Origin: a virus
Lineage: Duplodnaviria > Heunggongvirae > Uroviricota > Caudoviricetes
Strand: one strand, 5' to 3'
Length of the DNA stretch: 18,148 bases
IMG/VR virus record: IMGVR_UViG_2703718826_000002
In this document: piece by piece, positions 1 to 18,148 of the stretch
How positions within the stretch are numbered: the first letter of the stretch is position 1
Layout: the number at the start of each line of letters is the position of its first letter
Translations under genes and position numbers: made by a program
The notes under the pieces: generated by a model
Seen by the model: only the letters and a program-made list of their open reading frames with translations
The model's database searches: none
Told to the model about the DNA's origin: nothing

Positions 1-136
1 ACTTGTTCGCACCTTCCCTATGCATTGCTCATCTTACACACAGCGCAATGTTGTTAGATTACCCCAGCATGGATCATGGGTGAAACAGTAGGTCAGAGCT
101 TCAGGCTCTGTGTTGTCAATACAGTGAGGCATAATT

Positions 137-346
137 ATGGCTTTCATTCAACCAACCATCGACGACGTTAGACATTGCTCTAACGCTTTATCTGTAGACC
201 CTGCCGAAACCGACGCAGCCCGCGCCATTGCTGAACACTACTCAAAGATATCCAATCAGGAGTACCGCATCACCCAAGACGACCTGGATGACCTCACTGA
301 CACAATCGAATATCTCATGGCAACTAACCAGTTAGACTCACAATAA
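137..346 (+). CDS. hypothetical small protein (69 aa)
   Basis: Intact ORF with GAGG Shine-Dalgarno-like motif about 8 nt upstream of the ATG; acidic, no recognisable catalytic motif. Confidence 0.35.
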   Translation: MAFIQPTIDDVRHCSNALSVDPAETDAARAIAEHYSKISNQEYRITQDDLDDLTDTIEYLMATNQLDSQ

Positions 347-389
347 ATGCACTAATAAATCTATTATTTTCGTTTGATCCCTCTATAAT
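346..389 (+). promoter_or_regulatory. candidate C1-type operator (346-362, AATGCACTAATAAATCT, 14/17 to consensus) overlapping a promoter with TATAAT -10 (384-389)
   Basis: Operator-like 17-mer directly after the stop of the 69-aa ORF; consensus -10 hexamer about 70 nt upstream of the 283-aa gene start. Confidence 0.35.
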
Positions 390-456
390 ATAGGTCAGTA
401 ATGACCGGTTTTCTCAGCCGGGCGTTATTGACCATGTCAATTCTGGAGGAGGATCA

Positions 457-1308
457 ATGATAAATTATGTCTACGGCGAACAACTGTACCAGGAGTTCGT
501 CAGCTTCAGGGATCTCTTTCTAAAAAAAGCTGTTGCACGCGCCCAACACGTTGATACAGCCAGCGACGGTCGTCCTGTACGCCCGGTTGTCGTTCTACCG
601 TTCAAAGAAACTGACAGCATTCAGGCTGAAATTGATAAATGGACTTTAATGGCGCGGGAACTGGAACAGTACCCAGACCTCAATATCCCAAAGACTATTT
701 TATATCCAGTGCCTAACATCCTTCGCGGTGTGCGTAAGGTTACAACTTATCAGACAGAAGCTGTGAACAGCGTCAACATGACCGCTGGCCGCATTATTCA
801 TCTGATTGATAAGGACATTCGCATCCAAAAAAGCGCGGGGATCAATGAGCACAGTGCGAAATACATAGAGAACCTGGAAGCAACAAAAGAGCTAATGAAG
901 CAGTACCCGGAGGATGAAAAATTCCGTATGCGCGTACACGGCTTTAGCGAAACAATGCTGCGCGTCCACTACATTTCCAGTAGCCCTAACTACAATGATG
1001 GTAAATCAGTTAGTTACCATGTGCCACTGTGTGGCGTGTTTATCTGCGATGAAACTCTCCGTGATGGAATTATCATCAACGGTGAATTCGAAAAAGCAAA
1101 ATTTAGCCTTTATGACTCCATAGAACCGATCATCTGCGACCGCTGGCCGCAAGCAAAAATATATCGCCTGGCAGATATTGAAAATGTAAAAAAACAAATT
1201 GCCATCACTCGCGAAGAGAAAAAGGTTAAGTCAGCCGCATCAGTTACGCGCAGCCGTAAAACCAAGAAGGGGCAGCCAGTAAACGACAACCCCGAAAGCG
1301 CGCAATAA
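457..1308 (+). CDS. hypothetical phage/plasmid protein (283 aa) with basic C-terminal tail; possibly replication-associated
   Basis: Long ORF with strong RBS GGAGGAGG 6 nt upstream of ATG. Lys/Arg-rich C-terminus suggests nucleic-acid binding. Family assignment (RepL-like or YagK/YfjJ-like) could not be verified. Confidence 0.6.
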   Translation: MINYVYGEQLYQEFVSFRDLFLKKAVARAQHVDTASDGRPVRPVVVLPFKETDSIQAEIDKWTLMARELEQYPDLNIPKTILYPVPNILRGVRKVTTYQTEAVNSVNMTAGRIIHLIDKDIRIQKSAGINEHSAKYIENLEATKELMKQYPEDEKFRMRVHGFSETMLRVHYISSSPNYNDGKSVSYHVPLCGVFICDETLRDGIIINGEFEKAKFSLYDSIEPIICDRWPQAKIYRLADIENVKKQIAITREEKKVKSAASVTRSRKTKKGQPVNDNPESAQ

Positions 1309-1311
1309 ATT

Positions 1312-1333
1312 ATGCCCGGCATCAACCGGGCAT
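1312..1333. terminator. hairpin (8-bp stem ATGCCCGG/CCGGGCAT, 6-nt loop) between convergent genes; candidate bidirectional terminator
   Basis: Perfect inverted repeat 4 nt after the stop of the 283-aa gene; moderately U-rich flanks on both strands. Confidence 0.4.
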
Positions 1334-1558
1334 TCTTCCATTATTCAGCCGCCACCGGTTTTAACAAGCCAGCATCGAGCAGTTTACGCGTCAACCACTG
1401 CTGGCCTTTACCCGTTAATTGAGGCGTCAACCGTATCTGGTAGCCATCTTCATCATCCAGCACCACTTCTTTCACCGTGAAATACCCGCGTTGATGTACT
1501 GCTGGAACGGTACATTTTTACGGCCTCCGGACGCTATCAGAATGCCGTTCTCCCGTAA

Positions 1559-2455
1559 CTAGGCAAACAGCGCATTTTGTTTAAGTCCAACGACCTTTGC
1601 AAAATTCCCAATCAGGATCCCTTTAGCTACTGATACCCGGTCGGCAAAATCGACTTTAGAAGCGGCAGCCACCAGCTGCTGATTTAGCTGGTGGGCTTTC
1701 TGTTCCAGAAGTTGCTTTTGTTCAGCTAACTCGGCAGCCAGGCGCAGAGCTTCTGGAAGCGTCTGGGGGATTGCGACCGGTTGCTGTTCTTTTTGTCGGA
1801 AGTAGCTGTCTTCCAGTTTTTCAAAGAATGCCCATGCCTGATCGGTTTCGAGCATTTTAGCGTGACGGGCAGCTCCTCGTTCTGTCCAGAGGATGAGAGA
1901 GCGCGCTTTGGGGGAGACTGGATTTTGTGAGTAGTTTAAAGCTACCCGCAAATTTTTCAGCTCATCGCCAATAACCTTGAAAAAGTGCTTCGCTTCAACA
2001 AAGCGTACTTTGTTCTCATGATGATTCTGGCGAATGCGAATCGCTTCTGTACCATACCCCTTAGCAAGAGTTTCGGTTGTTACGACACGCACTCCCTGCC
2101 ACTCCAGAACGGGAATTTCATCCGACTGATTTTGAACAACCACCAGCTCTGATTCCTGAACTGAAGGTGCATGAACTTTTTCTGATTTAACGTTAGTAGC
2201 TTTCATTCTGTGTGCCTCCTTGCGTGCTTCGGCTGCGACGGTTGCGTAATTCAGATGCCCCTGTTCGAGCAGGTATTCGCGGATATCAGACAGCAGGATG
2301 CGGTGAACTGCGTTCTTGTCCTTTCTCCGGTAAAGTTGTTTGGTGATCATGAAGTAGTTGGCAATAACGCCCGGTATATCCCTAGTACTGATACAGGCAG
2401 TGTGCTGTTCAATTGCCTCGATCATCTCTTCACGGGTAACTAATGACGTTCTCAT
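1559..2455 (-). CDS. phage antirepressor-family protein (Ant-like; Bro-N/ORF6N-like central region and KilA-C-like C-terminus)
   Basis: 298-aa ORF. Central motif VVTTETLAKGYG...VRFVEAKHFFKV and C-terminal VSVAKGILIGNFAKVVGL resemble antirepressor domains. Start overlaps upstream ORF stop (ATGA). Confidence 0.6.
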   Translation of the reverse strand: MRTSLVTREEMIEAIEQHTACISTRDIPGVIANYFMITKQLYRRKDKNAVHRILLSDIREYLLEQGHLNYATVAAEARKEAHRMKATNVKSEKVHAPSVQESELVVVQNQSDEIPVLEWQGVRVVTTETLAKGYGTEAIRIRQNHHENKVRFVEAKHFFKVIGDELKNLRVALNYSQNPVSPKARSLILWTERGAARHAKMLETDQAWAFFEKLEDSYFRQKEQQPVAIPQTLPEALRLAAELAEQKQLLEQKAHQLNQQLVAAASKVDFADRVSVAKGILIGNFAKVVGLKQNALFA

Positions 2456-2673
2456 AGTCCCTCCTGAGCAGAAGCGTTAACAGGGAGGCACCAGTAACTG
2501 AGAGAATTGCGCAAATCGGTTGAAAAGCGGGCAGAGAAAATGCAGGGAGCGTCAGGAAGCTGAGAATGGGCCTCATCTTCTGTCGGTGCAATAACGAAGT
2601 GATAGTGACGTTTTTGGCAGGAGTAAAAGCGCCAGATAAATTCAGGATGAATTGGGGTAGGGACAGTAGCCAT
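2452..2673 (-). CDS. small protein (73 aa) translationally coupled to the antirepressor; icd-like position
   Basis: Strong RBS AAAGGAGG 8 nt upstream of ATG; ATGA overlap with the Ant-like gene, as in P1 immI icd-ant coupling. Confidence 0.5.
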   Translation of the reverse strand: MATVPTPIHPEFIWRFYSCQKRHYHFVIAPTEDEAHSQLPDAPCIFSARFSTDLRNSLSYWCLPVNASAQEGL

Positions 2674-2858
2674 AATGGCAGCCTCCTTTGACTAAGTTAA
2701 GGAGCTACCGCGTGAGGTCTCAATCTCAATGGCGGTAGCACTGACTGGGTTGAGACTACCGGCGTCAAAGGGAACCGGCCTGCCTTTCGGCAGCCCAGCC
2801 AGCACTACCATTGATTTCGGAGCTAAACGCTACGTATGGCTGTGCGATGGCATGACAC

Positions 2859-2881
2859 AAAAAAAGACGCTTTCGGCGTCT
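2859..2881 (-). terminator. intrinsic terminator (minus strand): stem GACGC/GCGTC, loop CGAAA, followed by U7
   Basis: GC stem-loop immediately followed by seven U in minus-strand sense; sits between the operator-controlled promoter at about 2990-3015 and the icd-like gene. Confidence 0.55.
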
Positions 2882-2980
2882 GTGTCGCCTTTGACATTAT
2901 CCGGGGTCTCAATCCCGGCACCCGTTTTAATGAGGTGCCTGATAAGCATAAACCGAAAATGCCTCAAGGCGCAAGAGGTC
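2882..2980 (-). ncRNA. candidate short structured transcript or leader (c4-like antisense-RNA position)
   Basis: About 100-115 nt between the predicted promoter (-10 TACATT at 2987-2992) and the terminator; contains stem-loops (CCGGG...CCCGG). No convincing protein-coding frame. Confidence 0.2.
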
Positions 2981-2986
2981 AGGTTC

Positions 2987-3029
2987 AATGTAACATCGGC
3001 AGTCAAAAAACACAATTTATTAGAGCAAG
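2987..3029 (-). promoter_or_regulatory. C1-type operator (3013-3029, CTTGCTCTAATAAATTG on minus strand, 15/17) overlapping the -35 (TTGTGT) of a promoter with -10 TACATT
   Basis: 17-mer begins 2 nt after the terminase stop codon; 17-nt spacer between hexamers. Confidence 0.5.
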
Positions 3030-3032
3030 TGT

Positions 3033-4160
3033 TTATTCATTAAGCCATGCCAGAGCTTCATCAACCTGCGCTTCGTCTTCGACGCTAAGCACTTCGTCCT
3101 GGGGAACATAATCCGCCAGCATAGCGAAACAATATGTATCCCAATGGTCTGGTGAGTGCAGGTTGAGTTTTTTCTTCATATCCTCCTTACTCATCACCTT
3201 CCATTGACCTGCGGAGTTAATCCCTACAGGGATTTTCGACGCTTCCTCAATAGTTTCATTACCCTTATCCAGTCTCATACGACCAGATTTTACGGCCTCT
3301 GCGGCTTGAACGTTGGCATAAGCACGTTTATCAAAGTACAGGCTCTTATCTTCACGGCTATGCATCTTTTTACCCCAGCGTATACGCTGTACGGTAATAC
3401 CATAATACTCGTACATCAGATCCGCCGTTGCTTTACCCAGGCCATCGCCGTCTATCGCTATGGTGATATTGGGGAATCGCTCAGGATTACATTCTGCGAA
3501 AATTTTGGCGGCAAGCTGCGTTTCTGTAACGTCTGTGTATTCCAGCATTCGATAGTTGATTACACGGCGTTTATTTCGCTGGCCGGACACCATCATGATA
3601 TTGATAAAGGACTTATCCCGTCCTGTACCACCAGCAACGTCCACACATGCAAGCCAGCCCCATCCTTTGGCAATCTTGACTTTCCGCCGCGTCGCACGTT
3701 CAACCTCATCACGTCCAAGAAGGAAGCCGTCCTGTAATTTAGGGAATAGGCCGCGTACCTTAATCATGTACATAGGGTTATCACGCCCGCCGTACTCCGC
3801 CAGCTTCATTTTGATAAATTCTGACGTTACCAGCGGTGATTCCTCACTGTTAAGCGTGATCGCCGTATAAACGCCATCTGGGTTACCAGGACGCTTGGCC
3901 AGTTTATGGTGAGTATCGTAGAAATAGCCGCTTGGGCGTGTAGGCTGTGACAGTAATAAGATGCGGTTATCCTGTCCGGTAAGAGCACCGGTGATGATAC
4001 CGAAAGCTCTATCACTGACACCGGAGGCTTCATCGATAATATACAGAAGATGATCTGCGTGTTCACCGGCGAGAACTTCTTCACTTCCCAGACGAAAGCC
4101 CTTCGGTACTACAGTCCATACACCTTTACCAGTAGACTGGCCCCCTGAATCTCCAGACAA
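3033..4160 (-). CDS. terminase large subunit, C-terminal portion (Walker B plus nuclease domain); gene interrupted upstream
   Basis: 375-aa ORF starting at a TTG; contains Walker B-like [11 protein letters not shown] and acidic nuclease-domain motifs. In-frame stop 3 codons upstream of the putative start. Confidence 0.75.
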
Positions 4161-4165
4161 CCAGT

Positions 4166-4183
4166 ATCACTTATTTAAGTGAT
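4166..4183. repeat. 18-bp perfect palindrome ATCACTTATTTAAGTGAT at the break between the two terminase ORFs
   Basis: Revcomp of ATCACTTA is TAAGTGAT; provides stop codons in all three minus-strand frames. Confidence 0.8.
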
Positions 4184-4605
4184 AACAGGTGTCTGGAAAT
4201 ATAGGGGCAAATCCAACCAGTAACCTCATAGAAAGCGGTTTCTGTCAGAACAAAATAATCAGCAAGCCATGGAAAACGGCTGGTGGCAGTAGCCCAGTTT
4301 ATCTTGATGTACTTGAATATACCGGTCATTACCTGCTGAATTTTGTTCGCAACGATAATGGCGCGGGCACCGGGATACATGATTATGAACAACATGATCA
4401 TGATAGAAGTCATGTCTGATTTCCCGGTACCGTGACCAGACGAAACAGATGTCTTGCTACCCTGTTCCTGCACAGACTCAATAATCAGATCCTGCTGCCA
4501 GGTAGGTGTTTTGCCGAACAAAACATCAGCGGCCGCAATCCAGTCATAACGATATAGCGCCACCAGCTCGCGCCAACGTGGATCCGTTACGCAACTTCTG
4601 GCCAT
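4171..4605 (-). CDS. terminase large subunit, N-terminal portion (Walker A SGHGTGKS)
   Basis: 144-aa ORF with P-loop; ends in TAA inside the palindrome. Start overlaps the stop of the upstream acidic protein (TAATG). Confidence 0.7.
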
Positions 4606-4976
4606 TAATCATCATCCCCGTATAGCTTGCGGGTAACTTCTTCGTCTTCCTCCTCGTCTTCGTCCAGGTCTTGTTCCAGCCATGGGTCGTTTGATACACC
4701 TTCAGTATCAACATCTCCATAACCGCCTGTATCAACGATATCGGCGATTTCTTCCCTACGCTGCTCAATCCACAATGCGGCATCGGCGCGGCGGTTGGCG
4801 GCCCGTTCTCGCGCAACTTTGTCCAGATCTTCAAGAGAAGGGCCACCGACGGCTGTTTGCCTTTCCTCATCATCGGTATTGGTCTTAGGAGCACGCAGAT
4901 CGGCTTTGATTTGCTCCAGCATCAGGGGCGGCACTTTCCCGCCATGCGCCTCGATGAATTCAGCTGCTTCCAGCAC
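4605..4976 (-). CDS. acidic packaging-associated protein, probably C-terminal part of a terminase small subunit
   Basis: 123-aa ORF with poly-acidic C-terminus (DEDEEEDEE); translationally coupled to the large terminase. Frame is open upstream to 5009, overlapping the 104-aa ORF. Confidence 0.45.
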
Positions 4977-5236
4977 TGACCAGTTATTTTCACGCTTTCG
5001 TTCGTACTGTCATCAATCAAAACAGACGAATACTTAGACACAGCGATAGCTTTTAAGCGCAGATAAACATCGCGCTTATCGACATCCAGATGCGGGTATT
5101 CCTTTTCAAGAATTGCTGCGAGTTCTTTCGCTGATAGAAGAGATTTAGTGCGGATCATGTAATTCGCAATCTCGTACGATGTTATTCGTGAGTGATTTAT
5201 TTCCATGAAGTGGCGTCCCTGCCAGTTAAGTAACAT
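4922..5236 (-). CDS. putative N-terminal (DNA-binding) part of the small terminase-like protein; C-terminal tail likely out of frame
   Basis: 104-aa ORF; alternative start at 5206 (MEINH...). Last 18 residues ([18 protein letters not shown]) are the alternate-frame reading of the 123-aa ORF N-terminus. Confidence 0.4.
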
Positions 5237-5281
5237 CCTGTCACCTACTGATTAGCCCATGTCAACTAATCAACGTGGAAT

Positions 5282-5323
5282 ATAATACCATCGATTAAAG
5301 AAATAGCAATACATTAGAGCAAT
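5282..5323 (-). promoter_or_regulatory. C1-type operator (5307-5323, ATTGCTCTAATGTATTG on minus strand, 14/17) overlapping promoter (-35 TTGCTA, -10 TATTAT)
   Basis: Begins immediately after the stop of the 347-aa gene and precedes the packaging genes; 16-nt spacer between hexamers. Confidence 0.45.
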
Positions 5324-5324
5324 T

Positions 5325-6368
5325 TTATCTAACGCTCGACGAGTAACTTGTGATAGCGCCGACTCCAAGCGCGTAATCAAAGAACAATCGTTGATGCATC
5401 GCCAGCCTACCGTGCGTCTTCTCCCAATTATCGCGGTCACGCTCAATATCACGCTGGCATGACTGGCACAGAGGAATTGCGTAAATGTCATGCGCGCATA
5501 ATCGACTATGACGAACGATATAAGGCGTAATGTGAGCGCCAGCTCCCGCAGCTCCACAGCCACAGCATGGACGGGAAGCCACAAAGTCCATGTACTCGGG
5601 CAATTTTAGCGATTGAAGTTTTGGTATTTTGAAATGCGCCATACCTGGGTCGGAGTCAACATCCACAGGGCATACTTTTGCACGCATCGGCGCGGCGCGT
5701 TCTTCCATCATCTGAACATATGCTGTAGCGCGATCGTCATACGGGCGAATATCCGCCTCTTTCAGAGGTCCGCTATCCTGCGGAGCAGCCTTCATCTTAT
5801 TTATTGATATGCGGCAGACTTCTTCCGGCATCAGGTGCATCATGTTACGCATGAAAGCCCACCAGCACAGCTCCTGAATACTTAAATCATGGCTATCTGA
5901 AAGGCCCATTTCCTGACGGGCGACATCCAGTATCCAGTTAACGCGATTATTGTGCAGCGTTTCTTTCAGCTCATTAAAACCACGCATCCGGTAATGGTTA
6001 TCGTGATGCCAGCACAACAACACCGCGCTATTGTCTCGTTCAGCGTGGACAATATGGTTGTCACACCAGCTACGATCTGCGGCCTGGCATTGCCCCTCTT
6101 TCCTGCGCAACCACGCCACCAGCGCGTCAATTCCACCAATACGGCGAAACAGTTCATCGCTGTTAAAAAACGGCTGCAACGCCTCATTTGTTGCTATAGT
6201 TTGCTCGGAAGCAACGAGGCCGTCGTCCATGTGCTCGATTAACTCACGCGGCACCGGCTCCATAATAAATTTACGGCCAGCCTCCACCAGCTTTCTGACC
6301 TCCTGATCCACTTTGAACGTGGCGAGGCCAAGTTCTTTCTGTACAAAGGGAGTAATTACGGCTTTCAC
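5325..6368 (-). CDS. hypothetical phage protein (347 aa) with Cys/His-rich C-terminal region (putative metal-binding)
   Basis: GTG start with AAGGTG SD; C-terminal [12 protein letters not shown]...C..C.SCQ cluster. Possibly DUF968-like or the pdcB-position gene of P1-like elements; not verified. Confidence 0.6.
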
Positions 6369-6395
6369 ATCACACCTTTAATCACTGATTGGGCT

Positions 6396-6575
6396 TTATA
6401 TGCTGCCCGGCATTCTCTGTTTAAGCACAACCATTTCCTGACGGCATAACACAGCAATAGCGGTCCTGGCACCAATTTGCTTACCAGCCAGGTATTGCTT
6501 TACCTCGCGGCGACTCACGCCATCAAGAAGCATCTTTAACGCTTCACGGGACAATTTGTTGTATTTACGTGCCAT
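6396..6575 (-). CDS. small basic protein (59 aa) downstream of doc (pdcA-like position)
   Basis: Start chosen at internal ATG (6575) with GGAG SD 9 nt upstream, 4 nt after the doc stop; the ORF-track start at 6596 would overlap doc. Confidence 0.4.
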   Translation of the reverse strand: MARKYNKLSREALKMLLDGVSRREVKQYLAGKQIGARTAIAVLCRQEMVVLKQRMPGSI

Positions 6576-6579
6576 TAAT

Positions 6580-6960
6580 CTACTCCGCAGAACCATACAA
6601 TCTACGTAACGTGTCGGCGACAGAAGATACAGATATCTCGCCAGTCGCAGCGCCTACAGTAAGGTCTGCCAGTTCAGGTGAATCAAATACCTGCACCCCG
6701 TTACGGCGTAGAAATAGCAGCGCACTGTTTAGCGCGGTACGCTTATTGGCATCATTGAATATATGCCCTCTCGCCGTAGCCACCAGGTAGGTGGCGGAGA
6801 CTTCGAAAAGGTCGGTGATCTCTTCGTAGGCAACTCTGGCCTGAACTCTCCCGATAATGGCCTCTGCCCTACCCGGATCAGACATTCCCGGCAGGCCGCC
6901 GTAGCGGTTTATATTCGCATCATGAAGCGCAATAAGTTCTTCCGGTGATATATGCCTCAT
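6580..6960 (-). CDS. doc: Doc toxin (death on curing; Fic-fold kinase that phosphorylates EF-Tu)
   Basis: 126-aa protein matching recalled P1 Doc almost residue for residue ([17 protein letters not shown]...[11 protein letters not shown] Fic-like motif); coupled to phd. Confidence 0.92.
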
Positions 6961-7181
6961 TATCGGTTAACCAGTTCCTTGTTGGTGGAGTCCAGGGTGT
7001 CAAACAGGGATGCAAATTCAGCATCCAGCGCCGCTTTTTTGTAGGCTTCAAAAGTAGCCTTGCTGACAATTACTGCTGGCTCACGGCCTCTGCGGGTGAT
7101 TTCAACCTCTTCCCCGGCCTCAACATTGTTGAGCACTTCAGAAAGGTTGCCCCGCGCGGTACGGAAGTTAATGGATTGCAT
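6960..7181 (-). CDS. phd: Phd antitoxin (prevent host death)
   Basis: 73-aa protein [49 protein letters not shown]... matching recalled P1 Phd; 1-nt overlap with doc. Confidence 0.92.
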
Positions 7182-7185
7182 AAAT

Positions 7186-7232
7186 ACCTCGTGTACTCGT
7201 TATGTGTACACAATTATAAACTTCACAGACAT
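7186..7232 (-). promoter_or_regulatory. phd-doc promoter/operator: -10 TATAAT (7213-7218, minus strand) with palindromes TGTGTACACA (7203-7212) and GTGTAC (7191-7196)
   Basis: Palindromic GTGTAC-containing sites between the -10 and the phd RBS (GAGG), consistent with Phd/Doc autoregulation. Confidence 0.5.
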
Positions 7233-7296
7233 AAAGCACCAGCACTTTGCGGCTTAACAAACCTCTAGGCAGGTCATTCGTAGCCTAATGTCCGAA

Positions 7297-7325
7297 CTGC
7301 TAAAGCATCCAAGTTGCTGTAGAAT
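7297..7325 (+). promoter_or_regulatory. candidate hsdM promoter with extended -10 (TGT-TAGAAT, 7317-7325)
   Basis: TGnTAGAAT about 30 nt upstream of the hsdM ATG; weak -35. Confidence 0.3.
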
Positions 7326-7357
7326 CACCGCCAATTACATAAGCCTGAAATAAGTGG

Positions 7358-8916
7358 ATGAAAATGACAAGTATTCAACAACGTGCAGAGCTTCATCGTC
7401 AAATCTGGCAAATTGCTAACGATGTCAGAGGTTCGGTCGATGGATGGGATTTTAAGCAATACGTTCTGGGCGCGCTTTTCTACCGTTTTATCAGCGAAAA
7501 TTTTTCCAGCTATATTGAAGCCGGTGATGACAGCATCTGTTATGCGAAACTGGATGACAGCGTAATTACTGATGACATTAAAGACGATGCCATCAAAACC
7601 AAAGGCTACTTCATCTACCCAAGTCAGCTTTTCTGCAACGTAGCTGCGAAAGCAAATACCAATGACAGACTGAACGCAGATTTAAACAGCATCTTCGTTG
7701 CTATCGAAAGTTCTGCTTACGGCTACCCTTCAGAAGCAGACATCAAAGGTTTGTTTGCTGATTTCGATACCACCAGTAACCGCCTGGGTAACACCGTTAA
7801 AGATAAAAATGCCCGCCTGGCTGCGGTTCTGAAAGGGGTTGAAGGGTTAAAACTTGGTGACTTCAACGAACATCAGATTGACCTGTTCGGTGATGCCTAT
7901 GAGTTCCTGATTTCTAACTATGCGGCAAATGCCGGTAAGTCAGGCGGTGAGTTCTTTACACCGCAGCACGTCTCCAAGCTGATTGCACAACTGGCTATGC
8001 ACGGGCAGACCAACGTTAACAAAATCTACGACCCGGCAGCGGGTTCCGGCTCACTGTTGTTGCAGGCTAAAAAGCAGTTTGATAACCATATCATCGAAGA
8101 AGGCTTTTTTGGTCAGGAAATCAACCATACAACCTATAACCTGGCACGTATGAACATGTTTTTGCACAACATCAACTACGACAAGTTTGATATCAAGCTG
8201 GGTAATACACTGACTGAGCCACACTTCAGAGATGAAAAACCGTTTGATGCCATCGTTTCTAACCCGCCGTATTCGGTGAAATGGATTGGCAGCGATGACC
8301 CGACGCTGATTAACGATGAACGTTTTGCCCCGGCTGGCGTTCTGGCCCCCAAATCCAAAGCTGACTTCGCCTTTGTACTACATGCGCTGAACTATCTTTC
8401 TGCCAAAGGTCGTGCTGCGATTGTTTGCTTCCCGGGTATTTTTTACCGTGGCGGCGCGGAGCAGAAAATCCGTCAGTATCTGGTTGATAATAACTATGTC
8501 GAAACCGTGATTTCACTGGCACCGAATCTGTTCTTTGGCACCACTATTGCCGTCAATATTCTGGTGCTGTCTAAACATAAAACGGATACCAAAGTTCAGT
8601 TTATTGATGCCAGCGAATTGTTCAAAAAAGAGACTAACAACAATATCCTGACCGATGCCCATATCGAACAGATTATGCAGGTATTTGCCGGCAAGGAAGA
8701 TGTTGCCCATCTGGCGAAATCTGTTGCGTTTGAGACTGTTGTCGCGAATGACTATAACCTGTCGGTGAGCAGTTATGTTGAAGCGAAAGATACTCGCGAA
8801 ATTATCGATATCGGTGAGCTGAATGCTGAGCTGAAAACCACGGTCAGCAAAATCGACCAGTTGCGCAAAGATATTGATGCGATTGTGGCTGAAATTGAAG
8901 GCTGCGAGGTGCAGAA

Positions 8917-8920
<4 letters not shown>
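7358..8920 (+). CDS. hsdM: Type I restriction-modification system, methyltransferase subunit HsdM (Type IC, EcoR124-family)
   Basis: 520 aa; AdoMet motif [10 protein letters not shown] and N6-adenine motif NPPY (AIVSNPPYS); N-terminus matches recalled EcoR124I HsdM. Stop overlaps hsdS start (ATGA). Confidence 0.95.
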
Positions 8921-10152
<1,232 letters not shown>

Positions 10153-10159
10153 TTGAGCA

Positions 10160-10273
10160 TTTTTACAGACCGGACCACCTTAACATCCGGTCAGTATATA
10201 GACTATTTTCTACACGCCGGAAGTCGCCCTTAACTCCCTTCCGGCCCTTGCCAGACGGCACAAAGGATGCGCT
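10160..10273 (+). promoter_or_regulatory. hsdS-hsdR intergenic region with two inverted repeats (GACCGGA...TCCGGTC; GCCGGAAG...CTTCCGGC); candidate hsdR promoter/regulatory region
   Basis: 121-bp gap, consistent with Type IC organisation in which hsdR has its own promoter; no strong sigma70 hexamers identified. Confidence 0.3.
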
Positions 10274-13200
10274 ATGACTCATCAAACACACACCATTGCT
10301 GAATCCAATAACTTTATCGTCCTTGATAAGTACATCAAAGCTGAGCAAACAGGCGACAGCTACCAGAGCGAATCGGACCTGGAACGTGAACTGATTCAGG
10401 ACCTGCGGAATCAGGGCTATGAATTTATATCCGTAAAATCACAGTCGGCGATGCTAGCCAATGTTCGGGAACAGCTTCAGAACCTCAATGGTGTGGTGTT
10501 TAATGACAGCGAGTGGCGGCGTTTCACGGAGCAGTATCTGGATAACCCGAGCGATGGCATTCTGGATAAGACCCGTAAAATCCATATCGACTATATTTGC
10601 GACTTTATTTTTGATGACGAGCGTCTTGAGAACATCTATTTGATAGATAAAAAGAATCTCATGCGCAATAAGGTGCAGATTATCCAGCAGTTTGAACAGA
10701 CGGGTTCTCATGCTAACCGTTATGACGTCACGATCCTGGTTAATGGTTTACCGCTGGTGCAAATCGAACTAAAAAAACGCGGGGTGGCGATTCGTGAGGC
10801 TTTCAACCAGATACATCGTTACAGTAAAGAGAGTTTTAACAGCGAAAATTCCCTGTTTAAGTATCTGCAGCTGTTCGTCATTTCCAACGGCACTGATACC
10901 CGTTATTTTGCCAACACCACAAAGCGCGATAAAAACAGTTTTGACTTCACCATGAACTGGGCTAAATCAGACAATACACTGATTAAAGACCTCAAAGACT
11001 TTACCGCTACCTTTTTCCAGAAACATACTCTGCTTAATGTTCTGGTGAACTACAGCGTTTTTGACAGCAGTCAGACACTACTGGTAATGCGACCGTACCA
11101 GATTGCCGCCACCGAGCGCATTCTGTGGAAAATTAAGAGTTCCTTTACAGCGAAGAACTGGTCAAAACCGGAAAGCGGTGGGTATATCTGGCACACTACC
11201 GGTTCTGGTAAAACCCTCACCAGCTTTAAAGCCGCGCGTCTGGCAACAGAGCTGGACTTTATTGATAAAGTCTTCTTTGTGGTCGACAGGAAAGACCTCG
11301 ATTACCAGACCATGAAGGAATATCAGCGTTTTTCGCCAGACAGCGTCAACGGCTCGGAAAATACCGCAGGTCTTAAACGAAATCTGGATAAGGACGATAA
11401 CAAAATTATCGTCACTACTATTCAGAAACTCAATAACCTGATGAAAGCAGAAAGCGATCTGCCTGTATATAATCAGCAAGTGGTGTTTATATTTGATGAA
11501 TGCCACCGCAGCCAGTTTGGAGAAGCGCAGAAAAACCTGAAGAAGAAATTCAAACGCTATTATCAGTTTGGTTTTACCGGCACCCCTATTTTCCCGGAAA
11601 ACGCCTTAGGCTCAGAAACAACCGCCAGCGTATTTGGTCGTGAATTGCATTCGTATGTAATTACCGATGCGATTCGTGACGAAAAAGTGCTCAAATTCAA
11701 GGTGGACTACAACGATGTGCGGCCACAGTTTAAGTCTTTAGAGACAGAAACTGACGAGAAAAAACTGAGTGCGGCTGAAAATCAGCAGGCGTTTCTTCAT
11801 CCCATGCGTATTCAGGAAATCACGCAATATATTCTGAATAATTTCCGCCAGAAAACCCACCGTACCTTCCCTGGCTCAAAAGGTTTTAATGCTATGTTGG
11901 CAGTGAGCAGCGTGGATGCCGCGAAAGCCTATTATGCGACGTTTAAACGGTTACAAGAAGAAGCCGCTAATAAATCGGCTACCTATAAACCGCTGCGTAT
12001 TGCGACAATCTTCTCCTTTGCCGCCAATGAAGAACAAAATGCCATTGGTGAAATTTCCGATGAAACTTTTGATACCAGCGCAATGGACAGCAGTGCTAAA
12101 GAGTTTCTGGACGCTGCAATTCGTGAATATAACAGCCATTTTAAAACTAACTTTAGCACCGACAGTAACGGTTTTCAGAACTACTATCGTGATTTAGCCC
12201 AGCGGGTTAAAAATCAGGATATCGATCTGCTAATTGTCGTGGGGATGTTTTTAACCGGCTTCGATGCTCCAACATTAAACACGCTATTCGTCGATAAAAA
12301 CTTGCGTTTTCACGGCCTGATGCAGGCATTCTCCCGCACCAACCGCATTTATGACGCGACTAAAACCTTCGGTAATATTGTCACGTTCCGGGATCTGGAA
12401 CGCTCAACCATTGATGCCATAACGCTGTTTGGTGACAAAAATACCAAAAATGTGGTTTTAGAAAAGAGTTATGCAGAGTATATGGAAGGCTTTACTGATG
12501 CTGCCACTGGTGAAGCTAAACGCGGCTTCATGACAGTAGTTTCAGAACTGGAACAACGGTTCCCTGACCCTACCAGTATTGAAAGTGAAAAAGAGAAGAA
12601 AGACTTCGTTAAACTGTTTGGCGAATACCTGCGTGCCGAGAACATCCTGCAAAACTATGATGAATTTGCCACGCTAAAAGCCCTGCAACAAATCGATCTT
12701 AGCGATCCTGTTGCGGTAGAAAAATTCAAAGCAGAACATTATGTGGATAATGAAAAGTTCGCTGAATTGCAAACAATTCGTCTCCCTGCTGATCGCAAGA
12801 TTCAGGATTATCGTTCTGCCTATAACGATATTCGCGACTGGCAGCGCCGTGAGAAAGAAGCTGAGAAAAAAGAGAAATCAACCACTGACTGGGATGACGT
12901 AGTTTTTGAGGTCGATTTGCTGAAGTCTCAGGAAATAAACCTGGATTATATCCTTGGACTGATTTTCGAACACAATAGACAAAATAAAGGCAAGGGCGAA
13001 ATGATCGAAGAGGTCAAACGCTTAATTCGTTCAAGCCTGGGGAACCGGGCGAAAGAGGGCCTGGTGGTCGATTTTATTCAGCAAACGAACCTGGATGATT
13101 TACCAGACAAAGCCAGTATCATTGAGGCATTCTTTACGTTTGCTCAACGCGAACAGCAACGTGAAGCAGAAGCATTGATAAAAGAAGAAAATCTCAATGA

Positions 13201-13390
13201 AGATGCAGCAAAACGCTATATTCGCACGTCTTTAAAACGCGAATACGCCACCGAAAATGGCACAGAATTAAACGAAACATTACCAAAACTTAGTCCGTTG
13301 AATCCGCAATATAAAACGAAAAAACAGGCAGTTTTCCAGAAAATCGTCTCGTTTATTGAGAAGTTTAAAGGCGTAGGCGGAAAAATATAG
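10274..13390 (+). CDS. hsdR: Type I R-M restriction subunit HsdR (Type IC; PD-(D/E)xK nuclease plus SF2 helicase motor)
   Basis: 1038 aa; nuclease motif VQIELKK, Walker A TGSGKT, DEAH-like FDECHRS; size matches recalled EcoR124I HsdR. Confidence 0.95.
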
Positions 13391-13406
13391 CCCAATTCGT
13401 ATTTTT

Positions 13407-13434
13407 CTTGCGGGTTCTTAATTAAACCCGCAAG
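13407..13434. terminator. hairpin (9-10-bp stem CTTGCGGGT/ACCCGCAAG) 17 nt after hsdR stop, without U-tract; possible terminator or RNA-stabilising stem
   Basis: Perfect inverted repeat; A-rich rather than U-rich 3' flank on either strand. Confidence 0.3.
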
Positions 13435-13469
13435 AGACCGTGGGGTTCCAAATGGCTAATATACTCCCC

Positions 13470-13556
13470 TTACCCATGCGCGACAATGCTGCCAAAAGTG
13501 ATAGAGAACAGCCAGAAATAGATCGCGGCCATAATGATTTTGAATGCCGTGTTCAT
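13470..13556 (-). CDS. candidate small hydrophobic membrane peptide (28 aa, MNTAFKIIMAAIYFWLFSITFGSIVAHG)
   Basis: Below the ORF-track size cut-off; strong RBS AGGAG 8 nt upstream of ATG; single predicted transmembrane helix. Confidence 0.3.
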   Translation of the reverse strand: MNTAFKIIMAAIYFWLFSITFGSIVAHG

Positions 13557-13583
13557 ATTTTCAGCTCCTGTGATTGATTGGAT

Positions 13584-13615
13584 ACATGCCGCGCCTTGCG
13601 GCATGTTTTTATTTT
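13584..13615 (+). terminator. rho-independent terminator (plus strand): 9-bp stem ACATGCCGC/GCGGCATGT, loop GCCTT, then TTTTATTTT
   Basis: Textbook hairpin plus U-tract; likely terminates hsdR or an antisense transcript. The same hairpin would sit in the 5' leader of the minus-strand peptide mRNA. Confidence 0.6.
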
Positions 13616-13638
13616 CACTTTCTCTGTTTTAAAAATCA

Positions 13639-13655
13639 AGATTTATTAGAGCAAT
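13639..13655 (-). promoter_or_regulatory. C1-type operator (ATTGCTCTAATAAATCT on minus strand, 16/17 to consensus)
   Basis: Best consensus match in the window; immediately follows the TAA stop of the HAD gene; promoter-like TTGATT-N17-GAAAAT downstream. Confidence 0.55.
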
Positions 13656-14161
13656 TATTGTTGATGGAGAAGCGCGTTTCCATACTCCCTGACCATTAAC
13701 GTAAGTACGCCGTGACTCCTGAAAACACGCGCCACTTCAATCTTATCTTCCAGCGCGAACGCAATTTTACTTAGACCAATTTTCTTCAGGAGATCAATCT
13801 TTGCTGGACCGTCATTTCTGTCATCGGTGGCAGGACGCATAGATAGCAAAGGCTCAGCCCCATTTGTTACGTGCTTACGCAACCAGGCTCGTGTTTTATC
13901 CCTGGCTATCTCACAGCGCCCGGTTACAAACCAGAGGGTGTAAATGCCGGACAACTGGCGCACCATATCAATAACTGGAGTGATGGGAGCATCAGTGTCA
14001 CAGGCAAGGTTAAACTCGTTCCAGTGCTCTGTTAATGCACCTTTGCCAGGTGGTGGAAGTAAATGCAGCCTGTCTTCCGTTGCCTCTGATATCGTCCCAT
14101 CAATATCTACTATGACGATGTACGGACGTTCCTGGTGTGCGTGTTTATTGAAAATACTCAA
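13655..14161 (-). CDS. HAD-superfamily phosphatase (polynucleotide 3'-phosphatase / nucleotidase-like)
   Basis: 168 aa; HAD motif I VDIDGT, later conserved T/S, K and DD motifs; TTG start with GGAGG SD. Confidence 0.6.
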   Translation of the reverse strand: MSIFNKHAHQERPYIVIVDIDGTISEATEDRLHLLPPPGKGALTEHWNEFNLACDTDAPITPVIDMVRQLSGIYTLWFVTGRCEIARDKTRAWLRKHVTNGAEPLLSMRPATDDRNDGPAKIDLLKKIGLSKIAFALEDKIEVARVFRSHGVLTLMVREYGNALLHQQ

Positions 14162-14180
14162 ATGCCCTCCTCATTGGACG

Positions 14181-14213
14181 AAAAAAATGCTGGTGGGAGC
14201 ACTCCACCAGCAT
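14181..14213 (-). terminator. rho-independent terminator (minus strand): 10-bp stem ATGCTGGTGG/CCACCAGCAT, 7-nt loop, then U6-7
   Basis: Perfect stem followed by a U-run in minus-strand sense, between the truncated orfA-like ORF and the HAD gene. Confidence 0.6.
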
Positions 14214-14233
14214 TAAAAGTGACACTGTAACTA

Positions 14234-14460
14234 TCAGCGAACGTAAATAGTGCCGCCGTTCTCTTTTTCCCATGCATCGCTACGTGCATAGCAAACATCG
14301 AGAAGTCTTCTTGCCGCAGTTTCCTCTACCCCAGCTTCGGCTTCGCGGAGAATACTGATGATCTGTTCGTCGGAAAAACGCTTCTTCATGGGGATGTCCT
14401 CATGTGGCTTATGAAGACATTACTAACATCGGGGTGTACTAATCAACGGGGAGCAGGTCA
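14234..14460 (-). mobile_element. IS3-family (IS407-like) left-end remnant: terminal repeat-like TGACCTGCTCCCC plus truncated orfA (51 codons)
   Basis: Minus strand from 14460 begins TGACCTGC...; ORF 14234-14389 starts MKKRFSDEQIISILREAEAG (typical IS3 OrfA N-terminus) with GAGGA SD, diverges, and stops after a conserved GG. Confidence 0.4.
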
Positions 14461-14889
14461 AACCATCGCGGTCATTTCATTGAGTTTTGTTTCCAGCTCA
14501 ATGCTTATACGTTCGGCATTATCAGCACGCTGGTTGGCGTCATGCGTCGCATCGTCGATCGCGTCCTGTTGCTGGCGTTTCAAATGTTCAATTTGCAGCT
14601 GAAGCTCTTCAATTTCTTTACCCTTCAGACCGAGATCCAACTGCATATTTTCAGCTGCATCTACCAGGGAGTTATGGCTATCAGCTTCTGCGTTATAAAC
14701 ATCAATAAGCTGTGCGTGAAGCATCTCCGCTGACTGAACCGCATTATCAAAAAAACGTGCTGTGAGGTCATCACAACTAACGCGGCGTTGCGCGGCCCGG
14801 ATGTTCTGGATAATGGCCGGGATACCGGCATTCAGGACATCAGGGATAGATACATTTTCGATTGATTGGTTTTGTGCTGAAGTGCTCAT
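14458..14889 (-). CDS. hypothetical coiled-coil protein (143 aa)
   Basis: Intact ORF with heptad-rich, Gln/Glu-rich C-terminal half; abuts the 72-aa ORF. Confidence 0.45.
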   Translation of the reverse strand: MSTSAQNQSIENVSIPDVLNAGIPAIIQNIRAAQRRVSCDDLTARFFDNAVQSAEMLHAQLIDVYNAEADSHNSLVDAAENMQLDLGLKGKEIEELQLQIEHLKRQQQDAIDDATHDANQRADNAERISIELETKLNEMTAMV

Positions 14890-14890
14890 T

Positions 14891-15109
14891 TCAAAGTTCC
14901 GTATTAGCTTGTGCTTCGGTCATTTTTCCTAAGTATGAAGGTGGAAGGACTACGCAATTTGTATCCAGTCCCTCACCTATGGCAGCCTGTAAAATTCTGG
15001 CTAAGGTGAGTCTCTTGTTGCGATACCTGGTGATGACATGCCTGATACCGCCGGTCGGCGTAACAAAGGCGATCAGCCAGTAGTGATATTTCCGTCGGAA
15101 TGGCCACAT
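14891..15109 (-). CDS. hypothetical small protein (72 aa)
   Basis: ORF with AAGGTG SD; first gene downstream of the dual-operator/terminator element. Confidence 0.4.
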   Translation of the reverse strand: MWPFRRKYHYWLIAFVTPTGGIRHVITRYRNKRLTLARILQAAIGEGLDTNCVVLPPSYLGKMTEAQANTEL

Positions 15110-15123
15110 AGTGCACCTTATAG

Positions 15124-15189
15124 ATTGCTCTAATAAAAAACGTGATGAGTGTACATCACGTTTTAAAAATATGGAATTATTAGAGCAAT
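15124..15189. promoter_or_regulatory. dual inverted C1-type operators (15124-15140 plus strand; 15173-15189 minus strand) flanking a perfect hairpin terminator (15140-15161)
   Basis: ATTGCTCTAATAAAAAA and revcomp ATTGCTCTAATAATTCC (each 14/17); central stem ACGTGATG/CATCACGT with A/T tracts on both sides. Confidence 0.55.
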
Positions 15190-15190
15190 A

Positions 15191-15892
15191 TTATTCTGAT
15201 TCTCGCTCAAAAAATGAGCTGATAAGGGGAAGCCAATCCTCTGACACTTCGCGAGGTCGCGGTTTGCCGTGGAAAAAGATTATTCGGCAGTCTTTTGGTA
15301 ATGCCCCATTCCCCCTGGAGTAACGCGCGCTCGCATATTTCGAACCAGGTTCCACAACATCGGCCTTGTAACTTACAAACCATCCCGGATACAGATCCTG
15401 AAATGCTGGTGTATCATCACCCATAACCTTCCGCAAAAACCCCTGCTCACCCCAGCATTCAGTAGTAACACAACGAGCAATCCAACCTTCCGGATCTTGC
15501 CAGAATGCACTCCAGATATGCGCTTTTACACTATTTGGTATCCACAGGGCACCGCTGCCACGATATTGTGGATGGTAAAAATCCCTAAGCATGGTGAAGC
15601 TGGTTGGTGGATTCTCTAGGATTGGGCGTATATCACCGGCAATAACCGTGTCCAAATCCAGATAGAACAGATCATCGGTTATATCCGGTCGGAACAACTC
15701 GATTTTCGCCCACCAGCCACGGCACTTTTGCCACTGGTTGATCAATGGGACAACTTTGACGCCAGGTACATGTAAACGCTTCAGGTCTGTCAGGCAAATA
15801 ATTTCATAGCCTTTTGGCAGTTGATTAACCAGCCACTGCACATCGGAAGCGTTATAGTCACCACCAGAGCGAAGAACTAAAGCAATCTTCAT
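15191..15892 (-). CDS. GT-A fold glycosyltransferase, family-8-like (DxD motif YLDLDTV; HxxGxxKP-like FFHGKPRP)
   Basis: 233 aa; N-terminal beta-strand KIALVL, DxD and C-terminal His/Lys motif resemble retaining GT8 enzymes (LgtC/RfaJ type). ATGA overlap with the upstream phosphatase gene. Confidence 0.5.
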
Positions 15893-16581
15893 GCTGCACC
15901 ATCACCTTTCACTTTCATCAATGTCAGGTTTCCGCAAAATACGGCACCTGTGTCGATATAATGCTGATTCCAGAATGTCTTCGGGCTTTTCACCGGAGTG
16001 TGACCAAAGATAAAACGATCTGCGCCAGAAATTTCGCCACCAATATCATCCATCGAATCACTGATACGCTCGCGCGCCCAGACAACGTTGAAAAGCGGCA
16101 CCTCCTTACCGAATTGATATTCATTATCCGGATAGTCGGCATGGGCTATAACGATAGTTTCTTGCCCGGTGTTCAACTCAATGATATAGGGCAGTCGTCT
16201 TACCAACTCCACCAGCGCCCTGGCTAATATTTCCTGATCAGCGTCCAGCATGAAGAACCATTGACCGCCATTCATTAGCCAGTTATTCACGTTGCCATCT
16301 GGACTTAACGCATCAATCATCAGCCGCTCATGGTTCCCCATCACTGCCCTGAACCAGGGCATCTGCAATAGTTCCAGACATTCGACATTTTCAGTACCGC
16401 GATCGATAAGGTCGCCGACCGATATCAGTAAATCCTGCGCCGGGTCAAAATCCACACGATGGAGTTCGGACATCAGTCTGGTGTAGCAACCATGCAGATC
16501 ACCAACAACCCAGACATTCCTGTATTTGGTACCGTCGATACGGTGATAAATTGTGGGTGCCATCATGTATTCTTCAGCCAT
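15889..16581 (-). CDS. PPP-family serine/threonine protein phosphatase (lambda ORF221 / PrpA-PrpB type)
   Basis: 230 aa; metallophosphoesterase motifs GDLHGC, GDLIDRG, GNHE, and C-terminal YIDTGAVF as in E. coli PrpA. Confidence 0.9.
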
Positions 16582-17189
16582 TCTTTAAGAGTCATCTGCG
16601 GAATACCTCCCATTTTCCCGCATGAAACAACGTCAATCTGTTCACGCGCAGACTGGAATAACAAAGGCAGGTGACTTAGATTTTTTGGCGTGCCGCCGGA
16701 GTGAACGCGTGGTTCTTGTGTAGCGTCAACGCCCACCAGGGCGACATGTTTGAATCCGATATGGAAAGCCAGGTTCAGAGCACCATATGCACTATTGCCG
16801 CTGGCAATTTCATTCTCATCTTCGCAAAGGCCGAAATGTGCGGACCAGCGCCACGCCCACCACTCGGGAGAATTCGTATTTTTTGGCTCCGTGCCGCGCT
16901 CAGCCACACGACGGAAGCACAGAACGCCATCTCTGACTTCACGTTCTTTAACATCGGGTAGTGCCATGCAATAACAAACACCACGGCGACGGCGGCCACG
17001 ACCAACGCGCCGCATATTGTCTGGCGATGGATCAAGGGTGAAAAAATAAGAAGCGCGGTTAAGCCAGTCGATGGCCCCATTGACCGCTATAATCGGCACT
17101 CCGCGCGGCGCAACAAAGTTTGCGGCGCTTGGGCCACTGCCGACGATAATAACGCGATCACTGCCTCTAAATTTATTCTTGGGAAACAT
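16563..17189 (-). CDS. GxGPS-motif Rossmann-like protein A, sialyltransferase/Maf/MptE-like (GT42/DUF115-like fold)
   Basis: 208 aa; VIIVGSGPS ... IIAVN ... [12 protein letters not shown]...VALVGVD pattern resembles CstII-type GNGPS ... SG..A..A..G....L.G.D motifs; paralogue of protein B. Confidence 0.5.
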
Positions 17190-17749
17190 TGAATTGCACT
17201 GCTCCTACTTGCATTCAAAATATGTAAATCTGCGTGTTTTTTGCGGGTATCCAGGAACTGCTGTTGCCATTTTGAAATAGACACCTGCGTTGGATTCCGT
17301 AGGGCTTGAGGGTGCGCGCCATGCCAATGAAGGCCGTTTTGCAGAGAACAGTCATAGCCGACTAATACCACTACTTCAGCCCCTGATTCAGCAGCCAGAC
17401 TGATAGCCTGCGCGCCGCTATTTACCCCTTCCGCCGGTCCACAATATCGCCTGTACTCCAACGAAAATGATTTCGCCGCCGCCAGGTTGGCTGTCACTTT
17501 GCGGAATCTCCCTCCCGGTATGGTGGATCCGTATTGCTTCCACCATGACAAATCACCGGCGTATAAGGCATAAATGTCATCGAACATCTGCCAGGAATTG
17601 TTAACCGCGATGATTGAACAGCCAGTTTTTTCTATAGCAGCACAGTCCTCACGAGTGAGTGACGGACCGCTACCGACACAAAAAACAGTCCTAGTCGCCC
17701 TGGGTGGTATGTTCATTCTCAGCTGCAAATTCAGCCTCCAGGCGAGCAT
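17087..17749 (-). CDS. GxGPS-motif Rossmann-like protein B, paralogue of A (sialyltransferase/Maf/MptE-like)
   Basis: 220 aa (possibly starting at internal MNIPP, 17716); VFCVGSGPS ... IIAVNN ... NSGAQAISLA...VVVLVGYD; 3' end overlaps the start of A by about 100 nt in another frame. Confidence 0.5.
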   Translation of the reverse strand: MLAWRLNLQLRMNIPPRATRTVFCVGSGPSLTREDCAAIEKTGCSIIAVNNSWQMFDDIYALYAGDLSWWKQYGSTIPGGRFRKVTANLAAAKSFSLEYRRYCGPAEGVNSGAQAISLAAESGAEVVVLVGYDCSLQNGLHWHGAHPQALRNPTQVSISKWQQQFLDTRKKHADLHILNASRSSAIQCFPRINLEAVIALLSSAVAQAPQTLLRRAECRL

Positions 17750-17889
17750 TCATTTCAGCGATTACCGGGTCCACTACAGCATCTGCTTCCTGTTCATTAC
17801 GCGGCATGATCGATGCCAGCGATTCATAATTAGCCTTGAATGACACGATTATTCTCCCGATGTTAATGTGCGCTATATCAAAGAGCACA

Positions 17890-17906
17890 TATGCACTAAT
17901 TAATTT
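17890..17906 (+). promoter_or_regulatory. weak C1-operator-like site (TATGCACTAATTAATTT, 13/17), same ATGCACTAAT variant as the site at 346-362
   Basis: Located in the intergenic region between the VRR-NUC gene and the downstream operon. Confidence 0.25.
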
Positions 17907-17912
17907 ATTATT

Positions 17913-18148
17913 TTAAGCAGCATACAACCACTTGTCGCCGTTCAATACATGCTCAATAGCCTCACCCTTTTTAAGGCTTATGTATTCCAGGATGGCGGTT
18001 ATCGCTTGTTCTGCACCATACGCAAGAACGACGTAGTAACCTTCCTCTCTAAGCCTGCGCATCCAGGCGATCTGCTCTTTCGTCGGGGCTTTACCATTTG
18101 GTTCTTTAAGCTCAATTCGCATGCCGTGATAGGTGATGCTGCCAACTT
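17913..18148 (-). CDS. VRR-NUC domain nuclease (PD-(D/E)xK), 5'-partial; gene continues beyond window end
   Basis: C-terminal motif IELKEPNGKAPTKEQIAWMRRLREEGYYV typical of VRR-NUC; reading frame remains open to position 18148. Confidence 0.55.
   Translation of the reverse strand, partial: VGSITYHGMRIELKEPNGKAPTKEQIAWMRRLREEGYYVVLAYGAEQAITAILEYISLKKGEAIEHVLNGDKWLYAA

Follow-up and report, generated by a model that had tools for sequence, protein, structure and literature searches.

Predicted C1 repressor operators in a partly decayed P1-like phage-plasmid segment, including a putative site before a second antirepressor module

Results

The copies of a dispersed 17-bp motif in the window, i.e., the whole 18,148-nt stretch of viral DNA analyzed here (IMG/VR record IMGVR_UViG_2703718826_000002), very probably serve, as judged from sequence, as the C1 repressor operators of a P1-family phage-plasmid. 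The operator set is that of the textbook P1 system and as such already known; the one modest, unannotated addition is a site preceding a second antirepressor module (Table 1). By its sequence, the window is a segment of a P1-like (RCS47/IncY-type) phage-plasmid that is partly decayed. It runs in reverse relative to the P1 map (79-94 kb), and its DNA is 95-98% identical to P1, P7, and RCS47 and 99.9% identical to E. coli H15 plasmid A, the closest relative.

A first-pass annotation had placed seven copies of the motif (346-362, 3013-3029, 5307-5323, 13639-13655, 15124-15140, 15173-15189, and 17890-17906) and read them as dispersed, asymmetric P1 C1 operators in front of separate transcription units. 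All seven are present in the orientations assigned to them, the family occurs far above chance, and the reading is supported in this P1-family DNA, with six of the seven coinciding with annotated P1 operators (Op99a, Op94, Op88, Op86b, Op86a, and Op83). Two further annotated P1 operators, Oc1c (174-190, plus strand) and Oc1b (357-373, minus strand), had been overlooked. Five exact copies of the 12-mer core TTGCTCTAATAA had been claimed; four are exact (3017-3028, 13643-13654, and 15177-15188 on the minus strand and 15125-15136 on the plus strand) vs. 0.00 in 200 shuffles, but 5307-5323 reads TTGCTCTAATGT. Allowing up to three mismatches, the 17-mer consensus gave six matches in the window vs. 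0.07 expected. A weight matrix derived from 13 annotated P1 operators recovered eight window sites at 16.5-26.0 bits, whereas simulated sequence averaged 0.33 sites at 14 bits or more. When a near-identical plasmid was scanned, 12 of 15 matrix matches fell within the P1-derived arc (94.7-116.4 kb), and the large cargo regions were almost without any.

P1 carries 22 dispersed C1 operators with the consensus ATTGCTCTAATAAATTT (PMC8546580), and C1 binding to the P1 counterparts, enhanced by Lxc/Bof, is documented in work cited in AF234172 and PMC8546580. The asymmetric 17-bp sites of the window match this consensus, and the protein_bind features labeled "phage repressor C1" in AF234172 map onto Oc1c, Oc1a, Oc1b, Olpa, OpmgT, OpmgRb, OpmgRa, and Oppp. 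In these shared operators the 17-mers are identical to those of P1, except for one base in Oppp, and the flanks are at least 98% identical.

Table 1. Positions of predicted operators, promoters, RNAs, genes, and remnants in the window.
Feature	Position	Strand	Basis and remarks
coi (C1 inactivator), 69 aa	137-346	+	ORF; P1 coi position (L001 399-608) by alignment offset; annotated coi in RCS47
Oc1c (Op99c), ATTGCTCTAACGCTTTA	174-190	+	identical to annotated P1 Oc1c; 16.5 bits
Oc1a (Op99a), AATGCACTAATAAATCT	346-362	+	identical to annotated P1 site; 22.8 bits
Oc1b (Op99b), weak, ACGAAAATAATAGATTT	357-373	-	identical to annotated P1 site
Pc1	-35 at 360-365, -10 TATAAT at 384-389
c1, repressor, 283 aa	457-1308	+	281/283 aa identical to P1 C1.100
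ant (KilAC/ORF6N antirepressor) pseudogene	1341-2455	-	vs. RCS47 Ant, 371 aa
icd-like gene, 73 aa	2452-2673	-	ORF; PGAP "host cell division inhibitor Icd-like protein"
C4 target sites a2, b2	a2 UUGAGAC 2723-2717; b2 GUCAAAGG 2692-2685	-	exact complements of C4 loops
C4 antisense RNA	2728-2815	-	Rfam RF01695, 75.4 bits vs. gathering score 45, E=1.9e-13, full length; fold
C4 loops	a' GUCUCAA 2756-2750; b' CCUUUGAC 2771-2764	-
isrK-like RNA	2860-2938	-	Rfam RF01394, 60.2 bits vs. gathering score 50
Intrinsic terminator of isrK-like RNA	2881-2865 + T run	-
C4 target copies a1, b1, inside isrK-like RNA	a1 2912-2906, b1 2895-2888	-
Downstream promoter-like element	TTGCGC 2974-2969, 18-nt spacer, TATGCT 2950-2945	-	counterpart of P1 P1c4 (former P51b)
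Upstream promoter-like element	-35 TTGTGT 3015-3010, 17-nt spacer, -10 TACATT 2992-2987	-	counterpart of P1 P2c4 (former P51a)
Putative C1 operator of second immI-like module, CTTGCTCTAATAAATTG	3013-3029	-	21.2 bits; aligns with P1 Op51
pacB, split	3033-4605	-	C-terminal part 3033-4133, N-terminal part 4217-4605; BLAST vs. P1 and RCS47
IS-end remnant, 82 bp, splitting pacB	about 4135-4216		sequence inspection
lpa, truncated	4922-5236	-	N-terminal 77 codons kept, fused to 3' part of pacA; BLAST blocks
Plpa, overlapped by Olpa	-35 TTGCTA 5309-5304, -10 TATTAT 5287-5282	-	generic promoter scan
Olpa (Op94), ATTGCTCTAATGTATTG	5307-5323	-	identical to annotated P1 site; 19.3 bits
OpmgT (Op88), ATTGCTCTAATAAATCT	13639-13655	-	identical to annotated P1 site; 26.0 bits
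pmgR, controlled by OpmgRa/b pair (predicted)	14891-15109	-
OpmgRb (Op86b)	15124-15140	+	identical to annotated P1 site
PpmgR	-35 at 15188-15183, -10 at 15165-15160
OpmgRa (Op86a)	15173-15189	-	identical to annotated P1 site
Oppp (Op83), TATGCACTAATTAATTT	17890-17906	+	at annotated P1 Oppp position, one base changed
Possible second half-site overlapping Oppp, CTTAAAATAATAAATTA	17901-17917	-	10.4 bits

The c1 gene had been thought to lie elsewhere. Instead, the ORF at 457-1308 encodes C1, so that the cognate repressor is present on the same replicon and the absence of any C1-like repressor, named in the first-pass annotation as grounds for abandoning its reading, does not apply. Since Pfam has no C1 family, the assignment rests on identity to P1 C1; PGAP uses the name "phage repressor protein C1" in a plasmid that is 100% identical across the c1 stretch. 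Oc1a and Oc1b together form the bivalent operator Oc1ab (346-373), which overlaps Pc1. Oc1d and Oc1e are outside the window, and the co-repressor Lxc/Bof is absent from it.

Operators were found overlapping or just downstream of promoters, with the Pc1, PpmgT, PpmgR, and PpmgN hexamers kept at their P1-annotated positions. A promoter-like pair had been proposed at every strong site, but a generic sigma-70 scan returned a consensus-grade promoter only at 5309-5282 (Plpa); the remaining promoters match weakly and are known from P1 annotation. Strong sites had also been described as abutting a stop codon, which is the case for 3013-3029, 5307-5323, 13639-13655, and 15173-15189 (and for 346-362), but not for 15124-15140, which has the promoter on one side and the pmgR start codon on the other. 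OpmgT overlaps the pap stop codon and, because pmgT has been replaced, its promoters now face the 3' end of hsdR. OpmgRa and OpmgRb are inverted around a central hairpin, and a 24-nt stretch of the Oppp region is 92% identical to Oc1ab (repeat family D9). What had been called a small peptide and a downstream small-gene unit are pmgR (Op86a/b) and pmgN onward (Op83), respectively. Packaging genes, also listed as repressor-controlled, would not be so directly; the site concerned, Olpa, controls in P1 terms lpa, the late-promoter activator.

Damage in the element includes the lpa/pacA deletion, an IS remnant in pacB, the ant pseudogene, and an internal deletion in pmgS, and an hsd cassette has replaced humD-pmgT. 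The lpa/pacA junction is at 5004-5006, and the 1,098-bp deletion also takes out LPpac, the pac site, and the 5' part of pacA. Truncated lpa retains a match to Pfam BPP1_LPA (profile positions 1-64 of 131), and PGAP calls partial genes at the fusion. H15 plasmid A has a full IS3-family element at the pacB point where the window has its 82-bp remnant. Given the damage to lpa, pacA, pacB, ant, and pmgS, several operators now precede, and would control, gene remnants; for the same reason, some of the sites may be relics that no longer function, whether or not C1 still binds them. It is nevertheless rather unlikely that the sites are simply inherited from P1 and provide no useful regulation in a decayed plasmid, with C1 binding, if any, being of no consequence. 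Such a history would fit the truncated or interrupted genes and the replacement of pmgT by hsd, as well as H15 plasmid A, from which most P1 structural genes have been lost and which carries ttr, lactate-utilisation, ars, and heat-resistance cargo. On the other hand, neither c1 nor coi is damaged, the operators for c1 autoregulation show no change, all the operators are conserved relative to P1 (one base changed in Oppp) despite nearby deletions, and the reading frames of pmgR, pmgQ, ppp, pmgP, pmgO, and pmgN downstream of them remain open. Moreover, the argument concerns the present usefulness of the sites and leaves their identity as C1 operators untouched.

The operator at 3013-3029 has no P1 site at its position; its positional counterpart is Oc4/Op51 of immI, and the alignment with Op51 extends to the following GTNTTTTT and to the -35/-10 spacing. 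This comparison supports the earlier proposal that the ant module is repressor-controlled through the site. Both promoter-like elements of the module (2945-3015) were placed by aligning their positions with the immI promoters annotated in P1, being too weak for the generic scan, which found nothing at 3013-3029. Downstream, a1, b1, a2, and b2 are each exactly complementary to loops a'/b' of the C4 RNA, b2 covers the icd Shine-Dalgarno AAGGAGG (2688-2682), and the a2/b2 layout is as annotated in P1. The icd-like stop codon overlaps the ant start via ATGA (2455-2452), as in a translationally coupled immI-type operon. In ant, a premature stop follows codon 298 and 1 nt is deleted near 1488; Pfam detects ORF6N and a truncated ANT domain, and PGAP describes the gene as "frameshifted; internal stop." With its C4 RNA, duplicated a/b targets, and icd-ant coupling, the module is of the immI type, and, with no intact antirepressor gene, it is defective in the window.

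It seems quite improbable that 3013-3029 is a chance or hitch-hiking match brought by the inserted ant cassette rather than a functional C1 operator. The site is unannotated in all records examined, carries non-consensus bases at positions 1 and 17, and has no detectable consensus promoter; its score, however, is on par with those of the proven Olpa and Oc1a (Table 1), and its alignment with Op51 takes in P51a-type -35/-10 spacing. The operator is conserved in RCS47, 673R5, CP099080, and CP145648; besides this element, four P1-type plasmids or phages have an operator ahead of a C4 module, one of them at a different locus with different flanks. In contrast, the D6-type modules examined (D6 and two related plasmids) had no P1 C1 operator upstream. 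Among 61 public IMG/VR viral contigs (62 copies), each of the 62 copies had pacB-end similarity, directly upstream in 61 of them, and isrK followed the operator at a fixed spacing in 61 of 62; having been retrieved with a 24-nt pattern (operator core plus 3' flank), these copies point to a constant context and not to independent conservation of the site. All three sequence variants among them keep the core TGCTCTAAT, although the core belonged to the search pattern.

Finally, a dispersed mobile element (an IS end or MITE) in place of protein-binding sites might be suspected from the IS debris, including the 82-bp remnant, and from the repeat finder's grouping of four operator copies in a 30-nt family (D2), but flank analysis refutes such an origin and reduces its probability to almost nil, given that the copies are alike only over 17 bp and the 10-13 T-rich nt that follow at the 3' end (mean information content of 1.40 bits within the 17-mer vs. 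0.37 bits in the 5' flank and 0.53 bits in the 3' flank), have no inverted-repeat partners, target duplications, or transposase association, and coincide with annotated P1 C1 operators. The first-pass annotation's own caveat, that the motif could be part of a repeated insertion sequence, is thereby answered.

Discussion

We propose that C1 binds each of the asymmetric 17-bp sites, each of which overlaps or stands just downstream of a sigma-70 promoter, and that binding would silence separate early and lytic units while the element is a plasmid prophage. This expectation draws on P1 experiments with near-identical sequences where the sites are shared with P1 and, at 3013-3029, on analogy with Op51. 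The c1 gene would be autoregulated through Oc1ab and Oc1c, and the other C1-controlled units would be lpa (Olpa), the former pmgT unit (OpmgT), pmgR-pmgS (OpmgRa/b), and pmgN onward (Oppp). The site at 3013-3029 would gate the upstream promoter of the second immI-like module, which runs from the isrK-like RNA through C4 and the icd-like gene to ant. C4 would continue to be made from a second promoter, probably a constitutive one, and would block icd/ant translation at the a2/b2 sites.

As in P1 (AF234172), Oc1a/b/c, Olpa, OpmgT, OpmgRa/b, and Oppp occupy the same positions relative to coi, c1, pdcB, pap, pmgQ/pmgR, and pmgM/pmgN, with the same annotated promoters and a repressor that is 99% identical. 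Unlike in P1, the targets include a truncated lpa, hsd in place of pmgT, and a pmgS with an internal deletion.

The order and spacing of parts in the second module resemble those of P1 immI (Oc4/Op51, P2c4/P1c4 = P51a/b, a1/b1, C4, a2/b2, icd, ant1/ant2), the operator-to-C4 distance being 214 nt vs. 203 nt in P1. Both have an operator overlapping the upstream promoter at its -35, a second promoter farther downstream, duplicated C4 targets with b2 covering the icd ribosome-binding site, and overlapping icd and ant genes. However, P1 immI is next to sim and kilA, whereas the window module lies between pacB and c1 and has an isrK-like RNA and terminator in place of the P1 a1b1 leader. C4 recognition also differs (UUGAGAC/GUCAAAGG vs. 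UUGACAG/GUUAGUG in P1), and the window Ant is an ORF6N plus KilAC protein encoded by a pseudogene. The arrangement of isrK and C4 followed by icd-like and antirepressor genes is shared with cassettes of lambdoid prophages (Gifsy-1 IsrK/AnrP, Stx phages; PMC4825925) and of D6. Unlike the D6-type cassettes examined, which have no upstream P1 C1 operator, those in P1-type hosts are headed by an Op51-like operator/promoter. An ant insertion between pacB and c1 has been described in pTZ20_1P and RCS47 (Venturini et al., 2019, PMC6906374), and the window shares its insertion point, ant gene, and "two short hypothetical orfs." That report makes no mention of an operator or of C4 or isrK RNAs; in the window, ant is inactivated and the module is resolved into its regulatory parts.

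Origin of the window and its nearest relatives

By megablast, P1, P7, RCS47, SJ46 and phi456 match the window at 95-98% identity over the shared parts, and the best match is plasmid A of E. coli H15 (IncY replicon), with 99.9% identity over 96% of the window. The window is thus P1-family DNA. BLAST blocks show it to be reversed relative to P1 coordinates 79-94 kb, with the gene order immC (coi, c1), pacB, pacA, lpa, pdcB, pdcA, doc, phd, followed by pap, pmgS, pmgR, pmgQ, ppp, pmgP, pmgO, pmgN, pmgM. H15 plasmid A is a P1 derivative loaded with cargo, with most structural genes missing. P1 homology ends at both edges of the window (1-17 and 18132-18148). An IS5-family element that interrupts imcA lies upstream of window position 1 in H15 plasmid A and in RCS47, a P1-type phage-plasmid, and pmgM of H15 plasmid A is truncated, with non-P1 DNA joined after 18131.

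The dispersed repeats are C1 operators

The first-pass annotation had read a dispersed 17-bp repeat in the window as operators of the P1 C1 repressor. This reading was right, since C1 operators are annotated at the orthologous P1 positions, which we placed on the window by means of the AF234172 protein_bind features "phage repressor C1" and BLAST offsets (Table). P1 carries 22 dispersed C1 operators, and the consensus quoted for the repeat is the published one (PMC8546580). Scanning the window with a weight matrix made from 13 annotated P1 operators returned eight sites of 16.5-26.0 bits, while simulated sequence yielded about 0.3 sites at 14 bits or more. Matches to the 17-mer consensus with at most three mismatches numbered six, against 0.07 expected, and the exact 12-mer TTGCTCTAATAA was found four times in the window and never in 200 shuffles. 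Five copies of the 12-mer had been claimed, but 5307-5323 reads TTGCTCTAATGT. The P1-derived arc of H15 plasmid A holds 12 of that plasmid's 15 matrix matches. With the exception of the first base of Oppp, the annotated 17-mers are exactly those of P1, and the operator-promoter surroundings are at least 98% identical to P1, similarity dropping downstream of Pc1 and of Oppp.

An insertion sequence or MITE could also scatter a short repeat. Mean information content per column is 1.40 bits inside the 17-mer vs. 0.37 and 0.53 bits in the flanks, and similarity collapses beyond the 17-mer and a short T-rich stretch on its 3' side; an origin of this kind is therefore ruled out.

Two arrangements of sites were also observed. 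Oppp (Op83), monovalent in the P1 annotation, is overlapped within 17890-17917 by a second, inverted half-site, CTTAAAATAATAAATTA (10.4 bits), the sequence of which is also found in P1, and it resembles the bivalent Oc1ab over 24 nt at 92% identity (17891-17914 vs. 347-370); from these similarities, Op83 may be bivalent. Op86b and Op86a together form a 66-bp near-palindrome (15124-15189) around a central hairpin, AAAACGTGATG...CATCACGTTTT, and the P1 arrangement is identical.

Table. Operators and elements of the second immI-like module in the window
Feature	Position	Strand	Basis or detail
Oc1c (Op99c)	174-190	+	AF234172 position; weight matrix
Oc1a (Op99a)	346-362	+	AF234172 position; weight matrix
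Oc1b (Op99b)	357-373		AF234172 position
Olpa (Op94)	5307-5323	-	AF234172 position; weight matrix
OpmgT (Op88)	13639-13655	-	AF234172 position; weight matrix
OpmgRb (Op86b)	15124-15140	+	AF234172 position; weight matrix
OpmgRa (Op86a)	15173-15189	-	AF234172 position; weight matrix
Oppp (Op83)	17890-17906	+	AF234172 position; weight matrix
Operator of second module	3013-3029	-	weight matrix; CTTGCTCTAATAAATTG; core TGCTCTAAT
Upstream promoter-like pair	3015-3010, 2992-2987	-	-35 TTGTGT (overlaps operator), 17-nt spacer, -10 TACATT
Downstream promoter-like pair	2974-2969, 2950-2945	-	TTGCGC, TATGCT
isrK-family RNA and intrinsic terminator	2938-2860	-	60.2 bits (Rfam gathering score 50)
C4 antisense RNA	2815-2728	-	75.4 bits (Rfam gathering score 45)
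C4 target a1	2912-2906	-	exact complement of C4 loop
C4 target b1	2895-2888	-	exact complement of C4 loop
C4 target a2	2723-2717	-	exact complement of C4 loop
C4 target b2	2692-2685	-	exact complement of C4 loop
icd-like gene	2673-2452	-	
ant	2455-1341	-	

Repressor gene and promoters

The repressor gene had been reported as absent from the window, and lack of a C1-like repressor on the replicon was proposed as grounds for rejecting the operator reading. In fact, c1 is the plus-strand ORF at 457-1308, the product of which is identical to P1 C1 at 281 of 283 residues, and coi is located at 137-346. With the cognate repressor gene in the window, this ground for rejection falls away, and the regulon is self-contained. 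Pfam searches matched no family for C1, Coi, the Icd-like protein or the pac fragments, which were therefore identified by BLAST to P1 and by their PGAP names.

Two statements on the surroundings of the sites held in part. The stop codon of the upstream gene lies 0-3 nt from the minus-strand sites at 3013, 5307, 13639 and 15173 and from the plus-strand site at 346, as had been claimed for all strong sites; the exception is 15124-15140, which is placed between PpmgR and the pmgR start codon. Each strong site was also said to overlap a -35/-10 pair. A generic sigma-70 scan of the window recovered Plpa only (TTGCTA, 16-nt spacer, TATTAT; 5309-5282), and its total of 31 promoter-like matches equals the shuffle expectation of 30.1. 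Assignment of the other promoters, which are the weak ones of the P1 annotation and are conserved in the window, thus rests on that annotation.

C1 produced from the c1 gene of the window would bind these operators and block RNA polymerase at the promoters they overlap, namely Pc1, Plpa, PpmgT, PpmgR and, in the second immI-like module, the upstream one, whereas at Oppp it would be positioned just downstream of the promoter. C1 is inactivated by Coi, and by Ant where Ant is intact (PMC8546580). For the sites shared with P1, C1 is known to bind the P1 counterparts and to repress from them, and near-identity leads us to expect the same here; at 3013-3029, binding and repression are suggested by analogy with Op51, an operator of P1 immI. 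The repeat family noted in the first pass exists, apart from minor slips in its description, and P1 already has this system described and annotated. The main yield of the result is confirmation that a textbook regulon can be recognized from raw sequence without tools; little biology is added.

Decay of the element

A deletion of 1,098 bp, as measured against P1 and RCS47, has fused lpa after its first 77 codons with the 3' third of pacA (junction at 5004-5006, within 4605-5236), and both LPpac, a late promoter, and the cleavage site pac were lost with it. Without these two, the element is unable to turn on late genes or to package its DNA. An 82-bp remnant (4135-4216) interrupts pacB; it consists of two imperfect inverted IS ends, which we take to resemble those of IS2 (TGGCCCCCTGAATCTCCAGACAACC ... 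GGTGTCTGGAAATATAGGGGCAAATCCA), and in H15 plasmid A an entire 1.2-kb element of the IS3 family occupies this point. In pmgS, about 730 bp of the middle has been lost vs. P1 and RCS47, with 124 bp of unrelated sequence in its place (14329-14452), and only an N-terminal 143-aa ORF (14458-14889) is still open. The C1 regulon has been kept base-for-base in a P1-derived plasmid that is no longer able to package DNA or activate late genes.

The hsd cassette

An hsdM-hsdS-hsdR cassette (7358-13390) substitutes for everything from humD to pmgT. According to notes in the AF234172 record, the P1 sequences on the phd side and on the pap side correspond to those flanking the EcoDXXI and R124/3 hsd loci. 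The hsdS gene (8917-10152, plus strand) encodes two identical target-recognition domains, seen as a 300-nt perfect direct repeat (8931-9230 and 9540-9839), linked by three TAEL repeats of 12-nt units (9422-9466). Repeats of the TAEL type set spacer length in type IC systems. Judging from its sequence, an HsdS with two identical domains should recognize a symmetric site. The hsdS of H15 plasmid A is half-size, the expected outcome of recombination between the repeats. Because the cassette replaced pmgT, the C1-controlled PpmgT promoters now face the 3' end of hsdR convergently (13390-13655), with a hairpin at 13584-13606 between them, and derepression might lead to antisense transcription into hsdR.

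A second immI-like module

The site at 3013-3029 has no P1 counterpart at its locus. It starts 3 nt past the pacB stop codon and heads a 1.7-kb segment that is present in RCS47 and missing from P1 (Table). The C4 loops, GUCUCAA and CCUUUGAC, are each exactly complemented twice, and target b2 covers the icd Shine-Dalgarno sequence. The ant gene is a pseudogene: codon 299 is a nonsense codon, so that reading stops after codon 298, and one nucleotide is deleted near 1488, while the operator, promoters, C4 and icd-like gene upstream of it are intact. An ORF that PGAP names "ash family protein" (2692-2811) overlies the C4 RNA gene and is probably a mis-call.

Upstream of the module, the operator reads TTTGCTCTAATAAATTG in RCS47 and vB_EcoM-673R5 and TTTGCTCTAATGAATTG in plasmid CP099080; plasmid CP145648 (IncY) has GTTGCTCTAATTATTTT before a copy at a different locus. 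Scanning IMG/VR with a 24-nt pattern, the operator core plus its 3' flank, returned 62 copies in 61 contigs, which show a constant context and not independent conservation of the site, since the pattern included the operator. Similarity to the pacB end was found with all 62 copies (directly upstream in 61), isrK at fixed spacing with 61, icd with 58 and ant with 51. About 216 PLSDB plasmids contain at least 80% of the regulatory region.

Current annotations miss the C1 operator and the complete C4/isrK RNA layer of this RCS47-type module. Phage-plasmids of the RCS47 type often carry resistance genes, and the missed layer could therefore bear on their induction and heteroimmunity. The phi456 paper and a paper on a P1-like plasmid (PMC6906374) make no mention of the 3013-3029 operator or of the module RNAs. 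The operator and RNA layer, for which we found no description in the literature searched, are the only new element here, and they represent no new mechanism.

Comparison with P1 immI and D6-type modules

The anatomy of the module is that of P1 immI (AF234172), in which Oc4/Op51 lies over the -35 of P2c4 and is followed by P1c4, a1/b1, C4, a2/b2, icd and ant; in alignment, the window operator and the following GTNTTTTT fall on P1 Op51. P1 has other recognition sequences, UUGACAG and GUUAGUG, and the window C4 therefore should not pair with P1-type immI targets. A scan of D6-type copies of the cassette found no C1-type operators, indicating that the operator is not intrinsic to the cassette. Tentatively, we suggest that RCS47-type P1 phage-plasmids may have, next to c1, a second antirepressor circuit, C1-gated and controlled by a C4-type antisense RNA, apparently built by fusion of an Op51-like operator/promoter to a lambdoid/D6-type isrK-C4-icd-ant cassette, with an RNA specificity unlike that of P1 immI. 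Since operator, promoters and C4 are intact in spite of the dead ant, the remnant may have been retained as a source of C4 acting in trans, which would confer immunity to relatives with the same cassette.

Follow-up and report, generated by a model that had tools for sequence, protein, structure and literature searches.

A probable P1 immI-type immunity cassette with IsrK and C4 RNAs in an RCS47-like P1 phage-plasmid, between pacB and c1

The closest described relatives of the locus reported here are the immI regions of phages P1 and P7; in the P1 homologue, repression by the antisense RNA C4 through two target sites, a2 and b2, has been demonstrated experimentally. The P1 GenBank record annotates a1, b1, a2 and b2 at positions homologous to those found here, with their role stated, and its note on the equivalent b2 site reads 'repression of icd ant translation'. 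A second system is isrK-orf45(STnc1160)-anrP of Gifsy-1, where the short IsrK RNA binds the C4 region and activates translation of the antirepressor in trans (PMC4825925), and where the pairs G28-C162 and G31-C159 control both anrP translation and IsrK binding (PMC4825925). Binding of Hfq and trans-activation of downstream translation by IsrK are known only for Gifsy-1 (PMC4825925). In P4 (seqA - CI RNA/seqB - seqC), the RNA causes premature termination of the replication operon and does not control icd-ant (PMC3632133, PMC4825925). The equivalence of IsrK with seqA and of C4 with CI has been stated in both of these papers, and the name 'IsrK-C4 immunity system' is already in PMC3632133; in the APSE paper, IsrK was considered an unrelated sRNA and a1/b1 were not assigned to it.

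The window, that is, the whole 18,148-nt stretch of IMG/VR virus record IMGVR_UViG_2703718826_000002, carries on its minus strand what is probably an IsrK–C4 immunity cassette of the P1 immI type, in which C4 would block icd and ant and an IsrK-like RNA would counter C4. A system of this kind is already known, and the locus is real but ordinary. The parts of the cassette were observed at the following coordinates:

3029-3013, minus strand: predicted C1 repressor operator (P1 Oc4/Op51 equivalent), cTTGCTCTAATAAATTg, from a consensus match and alignment with annotated P1 Oc4
3015-2987, minus strand: predicted operator-overlapped promoter (P1 P2c4/P51a-like), from positional homology to annotated P1 P2c4
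2974-2945, minus strand: predicted cassette-intrinsic promoter (P1 P1c4/P51b-like), from conservation and alignment with annotated P1 P1c4
2938-2860, minus strand: IsrK-like small RNA (a1/b1 leader), 79 nt, from Rfam RF01394 isrK
2912-2906, minus strand: a1, UUGAGAC, in the loop of IsrK hairpin 2; exact complement of a' and identical to a2
2895-2888, minus strand: b1, GUCAAAGG, in the IsrK linker, immediately before the terminator; exact complement of b' and identical to b2
2881-2859, minus strand: intrinsic terminator of the IsrK-like RNA, from a terminator scan; the 3' hairpin of the Rfam isrK model
2815-2728, minus strand: C4 antisense RNA gene, from Rfam RF01695, fold and helix covariation
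2771-2764, minus strand: b', CCUUUGAC, in the second hairpin loop of C4; complement of both b1 and b2
2756-2750, minus strand: a', GUCUCAA, single-stranded C4 junction; complementary to a1 and a2
2723-2717, minus strand: a2 target, UUGAGAC, 5 nt 3' of the Rfam C4 match; complementary to a'
2711-2704, minus strand: mimic of the C4 5' stem strand, GCGGUAGC, the third GGTAG element; can pair with the C4 3' strand at 2739-2732
2692-2685, minus strand: b2 target, GUCAAAGG, overlapping the icd Shine-Dalgarno sequence AAGGAGG at 2688-2682
2673-2452, minus strand: icd, 73 aa, cell-division inhibitor homologue, from NCBIfam NF033153 and identity with P1 Icd
2455-1341, minus strand: ant antirepressor, disrupted, from Pfam domains and alignment with intact RCS47 ant

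An operator had been proposed within 2987-3029 from the sequence alone, and one is present there: cTTGCTCTAATAAATTg, at 3029-3013, shares 15 of its 17 positions with ATTGCTCTAATAAATTT, the consensus of P1 C1 operators, and the whole window holds six C1 operator-like sites (at most three mismatches) against 0.07 expected. The operator-overlapped promoter would comprise a -35 element TTGTGT (3015-3010), a 17-nt spacer and a -10 element TACATT (2992-2987); its -35 shares the last 3 nt of the operator, as does that of annotated P1 P2c4. Located 42 nt downstream is the predicted intrinsic promoter (-35 TTGCGC at 2974-2969, 18-nt spacer, -10 TATGCT at 2950-2945), with G2938 as the predicted transcription start. 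A TANNNT motif beginning at -12 from the first nucleotide of IsrK was found in all 33 distinct homologous cassettes examined, together with a TTG.. motif near -36 in these 33 upstream sequences. A generic sigma-70 scan detected neither minus-strand promoter, both being weak relative to the consensus, and the two predictions therefore rest on homology and conservation. The short RNA would measure 79 nt from the intrinsic promoter and ~120 nt from the operator-controlled one. The intrinsic promoter (2974-2945), directly upstream of the short RNA, had been overlooked in the sequence-only reading.

The short RNA, which that reading had tentatively regarded as C4-like, matched Rfam RF01394 isrK instead, over its full length (60.2 bits, gathering 50; E = 6e-11; model positions 1-77). 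It folds at -24.9 kcal/mol (z = -2.4), and its hairpins (hairpin 1 at 2938-2918, hairpin 2 at 2917-2902) are 87-89% paired, with compensatory changes, among 47 cassettes. The strong intrinsic terminator proposed at 2859-2881 was found at the same coordinates. That is, a stem AGACGC-CGAAA-GCGUCU at 2881-2865 runs into seven T residues (2865-2859), the first of which closes the stem; the T-run is invariant across cassettes. The short RNA thus has the own promoter and the three-hairpin form with a Rho-independent terminator that define isrK, and the order isrK, C4-family RNA, antirepressor-type gene is the same in the window as in the type locus, Gifsy-1. The tandem order of isrK followed by C4 was seen in 18 of 18 test loci with a C4 match (a set that includes P7, D6, Stx phages and APSE), as well as in P1 and Gifsy-1. 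With the Rfam model RF03163 c4-a1b1, the leader scored 22.3 bits at 2951-2898, below the gathering threshold of 46.7, which the P1, P7 and Gifsy-1 leaders pass; a1 and b1 of the window leader are complementary to a' and b', as in the functional definition of c4-a1b1. Conservation of the strong terminator and of the dedicated promoter suggests that the short RNA stands as an independent product.

The C4 gene itself is the structured leader that had been described past the terminator. Thus, the proposed search with C4-family covariance models did return a C4 match, at 2815-2728 and not in the short RNA (RF01695, 75.4 bits, gathering 45; E = 2e-13). This region folds very stably (-46.5 kcal/mol, z = -5.3, none of 200 shuffles being as good), and across 47 cassettes pairing in its three helices is 97-100%, 18 of the 27 pairs having changed on both sides. 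Alignment with the mapped 77-nt C4 of P1 places the predicted mature RNA at ~2809-2731, which like its homologues has a long stem and then a GCCA tail, and we infer that C4 would be excised from the read-through transcript as an RNA of ~79 nt, with RNase P acting at its 5' end. The GGTAG repeats noticed earlier are real; they comprise the 5' strand of the C4 stem together with a mimic of it further downstream. The alternative helix that the mimic can form (2739-2732/2711-2704) is 95.2% paired across cassettes, with both-side changes in 6 of 8 pairs, and it appears in the minimum-free-energy fold of the full 289-nt read-through transcript (-115 kcal/mol, z = -5.4), in which a1 also pairs with a', and b1 with b', in cis. 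A hairpin predicted in the window to hide the icd Shine-Dalgarno sequence (2709-2699 with 2688-2677) was rejected, being 70.6% paired against 65% in a slid control. A 39-codon ORF over C4 (2811-2692), which ends 18 nt before icd, was likewise not retained as a gene of the cassette: its length is not conserved (14, 15, 31, 37 or 39 codons, or no stop within 100 codons, depending on the cassette), and it is taken to be the conceptual translation of a conserved RNA gene. It bears the RefSeq name 'ash family protein' and matches Pfam Phage_ASH with 28.3 bits; translation of its Gifsy-1 counterpart, orf45, has been reported (PMC4825925).

The sequence GATTGAGACC is present twice in the same sense, at 2914-2905 in the short RNA and at 2725-2716 in the icd leader, the 10-nt repeat around a1 being GAUUGAGACC (2914-2905); GTCAAAGG is also present twice in the same sense, at 2895-2888 and 2692-2685. 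The earlier failure to see complementarity between the short RNA and the icd ribosome-binding site is therefore borne out, since this RNA carries same-sense copies, a1 and b1, of the target sites. Predicted pairing with the icd initiation region does exist, but for the next RNA downstream: C4 is exactly complementary to the icd leader over 7 nt (a) and 8 nt (b) by means of a' and b'. Because the partner is C4, the lack of pairing by the short RNA does not refute an immI-like mechanism. Among 47 diverse cassettes, the a':a2, b':b2 and a1:a' contacts are 92.9%, 94.6% and 93.7% paired, with both-side changes in 6 of 7, 7 of 8 and 6 of 7 pairs, respectively, and b1 covaries with b'; slid controls were 29-53% paired. 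None of 500 shuffles attained the observed score for covariation of a'/b' with a1/b1 and a2/b2, and none of 20,000 shuffles of either target carried both sites in order. The a2 site is displayed in a 3-bp mini-hairpin (GAG/CUC; 92.9% paired, 3 of 3 pairs compensatory). Taken alone, the a' contact with the icd leader was not significant (shuffle fraction 0.083), and whole-molecule duplexes between C4 and either partner, the IsrK-like RNA or the icd leader, were no better than shuffles (z ~-1.5); in cofolding with its partners C4 stays folded and the loop contacts are missed. Both methods are uninformative here. Among the cassettes parsed out of 125 distinct sequences, 41 combinations of 16 a' with 23 b' variants were seen, and in each of them a1, a2, b1 and b2 match. 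Moreover, closely related cassettes differ preferentially in these six sites, by coordinated 2+2+2 changes. This three-way covariation shows that the upstream site copies are under the same selection as the real targets.

Downstream of C4, the 73-aa ORF with a strong ribosome-binding site was confirmed (2673-2452, Shine-Dalgarno AAGGAGG at 2688-2682), and its product matches NCBIfam NF033153 phage_ICD_like (E = 3e-12) and is 78% identical to P1 Icd over residues 10-73. Its coupling to an Ant-like gene stands as far as the overlap is concerned, the icd stop sharing ATGA (2455-2452) with the ant start, but the Ant ORF is not intact. Compared with the intact 371-aa ant of RCS47, it has a nonsense codon (TGG to TAG at 1561-1559) and a frameshift (1-bp deletion near 1487/1488), and the Pfam ORF6N and KilAC (ANT) domains are divided over two ORFs, of which a 298-aa Ant fragment retains the N-terminal and ORF6N parts. 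The window copy of ant is therefore a pseudogene, and the switch may have no antirepressor output there. The RCS47 Ant, compared in place of the window Ant because the latter is broken, is 54% identical to P1 Ant1.

The C4 score, the identities of Icd and of the stand-in Ant, and the alignment of the operator and promoters with P1 Oc4, P2c4 and P1c4 bear out the immI-like layout that had been recognized in the sequence. P1 and P7 immI share with the window the order of parts, with the C1 operator over the upstream -35 and a second promoter downstream, the a1/b1 copies, the C4 fold, the contacts of a' and b' with a2 and with a b2 overlapping the Shine-Dalgarno sequence, and icd overlapping ant. 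They differ in that P1 and P7 have intact ant1/ant2, whereas the window ant is broken; in the a/b specificity, which is GUCUCAA/CCUUUGAC in the window and CUGUCAA/CACUAAC in P1; and in the leader, which is a strong isrK-type terminated RNA in the window (60 bits) but reaches only 35 bits for isrK in P1, with a weak hairpin. Neither the first nine codons of Icd nor the middle of Ant shares its origin with the P1 counterpart. In D6, b' is CCUUUUGC, compared with CCUUUGAC in the window.

The Gifsy-1 locus (PMC4825925) is built alike from a promoter, IsrK and its terminator, a C4-family RNA, a2/b2 and an antirepressor gene (isrK at 34316-34240, C4 at 34214-34131, anrP ATG at 34076), and read-through and terminated isoforms are expected likewise in the window. 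The published Gifsy-1 compensatory pairs G28-C162 and G31-C159 (numbered from IsrK +1) are exactly a1:a' pairs. Unlike the window, Gifsy-1 lacks icd and a C1 operator, and its downstream protein families differ. P4 resembles the window in that a mimic precedes a processed C4-like RNA and the target follows it; its DNA similarity is confined to the C4-like segment (76% over 149 nt), whereas the window flanking genes are of P1 type, and P4 immunity lacks a C1 operator. APSE and Stx phages (LR794151, LC710660) have the same Rfam tandem upstream of a BRO/Rha/Ant-type gene, in lambdoid or APSE backbones and without a C1 operator or icd, and APSE-7 has the same a code as the window, GUCUCAA.

The cassette is an extra, ectopic module in an RCS47-like P1 phage-plasmid. 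That is, it lies between pacB and c1, a placement common to the window, RCS47 and pTZ20_1P, and not at the P1 map position of immI between sim and kilA-repL, which sets it apart from immI proper; a canonical P1-type immI is additionally present in related IMG/VR contigs. The region was matched in ~8% of complete E. coli genomes (421 of 5,426), nearly always on P1-like plasmids, and at least 80% of it was covered in 191 of those 421. It is possible, though somewhat doubtful, that the cassette in this plasmid is a decaying relic without regulatory output. Besides the two lesions in ant, pacB is interrupted by an IS2-end remnant of 81 bp and the 5' part of pacA is missing, so that the element looks like a defective prophage-plasmid. 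However, the 376-bp regulatory region is 99-100% identical to copies beside intact ant (in RCS47 and many plasmids), icd and c1 (457-1308 of the window) are intact, the remaining Ant fragment keeps its N-terminal and ORF6N parts, and the RNAs could still act in trans on elements with the same a/b code.

In the IsrK–C4 cassette as we understand it, transcription would be driven by two promoters, one overlapped by the C1 operator and repressed in the lysogen, the other the conserved cassette promoter. Most transcripts would probably end at the intrinsic terminator, giving the ~79-nt IsrK-like RNA that displays a1 and b1, and read-through transcripts would carry C4, which by homology with P1 would be excised as a stable tRNA-like RNA. 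Loop b' of C4 would pair with b2 over the icd Shine-Dalgarno sequence and junction a' with a2, blocking icd translation and, since ant overlaps icd, ant expression along with it. Since both sites of the mRNA recur in the IsrK-like RNA, the latter could compete for C4 as an anti-antisense RNA or target mimic, favouring antirepressor expression; loss of C1 would reinforce this by letting the operator-controlled promoter fire. It is in this sense that we infer a sponge role for the short RNA, the stoichiometry among the RNAs and the control of the cassette by C1. With an efficient terminator, the mimic would outnumber C4 even in the lysogen, and the scheme would then need differing RNA stabilities or another role for a1/b1. 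Furthermore, the simple repressor-and-sponge picture fits poorly with Gifsy-1, since constitutive co-expression of the C4-containing region strengthened IsrK-dependent growth arrest there (PMC4825925). The Gifsy-1 authors explained activation by translation of the ORF overlapping C4 (PMC4825925); orf45, reportedly needed for coupling, ends on the anrP start codon, whereas the window ORF stops short of icd. Details of the mechanism may therefore differ from Gifsy-1, because the C4-overlapping ORF is not conserved and ends 18 nt before icd.

It is unlikely that the a1/b1 leader acts only in cis, on C4 folding or processing or within a silent precursor mRNA, with the short RNA as a by-product of attenuation. 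The cis pairing of a1 with a' and b1 with b' in the read-through fold would agree with this, as would the translationally inactive 'structure A' of Gifsy-1, which has the same pairing (PMC4825925), and the covarying alternative helix, which shows competing precursor folds. However, the short IsrK of Gifsy-1 binds the C4 region in vitro and activates translation in trans, an activity lost in G28A and G31A, and the strong terminator and dedicated promoter are conserved in all cassettes.

Quite improbable as the main mode of action is a P4-like control of termination, in which C4 on nascent a1/b1 would enforce the IsrK terminator and/or Rho-dependent termination in icd, so that immunity would act mainly on elongation and C4 would limit its own synthesis; such control is compatible with the mechanism proposed above and not exclusive of it. 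In its favour, the C4 region is 76% identical to the P4 immunity region where the two align, premature termination is how the P4 CI RNA works via seqA and seqC, only 6 nt separate b1 from the terminator stem downstream of it, and in P1 Rho-dependent polarity follows when C4 blocks icd translation. The idea was also raised for STnc1160 by the Gifsy-1 authors (PMC4825925). Against it, no conserved antiterminator structure was identified here, and IsrK supplied in trans in Gifsy-1 changed the downstream mRNA slightly but its translation strongly (PMC4825925). Finally, the short RNA (2938-2860) might itself be taken for the C4-like antisense repressor, pairing with the icd ribosome-binding region, since it is small and structured, has a terminator and, like C4 in P1, precedes icd-ant. 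This is hardly credible and is already refuted by its sequence: it matches isrK and not C4, a stronger, separate C4 match lies downstream, it holds icd-leader sequences (a1 = a2, b1 = b2) and not their complements, and in every homologue the a1/b1 sites are complementary to C4.

Beyond the IsrK–C4 cassette reading itself, we would put forward only tentatively, and with some doubt, that IsrK-type RNAs are dedicated anti-C4 decoys and that diversifying selection acts on the a and b sites as the two keys of a combinatorial code, with orthogonal immunity groups and cross-talk between prophages; behind the two-key reading stand at least 16 a and 23 b variants in 41 combinations. If this were true, the code would define many immunity groups common to phages of the P1-like, D6-like, lambdoid and APSE kinds, a P1-like plasmid with two cassettes of differing code could sense or provoke co-resident phages of matching code in trans, and prophages would communicate at the RNA level.

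The published description of the inserted segment mentions only 'two hypothetical ORFs and an antirepressor', and among the RefSeq records listed by our search no RNA feature was annotated under the match. The practical value of the present analysis therefore lies in correcting annotation: RNAs that are unannotated receive names, and a CDS entered as 'ash family protein' in the RefSeq records listed is identified as the C4 gene. Current understanding of C4-type immunity is left as it was; the conceptual gain is that the P1 a1/b1 sites, the Rfam isrK and c4-a1b1 families and orf45/STnc1160 of Gifsy-1, which had been named separately, are united as one cassette.

A scan of the window against Rfam with curated thresholds gave exactly two matches above threshold, both on the minus strand, one to isrK and one to the C4 antisense RNA. 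The short terminated RNA is therefore an IsrK-family RNA, and the structured GGTAG-containing leader that follows it is the C4 RNA. The P1 immI-like layout proposed in the sequence-only reading was correct in outline: the operator, the terminator, the structured leader and a 73-aa ORF overlapping an Ant-like ORF were all found on the minus strand, with a C4 match, an Icd homologue, antirepressor domains and P1-like operator and promoter positions. However, that reading had given the C4-like role to the wrong RNA, namely the short terminated one. The pairing it had looked for with the icd RBS region does not exist for the short RNA, which carries the same site sequences as the target, but does exist for the C4 RNA downstream, which carries exact complements. 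The short RNA and the icd RBS region have these sites in common, both complementary to C4, and hence offered no mutual complementarity to be seen. The parts of the cassette, from upstream to downstream, are:

3029-3013, minus strand: predicted C1 operator cTTGCTCTAATAAATTg, 15 of 17 positions as in the P1 C1 consensus
3015-2987, minus strand: operator-overlapped promoter, -35 TTGTGT (3015-3010), 17-nt spacer, -10 TACATT (2992-2987), position equivalent to P1 P2c4/P51a
2974-2945, minus strand: cassette promoter, -35 TTGCGC (2974-2969), 18-nt spacer, -10 TATGCT (2950-2945), aligned with the annotated P1 P1c4/P51b
2938-2860, minus strand: isrK match (60.2 bits, threshold 50)
2912-2906, minus strand: a1, UUGAGAC, loop of IsrK hairpin 2, exact complement of a'
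2895-2888, minus strand: b1, GUCAAAGG, IsrK linker, exact complement of b'
2881-2859, minus strand: intrinsic terminator, from a terminator scan
2815-2728, minus strand: C4 match (75.4 bits, threshold 45)
2771-2764, minus strand: b', CCUUUGAC, loop of the second C4 hairpin
2756-2750, minus strand: a', GUCUCAA, single-stranded junction of C4
2723-2717, minus strand: a2, UUGAGAC, 5 nt downstream of the C4 match, exact complement of a'
2692-2685, minus strand: b2, GUCAAAGG, over the icd Shine-Dalgarno sequence, exact complement of b'
2673-2452, minus strand: icd, 73 aa, AAGGAGG upstream, NF033153, 78% identity to P1 Icd over residues 10-73

The C4 segment folds very stably (-46.5 kcal/mol, z = -5.3), and a1 and a2 each sit in the same 10-mer, GAUUGAGACC. 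Loop-level duplex energies for the b' contacts were -12.7 and -13.4 kcal/mol (fractions of shuffles at least as good, 0.008 and 0.013), and -9.1 kcal/mol for the a' contacts (0.083 for the icd leader, 0.023 for the IsrK-like RNA). Both exact sites occurred in order in none of 20,000 dinucleotide shuffles, for either target. Furthermore, isrK is followed by C4, with 20-45 nt between them, in every examined locus with a C4 match (P1, P7, D6, RCS47-like IMG/VR contigs, Stx and other lambdoid phages, APSE-7, a Klebsiella phage and Gifsy-1). In 18 loci, a' complements a 7-mer at a constant place in IsrK and another just 3' of C4, and b' has complementary sites both in the IsrK linker and at the Shine-Dalgarno sequence of the gene that follows, while the site sequences themselves vary between phages.

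In a 47-sequence alignment of cassettes, the internal C4 helices were paired in 97-100% of cells, with both sides changed in 18 of 27 pairs. For the contacts, the corresponding figures were 94.6% and 7 of 8 pairs for b':b2, 92.9% and 6 of 7 for a':a2, 93.7% and 6 of 7 for a1:a', and 78% and 8 of 8 for b1:b', where an indel of 1 nt in the alignment depresses the percentage. The observed covariation score was not attained in any of 500 shuffles, and pairing in slid controls was 29-53%. Between close relatives the differences fall preferentially in the six short sites and are coordinated 2+2+2; for instance, the window and L036, a related cassette, show 11 differences, 6 of which lie in a1/a'/a2. 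The upstream copies a1 and b1 therefore share the constraint of the true targets.

The cassette was previously unannotated here, but this kind of system is already known. In the P1 GenBank record a1/b1 are putative C4 target sites, C4 represses icd and ant translation via a2/b2, and icd is apparently needed for ant expression. IsrK and C4 have been equated with P4 seqA and CI, and the term 'IsrK-C4 immunity system' is already published (PMC3632133); the two RNAs are nevertheless handled as unrelated in an APSE paper of 2020 and a review of 2025. In the Salmonella prophage Gifsy-1, isrK lies at 34316-34240, C4 is matched at 34214-34131 and anrP has its start codon at 34076; orf45 starts at an AUG at the 5' border of C4. 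With numbering from +1 of IsrK, a1 is nt 26-32 and a' nt 158-164, and the published compensatory pairs G28-C162 and G31-C159 are exact a1:a' pairs; experiments there showed that these pairs control the inactive structure, the binding of IsrK and the translation of anrP (PMC4825925). Rfam c4-a1b1 scores just 22.3 bits in the window, and in P1, P7, APSE-7, Kp4865-1 and Gifsy-1 its match and the 5' half of the isrK match overlap; isrK and c4-a1b1 are two descriptions of one element. The P1 immI leader with a1/b1 ends in a terminator-like hairpin (CCGCA-12 nt-TGCGG, then TATTTTT; 1404-1431 of the fetched P1 locus L003). Its isrK score of 35 bits is below threshold, and the classical leader of P1 may be a degenerate form of IsrK.

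The mechanism that we regard as probable, and as the best supported, is that C4 blocks icd and ant and the IsrK-like RNA counters C4, as suggested by analogy with the homologues in which alone C4 repression and IsrK trans-activation have been shown. C4 would be excised from read-through transcripts and occupy b2/Shine-Dalgarno and a2, blocking icd, a block that would extend to ant via the ATGA overlap of the icd stop with the start of the Ant-like ORF (ORF6N and KilAC antirepressor domains). The terminated IsrK-like RNA would display the same two sites and, at a suitable stoichiometry, compete for C4 as a decoy, so that antirepressor expression would be favoured. A simple repressor-and-sponge model is at odds with one published result: IsrK-dependent growth arrest in Gifsy-1 was enhanced by constitutive expression of the C4-containing region (PMC4825925).

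The three GGTAG copies on the minus strand lie in the outer stem of C4, on its 5' strand (2809-2802), at the 3' end of hairpin 2 and in the downstream octamer GCGGUAGC (2711-2704), a mimic of the C4 5' strand that is able to pair with the 3' strand of C4 (2739-2732). This alternative helix is 95.2% paired, with 6 of 8 pairs changed on both sides, and the minimum-free-energy structure of the read-through RNA (289 nt) contains it. Competing folds are thus conserved in the precursor, which implies a predicted, conserved folding switch in the unprocessed transcript. Inside the loop of the helix, a2 is displayed in a 3-bp mini-hairpin. These competing folds, and the pairing of a1/b1 with a'/b' in cis in the same read-through fold, speak for a1/b1 being purely a cis folding switch, as a rival or additional role, but short IsrK acts in trans in Gifsy-1, activating antirepressor translation and prophage induction (PMC4825925), and we consider the cis switch unlikely. 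A role of a1/b1 in P4-like control of termination, again as rival or addition, appears less likely still.

C1 at the upstream operator would add a layer of control to that by C4 and IsrK. The c1 gene is intact (457-1308), 1.7 kb from the operator-like 17-mer, and the 18-kb window has six C1-operator-like sites with at most three mismatches vs 0.07 expected by chance. The other five (346-362, 5307-5323, 13639-13655, 15124-15140 and 15173-15189; 1-3 mismatches to ATTGCTCTAATAAATTT) are predicted sites, as expected of a P1-type genome. The operator-overlapped promoter is specific to the P1 lineage, because D6 homology starts only at ~2982. In the 33 distinct cassettes with enough sequence upstream, TANNNT begins at -12 from IsrK nucleotide 1 in all 33, and the 33 upstream sequences listed have a TTG.. 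motif near -36. A generic promoter scan of the window reported neither minus-strand cassette promoter, both being weak by consensus.

The window is a P1-like phage-plasmid. Among phage records it is closest to Escherichia phage RCS47, at 93% over 1300-3100 and 99% over the regulatory region; IncY plasmids, e.g. E. coli H15 plasmid A, show 100% identity. The cassette sits between pacB and c1, whereas P1 immI occupies another map position. Of 5,426 complete E. coli genomes, 421 had matches to the 376-bp regulatory region (at least 80% of it covered in 191), and 439 of 456 places were on plasmids. Among the matches listed, RefSeq annotates no RNA feature under the region and labels the C4 segment a CDS for an 'ash family protein'. 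This name belongs to a 39-codon ORF overlapping C4 (2692-2811, minus strand; Pfam PF10554 Phage_ASH, 28.3 bits), whose counterpart in Gifsy-1 is 'orf45'. Across cassettes the ORF ranges from 14 to 39 codons or has no stop in 100 codons read; Phage_ASH may therefore partly be a translated conserved RNA gene. The initial icd codons, MAT(V/I)PT (2655-2673, minus strand), occur both in the 73-aa Icd and in unrelated proteins of 120-215 aa encoded downstream of the cassette in lambdoid phages, and therefore the mobile regulatory cassette seems to reach a few codons into the regulated gene; the first nine residues of P1 Icd differ.

This copy has intact RNA genes and intact icd and c1 genes. Compared with the unbroken 371-aa ant of RCS47, ant (1341-2455, minus strand) is a pseudogene: TGG has become TAG at 1561-1559, and 1 bp is deleted near 1487/1488; the broken sequence is also in at least two deposited plasmids, so a read error is unlikely. 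In addition, pacB is split at 4135-4215 by an 81-bp remnant consisting of both ends of an IS2-like insertion sequence, and pacA lacks its 5' part relative to RCS47 (about 5004-5006). At the same pacB point, E. coli H15 plasmid A has an extra 1,238 bp with an IS3-family transposase gene, the two flanks sharing 10 nt. The broken ant, split pacB and shortened pacA therefore make the plasmid look like a packaging-defective prophage, in which the cassette may be without antirepressor output.

An IMG/VR pattern scan, together with the loci fetched before, yielded 125 distinct cassettes that have an initiation region of this type. Of these, 114 could be parsed at fixed offsets, and among them a' occurs in 16 variants and b' in 23, forming 41 combinations; in this parse all four contacts were fully complementary in 32 of 44 distinct site sets, the others failing by one pair or by register. 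The near-identical P1/D6-like cassettes (the window, its relatives L036 and L034, and D6) hold all four combinations of two a and two b types, each specificity switch consisting of coordinated changes at three separate sites. Several P1-like IMG/VR contigs carry two icd loci (L016/L068, L048/L073, L025/L082, L063/L075 and L071/L074); the C4 sites, read for one locus per pair, are P1-type, and the partner was classed solely by its DNA similarity to the window cassette, which suggests that its a/b code differs. L071 and L074, on the same contig, are two P1-type cassettes with a shared a' and different b'. Judged from these sequences, the a and b sites appear to form a combinatorial code, which looks like diversifying selection on immunity specificity.

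Follow-up and report, generated by a model that had tools for sequence, protein, structure and literature searches.

An 83-bp IS2 remnant in the terminase gene pacB of a putatively packaging-dead P1-like plasmid prophage

The stretch of DNA analysed here, termed the window throughout, spans 18,148 bp and very probably stems from a P1-like (IncY) plasmid prophage in which pacB was inactivated by an IS2 element that was later reduced by an internal deletion, the replicon no longer being able to package DNA. Comparison with related phages and plasmids characterizes the locus as a pacB pseudogene with a non-autonomous IS2 remnant. The break in pacB is an ordinary mobile-element scar, a known kind of event, and does not represent a new type of terminase.

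The locus contains, head to tail on the minus strand, an upstream ORF of 144 amino acids (4171-4605, ATG start) and a downstream ORF of 375 amino acids (3033-4160, TTG start). The translations place a Walker A-like motif (SSGHGTGKS) in the former and a Walker B-like motif (HLLYIIDE) in the latter, as an earlier sequence-only reading of this DNA had described. Megablast searches against phage records identified the region as pacB, the gene for the large terminase of P1-type phages, with identities of 98.6-99.2% to RCS47, SJ46, JL22 and phiW39 and of approximately 82% to P1 and P7. That reading had proposed an alignment with intact P1-type terminase genes, and the alignment exposed an insertion: the matches to all six phages fell into two pieces, with the window being about 88 bases longer. 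A single pacB ORF of about 494 amino acids is absent from the window as it stands and appears only after in silico removal of the 88 bp at positions 4133-4220. The resulting ORF of 1485 bp encodes 494 amino acids, 488 of them identical to PacB of RCS47, which is likewise encoded in one ORF (a CDS of 1485 bp, 494 aa). This restoration bears out the earlier view that both halves derive from one ancestral large terminase gene. The rejoined protein carries the Walker A-like and B-like ATPase motifs, and its residues 33-474 gave an uninterrupted match, through the insertion point, to the PHROGs profile phrog_2 ('terminase large subunit'; E 4e-38). The separate ORFs of 144 and 375 amino acids matched no Pfam family.

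The foreign segment in pacB comprises an 83-bp IS2 remnant and one 5-bp copy of a target duplication, 88 bp in total; the separation of about 10 nt between the two ORFs stated previously is merely the gap between mechanically defined ORF ends. The locus is composed as follows:

3033-4132, minus strand: 3' part of pacB, native codons ~129-494 plus the stop codon, with the Walker B-like motif and the C-terminal half including the assumed nuclease
4128-4132, no strand: left copy of the target-site duplication ACCAG, flanking the element
4133-4215, plus strand: IS2 remnant ('mini-IS2') of 83 bp, no transposase gene, 100% identical to both ends of the 1331-bp IS2 in NZ_CP010179.1
4133-4174, within the remnant: IS2 nt 1-42
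4175-4184, within the remnant: the one remaining 10-bp repeat TTAAGTGATA
4185-4215, within the remnant: IS2 nt 1301-1331
4216-4220, no strand: right copy of the target-site duplication ACCAG, flanking the element
4221-4605, minus strand: 5' part of pacB, native codons 1 to ~128, with the Walker A-like motif; identity of 99-100% to pacB in both RCS47 and the H15 plasmid

The native reading of the 5' part runs on to residue 130 through the duplicated ACCAG. Positions 1095-1189 of the query, the stretch absent from the P1-type phages, matched the ends of IS2 in unrelated phage records, one of them labelled 'insertion sequence:IS2'. Both terminal inverted repeats of IS2, IRL and IRR, are present: positions 4133-4184 and 4175-4215 are 100% identical to the ends of the 1331-bp element, which is annotated as carrying an IS3-family/IS2 transposase. 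The 5-bp target-site duplication of IS2 is found as ACCAG on both sides, and RCS47 with its intact pacB has only one copy of this motif. The genes orfA and orfB with the programmed frameshift of an autonomous IS2 are missing together with 1248 bp of the interior, and the remnant is a non-autonomous derivative and not a functional IS2.

An allele with the complete element is known from plasmid A of E. coli H15 (NZ_CP010179.1, IncY). The whole query matched this plasmid and NZ_CP061751.1 with 100% identity in two pieces over 2821 bp, and the plasmid records annotate an 'IS3 family transposase' between the two matching pieces. In NZ_CP010179.1, a 1331-bp IS2 (5' start TAGACTGGCCCCCTGAATCTCCAGACAACCAGTATCACTTATTTAAGTGATAGTC, 3' end GGGTTAAGTGATAACAGGTGTCTGGAAATATAGGGGCAAATCCA) is located at the same pacB nucleotide and in the same orientation, with the ACCAG duplication and with flanks 100% identical to those in the window. 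The IS2/pacB junction was read base by base in NZ_CP010179.1 only; NZ_CP061751.1 apparently has the insertion at the same site, as its match pattern indicates. The two alleles thus agree in site, orientation, duplication and end sequences (100%) and differ in that the window keeps only 83 bp, namely 52 bases from the start and 41 from the end of IS2 with an overlap of 10. Positions 1-4184 of the window equal positions 1-4184 of the NZ_CP010179.1 locus (100%) and positions 4175-9419 equal 5423-10667, the overlap being exactly the 10-bp direct repeat located at IS2 nt 43-52 and 1291-1300. Relative to the full-IS2 allele, the window has a 1248-bp deletion between these repeats with one repeat copy kept, and reads TATCACTTATTTAAGTGATAACAGGTG at the junction. 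The missing IS2 nt 53-1300 (equivalently 43-1290) comprise the entire orfA/orfB transposase region. This internal deletion is confined to the window, whereas the IS2 insertion itself and a deletion in pacA-lpa are common to the window and the H15 plasmid.

The sequence-only reading had also considered an engineered disruption. Linker or transposon-scar mutagenesis could leave such an insert, which in its shortness, its richness in stop codons and its palindromic character resembles designed stop cassettes, but it consists entirely of sequence native to the IS2 ends, its 5-bp duplication is of the natural IS2 type, and a natural progenitor allele occurs in field isolates; the probability of a laboratory origin is practically negligible. 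Another P1-like plasmid, CP057799.1 (locus L180 3713-5043), carries an independent full-length IS2 in pacB, in the same orientation and about 110 bp nearer to the 5' end of the gene, with the duplication ATTAC and with pacA and lpa intact. In the H15 plasmid, a 158-aa IS2-truncated fragment of pacB is annotated. Its length equals the profile length of phrog_20197 (158, unknown function), a PHROGs family which matched only residues 1-134 of the rejoined PacB and which may have been built from truncated pacB fragments.

The comparison of the alleles shows two steps in the origin of the remnant. A 1331-bp IS2 entered pacB after codon 130 and duplicated ACCAG. In a second step, the loss of 1248 bp between the TTAAGTGATA direct repeats removed the transposase region and left the 83-bp remnant with both IS2 termini. 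With respect to the second step, we infer slippage or template switching as the most likely mechanism, rather than a strand switch associated with the transposase or with IEE: in a RecA-independent replication slippage or strand switching, the short direct repeats may have been brought together by the flanking inverted repeats. The idea that the locus bears the footprint of an excised insertion was accordingly right as to the insertion and wrong as to the excision, as IS2 lost its interior and both termini and the 5-bp duplication remain. In its structure, the event matches the 'nearly precise excision' that Foster et al. reportedly described for Tn10 in 1981, with a deletion ending in short repeats just inside the terminal inverted repeats and with the target duplication kept. 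With the Tn10 events and with the loss of copy-out-paste-in insertion sequences it shares the short-repeat deletion inside terminal inverted repeats and the small, hairpin-prone, still-polar remnant with its target duplication; it differs from the Tn10 events in affecting a single IS2 instead of the composite Tn10 and in the 10-bp repeat. Ghosal, Sommer and Saedler are said to have reported IS2-derived mini-insertions such as IS2-6 in the late 1970s, which were reportedly likewise very short IS2 derivatives with termini kept that arose from illegitimate recombination. A model for the loss of copy-out-paste-in insertion sequences through microhomology or strand switching, with or without the IEE protein, is available (bioRxiv 10.1101/2023.06.07.543989).

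The remnant includes the palindrome to which the interruption of the gene had been attributed:

4165-4184, no strand: interrupted palindrome TATCACTTA-TT-TAAGTGATA, arms of 9 bp flanking two unpaired T's in the centre, native to the left end of IS2

Its earlier description as a perfect 18-bp palindrome, ATCACTTATTTAAGTGAT, overlooked the two unpaired bases. Around it lies an imperfect inverted repeat with arms of 32 nt (4142-4173 and 4176-4207) that are 78% complementary, and the folding energy predicted for the 93-nt segment as single-stranded DNA was -18.5 kcal/mol (z = -5.2 versus shuffled controls). Stop codons in all three minus-strand frames are located within 4167-4177 (TGA at 4167-4169, TAA at 4171-4173 and TAA at 4175-4177), so the earlier statement that frameshifting could not rescue the protein holds. 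The palindrome supplies these stops because it is AT-rich and symmetric. In the fetched public loci, it was located directly inside IRL in 165 of 165 IS2 left ends (L010-L174), a set found with a left-end pattern that itself includes the palindrome. A one-sided junction pattern applied to viral and genome contigs retrieved ordinary IS2 copies only, its reverse complement being the native left end of IS2. As these comparisons show, the palindrome is a normal part of IS2, neither a chance feature nor the lesion itself. A lambda-operator-like site and a phage end or telomere palindrome were both rejected as candidates, since IS2 ends account for every base. Full-length copies were polymorphic in the 2-nt loop of the left-end hairpin (AA in 98, TT in 67), which looks like loop inversion of the hairpin.

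The IS2 insertion follows codon 130 of pacB and separates Walker A from Walker B, cutting through a single ATPase fold. The insert of 88 bp is not a multiple of three and has stops in every frame. IS2 contributes the final 14 codons of the 144-aa ORF and also the opening 9 codons of the 375-aa ORF, its TTG among them, and the N-terminal product consists of the native residues to 130 and a 14-residue IS2-coded tail. By frame shift and stops, PacB would be reduced to this stub of 130 residues with its tail and to a C-terminal part without a translation start of its own. The alternative that the two ORFs yield separate products of 144 and 375 amino acids, the second by reinitiation at the TTG, which cooperate as a naturally split terminase, takes up the adjacent, equally oriented ORFs with one ATPase motif each. 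However, the annotated P1-type records, including RCS47 with its one ORF, know pacB as a single gene: the two-ORF organisation expected of such a terminase is absent from RCS47, JL22, phiW39, P1 and P7, all of which annotate one pacB beside pacA. The TTG lies in IS2 DNA, the preceding sequence, ...AAATAAGTGATACTGG, has no Shine-Dalgarno-like motif, and the cut inside the ATPase fold as well as the deletion of pacA, pac-type hexamer clusters and lpa, which leaves no packaging pathway, also speak against cooperating halves. Independent expression of a working second half is very unlikely, and a naturally split terminase is hardly credible.

The reading as an IS2 insertion with a later internal deletion has to be weighed against an error of assembly. 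The 144-aa product was found on one public contig only, LONL01000117.1 of the draft assembly GCA_001575835.1, and the window is that entire contig. In PLSDB, the complete E. coli genomes, IMG/VR and the JGI metagenomes, no second record of the 83-bp pacB allele was found. IS2 is present in multiple copies in most E. coli (median of 4 places per genome), and a draft assembler might have collapsed the repeat interior of a full 1331-bp IS2 that really resides in pacB. We regard this as unlikely. Only 10 bp are common to the two joined points, too little for an assembler to bridge and far below the usual k-mer or overlap length, so a graph assembler would need reads spanning the junction; a collapsed repeat normally breaks the contig and does not produce a clean deletion between microhomologies; and the identical junction occurs at two other loci in complete genomes. 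For these reasons the internal deletion, although taken from a single draft assembly, is probably real.

The two other loci belong to the E. coli strains MB20 (locus L003 1501-1583) and NH-21 (locus L004 1501-1583), each with an 83-bp IRL-IRR remnant and the same junction as in the window; the sequence variants differ among the three. The MB20 remnant, with GTGGT duplicated on either side, sits in a frameshifted autotransporter pseudogene, to whose disruption it contributes. In a spread sample of 25 records matching the MB20 site, no full-length IS2 was found at this position. A nearby IS2 in LR-25 was rejected as the progenitor of the MB20 remnant, being located at a different position with the duplication CTACA, and a candidate remnant of 133 bp turned out to be two tandem IS2 copies and was rejected as well. 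A survey of 5,426 complete E. coli genomes yielded just three end-to-end IRL-IRR remnants, all with different variants, and two of these loci were inspected in detail. The recurrence suggests a deletion hot spot at the 10-bp repeats, which the flanking inverted repeats would keep close together.

Short elements of this kind are reminiscent of MITEs, and the 83-bp element might have entered pacB ready-made, mobilised in trans by an IS2 transposase. Like MITEs, it is shorter than 100 bp, has IS-type terminal inverted repeats and a target duplication and lacks coding capacity. The retention of both termini and of the 5-bp duplication would suit such an arrival, as would the MB20 copy with its own duplication at a site where the sampled records have no full-length IS2. 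In contrast to MITEs, the element shows no sign of amplification or mobilisation: the window holds one copy, and the full-length progenitor is found at the same site. The 99.9% identical plasmid has its full IS2 at the very same nucleotide and equally oriented, with the same ACCAG duplication and with end variants that agree at 100%, and the independent insertion of a mini-copy at that position is far less parsimonious than origin in place. The rarity of IRL-IRR remnants in the complete genomes and the differences among their variants also argue against a dispersing element, and its arrival as a MITE is highly improbable. The element in the window would rather have arisen in place from a full IS2.

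Remnants of IS2 of 82-84 bp occur in three forms, IRL-IRR, IRL-IRL' and IRR'-IRR, all joined at the same hairpin. The IRL-hairpin-IRL' form, a perfect palindrome of 84 bp, was observed at at least three loci, one of which is common to about 47 complete E. coli genomes; a two-sided remnant pattern detected two IRL-IRL' palindromic remnants and no others in the viral and metagenome contigs, neither of them in pacB. The IRL-IRL' remnants have the following positions:

Locus L005, 1501-1584
Locus L007, 1501-1583
Locus L175, 6631-6714
Locus L176, 4603-4686

The IRR'-hairpin-IRR form, a perfect palindrome of 82 bp (L006 1494-1575), adjoins a truncated gfcC. The palindromic remnants have no target duplications, and at least one adjoins a deletion of flanking genes. 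A possible origin is the loss of DNA between two oppositely oriented IS2 copies by way of the self-complementary hairpin. A more far-reaching proposal would be that IS2, with its 10-bp repeat and hairpin, has a built-in self-destruct site which repeatedly yields 82-84-bp remnants and that these, perhaps mobilised in trans or reverting by precise excision, act as reversible gene switches; we consider it doubtful.

The surroundings of pacB point to a decayed replicon. The window is 99.9% identical to the H15 plasmid and has a P1-like backbone with the genes coi, c1, ant, icd, pacB, pdcB (DUF968), doc/phd and the type I hsdMSR. The c1 immunity, phd/doc and the type I restriction-modification system are kept. 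Compared with RCS47, the window has lost 1097 bp next to pacB, a deletion that joins codons 1-78 of lpa to the C-terminal 133 codons of pacA and is also present in NZ_CP010179.1. Its junction is located at 5004-5006 with the microhomology GTA, and two gene remnants adjoin it:

4605-5006, minus strand: 3' remnant of pacA, the C-terminal 133 codons without a start codon; window 4216-5006 equals 4129-4919 of the RCS47 locus
5003-5236, minus strand: 5' remnant of lpa, codons 1-78 of 150, with an out-of-frame tail (ORF 4922-5236); its product matches PF25716 BPP1_LPA

PacA and the pac site are required to start P1 packaging, the pac site of P1 has a 4+3 architecture of hexamers, and Lpa is the activator of the late promoters of P1. 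All 11 TGATCA/G-type hexamers of the RCS47 pacA fall within the deleted part, including two clusters which we take to be the pac site, and none was found in the window between 4605 and 5330. This deletion is a separate, independent event that cost pacA its 5' two-thirds and lpa its 3' half and eliminated the pac-type hexamer clusters. Because lpa and pacA/pac are lost, a complete lytic cycle would not be expected whatever the state of pacB.

Further lesions affect ant and pmgS. The gene ant (1341-2455, minus strand) is a pseudogene in comparison with Ant of RCS47, its reading frame of 371 residues being interrupted by a nonsense codon at residue ~299 and then by a frameshift near the C-terminus. 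In pmgS, truncated according to megablast, approximately 730 bp are replaced by 124 bp at 14329-14452 that were unmatched to RCS47; the H15 plasmid lacks window positions 14329-14846 entirely. The two target-recognition halves of hsdS (8917-10152, plus strand) share 99.2% identity over 489 bp and are joined by a 12-residue repeat (type IC-like). In the H15 plasmid, hsdS is of half size (~206 aa), as if the two halves had recombined.

With pacB broken and the 5' part of pacA, the hexamer clusters and the 3' half of lpa deleted, the gene content supports the earlier suspicion of a packaging-defective element and predicts a cryptic, packaging-dead phage-plasmid. Decay of P1-like plasmids driven by insertion sequences, with IS2 insertions included, has been documented (PMC6906374). 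The plasmids pSvP1 and pTZ20_1P resemble the window in their P1/P7 backbone, in insertion sequences (IS2 among them), in morphogenesis genes lost by deletion and in the acquisition of type I restriction-modification genes (PMC6906374), while the pacB::mini-IS2 allele, the pacA-lpa deletion and the ant pseudogene are the window's own lesions.

The remnant adds one more natural case of an insertion sequence that would have decayed by deletion between its own internal short repeats, and raises no new question. The appropriate annotation for the locus is a pacB pseudogene interrupted by an IS2 remnant, and neither a split terminase nor a pair of hypothetical proteins. The replicon would be classed as a defective P1-like plasmid unable to package DNA, which bears on the spread of phage-plasmid genes by infection.

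Follow-up and report, generated by a model that had tools for sequence, protein, structure and literature searches.

A two-frame overlap in a P1-derived plasmid is very probably the scar of a deletion that joins lpa to pacA

Introduction

What do two overlapping minus-strand reading frames represent in an 18,148-bp contig (the whole stretch of DNA analysed here, hereafter the window)? The upstream frame is a 104-amino-acid (aa) open reading frame (ORF) running from 5236 to 4922, whose translation ends in RRMAGKCRP followed by a stop, and the frame at the -1 offset is open from 5009 down to a stop at 4605. An initial annotation had taken them for the two halves, N- and C-terminal, of a single small-terminase-like protein, joined either by programmed -1 frameshifting or, after repair of a 1-nt indel in an A4 run, as a single continuous ORF, with a slight lean towards pseudogenisation. 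Its description of the letters is accurate: ORF and translation analysis recovers the -1 offset with its 85-nt overlap, the GGGAAAG heptamer that the upstream frame reads as G_GGA_AAG three codons ahead of its stop, and the AAAA run. Here, we compare the locus with its relatives; the features discussed are collected in Table 1.

Results

Megablast against phage records showed that the region is P1-like but matches in two separate pieces, with query nt 1-297 aligning to the gene 10/lpa region of P1 and nt 295-751 to a stretch running from the 3' end of pacA into the beginning of pacB. Residues 15-78 of the 104-aa ORF match the Pfam family PF25716 (BPP1_LPA) with an E value of 7.5e-27 over profile positions 1-64 of 131, and the ORF also matches phrog_1704, an Lpa-like activator; its first 77 residues are those of the 150-aa Lpa of P1 and of an intact close relative, bar one substitution, D25N. 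The downstream frame matches the terminase family phrog_1711 over profile positions 277-402 of 417, the first pacA codon kept being Tyr265. A Pfam search of the 'pacA and pacB fragments returned no family, and these pieces were recognised instead by PHROGs and by direct alignment to P1. The two frames are consequently not parts of one small-terminase-like protein as first proposed, since the upstream one is Lpa (PF25716) and only the downstream one is PacA (C terminus, phrog_1711).

Neither piece qualifies at full length. Only 77 of 150 Lpa residues are left, covering the first half of the PF25716 profile, and of PacA only codons 265-397 are present, with the pac hexamer cluster and cleavage positions missing. 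Judged by its sequence, lpa' is a fragment of a PF25716 family member and not a functional member. The same pieces carry RefSeq (PGAP) labels in two records, NZ_CP061751 and NZ_JBRAVH010000003, where the downstream one is called "terminase, missing N-terminus" and the upstream one "hypothetical protein, missing C-terminus", both flagged pseudo.

Table 1. Features of the locus, with positions in the window and, where given, in P1 (NC_005856)
Feature	Window	Strand	P1	Remarks	Basis
P1-matching segment, upstream of junction	5004-6727		88500-90223	98% identity, ungapped	BLAST
P1-matching segment, downstream of junction	4217-5006		91321-92110	84% identity	BLAST
C1 operator Olpa and sigma-70 promoter Plpa	5282..5323	-	89904-89945	Upstream of lpa'; 41/42 bases as in P1	NC_005856 annotation
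lpa' remnant	5004..5236	-		Start codon to codon 77 plus 2 nt (233 nt)	P1 alignment; PF25716
Deletion junction	5004..5006	-		3-bp microhomology TAC common to the lpa and pacA breakpoints	Three-way alignment
'pacA remnant	4605..5006	-		Codons 265-397 plus stop, without its own start or LPpac promoter	Alignment; phrog_1711; PGAP
27-aa tail of the chimeric 104-aa ORF	4922..5003	-		pacA read out of frame	Translation; 3n+2 deletion length
A4 run	4987..4990	-		pacA coding sequence, unaltered, no indel	Same in window, L003 and P1
GGGAAAG heptamer	4934..4940	-		pacA Gly-Lys codons; X_XXY_YYZ register only through the upstream deletion	
pacB 5' part	4216..4605	-		N-terminal ~130 codons, up to the point of IS2 insertion	Alignment to L003/P1; phrog_20197, phrog_5902, phrog_2
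IS2 remnant with target duplication	4128..4220	-		83 bp (4133-4215) including both terminal inverted repeats; 5-bp target duplication CTGGT on either side	
pacB 3' part	3033..4132	-		83.8% to P1 pacB, 96.3% to L003	Alignment; phrog_5902, phrog_2
lpa in P1			89991-90443	Cut by the deletion after codon 77	NC_005856 annotation
Late promoter LPpac in P1			90475-90493	Within deleted interval	NC_005856 annotation
pacA start in P1			90529	Within deleted interval	NC_005856 annotation
IHF site and primary pac cleavage positions in P1			90784-90813	Within deleted interval; cleavage at 90804-90813	

For the comparison, we used direct BLAST against P1 (NC_005856 88500-94800, locus L001) and, as an intact close relative, the E. 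coli plasmid NZ_CP122909 (locus L003), which is 97% identical and carries a 453-bp lpa and a 1,194-bp pacA. The two BLAST segments overlap in the window at 5004-5006, and the 1,097 bp that separate them in P1 are absent; the same stretch is missing relative to NZ_CP122909, to which window 4217-5006 aligns at 99.2% (L003 15797-16587). In the three-way alignment, the window tracks lpa to ...GATGACAGTAC and then pacA from TACGAACGAAAG..., a clean switch at TAC. Lost between these points are lpa codons 78-150 (the C-terminal half), LPpac, pacA codons 1-264 and the entire pac packaging site inside pacA. The cluster of eight TGATCA/G hexamers at pac (L001 2223-2409) is among the sequence lost, and in the window such hexamers reach at most two per 200 nt.

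The length of the deletion accounts for the two frames. As 1,097 equals 3 x 365 + 2, i.e., 3n+2, the lpa frame enters pacA one base off register and meets a stop 27 codons later; the genuine pacA frame is open over the same stretch, giving the two-frame overlap that was first seen. Altogether, we conclude with high confidence that one deletion of 1,097 bp in a P1-derived plasmid, joining lpa after codon 77 to pacA at codon 265, left the frame junction as its scar. Such a deletion would have a single origin, in illegitimate joining mediated by the microhomology. Its two ends are 580 bp and 507 bp away from the primary pac cleavage positions; speculatively, the event may have begun with a break at pac, after which the ends were resected and rejoined, although the 3-bp microhomology and the roughly symmetric position around pac could be coincidence.

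The gene downstream of 'pacA is broken as well. Both parts of pacB are large terminase by their PHROGs matches (phrog_20197, phrog_5902 and phrog_2 for the 5' part), and the 375-aa ORF over the 3' part, 3033-4160, starts inside the IS2 remnant. Compared to the uninterrupted pacB of L003 and to the full IS2 present in locus L002, the insertion in the window amounts to 88 bp, made up of the 83-bp remnant and the 5-bp CTGGT. Deletion of the inside of IS2 from one to the other of two 10-bp direct repeats, TATCACTTAA, would leave this remnant. A full IS2 (~1.33 kb) occupies the same pacB site in 12 of 12 other junction-carrying loci, and the 144-aa PacB fragment that ends in the remnant (KXP62144.1) is found on one contig only, the window; the 83-bp remnant is therefore either a private deletion or an assembly collapse. 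The initial annotation had coupled the frame junction with the split large terminase, and this link is borne out by the IS2 in pacB of all 12 junction loci examined. Outside the window, the protein P0025 (WP_050428130.1) is another 144-aa N-terminal fragment of PacB. It breaks off at most one or two codons from where IS2 inserted and runs into a different tail, EPPRESWRLNFLRKR, a hint of a separate second insertion almost at this position in pacB.

We then asked how the junction is distributed. A 301-nt probe centred on it matches 646 complete E. coli records but does so in one piece in only three, namely H15 plasmid A (NZ_CP010179), O15:H12 2273-PO3 (NZ_CP061751) and 22AR0118 (NZ_JBRAVH010000003); in each of 37 other records among the matches listed, the probe halves lie at two separate places. 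The deleted 1,097-bp segment matches 607 E. coli records, with at least 80% of it in one place in 550 and only part of it in the remaining ~57, and in the sampled rows of records holding the whole segment, lpa and pacA are annotated as separate genes. The orthologue comparison that had been suggested, a search for one uninterrupted ORF differing by one base, returned lpa and pacA as complete genes apart from each other.

Public E. coli and Salmonella contigs with the chimeric 104-aa ORF in exactly this form number 410. Because the junction-spanning 61-mer is identical in 12 of 12 related loci examined, all with IS2 at the same pacB site, the junction appears to be a single ancestral event within one spreading lineage. 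Members carrying the deletion without IS2 in pacB, sought among the 12 loci as a means of ordering the two events, were not found. In two members, more of 'pacA is gone beside IS2, the cut lying after window 4757 in L006 and after 4869 in L015; nothing preserves the downstream frame in the lineage.

The chimera has also entered protein family collections. PHROGs holds a 104-aa family made of the chimeric ORF, phrog_26110. In the window, the stop of this ORF overlaps an ATG in the pacA frame (TGATG, 4920-4924, minus strand), so that gene callers predict a 105-aa 'PacA fragment from Met293, which forms a PHROG of its own, phrog_23417. The same lpa'-'pacA junction with an IS2-disrupted pacB is present at 2315027-2327341 of a 2.37-Mb scaffold (locus L012; KE136820.1, GCA_000408025.1), which represents either a copy of this P1-derived element integrated in the chromosome or a join made in scaffolding.

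Discussion

The two readings offered at the outset can be judged against the intact genes. That a once-continuous small-terminase gene was broken by a 1-nt indel in the A4 run has next to no chance of being right. Adding or removing a base there would, on paper, put both frames into one, but the window does not differ from the intact pacA of NZ_CP122909 and P1 in this run or on either side of it (GCGTGAAAATAACTGG in all three), so that there has been no 1-nt change, and the sequence upstream of 5006 is lpa, not pacA. The ORF obtained by correcting one base would not be the single terminase envisaged but an Lpa-PacA chimera. With its A4 run unaltered relative to intact pacA of L003 and P1, the locus does not belong among homopolymer-indel pseudogenes. 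Programmed -1 frameshifting at G_GGA_AAG, joining the frames into a functional protein of ~210 aa as in lambda G-GT, is scarcely credible either. The heptamer is present within the overlap in the correct register (offset 2 in the upstream ORF), three codons ahead of the zero-frame stop, and a -1 slip there enters the open pacA frame; the likeness to lambda G-GT extends to the same heptamer, the same register and the nearness of the stop, and a weak Shine-Dalgarno-like GAGG stands 9 nt upstream. The two frames, however, are lpa and pacA, two distinct genes, each of them complete and 1.1 kb from the other in about 550 related records, and the slippery register is produced only by the 3n+2 deletion. 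In intact pacA of L003 the same letters sit at codon offset 0 as in-frame Gly-Lys (GGG AAA G), and P1 pacA has no heptamer at all, through synonymous changes (GGAGGAAAAG, read as codons GGA GGA AAA G); the GAGG is likewise pacA coding sequence common to the intact genes. No stimulatory element was found, as the 94 nt downstream of the heptamer fold no better than shuffles (z = -0.33), window 4400-5500 has no Rfam family match, and the only upstream candidate is the 4-nt GAGG. The architecture is not conserved, with 550 of 607 E. coli records holding the deleted segment whole, and most of the downstream frame is gone in L006 and L015; PGAP moreover treats both pieces as pseudogenes. With X_XXY_YYZ heptamers (Y = A or T) occurring at 0.0038 per position in the window, about 0.11 in-register heptamers are expected by chance in the 85-nt overlap, and the one present does not exceed what chance allows. 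Compared to lambda G-GT, the locus thus has no homologue-conserved two-frame architecture and no stimulatory element, and its frames come from unrelated genes. G_GGA_AAG is intrinsically shift-prone in E. coli, and an accidental, low-level Lpa'-'PacA fusion peptide may be made by slippage there.

Two further explanations were weighed. A chimeric join in assembly is conceivable because the window is an entire draft contig that carries one feature seen nowhere else, the collapsed IS2. Yet the identical junction is found in three complete-genome-assembly records from different hosts and countries and in all 10 independent contigs fetched, and the exact chimeric ORF is on 410 contigs, making an artefact at the junction extremely improbable; this reading is contradicted there and may hold for the IS2 remnant only. 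The other is that the truncated Lpa, 77 aa with a 27-aa tail behind the C1-controlled Plpa, has been kept for some function, for example interference with Lpa when a P1-like phage superinfects. Olpa and Plpa are still there, differing at one base of 42, the exact ORF is unaltered on the 410 contigs, and the further deletions in L006 and L015 leave the whole of it intact. The lineage is young, however, and because the 2.2 kb around the junction (window 4175-6400) are 99.96-100% identical in the ten loci retaining the region, conservation carries no signal; the flanking phd-doc and c1, both retained, may simply protect neighbouring DNA from loss. We think it very unlikely that the truncated protein is kept for a function, and give similarly little weight to the specific form in which the Lpa of an incoming P1-like phage is countered by it as a dominant-negative or decoy. 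Were that so, the decoy would constitute a superinfection-exclusion function for a plasmidised P1 derivative. In a weaker variant, an Lpa'-'PacA fusion arising by accidental slippage at the heptamer may have some activity.

Reading the overlap as a deletion scar, the initial lean towards pseudogenisation was correct, in agreement with the PGAP pseudogene calls, and the junction is an ordinary pseudogene junction, decay of a known kind. It was in fact already on record: NZ_CP061751 and NZ_JBRAVH010000003 have the identical junction with both pieces annotated as pseudogenes in RefSeq, differing from the window in having a full IS2 in pacB where the window has the 83-bp remnant only, and nothing here is new in kind. 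The locus serves instead as a caution, in that a 3n+2 deletion between adjacent genes on the same strand mimics a programmed frameshift, chance slippery heptamer included, and comparison with relatives settles such frame junctions at once.

The window is a draft-assembly contig of a P1-derived IncY plasmid of E. coli. P1 has the same order of phd-doc, pdcA, pdcB (DUF968), Olpa/Plpa, lpa, pacA and pacB, with c1 on the opposite strand (NC_005856 89991-93206), and identity between the two falls from 98% upstream of the junction to 84% in pacA/pacB. Unlike P1, the window lacks the 1,097 bp, has its pacB interrupted by the IS2 remnant, and contains an ash/icd/ant module between pacB and c1. A P1 backbone with lpa, pacA and pacB all disrupted is that of a defective P1-derived plasmid. 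Because each of these three genes is essential for P1 plaque formation (PMC10695390), the deletion would abolish late-promoter activation as well as pac recognition and cutting, hence packaging, and the element would now persist only as a plasmid. In a single step, the deletion took out the activator of the late genes, the subunit that recognises pac and the packaging site.

Among the complete plasmids of the lineage, NZ_CP061751 (96 kb) still has P1-type functions, namely genes for replication and for partition, phd-doc, c1 and a type I restriction-modification system, and its annotation contains no head or tail genes; its cargo comprises tetrathionate reductase (ttr), arsenic resistance (ars), C4-dicarboxylate and lactate genes together with many IS elements. 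Typing classes H15 plasmid A as mobilizable, its relaxase being of the MOBH type. P1-like phage-plasmids are known to turn into plain plasmids by gene loss (PMC10879196), and those described are likewise IncY, P1-type elements that have lost essentials of the phage cycle and, in the complete members of the present lineage, similar cargo and IS elements are seen; relative to them, the window differs not in kind but in having one specific lesion. The deletion adds one more documented step to this conversion, in a lineage that is widespread by the count of contigs carrying its chimeric ORF.

Other parts of the window vary among its relatives. The KilAC/ANT antirepressor gene between pacB and c1 (1559-2673, minus strand) is split into ORFs of 73 and 298 aa, is intact (372 aa) in loci L007 and L008, and is labelled "frameshifted; internal stop" by PGAP in NZ_CP061751. 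A stretch of ~520 bp (14329-14846) is missing from the otherwise near-identical H15 plasmid A (NZ_CP010179), and the more distant NZ_CP122909 has a 1,263-bp hypothetical gene in that region. Adjoining phd-doc is a type I restriction-modification operon (7358-13390, plus strand) with hsdM, hsdS and hsdR products of 520, 411 and 1038 aa; hsdS is not of constant length in the lineage (411, 400, 403 and 208 aa), pointing to a specificity subunit that has been swapped or truncated.

Follow-up and report, generated by a model that had tools for sequence, protein, structure and literature searches.

The window, an 18,148-nucleotide stretch of Caudoviricetes DNA (IMG/VR record IMGVR_UViG_2703718826_000002), carries a small hydrophobic open reading frame (ORF) on its minus strand, downstream of pap and of an operator for the C1 repressor, with the hsdR gene of a restriction-modification cassette converging on it from the other side (Table 1). 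An earlier note on this DNA had described a single-helix hydrophobic peptide of 28 amino acids preceded by a strong AGGAG ribosome-binding site, and both are present as stated: the minus-strand ORF list holds an entry of 44 amino acids at 13470-13604, within which an internal ATG at 13556 opens the 28-aa peptide MNTAFKIIMAAIYFWLFSITFGSIVAHG, and the AGGAG at 13565-13569 lies 8 nt 5′ of this ATG. The peptide has a GRAVY of 1.29, and its best 19-residue window scores 2.08. The longer reading is used in the automatic annotation of Salmonella phage SJ46, where the same ORF is called a ‘membrane protein’ (J46_0098) in a 44-aa form from the upstream ATG, equivalent to window position 13604. This start was considered and rejected; it lies within a hairpin stem and lacks a Shine-Dalgarno sequence (SD), and the N-terminal extension is missing in all of the diverged lineages that carry a 53-aa form of the ORF (see below).

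Table 1. Positions of the features at the locus, in window coordinates.
Feature	Position	Strand	Remarks
hsdR of EcoR124-family (type IC) restriction-modification cassette	10274-13390	+	convergent with the peptide ORF
13-bp hairpin of the hsd cassette	13404-13437		directly past the hsdR stop; T-run absent on both strands
Plus-strand 45/41-codon ORF, judged spurious	13440/13452-13577	+	chimera across the junction; unconserved
Recombination junction	13465-13466		P1 backbone from 13466 upward, hsd cassette up to 13465
Small ORF, 28 codons plus stop	13470-13556	-	ORF list; one predicted TM helix; P1 AF234172 84392-84478
Shine-Dalgarno AGGAG	13565-13569	-	GGAG invariant across lineages; unpaired in MFE folds
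Motif CCAATCAATCAC	13570-13581	-	directly 5′ of the SD; as CCAATCA(ATCA)C in every lineage, though the neighbouring hairpin sequence varies
GC-rich hairpin	13584-13606	both	minus: 5′-proximal stem-loop of the peptide mRNA; plus: intrinsic terminator with T-run 13607-13616
Predicted sigma-70 promoters P1pmgT (13611-13639) and P2pmgT (13626-13654)	13611-13654	-	transferred from P1 annotation
C1 repressor operator Op88/OpmgT, ATTGCTCTAATAAATCT	13639-13655	-	overlaps the pap stop codon; P1 annotation and consensus match
pap, HAD-type polynucleotide 3′-phosphatase	13655-14161	-	precedes the module of operator and small ORF

The peptide belongs to no catalogued family that we could find. Searches of Pfam, NCBIfam and PHROG with the 28-, 44- and 53-aa forms gave no match at E < 0.05, leaving only sub-threshold noise (phrog_27041, E = 0.09; the YxzE family, E = 0.08), and an exhaustive phmmer search with the 44-aa form against 1.84 billion representatives returned P1-type copies only. 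Literature searches on pmgT, Op88, P1 small proteins and Ribo-seq yielded nothing on the small ORF and no Ribo-seq or proteomic report.

The DNA around the ORF is a composite. From 13466 to 13655 the window is 98% identical to P1 84293-84482 (190 nt), the spacer between pap and pmgT. P1 homology ends at 13466, 4 nt past the peptide stop codon and just before the position of the pmgT ATG in P1, so that pmgT-pmgU-pmgV do not follow the leader here; an inverted EcoR124-type hsdMSR cassette stands in place of pmgT through humD, reading hsdR-hsdS-hsdM, followed by phd and doc. The hsdR product matches EcoR124I HsdR over its full length (PDB 2w00_A, 2295 bits). Because the cassette replaced the rest of the operon, the small ORF stands alone, monocistronic and converging on hsdR. 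The description of the peptide as antisense to the hsdR 3′ region was inaccurate, since hsdR stops at 13390 and the peptide ORF, 79 nt past that stop, is convergent with hsdR and not antisense to its 3′ coding region. The alternative plus-strand ORF of 41 codons offered in the earlier note is wrong as well: its start lies in hsd-side DNA beyond the 13465/13466 junction, so it cannot exist in P1, and the corresponding antisense frame is interrupted by one to four stops in every 53-aa lineage. Purifying selection on that ORF rather than on the peptide had been named as evidence against the peptide, and in the 53-aa relatives it is the peptide frame that is open, with the lowest pN/pS.

The position of the junction recurs. 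The stretch from pmgT to humD has been described as variable (‘variable region 8’; PMC9603915), and pmgT is non-essential (PMC10695390). Cargoes seen at this edge include pmgT through humD, the EcoR124-type hsd genes and others, with independent junctions (pmgT, hsd, others) sitting just past the stop codon of the small ORF, one of them swapping TAA for TAG. The EcoR124-family cassette on IncF plasmids retains an 84-nt piece of the small ORF. The operator-promoter-hairpin-peptide module lies on the conserved side of the border of this cargo hot-spot.

On the upstream side, the operator ATTGCTCTAATAAATCT agrees with the 17-bp asymmetric C1 consensus ATTGCTCTAATAAATTT at 16 of 17 positions and overlaps the sigma-70 promoters, in a sequence near-identical to the annotated P1 OpmgT region with P1/P2pmgT. 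Promoter coordinates were transferred by mapping (position in locus L001 + 10465 = window position). The leaders of other lineages have a readable arrangement of TTGATT or TTGTTT, a 17-nt spacer and NANAAT. The cognate repressor gene is also in the window, as a plus-strand ORF at 457-1308 that matches phrog_1678 at 1e-141 and whose equivalent in NZ_CP010179 is annotated ‘phage repressor protein C1’. The placement of the peptide ORF just downstream of an operator-controlled promoter, as first described, is therefore borne out by the 16/17 operator match and by the annotated P1/P2pmgT. Judged by the sequence, the evident control of the small ORF would be the C1 repressor, rather than RNA. In the P1 record this spacer has OpmgT/Op88, P1/P2pmgT and an untranslated “leader” of ~190 nt, with no CDS, and the P7 reference annotation likewise has no gene call at the site; in JL22, phi456 and some RefSeq E. 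coli plasmids the same ORF appears as a ‘hypothetical protein’ by automatic call.

Two strong hairpins flank the ORF, and the one at 13584-13606 was correctly recognised in the earlier note as a plus-strand terminator. Its GC-rich stem of 9-10 bp scored as terminator-like and is followed on the plus strand by TTTTTATTTT; in the form of a Rho-independent terminator it reads ACATGCCGCGCCTTGCGGCATGT then TTTTTATTTT, six of its 10 pairs being G-C, and it is also stable in the plus-strand fold. Folding z-scores were -3.1 and -3.8, and none of 200 shuffles folded equally well. The opposite-strand T-run is found in the P1-type version only. A role for this hairpin as terminator of pap transcription was rejected, as the minus strand has no U-run after the stem. 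All lineages have a hairpin at this position, although its sequence differs between them, and four of five core pairs carry substitutions that changed both sides; covariation was read from this 5-pair core and directly from the subgroup sequences because the common leader alignment leaves the hairpins out of register. Between hairpin and start codon, the 18-nt stretch CAATCAATCACAGGAGCT, comprising the motif and the SD, has no polymorphic site in 70 P1-type sequences. In the four lineages folded, both MFE and centroid predictions left the SD unpaired or at most marginally paired, with the strong hairpin ~15-30 nt upstream of it. A structured 5′ leader behind a promoter controlled by Op88/OpmgT is supported.

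Evidence that the ORF is coding comes from diverged relatives. Eight lineages related to P1, including Cronobacter phage JK004, share the layout of pap, operator, hairpin, SD and small ORF, and JK004 and the seven others have a common gene order of ppp, pmgQ, pmgR, pmgS, (pap), operator, hairpin, SD and small ORF (pap is absent from the called genes in L093, L094, L096 and L097). That this set of elements, with a hydrophobic ORF, recurs after pap in eight diverged lineages means that the arrangement exceeds chance. In these relatives the ORF always has 53 codons, is the sole stop-free frame and overlaps the next gene by ATGA, and its summed pN/pS of 0.41 is the lowest of the six frames (0.56-1.09 for the other five). 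GGAG and the ATG are invariant across the eight lineages and the P1 type. In JK004’s own annotation the gene is shortened to 38 aa by the choice of an internal ATG. The P1-type and 53-aa forms are ~49% identical in DNA, with differences distributed over the three codon positions as 18-19, 7-8 and 16-18, preserving the second position and with it the hydrophobic NTN codons; M1, K6, A11 and W15 are invariant between the peptides, and the likeness fades after about codon 23. Screening the GTDB species genomes with an alignment of Pap turned up two Escherichia loci only and added no diversity, and an IMG/VR DNA-pattern scan for the JK004-type SD motif gave one chance match inside a structural gene.

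These comparisons bear on whether the ORF arose by chance in a leader that is wholly non-coding and whose functional parts are confined to the operator, the promoters and the hairpin. The extreme shortness of the ORF, the weak constraint on it within the population and the lack of a gene call in the P1 and P7 reference annotations would all suit that explanation. We nevertheless consider it quite improbable, given that eight diverged lineages share a hydrophobic ORF with conserved ATG and SD at this site, that in the 53-aa lineages it is the sole open frame and has the lowest pN/pS, and that the second codon position is conserved between the two forms at ~50% DNA identity. In all probability the hydrophobic ORF of 28 codons is a true gene for a small membrane protein, at the head of a repressor-controlled early operon of P1-like phage-plasmids, and the earlier view of a genuine-looking single-helix membrane-peptide gene on the minus strand is supported.

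Of the 82 P1-type loci, 81 keep the SD, start codon and frame and have an undamaged ORF of 28 aa. Polymorphism in the ORF comprises nine nonsynonymous and six synonymous sites, a ratio of ~0.4-0.5 that is not clearly distinct from neutral, and polymorphic sites fall 4/5/4 by codon position without third-position bias, versus 14/7/43 in pap; frequent variants are synonymous and most nonsynonymous ones are singletons. Such patterns would point weakly to constraint on the truncated form. Neither the 53-aa tail nor remnants of the JK004 downstream gene were found when sought in P1-type loci. A P1-type peptide that has neither the conserved 28-aa tail nor a remnant of it could therefore be a recently truncated relic. 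By this account the 53-aa form is the functional one, an ancestor of P1, P7 and SJ46 lost the 3′ half, and the 28-codon ORF is a remnant or a uORF: as a remnant it would persist by being short and embedded in an operator-promoter-leader that the downstream cargo requires, and as a uORF its translation would merely deliver ribosomes to the next gene, the peptide sequence being irrelevant. The missing tail, the fading of likeness past about codon 23, the even 4/5/4 spread of the polymorphic sites and their division into nine nonsynonymous and six synonymous speak for this, as do a few natural variants that have lost the stop codon or in which the ORF is broken, for instance by a junction (P0007, P0010-P0014, P0021, L058) and, for coupling to the next gene, the P1 stop 9 nt before the pmgT ATG and the ATGA overlap in relatives. 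We still regard it as unlikely. Set against it are the 81 intact loci, the predominance of singletons among nonsynonymous variants with the frequent ones synonymous, and a conserved P1-type block that extends through the last five codons and the stop, with independent cargo junctions just past it, although at the low diversity of these sequences none of the three is decisive. The hsd-type loci, in addition, have no downstream gene to couple and keep the module intact in hundreds of plasmids, which is likewise not decisive.

A further reading, proposed at the outset, is that the locus resembles type I toxin-antitoxin loci. The size, hydrophobicity and single helix of the peptide do agree with it, but the search for a conserved antisense promoter, for sequestration of the SD and for membership of a toxin family came out negative. 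Such a module would pair a membrane-depolarising toxin with an antisense check on its mRNA, either hsdR read-through or a dedicated sRNA ending at 13584-13606, and the textbook opposite-strand terminator just upstream of the SD would be in keeping with this. The hairpin at 13404-13437 lacks a T-run on both strands and is therefore not a canonical terminator, so that hsdR transcripts plausibly read through ~215 nt; in this window the read-through would plausibly be antisense, and fully complementary, to the ORF and its SD, and we propose the P1-type hairpin at 13584-13606 as the first canonical terminator that it would meet. The overlapping convergent transcription that had been counted as a toxin-antitoxin trait is, however, a product of the hsd insertion: the cassette is cargo in ~24% of E. 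coli records with the module (221 of 921) and is missing from P1 and all 53-aa lineages, just as the opposite-strand T-run is confined to the P1 type. Consensus scans found no plus-strand promoter-like site in 13200-14400 and no antisense-strand promoter in P1 or L089, with chance-level matches only in JK004, so neither the window nor P1 has one downstream of the ORF; since the DNA 3′ of the ORF is variable cargo, no conserved cis-antisense promoter is possible there. The SD is not sequestered in the four lineages folded. Searches of Pfam, NCBIfam and PHROG revealed no membership of Hok/Gef, Ldr, TisB, Ibs, ShoB, DinQ, ZorO or similar families. Among RNA families, an Rfam search of the whole window at gathering thresholds gave C4 and isrK only, both elsewhere, and no antitoxin RNA; the best hit of a permissive search of 13300-13750 was GcvB on the terminator, at 20 bits against a threshold of 42 bits. 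The gene is, moreover, single-copy, lies within an operon and has C1-controlled transcription. We consider it very unlikely that the small-ORF locus is a type I toxin-antitoxin locus.

A narrower version, which we rate as very unlikely, is that in hsd-carrying P1-like plasmids the orphaned C1-gated peptide gene and the hsdR read-through 3′ UTR form a newly assembled pair of this type. The read-through RNA would be a perfect complement of the ORF and its SD and would stop at the bidirectional hairpin that the two transcripts share; the peptide would be a membrane toxin, set free by induction or when C1 is lost, with hsdR mRNA as its buffer. If true, this would tie restriction-modification expression to a membrane-killing switch.

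The explanation that we find reasonably likely is that the small ORF is the cistron nearest the promoters in the early operon that C1 represses through Op88/OpmgT, and that it encodes a predicted single-pass inner-membrane peptide. The results that bear on it directly are homology and synteny, the operator match, conservation of the ORF, hairpin covariation and the lack of toxin-antitoxin hallmarks; from these we infer the transcription start, the stabilising role of the hairpin, membrane insertion, translational coupling and an action of the peptide at the membrane. In the plasmid-prophage state, C1 from the gene at 457-1308 would bind the operator at 13639-13655 and block the overlapping sigma-70 promoters, which would fire upon induction or infection. 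The transcript would begin at or just upstream of the GC-rich stem-loop, which probably stabilises its 5′ end, and from the exposed AGGAG the hydrophobic peptide would be translated and inserted into the membrane. Coupling to the following gene might be set by the spacing in P1, where 9 nt separate the stop from the pmgT ATG, and by the ATGA stop/start overlap in the 53-aa relatives. Our guess is that the peptide modulates host membrane function early in lytic growth and is dispensable, like pmgT.

P1 has long served as a model phage and for transduction, and its phage-plasmid relatives are now known to carry cargo for resistance and defence. Should the ORF prove to be translated, a gene is missing from the reference genome of P1, namely the first cistron of the Op88 operon, encoding a C1-gated membrane peptide. 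The operator-promoter-hairpin-small ORF unit also marks the edge of cargo swaps to within a few nucleotides and bears on the expression or silencing of cargo at the hot-spot, and the 84-nt ORF piece is relevant to where the IncF-borne cassette of the EcoR124 family came from. The finding is a modest, annotation-level addition and no new mechanism.

Among known systems, the closest is the P1 pmgT operon itself (AF234172 / NC_005856), which shares the pap stop, C1 operator, P1/P2pmgT, hairpin, SD and 28-codon ORF, but keeps pmgT through humD, whereas in the window the small ORF is the sole cistron left. The 53-aa proteins (JK004 gene_94 region; metagenomic P1-like P0023-P0029) are positional orthologs with a homologous N-terminal TM helix and the same operator, hairpin, CCAATCA..C motif, GGAG and ATG. 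They differ in a conserved acidic 28-aa C-terminal tail (SFKPDANM..SYDCDQQ), whereas the window peptide ends right after the helix, and in their ATGA overlap with the next gene, where P1 has the stop, 9 nt and then the pmgT ATG. Type I toxins such as TisB, IbsC, LdrD, ShoB, DinQ and Hok are alike in their length of 19-50 aa, their one hydrophobic helix and the structure in their 5′ UTR, but the window locus shows no antisense partner, SD sequestration or family match, and is operon-embedded and repressor-controlled. The small regulatory inner-membrane proteins MgrB, MgtR, AcrZ and MgtS are single-pass, under 50 aa and bind larger membrane proteins; although they have no sequence similarity to the window peptide, it may plausibly, by analogy, act as they do, by binding a larger membrane protein.

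Every element that the earlier note had described, namely a small hydrophobic ORF with an AGGAG ribosome-binding site set between two hairpins, is present between the convergent hsdR and pap genes at the positions in the table, and the proposed plus-strand terminator-like stem was borne out by sequence. Its description as antisense to the 3′ region of hsdR needs correction, as the ORF sits 79 nt past the hsdR stop, outside the coding region of a gene whose product matches EcoR124I HsdR (PDB 2w00_A) over its full length with 2295 bits. From the ATG at 13556, the product is MNTAFKIIMAAIYFWLFSITFGSIVAHG (28 aa, GRAVY 1.29), with a single predicted hydrophobic helix. The longer start at ATG 13604 was rejected because it lies within the hairpin stem, has no Shine-Dalgarno sequence (SD), and has no equivalent extension in relatives. 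The overlapping plus-strand ORF, offered as an alternative reading, begins on the hsd side of the junction, and in relatives its frame is closed.

Features of the small-ORF region and leader hairpins of compared loci
Feature	Position	Strand	Details
c1	457-1308
hsdR	10274-13390	+	1038 aa
Finding region	13391-13655		intergenic between convergent hsdR and pap
Hairpin 2	13404-13437		13-bp stem; T-run on neither strand
Right-hand recombination junction	13465/13466		4 nt past peptide stop
Mechanically listed ORF	13470-13604	-	44 aa
SD AGGAG	13565-13569	-	8-nt spacer to ATG at 13556
Hairpin 1	13584-13606		GC-rich stem, 9-10 bp; on + strand then TTTTTATTTT; terminator-like
Promoters P1pmgT/P2pmgT	13611-13654		predicted, mapped from P1
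C1 operator	13639-13655	-	ATTGCTCTAATAAATCT; 16/17 match to consensus
pap	13655-14161	-
P1-type hairpin			5′ arm ACATGCCGC; 3′ arm GCGGCATGT
JK004 / L098 hairpin			5′ arm GGCCGC; 3′ arm GCGGCC
L096 hairpin			5′ arm AGCCGC; 3′ arm GCGGCT
L088 hairpin			5′ arm GGCAGTCAC; 3′ arm GTGACTGCC
L089 hairpin			5′ arm GGCGGTCGC; 3′ arm GTGACCGCC
L095 hairpin			5′ arm GGGCAC; 3′ arm GTGCCC

Using megablast, we found the stretch in 921 complete E. coli records (899 of 929 places on plasmids), 869 PLSDB plasmids, and 19 phage records, among them P1, P7, RCS47 and SJ46, with most matches covering 13466-13655 only. The hsd-type junction, counted as records covering at least 80% of the query, occurs in 221 of 921 E. 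coli and 258 of 869 PLSDB records, or roughly one carrier in four. The P1 (AF234172) counterpart of 13466-13655 is 84293-84482, which takes in the stop codon of pap, OpmgT (the C1 operator once named Op88), P1pmgT and P2pmgT as predicted promoters, and the spacer that leads to the pmgT ATG at 84488; the small ORF is intact there (84392-84478), its TAA stop followed by 9 nt (GGGGGATGC) and the pmgT ATG. According to the P1 record itself, identical DNA lies downstream of the R124/3 and EcoDXXI hsdR genes; no CDS is annotated there over the ORF. The ORF has no family assignment and no entry in the reference annotations of P1 and P7; some records auto-call it: a 44-aa version is a "membrane protein" in SJ46, and several others label it hypothetical.

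Gene order in the window is c1, the ant/icd/C4 immunity region, an lpa-like gene, doc and phd, hsdM-hsdS-hsdR, the small ORF, pap, a truncated pmgS, pmgQ and ppp. Compared with P1, the entire pmgT-humD block, one of eight recognised variable regions in P1-like phage-plasmids (PMC9603915), is swapped for a type IC hsd cassette in inverted orientation; CRISPRi shows pmgT to be non-essential (PMC10695390). In HsdS (8917-10152, plus; 411 aa), the two target-recognition domains are essentially identical, with a block ending KFxxLT present twice, and the central spacer has three TAEL repeats, so that a palindromic recognition sequence is predicted; the related plasmid NZ_CP010179 carries a half-size hsdS (627 nt). 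Since pmgS is cut to a 143-aa N-terminal fragment (14458-14889, minus; phrog_1660 positions 1-130 of 405), intact PmgS is lost from the element, which may be a defective phage. Within 14162-14889 (minus), the space separating this fragment from pap contains a transposase-like piece (MKKRFSDEQIISILREAEAG...) and, at 14186-14214, a strong terminator on the minus strand. Adjacent minus-strand ORFs at 4171-4605 and 3033-4160 match positions 2-129 and 129-358 of the terminase-large-subunit-like phrog_5902, which suggests a split or frameshifted pac/terminase gene. Gathering-level Rfam matches to C4 antisense RNA (75 bits; 2728-2815, minus) and isrK (60 bits; 2860-2938, minus), upstream of icd and ant-like ORFs, mark the immI immunity region of a P1-like element. 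Further C1-operator-like sites, with two or three mismatches to ATTGCTCTAATAAATTT (346-362 and 15124-15140, plus; 3013-3029, 5307-5323 and 15173-15189, minus), are consistent with the P1 Op99, Op86a/b and lpa-proximal operators.

Several kinds of cargo (pmgT-type, hsd-type, and those of loci L079 and L054) join the backbone within about 5 nt of the small-ORF stop (window 13465-13472; P1-type loci L004-L083). One junction turns the TAA into TAG, and at others (P0010-P0014) the stop becomes a Tyr codon, lengthening the peptide by 9-37 aa, in one case with fusion to a DUF551 protein. This clustering looks like a recombination hot-spot or module boundary. On conjugative IncF plasmids such as pU12A_A, EcoR124-type hsdR is followed by just the first 84 nt of P1-type DNA, covering small-ORF codons 3-28 (window 13440-13549; locus L092 2501-2610), and then an IS1 cut, suggesting IS1 involvement in a transfer of the type IC cassette from a P1-like element to these plasmids, or in its movement between the two. 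Both the coincidence of several independent junctions with the stop and the remnant beside hsdR are noteworthy; neither is a new mechanism.

The comparison with more distant relatives covered Cronobacter phage JK004, whose Pap is about 70% identical to that of the window, and seven further lineages recovered via the small protein itself. All eight share the order ppp, pmgQ, pmgR, pmgS, (pap), C1-type operator, hairpin, CCAATCA(ATCA)C, GGAG and ATG, with pap not among the called genes in four (L093, L094, L096, L097). Their ORF has exactly 53 codons every time (e.g., MHLIFKLAITAFYAWMLTVVITSFKPDANMKASRYLGNLSASYDCDQQGDDSL), and its stop overlaps the next gene's ATG as ATGA in every lineage. All other frames, on both strands, are interrupted by one or more stops in each lineage, and the sense frame has a summed Nei-Gojobori pN/pS of 0.41 versus 0.56-1.09 for the other five; by these comparisons the 53-aa form clearly appears to be a protein-coding gene. 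The P1-type form shares about 49% DNA identity with it over 28 codons, with differences of 18-19, 7-8 and 16-18 at codon positions 1, 2 and 3; thus, it is the second position, the one that sets hydrophobic NTN codons, that is preserved. Four residues (M1, K6, A11 and W15) do not vary between the two types. Similarity fades past about codon 23, and a search of P1-type loci for a remnant of the 53-aa tail found none. Judged from sequence, the 28-aa form is a positional ortholog that keeps only the transmembrane helix.

Of 82 P1-type loci, 81 retain the full 28-aa ORF. Variable sites comprise 6 synonymous and 9 nonsynonymous, with about 18 and 66 available, respectively; common alleles are synonymous and nonsynonymous ones mostly singletons. 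Polymorphic sites by codon position (4/5/4) show no third-position bias, versus 14/7/43 for pap. Present-day constraint on the P1-type form is plausible. A frame open by chance is considered very unlikely. The lack of third-position bias, together with the missing tail, would fit a relic or a frame serving only as a uORF, a possibility we consider unlikely though by no means negligible. With moderate confidence, we favor a real C1-gated small membrane-protein gene, of a kind already known from phages.

A GC-rich hairpin precedes the ORF in every lineage, about 15-30 nt upstream of the SD in the four folded, and the hairpin sequences are unrelated. Minus-strand RNA of the window hairpin folds with z = -3.1 and -3.8 (none of 200 shuffles folds equally well), and RNAalifold gives a 5-pair core with both sides changed in four of the five pairs; the two polymorphisms within the P1-type hairpin are a C-to-U change giving a G-U pair and a loop change. 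Because only the P1-type hairpin has an opposite-strand T-run, the conserved feature is the 5′-proximal stem-loop of the sense mRNA, and plus-strand terminator activity is a P1-type extra. Promoters read from the sequences (TTGATT/TTGTTT, 17-nt spacer, NANAAT) would start transcription at or within the 5′ arm, and P2pmgT would start it about 13 nt upstream; by analogy with 5′-terminal stem-loops in E. coli mRNAs generally, the structure may be stabilizing. Directly 5′ of the SD, the motif CCAATCAATCAC (13570-13581, minus) is kept in all lineages despite wholly different adjacent hairpins, with zero polymorphism in 70 P1-type sequences; it could serve to enhance translation, or be bound by a regulator or sRNA. 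In the RNAalifold structure, GCUCU of the operator core also pairs with GGAGC of the SD in 9 of 9 leaders (13646-13652 with 13564-13569, minus); this may be coincidental, or could mask the SD in transcripts reading through from pap, the only ones to which it is relevant.

The suggested likeness to type I toxin-antitoxin loci holds for size and hydrophobicity, but not for a conserved antisense RNA, SD sequestration or family membership. No plus-strand promoter was found in 13200-14400, in P1 or in locus L089, and JK004 gave chance-level hits only; the SD was unpaired in all four folds searched for sequestration; searches of Pfam, NCBIfam, PHROG and Rfam matched no toxin or antitoxin family; and what lies 3′ of the ORF is cargo that can be exchanged. 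A promoter-like site straddling the junction at the ORF's 3′ end (13458-13486, minus; TTGTCG, 17-nt spacer, TATATT) points into hsdR antisense, but the scan gives no excess of such sites over chance (2 found versus 1.9 expected). In the window, hsdR transcripts probably read through the T-less hairpin to the terminator at 13606 and would thus be antisense to the small ORF; this overlap is a by-product of cargo insertion rather than module logic, and its use as a type I-like pairing is of low probability. Overall, we regard a type I system as very unlikely.

For the favored C1-gated gene, C1 would repress the operator-promoter-small ORF module in the plasmid-prophage state, and derepression would yield a short mRNA that carries a stable stem-loop at its 5′ end and is efficiently translated, giving a membrane peptide with a single pass. 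Ribosomes that end this cistron in P1 or its relatives would be well placed to start the next gene, 9 nt on or at the ATGA overlap; in the window, the module is orphaned and converges on hsdR. Our best guess is that the peptide is a non-essential modulator of a host membrane function, acting early in the lytic cycle.

Follow-up and report, generated by a model that had tools for sequence, protein, structure and literature searches.

An ISSen4 left-end stub within a deleted pmgS pseudogene of a P1-like phage-plasmid of Escherichia coli

The window, i.e. the whole stretch of 18,148 nucleotides that was analysed, is contig LONL01000117.1 of the E. coli draft genome GCA_001575835.1 and, judged by its sequence, forms part of a P1-like phage-plasmid of that species. 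Colinearity with phage P1 extends from coi/c1 across pacB/pacA and lpa-pdcB-doc-phd, and from pap back to pmgM. According to the P1 annotation, pmgS (P1_gp093, "putative morphogenetic function") sits between pmgR and pap and measures 1263 bp, or 420 codons. Both the pmgR-pmgS-pap synteny and the high identity to P1 pmgS (about 98–99% at the DNA level) are present in the window, where codons 1–143 and 391–420 are kept in their place between the two neighbouring genes. In contrast to P1, the complete 420-codon frame is absent: codons 144–390 are missing and the frame is closed after codon 143, with the stub of an insertion sequence (IS) in place of the missing codons, which makes the gene a pseudogene. 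The features of the locus are as follows.

15109..14891, minus strand: pmgR, intact, 72 aa, immediately upstream in the pmgS operon (ORF list, P1 annotation).
14458..14889, minus strand: 5' fragment of pmgS (pmgS'), codons 1–143 of P1 pmgS plus a TGA stop from the first three bases of the IS.
14327..14460, minus strand: ISSen4 remnant, nt 1–134, comprising the left inverted repeat, the 5' leader and orfA codons 1–21.
14434..14460 (extent approximate), minus strand: left terminal inverted repeat (IRL), TGACCTGCTCCCCGTTGATTAGTACAC, compared with the right end of a full copy, reverse-complemented, TGACCTGCCCCCACGATTAGATACAAC.
14234..14389, minus strand: accidental chimeric ORF of 51 aa, OrfA residues 1–21 fused in frame to PmgS residues 391–420, with the native pmgS stop.
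14327..14328, minus strand: deletion junction, with the dinucleotide TA common to IS nt 133–134 and pmgS nt 1169–1170 (base-by-base comparison with the IS, P1 and the related contig L026).
14234..14326, minus strand: 3' fragment of pmgS, codons 391–420 and the stop.
14186..14214, minus strand: native pmgS intrinsic terminator hairpin, 11 pairs of which 6 are G-C, then the T-run TTTTTCG (terminator scan), within the P1-colinear stretch.
14161..13655, minus strand: pap, intact, 168 aa, downstream and outside the deletion (ORF list, P1 annotation, Pfam HAD_PNKP).

On the minus strand, positions 14950..14453 are P1 DNA (98.8% identical by BLAST) ending in pmgS codon 143, and the translation of the 143-aa ORF equals PmgS residues 1–143 except at residue 2. 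Positions 14460..14327 match nt 1–134 of a full-length IS of 1221 bp without a single difference (BLAST), the reference copies that match the remnant at 100% being those of phage mEp234 (L002, 2148–2281) and of two related contigs, L022 and L030. The remnant begins TGACCTGCTCCCC at 14460, and the TGA found there is the stop of the ORF 14889..14458; the tip of the IS supplies this codon, and thus the pmgS frame closes after codon 143. From 14328 to 14100 the window is again P1 DNA, entered at pmgS codon 390/391 and 98.3% identical to P1 (L001, 3001–3229) and 100% identical to L030. Other pieces of the IS, including a right end or a target-site duplication, were found nowhere else in the window. 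The feature, a stub of the left end of ISSen4 in a pmgS pseudogene with a deletion, is ordinary and already known in kind.

This anatomy redraws parts of the initial annotation of the DNA. The elements that it had quoted (a repeat starting with TG, its overlap with a TGA, an OrfA-like ORF start and a terminator) are all in the sequence. The extent that it gave to the IS remnant, 14234–14460, is correct for the 134 bp from 14327 to 14460, whereas 14234–14328 is the native 3' end of P1 pmgS (98% identical). It had placed the IS immediately after the stop codon of a gene; instead, the IS interrupts pmgS after codon 143 and itself provides the stop. The orfA that it described as cut off after about 50 codons retains 21, the other 30 being PmgS residues 391–420 read in their own frame, and the "strong terminator" after this ORF is indeed a hairpin (14214..14186), but the one native to pmgS.

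The proposal of a left end from an IS3-family (IS407-type) element with a cut orfA was supported both by the 134/134-nt match and by the NCBI PGAP label of full copies identical to the remnant, "IS3-like element ISSen4 family transposase" with programmed frameshift. The name ISSen4 as used here rests on this PGAP label of copies that are 100% identical to the window fragment. Full copies carry an orfA of 87 aa (Pfam HTH_Tnp_1) and an orfB of 276 aa (Pfam rve) joined by a −1 programmed frameshift, and a protein search returned a large OrfA family, typical of IS3. Those in L002, L022 and L030 have TG...CA ends, starting TGACCTGCTCCCC and finishing GGGGGCAGGTCA. Compared with the 1221-bp element, the window is identical in the TG-initiated left repeat, the leader and the orfA start (MKKRFSDEQIISILREAEAGV), but is without 89% of it, namely 66 of the 87 orfA codons, all of orfB and the right repeat; what remains, the left repeat alone (14460..~14434) and orfA codons 1–21, is immobile and non-autonomous. 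Intact 1221-bp copies occur in phage mEp234 as well as in numerous genomes of E. coli. The arrival of a host IS in a dispensable phage-plasmid gene and its later decay resemble other IS insertions and remnants of P1-family genomes (IS1 in P1, the IS903 annotated in P7) and deletions associated with IS elements generally.

Members of the IS407 group generate a 4-bp target-site duplication on insertion. For ISSen4 such duplications are GGTT in L022, at the same site as in the window, where the second copy has been deleted, and CCAG in L096. The latter (NZ_CP034659.1, a 454-kb plasmid of E. coli ATCC 98082), whose P1-like backbone is more divergent and has the same hsdR, contains at 4318–5538 a second, independent ISSen4 insertion in pmgS, in the same orientation after pmgS nt 318. 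Taken together with the insertion at the window site, it implies that pmgS has been struck by ISSen4 at least twice.

Relatives of the window were found by looking up the exact products of the two ORFs, of 143 and 51 aa, in public assemblies, and they provide an allelic series of the locus. The unoccupied site is seen in L026, which has an intact 420-aa pmgS beside the same pap and hsdR on a backbone 99.4–99.7% identical to the window. The occupied site is seen in L022, where a complete IS lies at the same nucleotide with GGTT on both sides (...gcgatGGTT/TGACCTGC...GGCAGGTCA/GGTTgaactgcgg, the slash marking a junction here and below); this contig has a separate 275-bp deletion farther downstream, from pmgS nt 1133 into pap (5665–5666). 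L030 also has a complete IS, accompanied by a 388-bp deletion flush with its right end (5099–5100), and both of its flanks are 100% identical to the window. The L037-type allele is the converse of the window allele, in that it keeps the right part of the IS (nt 133/135–1221), GGTT and the whole remainder of pmgS, while a 451-bp deletion (3405–3406) has taken pmgS nt 113–429 and IS nt 1–132/134, creating an 84-aa OrfA with a foreign N-terminus. Finally, the right junction of the ancestor should give rise to a 283-aa ORF that spans the right end of the IS, GGTT and pmgS from codon 144 onward, and precisely this ORF is present on at least 20 contigs.

All 10 loci fetched for the window allele itself share the same 321-nt scar; seven come from NCBI isolate assemblies, two from ENA gut metagenomes and one from a Logan read-set assembly. 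Their identity to the window reaches 99.95% or more over pmgM-hsdS, and L008 and L009 are 99.70–99.73% identical on the hsdS-to-lpa side. Neither junction, nor the full-IS allele, is on record in the complete E. coli genomes, PLSDB plasmids and INPHARED phages searched, and the exact junction patterns had no match in IMG/VR. Among the GTDB representative genomes junction A was not found, and the 20-mer of junction B gave two matches in unrelated MAGs, which equals the chance expectation.

These data support the view that the feature is an inert scar left in pmgS of a P1-like phage-plasmid by two successive events, first an IS insertion and then a deletion, a reading to which we assign a probability of roughly 0.93. 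The initial annotation had proposed the same order of insertion and deletion, and the full IS with its 4-bp duplication at the same site in L022, together with the ancestral ORF on at least 20 contigs, upholds it; of the right end and target-site duplication that it suggested seeking elsewhere in the replicon, the window has no right end, and the GGTT duplication is seen in the relative L022. In the first step, a 1221-bp ISSen4 (IS407-type) transposed between pmgS codons 143 and 144, in the same orientation as the gene, duplicating GGTT. In the second, a single deletion removed most of orfA, all of orfB, the right repeat, the second GGTT and pmgS codons 144–390; measured against the reconstructed ancestor, the window allele has lost 1832 bp, corresponding to IS nt 135–1221, the second GGTT and pmgS nt 430–1170. 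The outcome is an IS stub without transposase and right end, hence immobile, and a pmgS split into fragments of 143 and 30 codons.

Relatives document the first step, and the product of the second is seen in the window itself, whereas the mechanism of the deletion we infer. The window junction shares TA and has 7 of 13 matching nucleotides on the upstream side (null mean 3.3) and no homology on the downstream side, and this imperfect, upstream-only homology with the shared TA fits an illegitimate, slippage-type joining. The joining at TA may thus have come about by RecA-independent illegitimate recombination, e.g. by template switching of a nascent 3' end. The sister allele L030, with its deletion flush with the IS end, fits the classical "adjacent deletion" of insertion sequences; the window deletion is unlike such a transposase-end-mediated event in that one of its ends lies within the IS, at nt 134/135, and the other within pmgS. 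We pieced the order of events together from overlapping alleles, since each relative with a full IS or a right half has a deletion of its own and no direct ancestor, with the complete IS, its duplication and all of the remaining pmgS on a single contig, was found among the relatives.

Three other explanations of the locus were weighed against this two-step scar. The junctions could be an artefact of assembly in a chimeric contig, given that the draft genome behind the window was assembled from short reads and that assemblies are often broken or confused by IS elements; indeed, three contigs from other samples (L019, L020 and L021, of 31.7, 91.9 and 98.3 kb) terminate no more than 1 nt away from the point in pmgS where the IS inserted. 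The independent assembly of the same 321-nt scar from the isolates, metagenomes and read set listed above, and a junction overlap of just 2 nt, far under any assembler k-mer, render an artefact extremely improbable. The ends of the three contigs at the insertion site are as expected if a multi-copy IS begins there. The chance that the 51-aa or the 143-aa ORF is a genuine small gene rather than debris is, in our judgement, similarly negligible. The 51-codon ORF starts at an ATG at 14389 (IS nt 72) with MKKRFSDEQIISILREAEAG and ends at 14234; it has a plausible Shine-Dalgarno sequence (GAGGA, 7 nt upstream), runs in frame into a natural C-terminus with a real terminator at its end, and is labelled a hypothetical protein in several GenBank assemblies. 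Its two halves are nevertheless 100% IS and about 98% pmgS sequence that meet at the deletion junction, it retains just 21 residues of the OrfA HTH domain, and the remnant contains no promoter-like site. The in-frame joining of the 21 OrfA codons with the PmgS C-terminal fragment would be expected by chance in one case out of three. Rather than being conserved as an independent small gene in related phages, the ORF is confined to one near-clonal, scar-bearing lineage, in which its exact product forms a single-sequence cluster on 14 contigs (24 contigs read); neither it nor the junctions occur in 5,426 complete E. coli genomes, 72,556 plasmids (PLSDB) and 50,697 phage records (INPHARED), and no Pfam match is recorded for the product. 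If the two ORFs are expressed at all, transcription would have to start at the pmgR promoter, which C1 controls, and neither the 143-aa nor the 51-aa product is expected to have a function.

The third alternative, raised by the initial annotation, sees in the remnant a recombination scar where P1 DNA meets foreign DNA, one that would account for the mosaicism of the window. The window is certainly mosaic: its alignment with P1 is discontinuous at about 1307/3033, 5004, 7257 and 13466, there is a non-P1 stretch at 1308–3032, pacA/pacB are divergent, and a type I hsdM-hsdS-hsdR block (7258–13465, with the genes for HsdM, HsdS and HsdR at 7358–13390 and Pfam EcoR124_C in HsdR) replaces the P1 pmgT-humD segment between phd/doc and pap, ending just 0.9 kb from the IS. 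Yet both flanks of the scar are colinear P1 DNA (98.3% and 96.3% identical), only the internal part of pmgS is missing, and pap and its upstream region are intact between the scar and the hsd block. Moreover, pmgS is intact beside the same hsd block in phage phi456 (1263 bp) and in contig L026. The replaced pmgT-humD segment is one of eight hypervariable regions of P1-like plasmids (PMC9603915), and the P1 annotation records these flanks as homologous to the DNA on either side of the EcoDXXI and R124 hsd loci; the window block resembles these type IC loci (EcoR124/EcoDXXI) in being flanked by P1-homologous DNA. A role of the scar in the mosaicism is thus very unlikely, and the hsd block is context only, neither part of the scar nor caused by it.

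Further observations concern these divergent stretches. The 1.7 kb between c1 and pacB (1308–3032) has no P1 match, and related phages annotate antirepressor genes thereabouts. The pacB/pacA genes (3033–5006) are 82–83% identical to P1, with neighbouring genes at 95–98%. Within the hsd block, hsdS (8917–10152, 411 aa) consists of two near-identical halves, in which a 489-bp direct repeat (8931–9419 and 9540–10028) is 99.2% identical with a period of 609 bp. Many sister contigs stop in hsdS, within or just before the repeat. A half-size hsdS of 208 aa is found instead in L008 and L009, which have the window-type allele, and in L039, which is of the L037 type; its presence in both allele types points to repeated gain or loss of one repeat unit, and such gain or loss would change restriction specificity.

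The insertion-and-deletion reading leaves the position of the break within the IS to be considered. ISSen4 is broken at GGGGTA/CCCGCCC (nt 134/135) in five independent contexts and in both directions. Two of these are the window allele (14327–14328) and the L037-type allele (3405–3406), which are broken at the same IS nucleotide in opposite directions. The others were found by sampling partial ISSen4 copies in complete E. coli genomes: a 304-kb plasmid (L098, ~2503–2504, ...GGCGGTA/CCCGCCCG), a chromosome (L099, ~2603–2604, ...GCTGGGGTA/ACCAAC) and a chromosomal island (L100, ~2507–2508, ...GCGGTTA/CCCGCCCG). A sixth deletion, that of L022, starts at the only other TACCCGCC of the locus, inside pmgS, and the three junctions within the pmgS locus (window, L037 and L022) each share exactly TA. 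Identity of an 8-nt breakpoint context by chance has a probability of about 1.6e-5 per offset. The recurrence of the break in four contexts besides the window argues against a purely random illegitimate event. With regard to frequency, nt 134/135 is the end point of two of the roughly eight high-identity partial copies sampled from complete E. coli genomes, and this truncation was seen in none of 51 ISSen4 copies in viral contigs and at none of about 12 partial endpoints sampled in plasmids.

It is conceivable, then, that ISSen4 nt 134/135 (GGGG-TA/CCCGCCC) is a fragile or recombinogenic point and that the window deletion is one product of an undescribed site-directed process. The agents proposed are a nick or double-strand break, a nuclease or topoisomerase site, and a side reaction of the transposase. 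Although five truncations at one nucleotide, and the sixth at the pmgS copy of TACCCGCC, speak for such a process, we regard it as doubtful, since the break point did not recur in the viral-contig and plasmid samples, the upstream-side homology at the junctions is predicted by ordinary slippage too, and every candidate agent tested failed. Action of the Cin invertase at quasi-cix sites was suggested by the constant 2-bp TA overlap, but the similarity of the five breakpoints to cix 26-mers does not exceed that of random positions. A cryptic internal IR-like end is disfavoured, as the site scores below several internal matches and the best internal score is not above that of shuffles (P = 0.42), and for cryptic-end transposition the truncated copies are without duplications of their own. 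Stalling at a hairpin likewise failed, the folds being no more stable than those of shuffles, with no stable single-strand hairpin. A two-step route via the 8-bp repeat TACCCGCC predicts an intermediate that is not on record, which is a weak argument given that ORFs of 33 aa are rarely called. Nor do the sequences fit Chi-like protection, restriction cuts of the KpnI/BstEII type, secondary sites of integrons, or the consensus of either RuvC or Topo I. In an OrfA protein search for right-half truncations, all 120 matches listed were near-full-length homologues. The nucleotide pair 134/135 is a possible IS-intrinsic hotspot, and the verdict on the scar as an insertion followed by a deletion is unchanged by it. 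A 95%-identical ISSen4-like copy (L101, NZ_AP024560.1) has a 6-nt deletion near IS nt 122–134 (GAAGCCG[AAGCTG]GGGTACCC), adjoining the recurrent breakpoint.

The loss of pmgS can be viewed against what is known of the gene in P1. It is non-essential for plaque formation, as judged by CRISPRi (EOP 1.2) and a knockout library (PMC10695390), and pmgR is essential (PMC9024508). The dispensability of pmgS for plaques and the integrity of pmgR and pap in the window explain how the allele was tolerated and spread clonally with the plasmid; the window allele is a tolerated pseudogene. In one survey pmgS was full length in 77 of 77 P1-like phage-plasmids (PMC9603915), in contrast to the broken gene of the window, and its loss may carry a cost unseen by plaque assays.

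In practical terms, the 143-aa and 51-aa "hypothetical proteins" should be re-annotated as a pmgS pseudogene and an ISSen4 fragment, and the scar can serve as a clonal marker, identifying a single hsd-carrying lineage of P1-like phage-plasmids that occurs in isolates of E. coli and in metagenomes of the human gut. If the hotspot at nt 134/135 were real, it would suggest a sequence-specific route of IS inactivation instead of random decay. With an unoccupied site, a full IS with its duplication and four different deletions, the locus offers an unusually complete record of an IS insertion and its stepwise erosion. It is also a natural experiment, in which a P1-like plasmid persists and spreads without pmgS despite the full-length gene in every member of the survey.

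Follow-up and report, generated by a model that had tools for sequence, protein, structure and literature searches.

A predicted one-way terminator and a putative pmgR promoter between the paired C1 operators Op86a and Op86b of a P1-like plasmid prophage

The window analyzed here, the whole 18,148-nt stretch of the viral record IMGVR_UViG_2703718826_000002, belongs, judged by its sequence, to a P1-like prophage of the plasmid type. The region was 97–98% identical to phages P1, P7, RCS47, SJ46 and other Punavirus genomes. The 301 bases surrounding the element studied here (15124–15189) recurred in 687 plasmid records, nearly all of them at least 95% identical, and a surrounding stretch of 131 nt differed from P1 at a single base, located outside the element. 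On the minus strand, the gene order is pmgO, pmgP, ppp and pmgQ, followed by the element, pmgR, a damaged pmgS, pap and the operator Op88. A first-pass annotation of this DNA had placed the element between a GT8-like gene and a unit of small genes, and the flanking minus-strand genes pmgQ and pmgR agree with this placement. The neighboring features are as follows:

15191–15892, minus strand: pmgQ (hdmD in P7), the end gene of the upstream pmgN–pmgQ unit, whose transcripts reach the hairpin
14891–15109, minus strand: pmgR (shtA in P7), the first gene of the controlled unit, with a Shine-Dalgarno sequence AAGGTG at 15114–15119
13639–13655, minus strand: operator OpmgT (formerly Op88), the next downstream, lying directly after an upstream stop codon (that of pap), much as Op86a follows the stop codon of pmgQ

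PmgQ is named a glycosyltransferase in RefSeq records, and the pmgR homologue shtA is annotated as a tail-sheath gene in the P7 record. No Pfam family was found for PmgR, nor, at E ≤ 0.01, for C1 (457–1308) or PmgQ (15191–15892). A passage of PMC10695390 cites deletion analysis according to which pmgR is essential in P1. A scan of genome contigs with PmgR as the query returned two E. coli loci only, and phage D6, which lacks both pmgQ and pmgR, was without value for comparison.

Comparison with its relatives indicates that the prophage is degraded and rearranged. The pmgS gene (region 14162–14890) is interrupted: its match to P1 is lost between 14328 and 14453, and 732 bp of the gene are replaced by about 124 bp (14329–14452) that look like one terminus of an IS3-family element. 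Located at 14234–14389, an ORF of 51 aa, with the start MKKRFSDEQIISILREAEAG, gave a weak match to HTH_Tnp_1, and several unrelated phage records share a 134-bp stretch at the break with 100% identity. At about 4135–5006, some 1.1 kb of the RCS47 sequence is missing, which removes pacA in its 5' portion and lpa (late-promoter activator) in its 3' portion, and pacB carries about 81 extra bp relative to RCS47. Late transcription and packaging are probably defective in this prophage. Between phd/doc and Op88, the variable region holds a complete type I restriction-modification system (7358–13390, plus strand), in which hsdM, hsdS and hsdR encode 520, 411 and 1038 aa, respectively, and the hsdR product has an EcoR124_C domain; the P1 GenBank record mentions homology between this junction and the DNA that follows the hsd loci of EcoDXXI and R124/3 on their downstream side.

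The element had been described as a quasi-palindrome of about 66 bp, and this is real at 15124–15189, but it is imperfect, a 12-nt bulge (15165–15176) on one side only making it lopsided. Its outer arms, ATTGCTCTAATAA (15124–15136) and TTATTAGAGCAAT (15177–15189), are 13 nt long, 100% complementary and separated by 40 nt, so the inverted copies of an operator motif reported at 15124–15140 and 15173–15189 are present, with perfect 13-nt inverted arms. The inner hairpin has arms of 11 nt (15137–15147 and 15154–15164), also 100% complementary, and a loop of 6 nt. The 8-bp hairpin with A/U tracts on both sides was likewise recovered, the stem ACGTGATG/CATCACGT being the G+C-containing portion of a full stem of 11 bp; on the plus strand, A6 (15135–15140) lies ahead of this stem, and T4 followed by A5 (15161–15169) comes after it. 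The inner hairpin by itself was predicted to fold at −13.4 kcal/mol (z = −5.2), and the 76-nt region at −26.9 kcal/mol (z = −9.7).

The two 17-mers and the cognate repressor gene were located as follows:

15124–15140, plus strand: C1 operator OpmgRb (formerly Op86b), ATTGCTCTAATAAAAAA, identical to protein_bind 82201–82217 of AF234172
15173–15189, minus strand: C1 operator OpmgRa (formerly Op86a), ATTGCTCTAATAATTCC, identical to protein_bind 82152–82168 of AF234172
457–1308, plus strand: c1, the cognate repressor gene, 281 of 283 residues identical to P1 C1.100, with c1 of RCS47 annotated at the same place

Both 17-mers coincide exactly with annotated C1 operators of P1 and P7, which supports the earlier proposal that they are repressor-binding sites, and the element is almost certainly the Op86a/Op86b (OpmgRa/OpmgRb) pair of P1. 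In AF234172 (P1), both are described as "monovalent" C1-controlled operators, and OpmgRa is said to control "expression of pmgR and pmgS"; in AF503408 (P7), the corresponding sites are Op(sht[a]) and Op(sht[b]), which are assigned to the control of the sht (sheath) operon. These P1 and P7 sites are identical to the window element in sequence, position, orientation and flanking genes. The operator pair is already known, having been listed in the genome records of P1 and P7 for some two decades; since these records annotate both sites and c1 lies in the window, the operator part of the observation is a rediscovery. A full-text search of the literature gave no match for Op86 or for C1 looping.

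Each 17-mer matched the C1 consensus ATTGCTCTAATAAATTT at 14 of 17 positions, with the first 13 nt perfect and the three mismatches all at the 3' end. Six matches to the 17-mer consensus at this level were found in the window (0.07 expected), and allowing up to one mismatch in the 11-nt core also gave six (0.45 expected), four of which were exact. The asymmetric C1 consensus, the presence of 22 operators in P1 and the ternary complex with Lxc are described in PMC8546580. Op86a begins 1 nt past the stop codon of pmgQ, and the 3' A6 of Op86b is the template for the terminator U-tract, which lies on the opposite (gene-sense) strand. Upstream of c1, the window also contains coi and the bivalent operator Oc1ab. 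We infer that both Op86 sites would be occupied by C1 in the window prophage. Next to c1 lies an immI-like antirepressor module (1559–3029, minus strand), whose layout is common to RCS47 and which is not found at that position in P1:

3013–3029, minus strand: a C1-operator-like site with two mismatches
2860–2938, minus strand: isrK
2728–2815, minus strand: C4 antisense RNA
1559–2455, minus strand: an ORF6N/ANT antirepressor ORF

The conservation of the element was assessed on 136 further loci, collected by PmgR alignment from viral and metagenome collections, with diverged copies added from Cronobacter phage JK004 and Salmonella plasmids. The element was extracted from 142 copies, 61 of them distinct, and the P1 group comprised 53 haplotypes. 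In this group, the mean number of minor-allele haplotypes per column was 4.07 in the pmgR leader and 2.27 at the 3' end of pmgQ, as against 0 in the first 11 nt of Op86a, 0.18 in the Op86b core, and 0 in both the U-tract and the hairpin loop; per-column variation in the flanks was 4 to 20 times that of the operator cores. The 11-nt core of Op86a was invariant in all 142 copies, and that of Op86b nearly so. The diverged clade from Salmonella and Cronobacter kept both operator cores and an identical spacing (17+12+7+6+7+17), with the stem CATGGTG/CACCATG vs CGTGATG/CATCACG in P1. In the A-tract at 15160–15164, the 53 P1-group haplotypes differed solely by A-to-G changes, which 3 and 6 haplotypes carry (in the 121-column extract, columns 52 and 55); these changes recur on differing flanking backgrounds, suggesting repeated mutation or recombination.

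The outer arms and the inner hairpin behaved differently when their pairs were counted over 19 distinct sequences. Nine of the 13 operator-arm pairs never varied, the terminal pair was broken in all four diverged sequences, and this count revealed no compensatory change in the arms. The predicted operator arms are therefore conserved as sequence, in the manner of a protein-binding site. By contrast, two of the 11 inner-hairpin pairs were changed on both sides (in the Salmonella/Cronobacter clade, pairs 2 and 5 had switched from G-C to A-U and from A-U to G-C), and six varied on one side only, with pairing kept as G·U or U·G. Of all inner-hairpin cells, 98% were paired, vs 39–52% in slid-partner controls, with 14 G·U cells vs 4 broken ones, so that some natural variants lose a stem pair. 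The 14 G·U cells pair on the gene-sense RNA only, being A·C on the other strand. This pattern argues for conservation of the inner hairpin as a gene-sense RNA structure, with few independent events behind the covariation; the compensatory changes come from one diverged clade and probably represent one event per pair.

The same counts bear on the view that the entire 66-nt quasi-palindrome forms one RNA stem of 24 pairs, or a DNA cruciform, serving for instance in RNase III processing or stability, and that its likeness to operators is secondary. The low folding energy given above, which is obtained for either strand, is consistent with such a stem, and RNAalifold, run with no structure supplied, predicted the same inner hairpin and included the outer helix too. 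Nevertheless, the outer arms lack compensatory changes and have the broken terminal pair noted for the diverged sequences; the arm motif recurs in the window as single, unpaired copies; and should transcripts end at the U-tract, RNA polymerase would never reach the 3' arm. We rejected the long stem and the cruciform because no covariation was found in the outer arms, and we regard this explanation as very improbable indeed.

The inner hairpin is better viewed as the following candidate:

15137–15164, minus strand: hairpin AAAACGUGAUG-UACACU-CAUCACGUUUU (gene-sense RNA), a candidate intrinsic terminator for transcription in the pmgQ direction

Past the hairpin, the gene-sense strand continues with UUUUUUAUU, with a U6AUU tail at 15132–15140, and the plus strand with UUUU, then AAAAA. 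We scored both strands with a d'Aubenton-Carafa-type (1990) formula and a 7–8-bp stem: the gene-sense scores were +5.8 to +10.7 in P1 and +11.6 to +13.6 in the diverged relatives, vs antisense scores of −20.7 to −28.6 and −18.2 to −75.4, respectively, with the strong pmgS–pap terminator reaching +12.6 on the same scale. On the antisense strand of JK004, A·C mismatches make the hairpin weaker. The predicted terminator is therefore one-directional, acting in the gene sense only, and the bidirectional terminator put forward in the first-pass annotation was not borne out: the plus-strand tail is T4A5, the scores on that strand are negative, and the G·U variants pair on the sense RNA only. Insulation of two transcription units, which had also been proposed, fits better, as a conserved hairpin with a U-tract lies right after the pmgQ stop codon and would separate them.

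The hairpin is modest for a terminator, with 7 core pairs, 4 of which are G-C, and −8.5 kcal/mol. A simple promoter and terminator scan of 15110–15190 reported neither the hairpin nor a promoter; the hairpin was missed because the maximal 11-bp stem takes four U's of the tail. No Rfam family was found at the element, and the genome records examined, those of P1 and P7 among them, carry no terminator annotation there. It is fairly likely that the hairpin serves as an intrinsic terminator of transcription coming out of pmgQ, and termination would then be expected at the U-tract itself. The pmgS–pap terminator (14186–14214) is likewise a stem-loop with a U-tract just past a stop codon, and has a similar score. 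The Op86 hairpin differs from it in its shorter and more A+U-rich stem, and in being interleaved with a putative promoter and two operators, its U-tract doubling as half an operator.

The first-pass annotation overlooked a further component. We infer that a promoter for pmgR–pmgS between the operators would be the main reason for their presence there, and three sequences are relevant to its location:

15160–15188, minus strand: PpmgR, the "predicted sigma 70 promoter" of GenBank AF234172, with its −35 TTGCTC (15183–15188) inside Op86a and its −10 TAAAAC (15160–15165) in the left hairpin arm
15148–15153, minus strand: candidate −10 TACACT in the hairpin loop, which reads TATCAT in the Salmonella and Cronobacter relatives and is invariant in the 53 P1-group haplotypes
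15171–15176, minus strand: candidate −35 TTCCAT, a weak hexamer spaced 17 bp from the loop −10 and overlapping the final 4 nt of Op86a

The top sense-strand candidate in a sigma70 PWM search used the loop as the −10 in all four P1-clade lineages, with scores of 6.4–10.0 bits (TTCCAT-17-TACACT in P1, 6.4 bits; TTTTAA-17-TATCAT in Salmonella, 8.4 bits; TTTACT-16-TATCAT in JK004, 10.0 bits). Both this candidate and the annotated promoter are weak (5–6 bits in P1, in AT-rich DNA), and about 0.2–0.3% of window positions score equally. Candidates on the antisense strand, which in this AT-rich DNA had scores equal to those of the sense strand, were discarded as likely noise.

The GenBank model may nevertheless stand, with PpmgR as annotated (TTGCTC/TAAAAC) and a start in the loop, Op86a as the working operator and Op86b as an auxiliary roadblock downstream. 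It has the annotation in AF234172 in its favor, together with a score of 5.2 bits for TTGCTC-17-TAAAAC in P1 and one Salmonella plasmid, and an operator TTGCTC is also annotated as a −35 elsewhere in P1, for example in P2pmgT at Op88 and in P1coi. However, the annotated −10 lacks the conserved final T; JK004 has TGAAGC in its place (score −2.2), Salmonella Newport has TAAAGC, and its critical second base, A, is replaced by G in 3 P1-group haplotypes. These A-to-G changes preserve G·U pairing, which suggests that the constraint at these positions reflects RNA structure rather than a −10 element. The −10 of the predicted PpmgR is thus probably misplaced in the record; TAAAAC seems a rather unlikely −10, and the GenBank model as a whole unlikely as well. 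The loop is our tentative choice for the −10 of the pmgR promoter, at somewhat less than even confidence. The present reading accordingly differs from the P1 and P7 records in two respects: no terminator is annotated in them, and they have the −10 in the left hairpin arm, a position disfavored by comparison. Under either promoter model, the start point would fall within the hairpin; the resulting pmgR transcripts would be without the left arm and hence would not be terminated by the hairpin.

More distant relatives have paired motifs at the corresponding position. The Citrobacter PmgR is 34% identical to that of the window, and the Pantoea PmgR is 45% identical to the Citrobacter protein. The inverted motif pairs upstream of these homologues are:

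Locus L006 (from Citrobacter plasmid NZ_CP056338), 1926–1979: inverted pair CCATACTAAT, upstream of the pmgR homologue
Locus L149 (from Pantoea plasmid NZ_CP034366), 1721–1776: inverted pair GATACTAAAAT, upstream of the pmgR homologue

They are probably operators of heteroimmune C1-like repressors, positioned as in P1; in Citrobacter, a third copy of the motif follows the pmgS homologue. No terminator hairpin was present at the corresponding site in either relative, and the −10 of the best promoter candidate (TATCAT in Citrobacter and GATATT in Pantoea) again lay between the arms. The core centers are 55 bp apart in the window vs 32–33 bp in these hairpin-less relatives, a gap of about two helical turns that hints at an interplay of bound C1 molecules, which is suggestive but no more.

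These relatives also bear on whether there is a promoter between the operators at all. Expression of pmgR–pmgS might instead depend on read-through of a leaky terminator from PpmgN, with the C1 sites serving as roadblocks and making the stop tighter in lysogens. The weakness of both promoter candidates, the merely moderate stability of the hairpin and the location of Op86b directly downstream of the U-tract, a good position for a roadblock, would be consistent with this. Nonetheless, the curators of the P1 and P7 GenBank records tie the operators to pmgR/sht expression, and Citrobacter and Pantoea keep the inverted pair and a central −10-like hexamer without the hairpin, so the conserved partner of the operator pair appears to be the promoter-like site. 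In P1 CRISPRi experiments, dCas12a roadblocks in pmgO, pmgP, ppp and pmgQ were harmless to plating, which speaks weakly against read-through, as a roadblock in pmgR failed likewise; because the knock-down of the essential pmgR itself failed, these data argue neither for nor against a separate pmgR promoter. We therefore consider a promoterless arrangement quite improbable.

Taken together, it seems quite likely that an operon-end terminator, a pmgR–pmgS promoter and two C1 sites are combined in about 66 bp. On the minus strand, pmgQ stops and Op86a starts 1 nt further on; 12 nt past Op86a, the RNA hairpin and U6 would stop transcripts from the C1-controlled pmgN–pmgQ operon in one direction. 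The pmgR promoter would lie within the hairpin DNA, its −10 being the loop (preferred) or the left arm (GenBank), and transcription would begin in the loop or the right arm, yielding a pmgR RNA that, without the left arm, would escape termination. Op86b would overlap the U-tract and cover about +1 to +29 of the promoter, and Op86a would overlap or abut the −35. In a lysogen, one C1 molecule per site, aided by the co-repressor Lxc, might shut the promoter from both flanks, and inactivation of C1 would allow pmgR–pmgS(–pap) to be expressed as a separate early unit. A more specific proposal, possible but speculative, is that a nested 28-bp palindrome acts both as the RNA terminator for the upstream operon and, through its loop, as the −10 of the promoter that follows, with the whole unit held shut by two C1 monomers on inverted sites; the hairpin would have been inserted between pre-existing operators with a modest phase shift (~5.2 vs 3.0–3.1 turns), and the bound repressors would interact.

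Within the prophage, a close parallel is Oc1ab (formerly Op99a/b), upstream of c1 at about 346–373 of the window, which likewise consists of convergent asymmetric 17-mers with their 3' ends facing and a C1-repressed promoter. In Oc1ab, a 6-bp overlap joins the two sites into a near-palindrome of 28 bp, whereas the Op86 sites are 32 bp apart (49 bp from center to center); bivalent operators are overlapping 17-mers within a near-palindrome of about 28 bp, and Op86a/b do not have this arrangement. In the gal (OE/OI) and lac (O1/O3) systems, dimeric or tetrameric repressors bind symmetric sites, with proven looping over 90–115 bp, and these too are paired sites that flank a transcription start and could act jointly. 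Unlike them, the C1 sites are asymmetric and only about 49–55 bp apart, and an interaction between C1 molecules, including the cooperative binding or looping put forward in the first-pass annotation, is hypothetical.

The discovery value of the element itself is small, as the operators have long been catalogued and the element is nearly unchanged in nearly 700 P1-like plasmids. For work on P1 transcription and the engineering of P1 phagemids, the unannotated one-way terminator and the likely misplaced −10 would be refinements, and the compact terminator–promoter–operator cassette may serve as an insulator part in synthetic biology. The pmgR gene, reported as essential in P1, seems to be transcribed from a promoter that lies within this terminator.

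Follow-up and report, generated by a model that had tools for sequence, protein, structure and literature searches.

Gene content and C1 control of the pmgN-pmgQ locus

The stretch of DNA analyzed here (the window, 18,148 nt) derives from a P1-like phage-plasmid and carries on its minus strand the P1 genes pmgN-pmgO-pmgP-ppp-pmgQ (hdmA-hdmB-hdmC-ppp-hdmD in phage P7), with 98.3% identity to P1 over the region (Table 1). The window shares with the P1 locus the gene order, the operators Op83 and Op86a/b, the gene overlaps and ~98% nucleotide identity, but the element as a whole differs from P1 in being a rearranged P1-like plasmid with an internal deletion in its pmgS and a type I restriction-modification (R-M) system beyond pap. 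The published function of the P1 pmg genes is limited to the designation “putative morphogenetic”, and our literature search found no functional study of the pmgN-pmgQ genes beyond essentiality screens. An earlier note on this DNA had described four of the genes, and their coordinates and strand match exactly; it regarded the combination as an uncharacterized module, which is correct experimentally, although the genes were already annotated in P1 as part of pmgN-pmgQ.

Table 1. Genes and regulatory features of the pmgN-pmgQ unit, in order of transcription (positions within the window)
Feature	Coordinates	Strand	Description or basis
Sigma-70 promoter-like site, P1 PpmgN region	17910..17945	-	Consensus scan
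C1 operator Oppp (former Op83)	17890..17906	+	Upstream of pmgN; P1 annotation transferred at 98% identity
pmgN (P7 hdmA)	17691..17888	-	Small acidic protein, phrog_2350; first gene of unit
pmgO (P7 hdmB)	17087..17749	-	220 aa; MptE-like/GT42-fold putative glycosyltransferase
pmgP (P7 hdmC)	16563..17189	-	208 aa; Maf/GT42/MptE-fold putative glycosyltransferase
ppp	15889..16581	-	230 aa; predicted lambda-type PPP Ser/Thr phosphatase
pmgQ (P7 hdmD)	15191..15892	-	233 aa; GT-A fold, GT8-like retaining-type putative glycosyltransferase
C1 operator OpmgRa (Op86a)	15173..15189	-	Pattern search and P1 annotation
Hairpin	15137..15164	-	Downstream of pmgQ; 11-bp stem, 6-nt loop, then T-run (15135-15140)
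C1 operator OpmgRb (Op86b)	15124..15140	+	Inverted relative to Op86a; pattern search and P1 annotation

The genes are tightly packed. The pmgO and pmgP reading frames overlap by 103 nt, in which no slippery heptamer was seen when a programmed O-P frameshift was considered, and ppp and pmgQ overlap by a 4-nt ATGA. By the listed ORFs the pmgP/ppp overlap is 19 nt, but it becomes an ATGA overlap if ppp starts at 16566, which is likely its true start; so defined, ppp is translationally coupled (ATGA) to both of its neighbors. Since homologs begin near PmgO residue 12-20, pmgO has probably been annotated with a start that lies too far upstream, and the true start would be near 17716. For pmgN, P1 annotates a 51-aa form with a GTG start at 17846, and homologs are restricted to P1-lineage loci.

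The earlier picture of an overlapping four-gene operon holds with respect to the overlaps but stops short at the upstream end, where pmgN also belongs; the transcription unit thus comprises at least five genes behind Oppp/Op83 and PpmgN. The promoter-like match (GCGACA-17-TAAAAT at 17938..17910) lies at the position equivalent to that of PpmgN in the P1 annotation. Oppp has four mismatches to the searched operator consensus and hence was missed by a scan allowing up to three, which yielded 6 operator-like sites in the window vs 0.07 expected. At the other end of the unit, the terminal hairpin flanked by two inverted operators was found as described previously, and these operators correspond to P1 Op86a/b. 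The hairpin (dG -26.9 kcal/mol, z -7.85), which overlaps the annotated PpmgR promoter and was not reported by a simple terminator scanner, may be an intrinsic terminator at which the pmgN-Q transcript ends. C1 operators border the unit on both sides, next to its promoter and beyond pmgQ, marking it as a C1-repressed, lytic-cycle transcription unit; in P1 it is off in lysogens. A role in lysogenic conversion was considered for P1 and rejected because the unit is under C1 control.

Predicted folds of PmgO, PmgP and PmgQ

PmgO and PmgP (proteins “B” and “A” of the earlier note, which had proposed their paralogy from a GxGPS motif) both carry GSGPS near the N-terminus, and their families are homologous by hhalign (98% probability, E 1e-13, 162 columns, computed with the O-P fusion protein P0169 excluded from the alignment). 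PmgO matches phrog_4603 (E 4e-74), has invariant positions at GPSL, N50, D66, NSG, GYDCS and HWHG, and gives weak matches that are colinear with the motifs of Cst-II. Against Pfam family PF01973, in which the Maf glycosyltransferases are included, P1 PmgO and PmgP score 23.4 and 20.9 bits, below the gathering score of 34.6, while the family members P0169 (44.6 bits) and P0335 (44.1 bits) exceed it. E. coli WaaZ itself matches PF01973; a “faint” precomputed Pfam match to PF27901 (WaaZ_KDO_III) is found on P0169, and hhalign comparisons with WaaZ gave E values of 1.7e-3 and 2e-3 at only 14-16% probability. Single-sequence searches with PmgO, PmgP and PmgQ against PDB sequences returned noise or a marginal GT8 match (E 0.07), and the PmgP family profile found no match there; structure prediction was needed. 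The best structural match of PmgP is the protein glycosyltransferase Maf, and structural comparison supports placement of PmgO and PmgP in the MptE-like/Maf/GT42 fold, which also includes WaaZ, in agreement with the sialyltransferase/Maf/MptE-like character ascribed to them before. PmgO is a distant paralog of PmgP, and both are minimal proteins that consist of the catalytic core of the MptE-like fold alone, a fold that also includes the pyrophosphokinases MptE and TPK.

These proteins depart from their characterized relatives in several respects. The Maf enzymes, which are flagellin nonulosonic-acid O-glycosyltransferases (e.g. of Magnetospirillum, PDB 5MU5), are ~600 aa in length and have additional domains for substrate binding; PmgP and PmgO, with 19% sequence identity to Maf, are catalytic cores of ~200 aa. 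Moreover, Maf genes are accompanied by genes for Pse/Leg biosynthesis and flagellin, unlike pmgO and pmgP in the loci examined. The GT42 enzymes Cst-I and Cst-II and E. coli WaaZ, the last of these belonging to GT73, have a common fold with PmgO/PmgP and lipo-oligosaccharides as acceptors. Cst-II and PmgO/PmgP carry the GxGPS motif at the N-terminus and the SG...GxD motif in the center in colinear positions, at a weak and sub-threshold similarity (E 0.2), and WaaZ, which adds Kdo-III to the lipopolysaccharide (LPS) core, supplies a precedent for a CMP-Kdo donor, again at weak similarity (E ~2e-3). Weighing against assignment as transferases are the sub-cutoff PF01973 scores of the P1 proteins, the weakness of the similarity to WaaZ, and the presence of pyrophosphokinases within the fold.

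Structure and family profile agree in identifying PmgQ as GT8-like, as the earlier note had suggested. An AF2 model (pLDDT 95.5) retrieved, among the top 50 Foldseek matches, almost entirely GT8 enzymes together with GT24 UGGT (E 1.6e-8 to 1.5e-6, TM 0.46-0.60), and the family profile matched the PDB GT8 chains of Skp1 alpha-galactosyltransferase (E 5.7e-8) and glycogenin (E 1.4e-5). The best matches, Skp1 alpha-galactosyltransferase, glycogenin and GlyE, are enzymes of protein-linked glycans; alignment of the family with WaaJ gave E 3e-4. Residues D79, L80 and D81 are invariant (the DxD motif), and conservation is 90% or higher at H208, G209, P211 and P213 within a segment, FFHGKPRP, that aligns with HF/YxGxxKPW of glycogenin and WaaJ. 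PmgQ thus resembles the GT8 enzymes (Skp1 alpha-galactosyltransferase, glycogenin, GlyE, LgtC and WaaJ) in GT-A fold, DxD motif and C-terminal His-Gly-x-Lys-Pro, but at ~14-16% identity and with a compact length of 233 aa. Searched against Pfam, PmgQ matched no family at E<=0.1, the Glyco_transf_8 model included.

A conserved O-P-Q cassette and a lineage-specific phosphatase

A genome scan and a viral-contig scan using a re-ordered alignment brought together diverse loci, of which ~28 distinct phage or prophage loci carry O-P-Q, or at least P-Q, together. In every locus extending past P (~28 lineages, including phiNP, EP_H11 and the jumbo phage XacN1), Q lies no more than 1.3 kb from P. Natural fusions join O to P (P0169), P to Q (P0297, P0367) and Q to P (P0378), and others incorporate a methyltransferase (Q-P-methyltransferase, P0346; methyltransferase-P, P0385). 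PmgP is the most conserved component; its identity is 55-60% where the phages compared have unrelated capsid proteins (P1 vs HK97-like prophages). The identifiable hosts of cassette-bearing phages are all Proteobacteria; the cassette is neighbored by genes for phage heads, lysis or methyltransferases, and among annotated neighbors in the inspected loci we saw no donor-biosynthesis genes, including those for nonulosonic-acid (Pse/Leg) synthesis. Outside the P1 lineage, the slot between P and Q is occupied by genes for class I SAM, FkbM or TylF methyltransferases or by GT4-like genes, and at one locus by a weakly GT2-like gene. Another occupant, a 194-aa “DADS” protein (loci L106, L109 and L120), gave an hhalign E of 0.044 and no match in Pfam, NCBIfam or PDB, leaving it unclassified, and it was not called a glycosyltransferase. 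The conserved core of the locus is accordingly O-P-Q, a predicted three-enzyme sugar-adding cassette.

The cassette often resides among head genes. In L004/L122, L101, L103, L105, L118, L148 and L178 it separates the gene for the major head protein from those for adaptor, head-closure or neck proteins, and in L089, L098, L109 and L119 it follows portal or minor-head genes. Solitary homologs occur as well: phage D3 carries a lone PmgO homolog after its capsid gene, the PmgO homolog ORF010 of PAJU2 is annotated as “structural protein”, and phage Chlobot carries a lone PmgQ homolog at an int-adjacent moron site.

Ppp is of a different kind. It aligns over its full length with the lambda phosphatase (1G5B, E 7e-95), scores 59.2 bits against Pfam Metallophos PF00149 (cutoff 21.5), and contains all of the PPP motifs GDLHG, GDLIDRG and GNHE, so that the earlier identification of the third gene as a PPP Ser/Thr phosphatase is borne out and Ppp is, by prediction of its activity, a lambda-type member of that family. 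It is found beside O/P/Q only in P1-lineage elements and is missing from the O-P-Q cassettes of JK004, phiNP, EP_H11, XacN1 and ~20 metagenomic or prophage loci. Conversely, phage D6 has ppp without O/P/Q, its ortholog being located among nin-like genes, much as lambda NinI (1G5B) is encoded in the nin region, whereas P1-lineage Ppp is embedded in a glycosyltransferase cassette. Because Ppp and O-P-Q each occur without the other, the earlier proposal that the four genes form one functional module is not supported; of the co-occurrence expected in related genomes, the linkage of O, P and Q is strong, but Ppp does not share in it. Ppp is a P1-lineage-specific insertion into the slot that varies between phages; it is not an obligate partner of pmgP and pmgQ on either side of it and is better studied separately from the cassette.

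Proposed function and competing explanations

We infer the enzymatic activities, donors, acceptor and biological benefit of the cassette as follows. The reading we favor, with a probability of roughly 0.4, is that O-P-Q builds a glycan during the lytic cycle, possibly from host CMP-Kdo and UDP-hexose, and most likely decorates a virion protein with it. PmgP and PmgO would transfer a CMP-activated ulosonic acid, most plausibly from host CMP-Kdo, a donor suggested jointly by the exclusively proteobacterial identifiable hosts and by inspected cassettes without donor-biosynthesis genes beside them. PmgQ would transfer a hexose from UDP-hexose as a retaining, metal-dependent (DxD) enzyme of the GT8 type. 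A short, variable glycan may be assembled in this way in the cytoplasm during lytic growth, to be tailored in other phages by the methyltransferases or extra glycosyltransferases between P and Q, the slot into which Ppp was inserted in the P1 lineage. The position of the cassette among head genes, the D3 and PAJU2 homologs and the occurrence of the cassette in jumbo phages that appear to be strictly lytic favor a head or neck protein of the virion as the most likely acceptor, which would make the cassette a proteobacterial-phage counterpart of virion glycosylation. A fully specified version, in which a widespread proteobacterial-phage cassette O-glycosylates virion proteins with an acidic ulosonic-acid glycan by means of host CMP-Kdo, Maf/WaaZ-like transferases, a GT8 enzyme and swappable methyltransferases, is unlikely to be correct in all its parts. 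Mycobacteriophage glycosyltransferases reportedly decorate capsid and tail proteins through the use of host nucleotide sugars, and are said to be dispensable in the laboratory and to produce variable glycans. That system differs from the P1 cassette in enzyme families, host phylum and genomic placement, and glycosylation is demonstrated in mycobacteriophages whereas the P1 cassette is known from its genes. Speaking against the favored reading, we found no report of virion glycosylation for P1 in the literature, and the paper on the P1 virion proteome contains no instance of the string “glycos” in its main text.

The main rival, which we regard as doubtful, directs the same chemistry at the host envelope. 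A WaaZ-like enzyme would add extra Kdo to the inner core at Kdo2-lipid A, which is universally conserved, and this would be extended by the GT8-like enzyme, joined in other loci by the methyltransferases; with the LPS core truncated or masked, superinfecting phage and progeny would not adsorb to the infected cell or to debris. P1 uses the LPS core as its receptor, and the outer core becomes truncated when waaZ is overexpressed. Also in keeping with such remodeling are the WaaZ_KDO_III match on the O-P fusion, faint as it is, together with the MptE-like fold of WaaZ, the membership of E. coli LPS-core glucosyltransferases in GT8, with WaaJ aligning to the PmgQ family, the strong conservation of PmgP even where the phages infect very different hosts, as befits a universal acceptor, and the location of the Chlobot homolog at a typical lysogenic-conversion site. 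However, C1 repression would keep the P1 unit off in lysogens, the position of the cassette inside the late head operon of most prophages leaves little time to replace surface LPS, and the cassette is also present in jumbo phages, which appear to be strictly lytic. Furthermore, the best sequence and structure matches of PmgQ are protein-glycan GT8s and not LgtC or Waa enzymes, just as PmgP finds its best structural match in Maf.

Lytic-only expression and high PmgP conservation across hosts would suit modification of a host protein or of a small or nucleotide molecule for takeover or anti-defense, with Ppp, ATGA-coupled to both neighbors, cooperating by clearing Ser/Thr phosphates; a nucleotide-binding character is common to all three folds. 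We consider this quite unlikely, and the suggestion to this effect in the earlier note found no backing here: ppp stands alone in D6 and is missing from JK004 and all non-P1 cassettes, the accessory genes are of glycan-tailoring types and not signaling-nucleotide enzymes, PADLOC returned no matches, and in published work deletion or CRISPRi of pmgO, pmgP, ppp or pmgQ in P1 produced neither an antirestriction nor a plaque phenotype. The possibility that PmgO and PmgP are MptE/TPK-like pyrophosphokinases acting on a small molecule, independently of PmgQ, is very unlikely in view of their being obligately linked, and in places fused, to a GT8 glycosyltransferase and to methyltransferases of the sugar type, the colinearity of the GPS and SG..GxD motifs with Cst-II, and the inclusion of Maf glycosyltransferases in PF01973. 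The original annotation as head morphogenetic (assembly or structural) proteins, echoed in the P1 “pmg” and P7 “hdm” names, the location in head-gene clusters and the PAJU2 ORF010 label, is highly improbable for enzyme folds with invariant catalytic-type motifs encoded by a locus whose four genes are all dispensable for plaque formation. DNA glycosylation was set aside, as P1 DNA is not known to contain hydroxymethylated bases and the cassette showed no link to base-modification genes.

On the question of the acceptor, some observations run counter to a virion protein. The conservation of PmgP across unrelated capsids fits a conserved host acceptor better, both enzyme types have E. coli LPS-core counterparts (WaaZ; the GT8 enzymes WaaJ/WaaO), and the head-operon position may simply give late expression, as for a moron; the lone PmgQ homolog of Chlobot at a moron site and the P1 deletions without plaque phenotype point the same way.

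Although P1 ranks with the phages most used in genetics, the genes described here have been labeled with the placeholder “putative morphogenetic function” since 2004. The fusion-linked O-P-Q cassette, its swappable tailoring genes and its usual location in head clusters give rise to a concrete, testable hypothesis: in phages of Gram-negative bacteria, glycosylation is directed at a protein, most probably one of the virion, with the LPS core as the alternative target. Should the cassette prove to glycosylate virion proteins from host CMP-Kdo, phages of Gram-negative bacteria, the classic phage P1 included, would have their first virion glycosylation system, and Kdo would gain a new protein-directed use. 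Glycosylated virions would also matter for the immunogenicity of phages and their clearance during therapy, for interactions with receptors and defenses, and for P1/phagemid delivery vehicles.

Structure and expression of the locus

The four minus-strand reading frames that the earlier note had grouped as an operon are present exactly where it placed them. By megablast, the region shares 98% identity with bacteriophages P1 and P7, and several E. coli IncY P1-like plasmids match it at 100%. The P1 reference annotation names the four genes pmgO, pmgP, ppp and pmgQ; the P7 names for pmgN, pmgO, pmgP and pmgQ are hdmA-D (‘head morphogenesis’). The tight coupling of the four genes holds, while the membership of the operon is corrected to at least five genes, with pmgN first. 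According to the P1 annotation the unit sits behind operators of the C1 repressor, and it is therefore off in lysogens and on in lytic development. In published work, neither deletion nor CRISPRi knock-down of pmgO, pmgP, ppp or pmgQ produced a plaque or antirestriction phenotype.

A pattern search recovered the two inverted operators described downstream, with six operator-like sites observed in the window against 0.07 expected, and the hairpin between the pair is also real (11-bp stem, 6-nt loop and T-run); the folding energy of the entire inverted structure is -26.9 kcal/mol (z -7.85). Ppp and pmgQ meet at a common ATGA, as do pmgP and ppp if the latter starts at the ATG that agrees with the lambda enzyme and with PGAP. 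Between pmgO and pmgP the overlap is 103 nt, with the two genes in different frames, and it is found also in the lambdoid phage phiNP. No slippery site was seen in this overlap, making a programmed frameshift that joins the two products unlikely. In one metagenomic phage, O and P form a single 376-aa fusion (P0169).

Features of the window and of comparison loci (window positions unless another record is named)
Feature	Location	Strand	Remark
C1-operator-like site	346-362
C1-operator-like site	3013-3029
C1-operator-like site	5307-5323
Type I R-M region	7358-13466		P1 homology stops at 13466
hsdM	7358-8920	+
hsdS	8917-10152	+
hsdR	10274-13390	+
C1-operator-like site	13639-13655		P1 OpmgT/Op88
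pap	13655-14161	-	phrog_415
Short ORF	14234-14389	-	starts within replacement segment
pmgS, affected span	14329-14889
pmgS, replacement segment	14329-14452		124 bp
pmgS remnant	14458-14889		143-aa N-terminal ORF
pmgQ	15191-15892	-
ppp	15889-16581	-
pmgP	16563-17189	-
O/P overlap	17087-17189
pmgO	17087-17749	-
PmgM C-terminal part	17913-18122	-
pmgN			small gene 5' of pmgO (P1 annotation)
Oppp (Op83) and PpmgN			C1 operator and promoter preceding unit (P1 annotation)
OpmgRa/b (Op86a/b)			C1 operators after pmgQ, either side of pmgR promoter (P1 annotation)
phiNP phrog_1924 gene	L086:7287-7928
Chlobot pmgQ homolog	L174:5001-5720
P0169 fusion	L177:8001-9131
PAJU2 ORF010	L180:4974-5543		PmgO homolog
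Klebsiella phage Eowyn PmgO homolog	LR881104 2336-2872

Enzyme families

PmgO and PmgP appear unrelated by BLASTP outside the GSGPS region; their family profiles align over 162 columns (E 1e-13), and the paralogy proposed for them is thus genuine but distant. The PmgO profile gives weak, colinear matches to both nucleotide-binding motifs of Cst-II, and PF27901, ‘WaaZ_KDO_III’, is listed for one member of the family in precomputed Pfam annotation. E. coli WaaZ itself matches the model of the MptE-like fold, which is common to Maf, GT42 and WaaZ, and its similarity to PmgO and PmgP in direct comparison is suggestive only. In Pseudomonas phage D3 a lone PmgO homolog is encoded after the capsid gene. 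Two deposited records (PAJU2 and Eowyn) label PmgO homologs ‘structural protein’; should this label derive from virion proteomics, PmgO-type enzymes, or this paralog at any rate, may be associated with virions.

For PmgQ, the GT8-like assignment is supported by the family profile and by a confident AlphaFold model (pLDDT 95.5). In a Foldseek search of the PDB, the 50 structures that match this model best are nearly all retaining GT-A glycosyltransferases of family GT8 (Skp1 alpha-galactosyltransferase, glycogenin, GlyE, LgtC, the GT8 domain of WbbM), together with the GT24 UGGT catalytic domain. The profile, built from 62 homologs, matches the structures of Skp1 alpha-galactosyltransferase (E 5.7e-8) and glycogenin (E 1.4e-5); invariant D79-L-D81 and conserved H208-G-K-P align with the DxD and HxxGxxKPW motifs of GT8. 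Since the Pfam GT8 model does not match PmgQ, we call it GT8-like rather than a GT8 member. The lambda-like phage Chlobot carries a lone PmgQ homolog (35% identity) adjoining int/xis and opposite the tail-fibre genes. Such a place is classic for lysogenic conversion and suggests that the GT8-like enzyme can act on a different acceptor, with no need of PmgO and PmgP.

Ppp is, as had been proposed, a lambda-type PPP phosphatase (1G5B match, E 7e-95; Pfam Metallophos cutoff passed), with the GDLHG, GDLIDRG and GNHE motifs all intact.

A proposed glycan-assembly cassette and its possible acceptors

With HMMs built for each of O, P, Q and Ppp, we scanned loci that had been gathered from viral contigs, GTDB genomes and annotated phages and by individual look-ups. 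Wherever a locus extends past pmgP, a homolog of pmgQ is found no more than 1.3 kb away, across about 28 distinct lineages that include phiNP of Citrobacter rodentium, the 111-kb coliphage EP_H11, Xanthomonas and Stenotrophomonas jumbo phages, and prophages of Pseudomonas, Ochrobactrum, Martelella and Polycyclovorans; pmgO is mostly 5' of pmgP and is absent from about seven. An exhaustive search yielded 637 PmgP-family representatives, among them natural O-P, P-Q, Q-P, Q-P-methyltransferase and methyltransferase-P fusions. The claim that phosphatase and glycosyltransferases form one module is not borne out: Ppp adjoins the cassette only in P1-lineage elements, to which PmgN is likewise limited, O-P-Q is contiguous but lacks ppp in JK004, a P1-like Cronobacter phage, and phage D6 has a ppp ortholog among nin-like genes without O, P or Q. 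Elsewhere the slot held by ppp in P1 is variable, being occupied by a methyltransferase of the class I SAM or the FkbM type, by a GT4-like or weakly GT2-like gene, or by a 194-aa protein without classification; the PmgQ of XacN1 is fused to a TylF-type O-methyltransferase. Such an anatomy is that of a glycan-assembly cassette whose tailoring enzymes can be swapped, rather than of a fixed phosphatase-glycosyltransferase module.

In at least seven lineages the cassette directly separates the major head protein gene from genes for the head-tail adaptor, head closure or neck; it follows portal or minor-head genes in four further lineages and sits just 5' of terS in phiNP. There, a 213-aa phrog_1924 protein (‘minor tail protein’), matched by nothing in Pfam or NCBIfam, is encoded between pmgQ and terS and could be a further component or a candidate acceptor.

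We commit to the reading of a lytic-cycle glycosylation cassette, in which the donor would be a CMP-activated ulosonic acid for PmgP and PmgO and a UDP-hexose for PmgQ, and the product a short glycan that would be methylated or extended in other lineages. In the inspected loci, no donor-synthesis genes were seen next to the cassette, and the hosts that could be identified are all proteobacteria, so that the universal donor CMP-Kdo, with WaaZ as precedent, would be the economical guess. A virion protein is the favoured acceptor, given the head-cluster position, the lytic-only expression, the apparently lytic jumbo phages and the protein-directed activity of the closest solved relatives (Maf; Skp1 alpha-galactosyltransferase and glycogenin).

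The strongest counter-argument to a virion acceptor is that PmgP is 55-60% identical across phages whose capsid proteins are unrelated, which accords with a conserved acceptor in the host, for example Kdo2-lipid A. Remodelling of the LPS inner core is therefore a serious rival, albeit an unlikely one; the LPS core is both the P1 receptor and the substrate of E. coli’s own WaaZ and GT8 enzymes. Modification of a host protein or small molecule is somewhat less probable again, a pyrophosphokinase function is improbable, and a purely morphogenetic role is the one to which we give very little credence.

The genes are already known, PHROG-derived re-annotations calling pmgO ‘alpha-2,3-sialyltransferase’ and pmgQ ‘glycosyltransferase’, and in kind they would belong with phage-encoded glycosylation systems. 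Our literature searches found no description of O-P-Q as a conserved, fusion-linked unit, of its variable tailoring slot, of its preference for head-gene clusters, of the dissociation of Ppp, or of the link to Maf and WaaZ, which points to an ulosonic acid as donor.

Other features of the window

A complete type I R-M system lies exactly where P1 homology stops. At this point the P1 annotation records a remnant of ‘sequence downstream of the EcoDXXI / R124 hsd locus’, and the plasmid may thus carry ancestral or reacquired cargo. PmgS is disrupted, a 732-bp internal P1 segment having been replaced; the short ORF starting in the replacement begins MKKRFSDEQIISILREAEAG, which we take to resemble an IS3-family OrfA N-terminus and which would suggest an IS-mediated deletion. 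Four more C1-operator-like sites have 1-3 mismatches to ATTGCTCTAATAAATTT, the last adjoining the end of pap. Pap, labelled ‘acid phosphatase’ in P1, has a 44-bit match to PF25109, the HAD phosphatase domain of polynucleotide kinase-phosphatase, and may instead be a nucleic-acid 3'-phosphatase. The ‘putative morphogenetic’ label of PmgM is likewise doubtful: its C-terminal part matches PHROGs labelled endonuclease or Holliday junction resolvase (phrog_5702, E 5e-19), and there is also a weak, sub-cutoff match to the end of a Pfam VRR-NUC domain.
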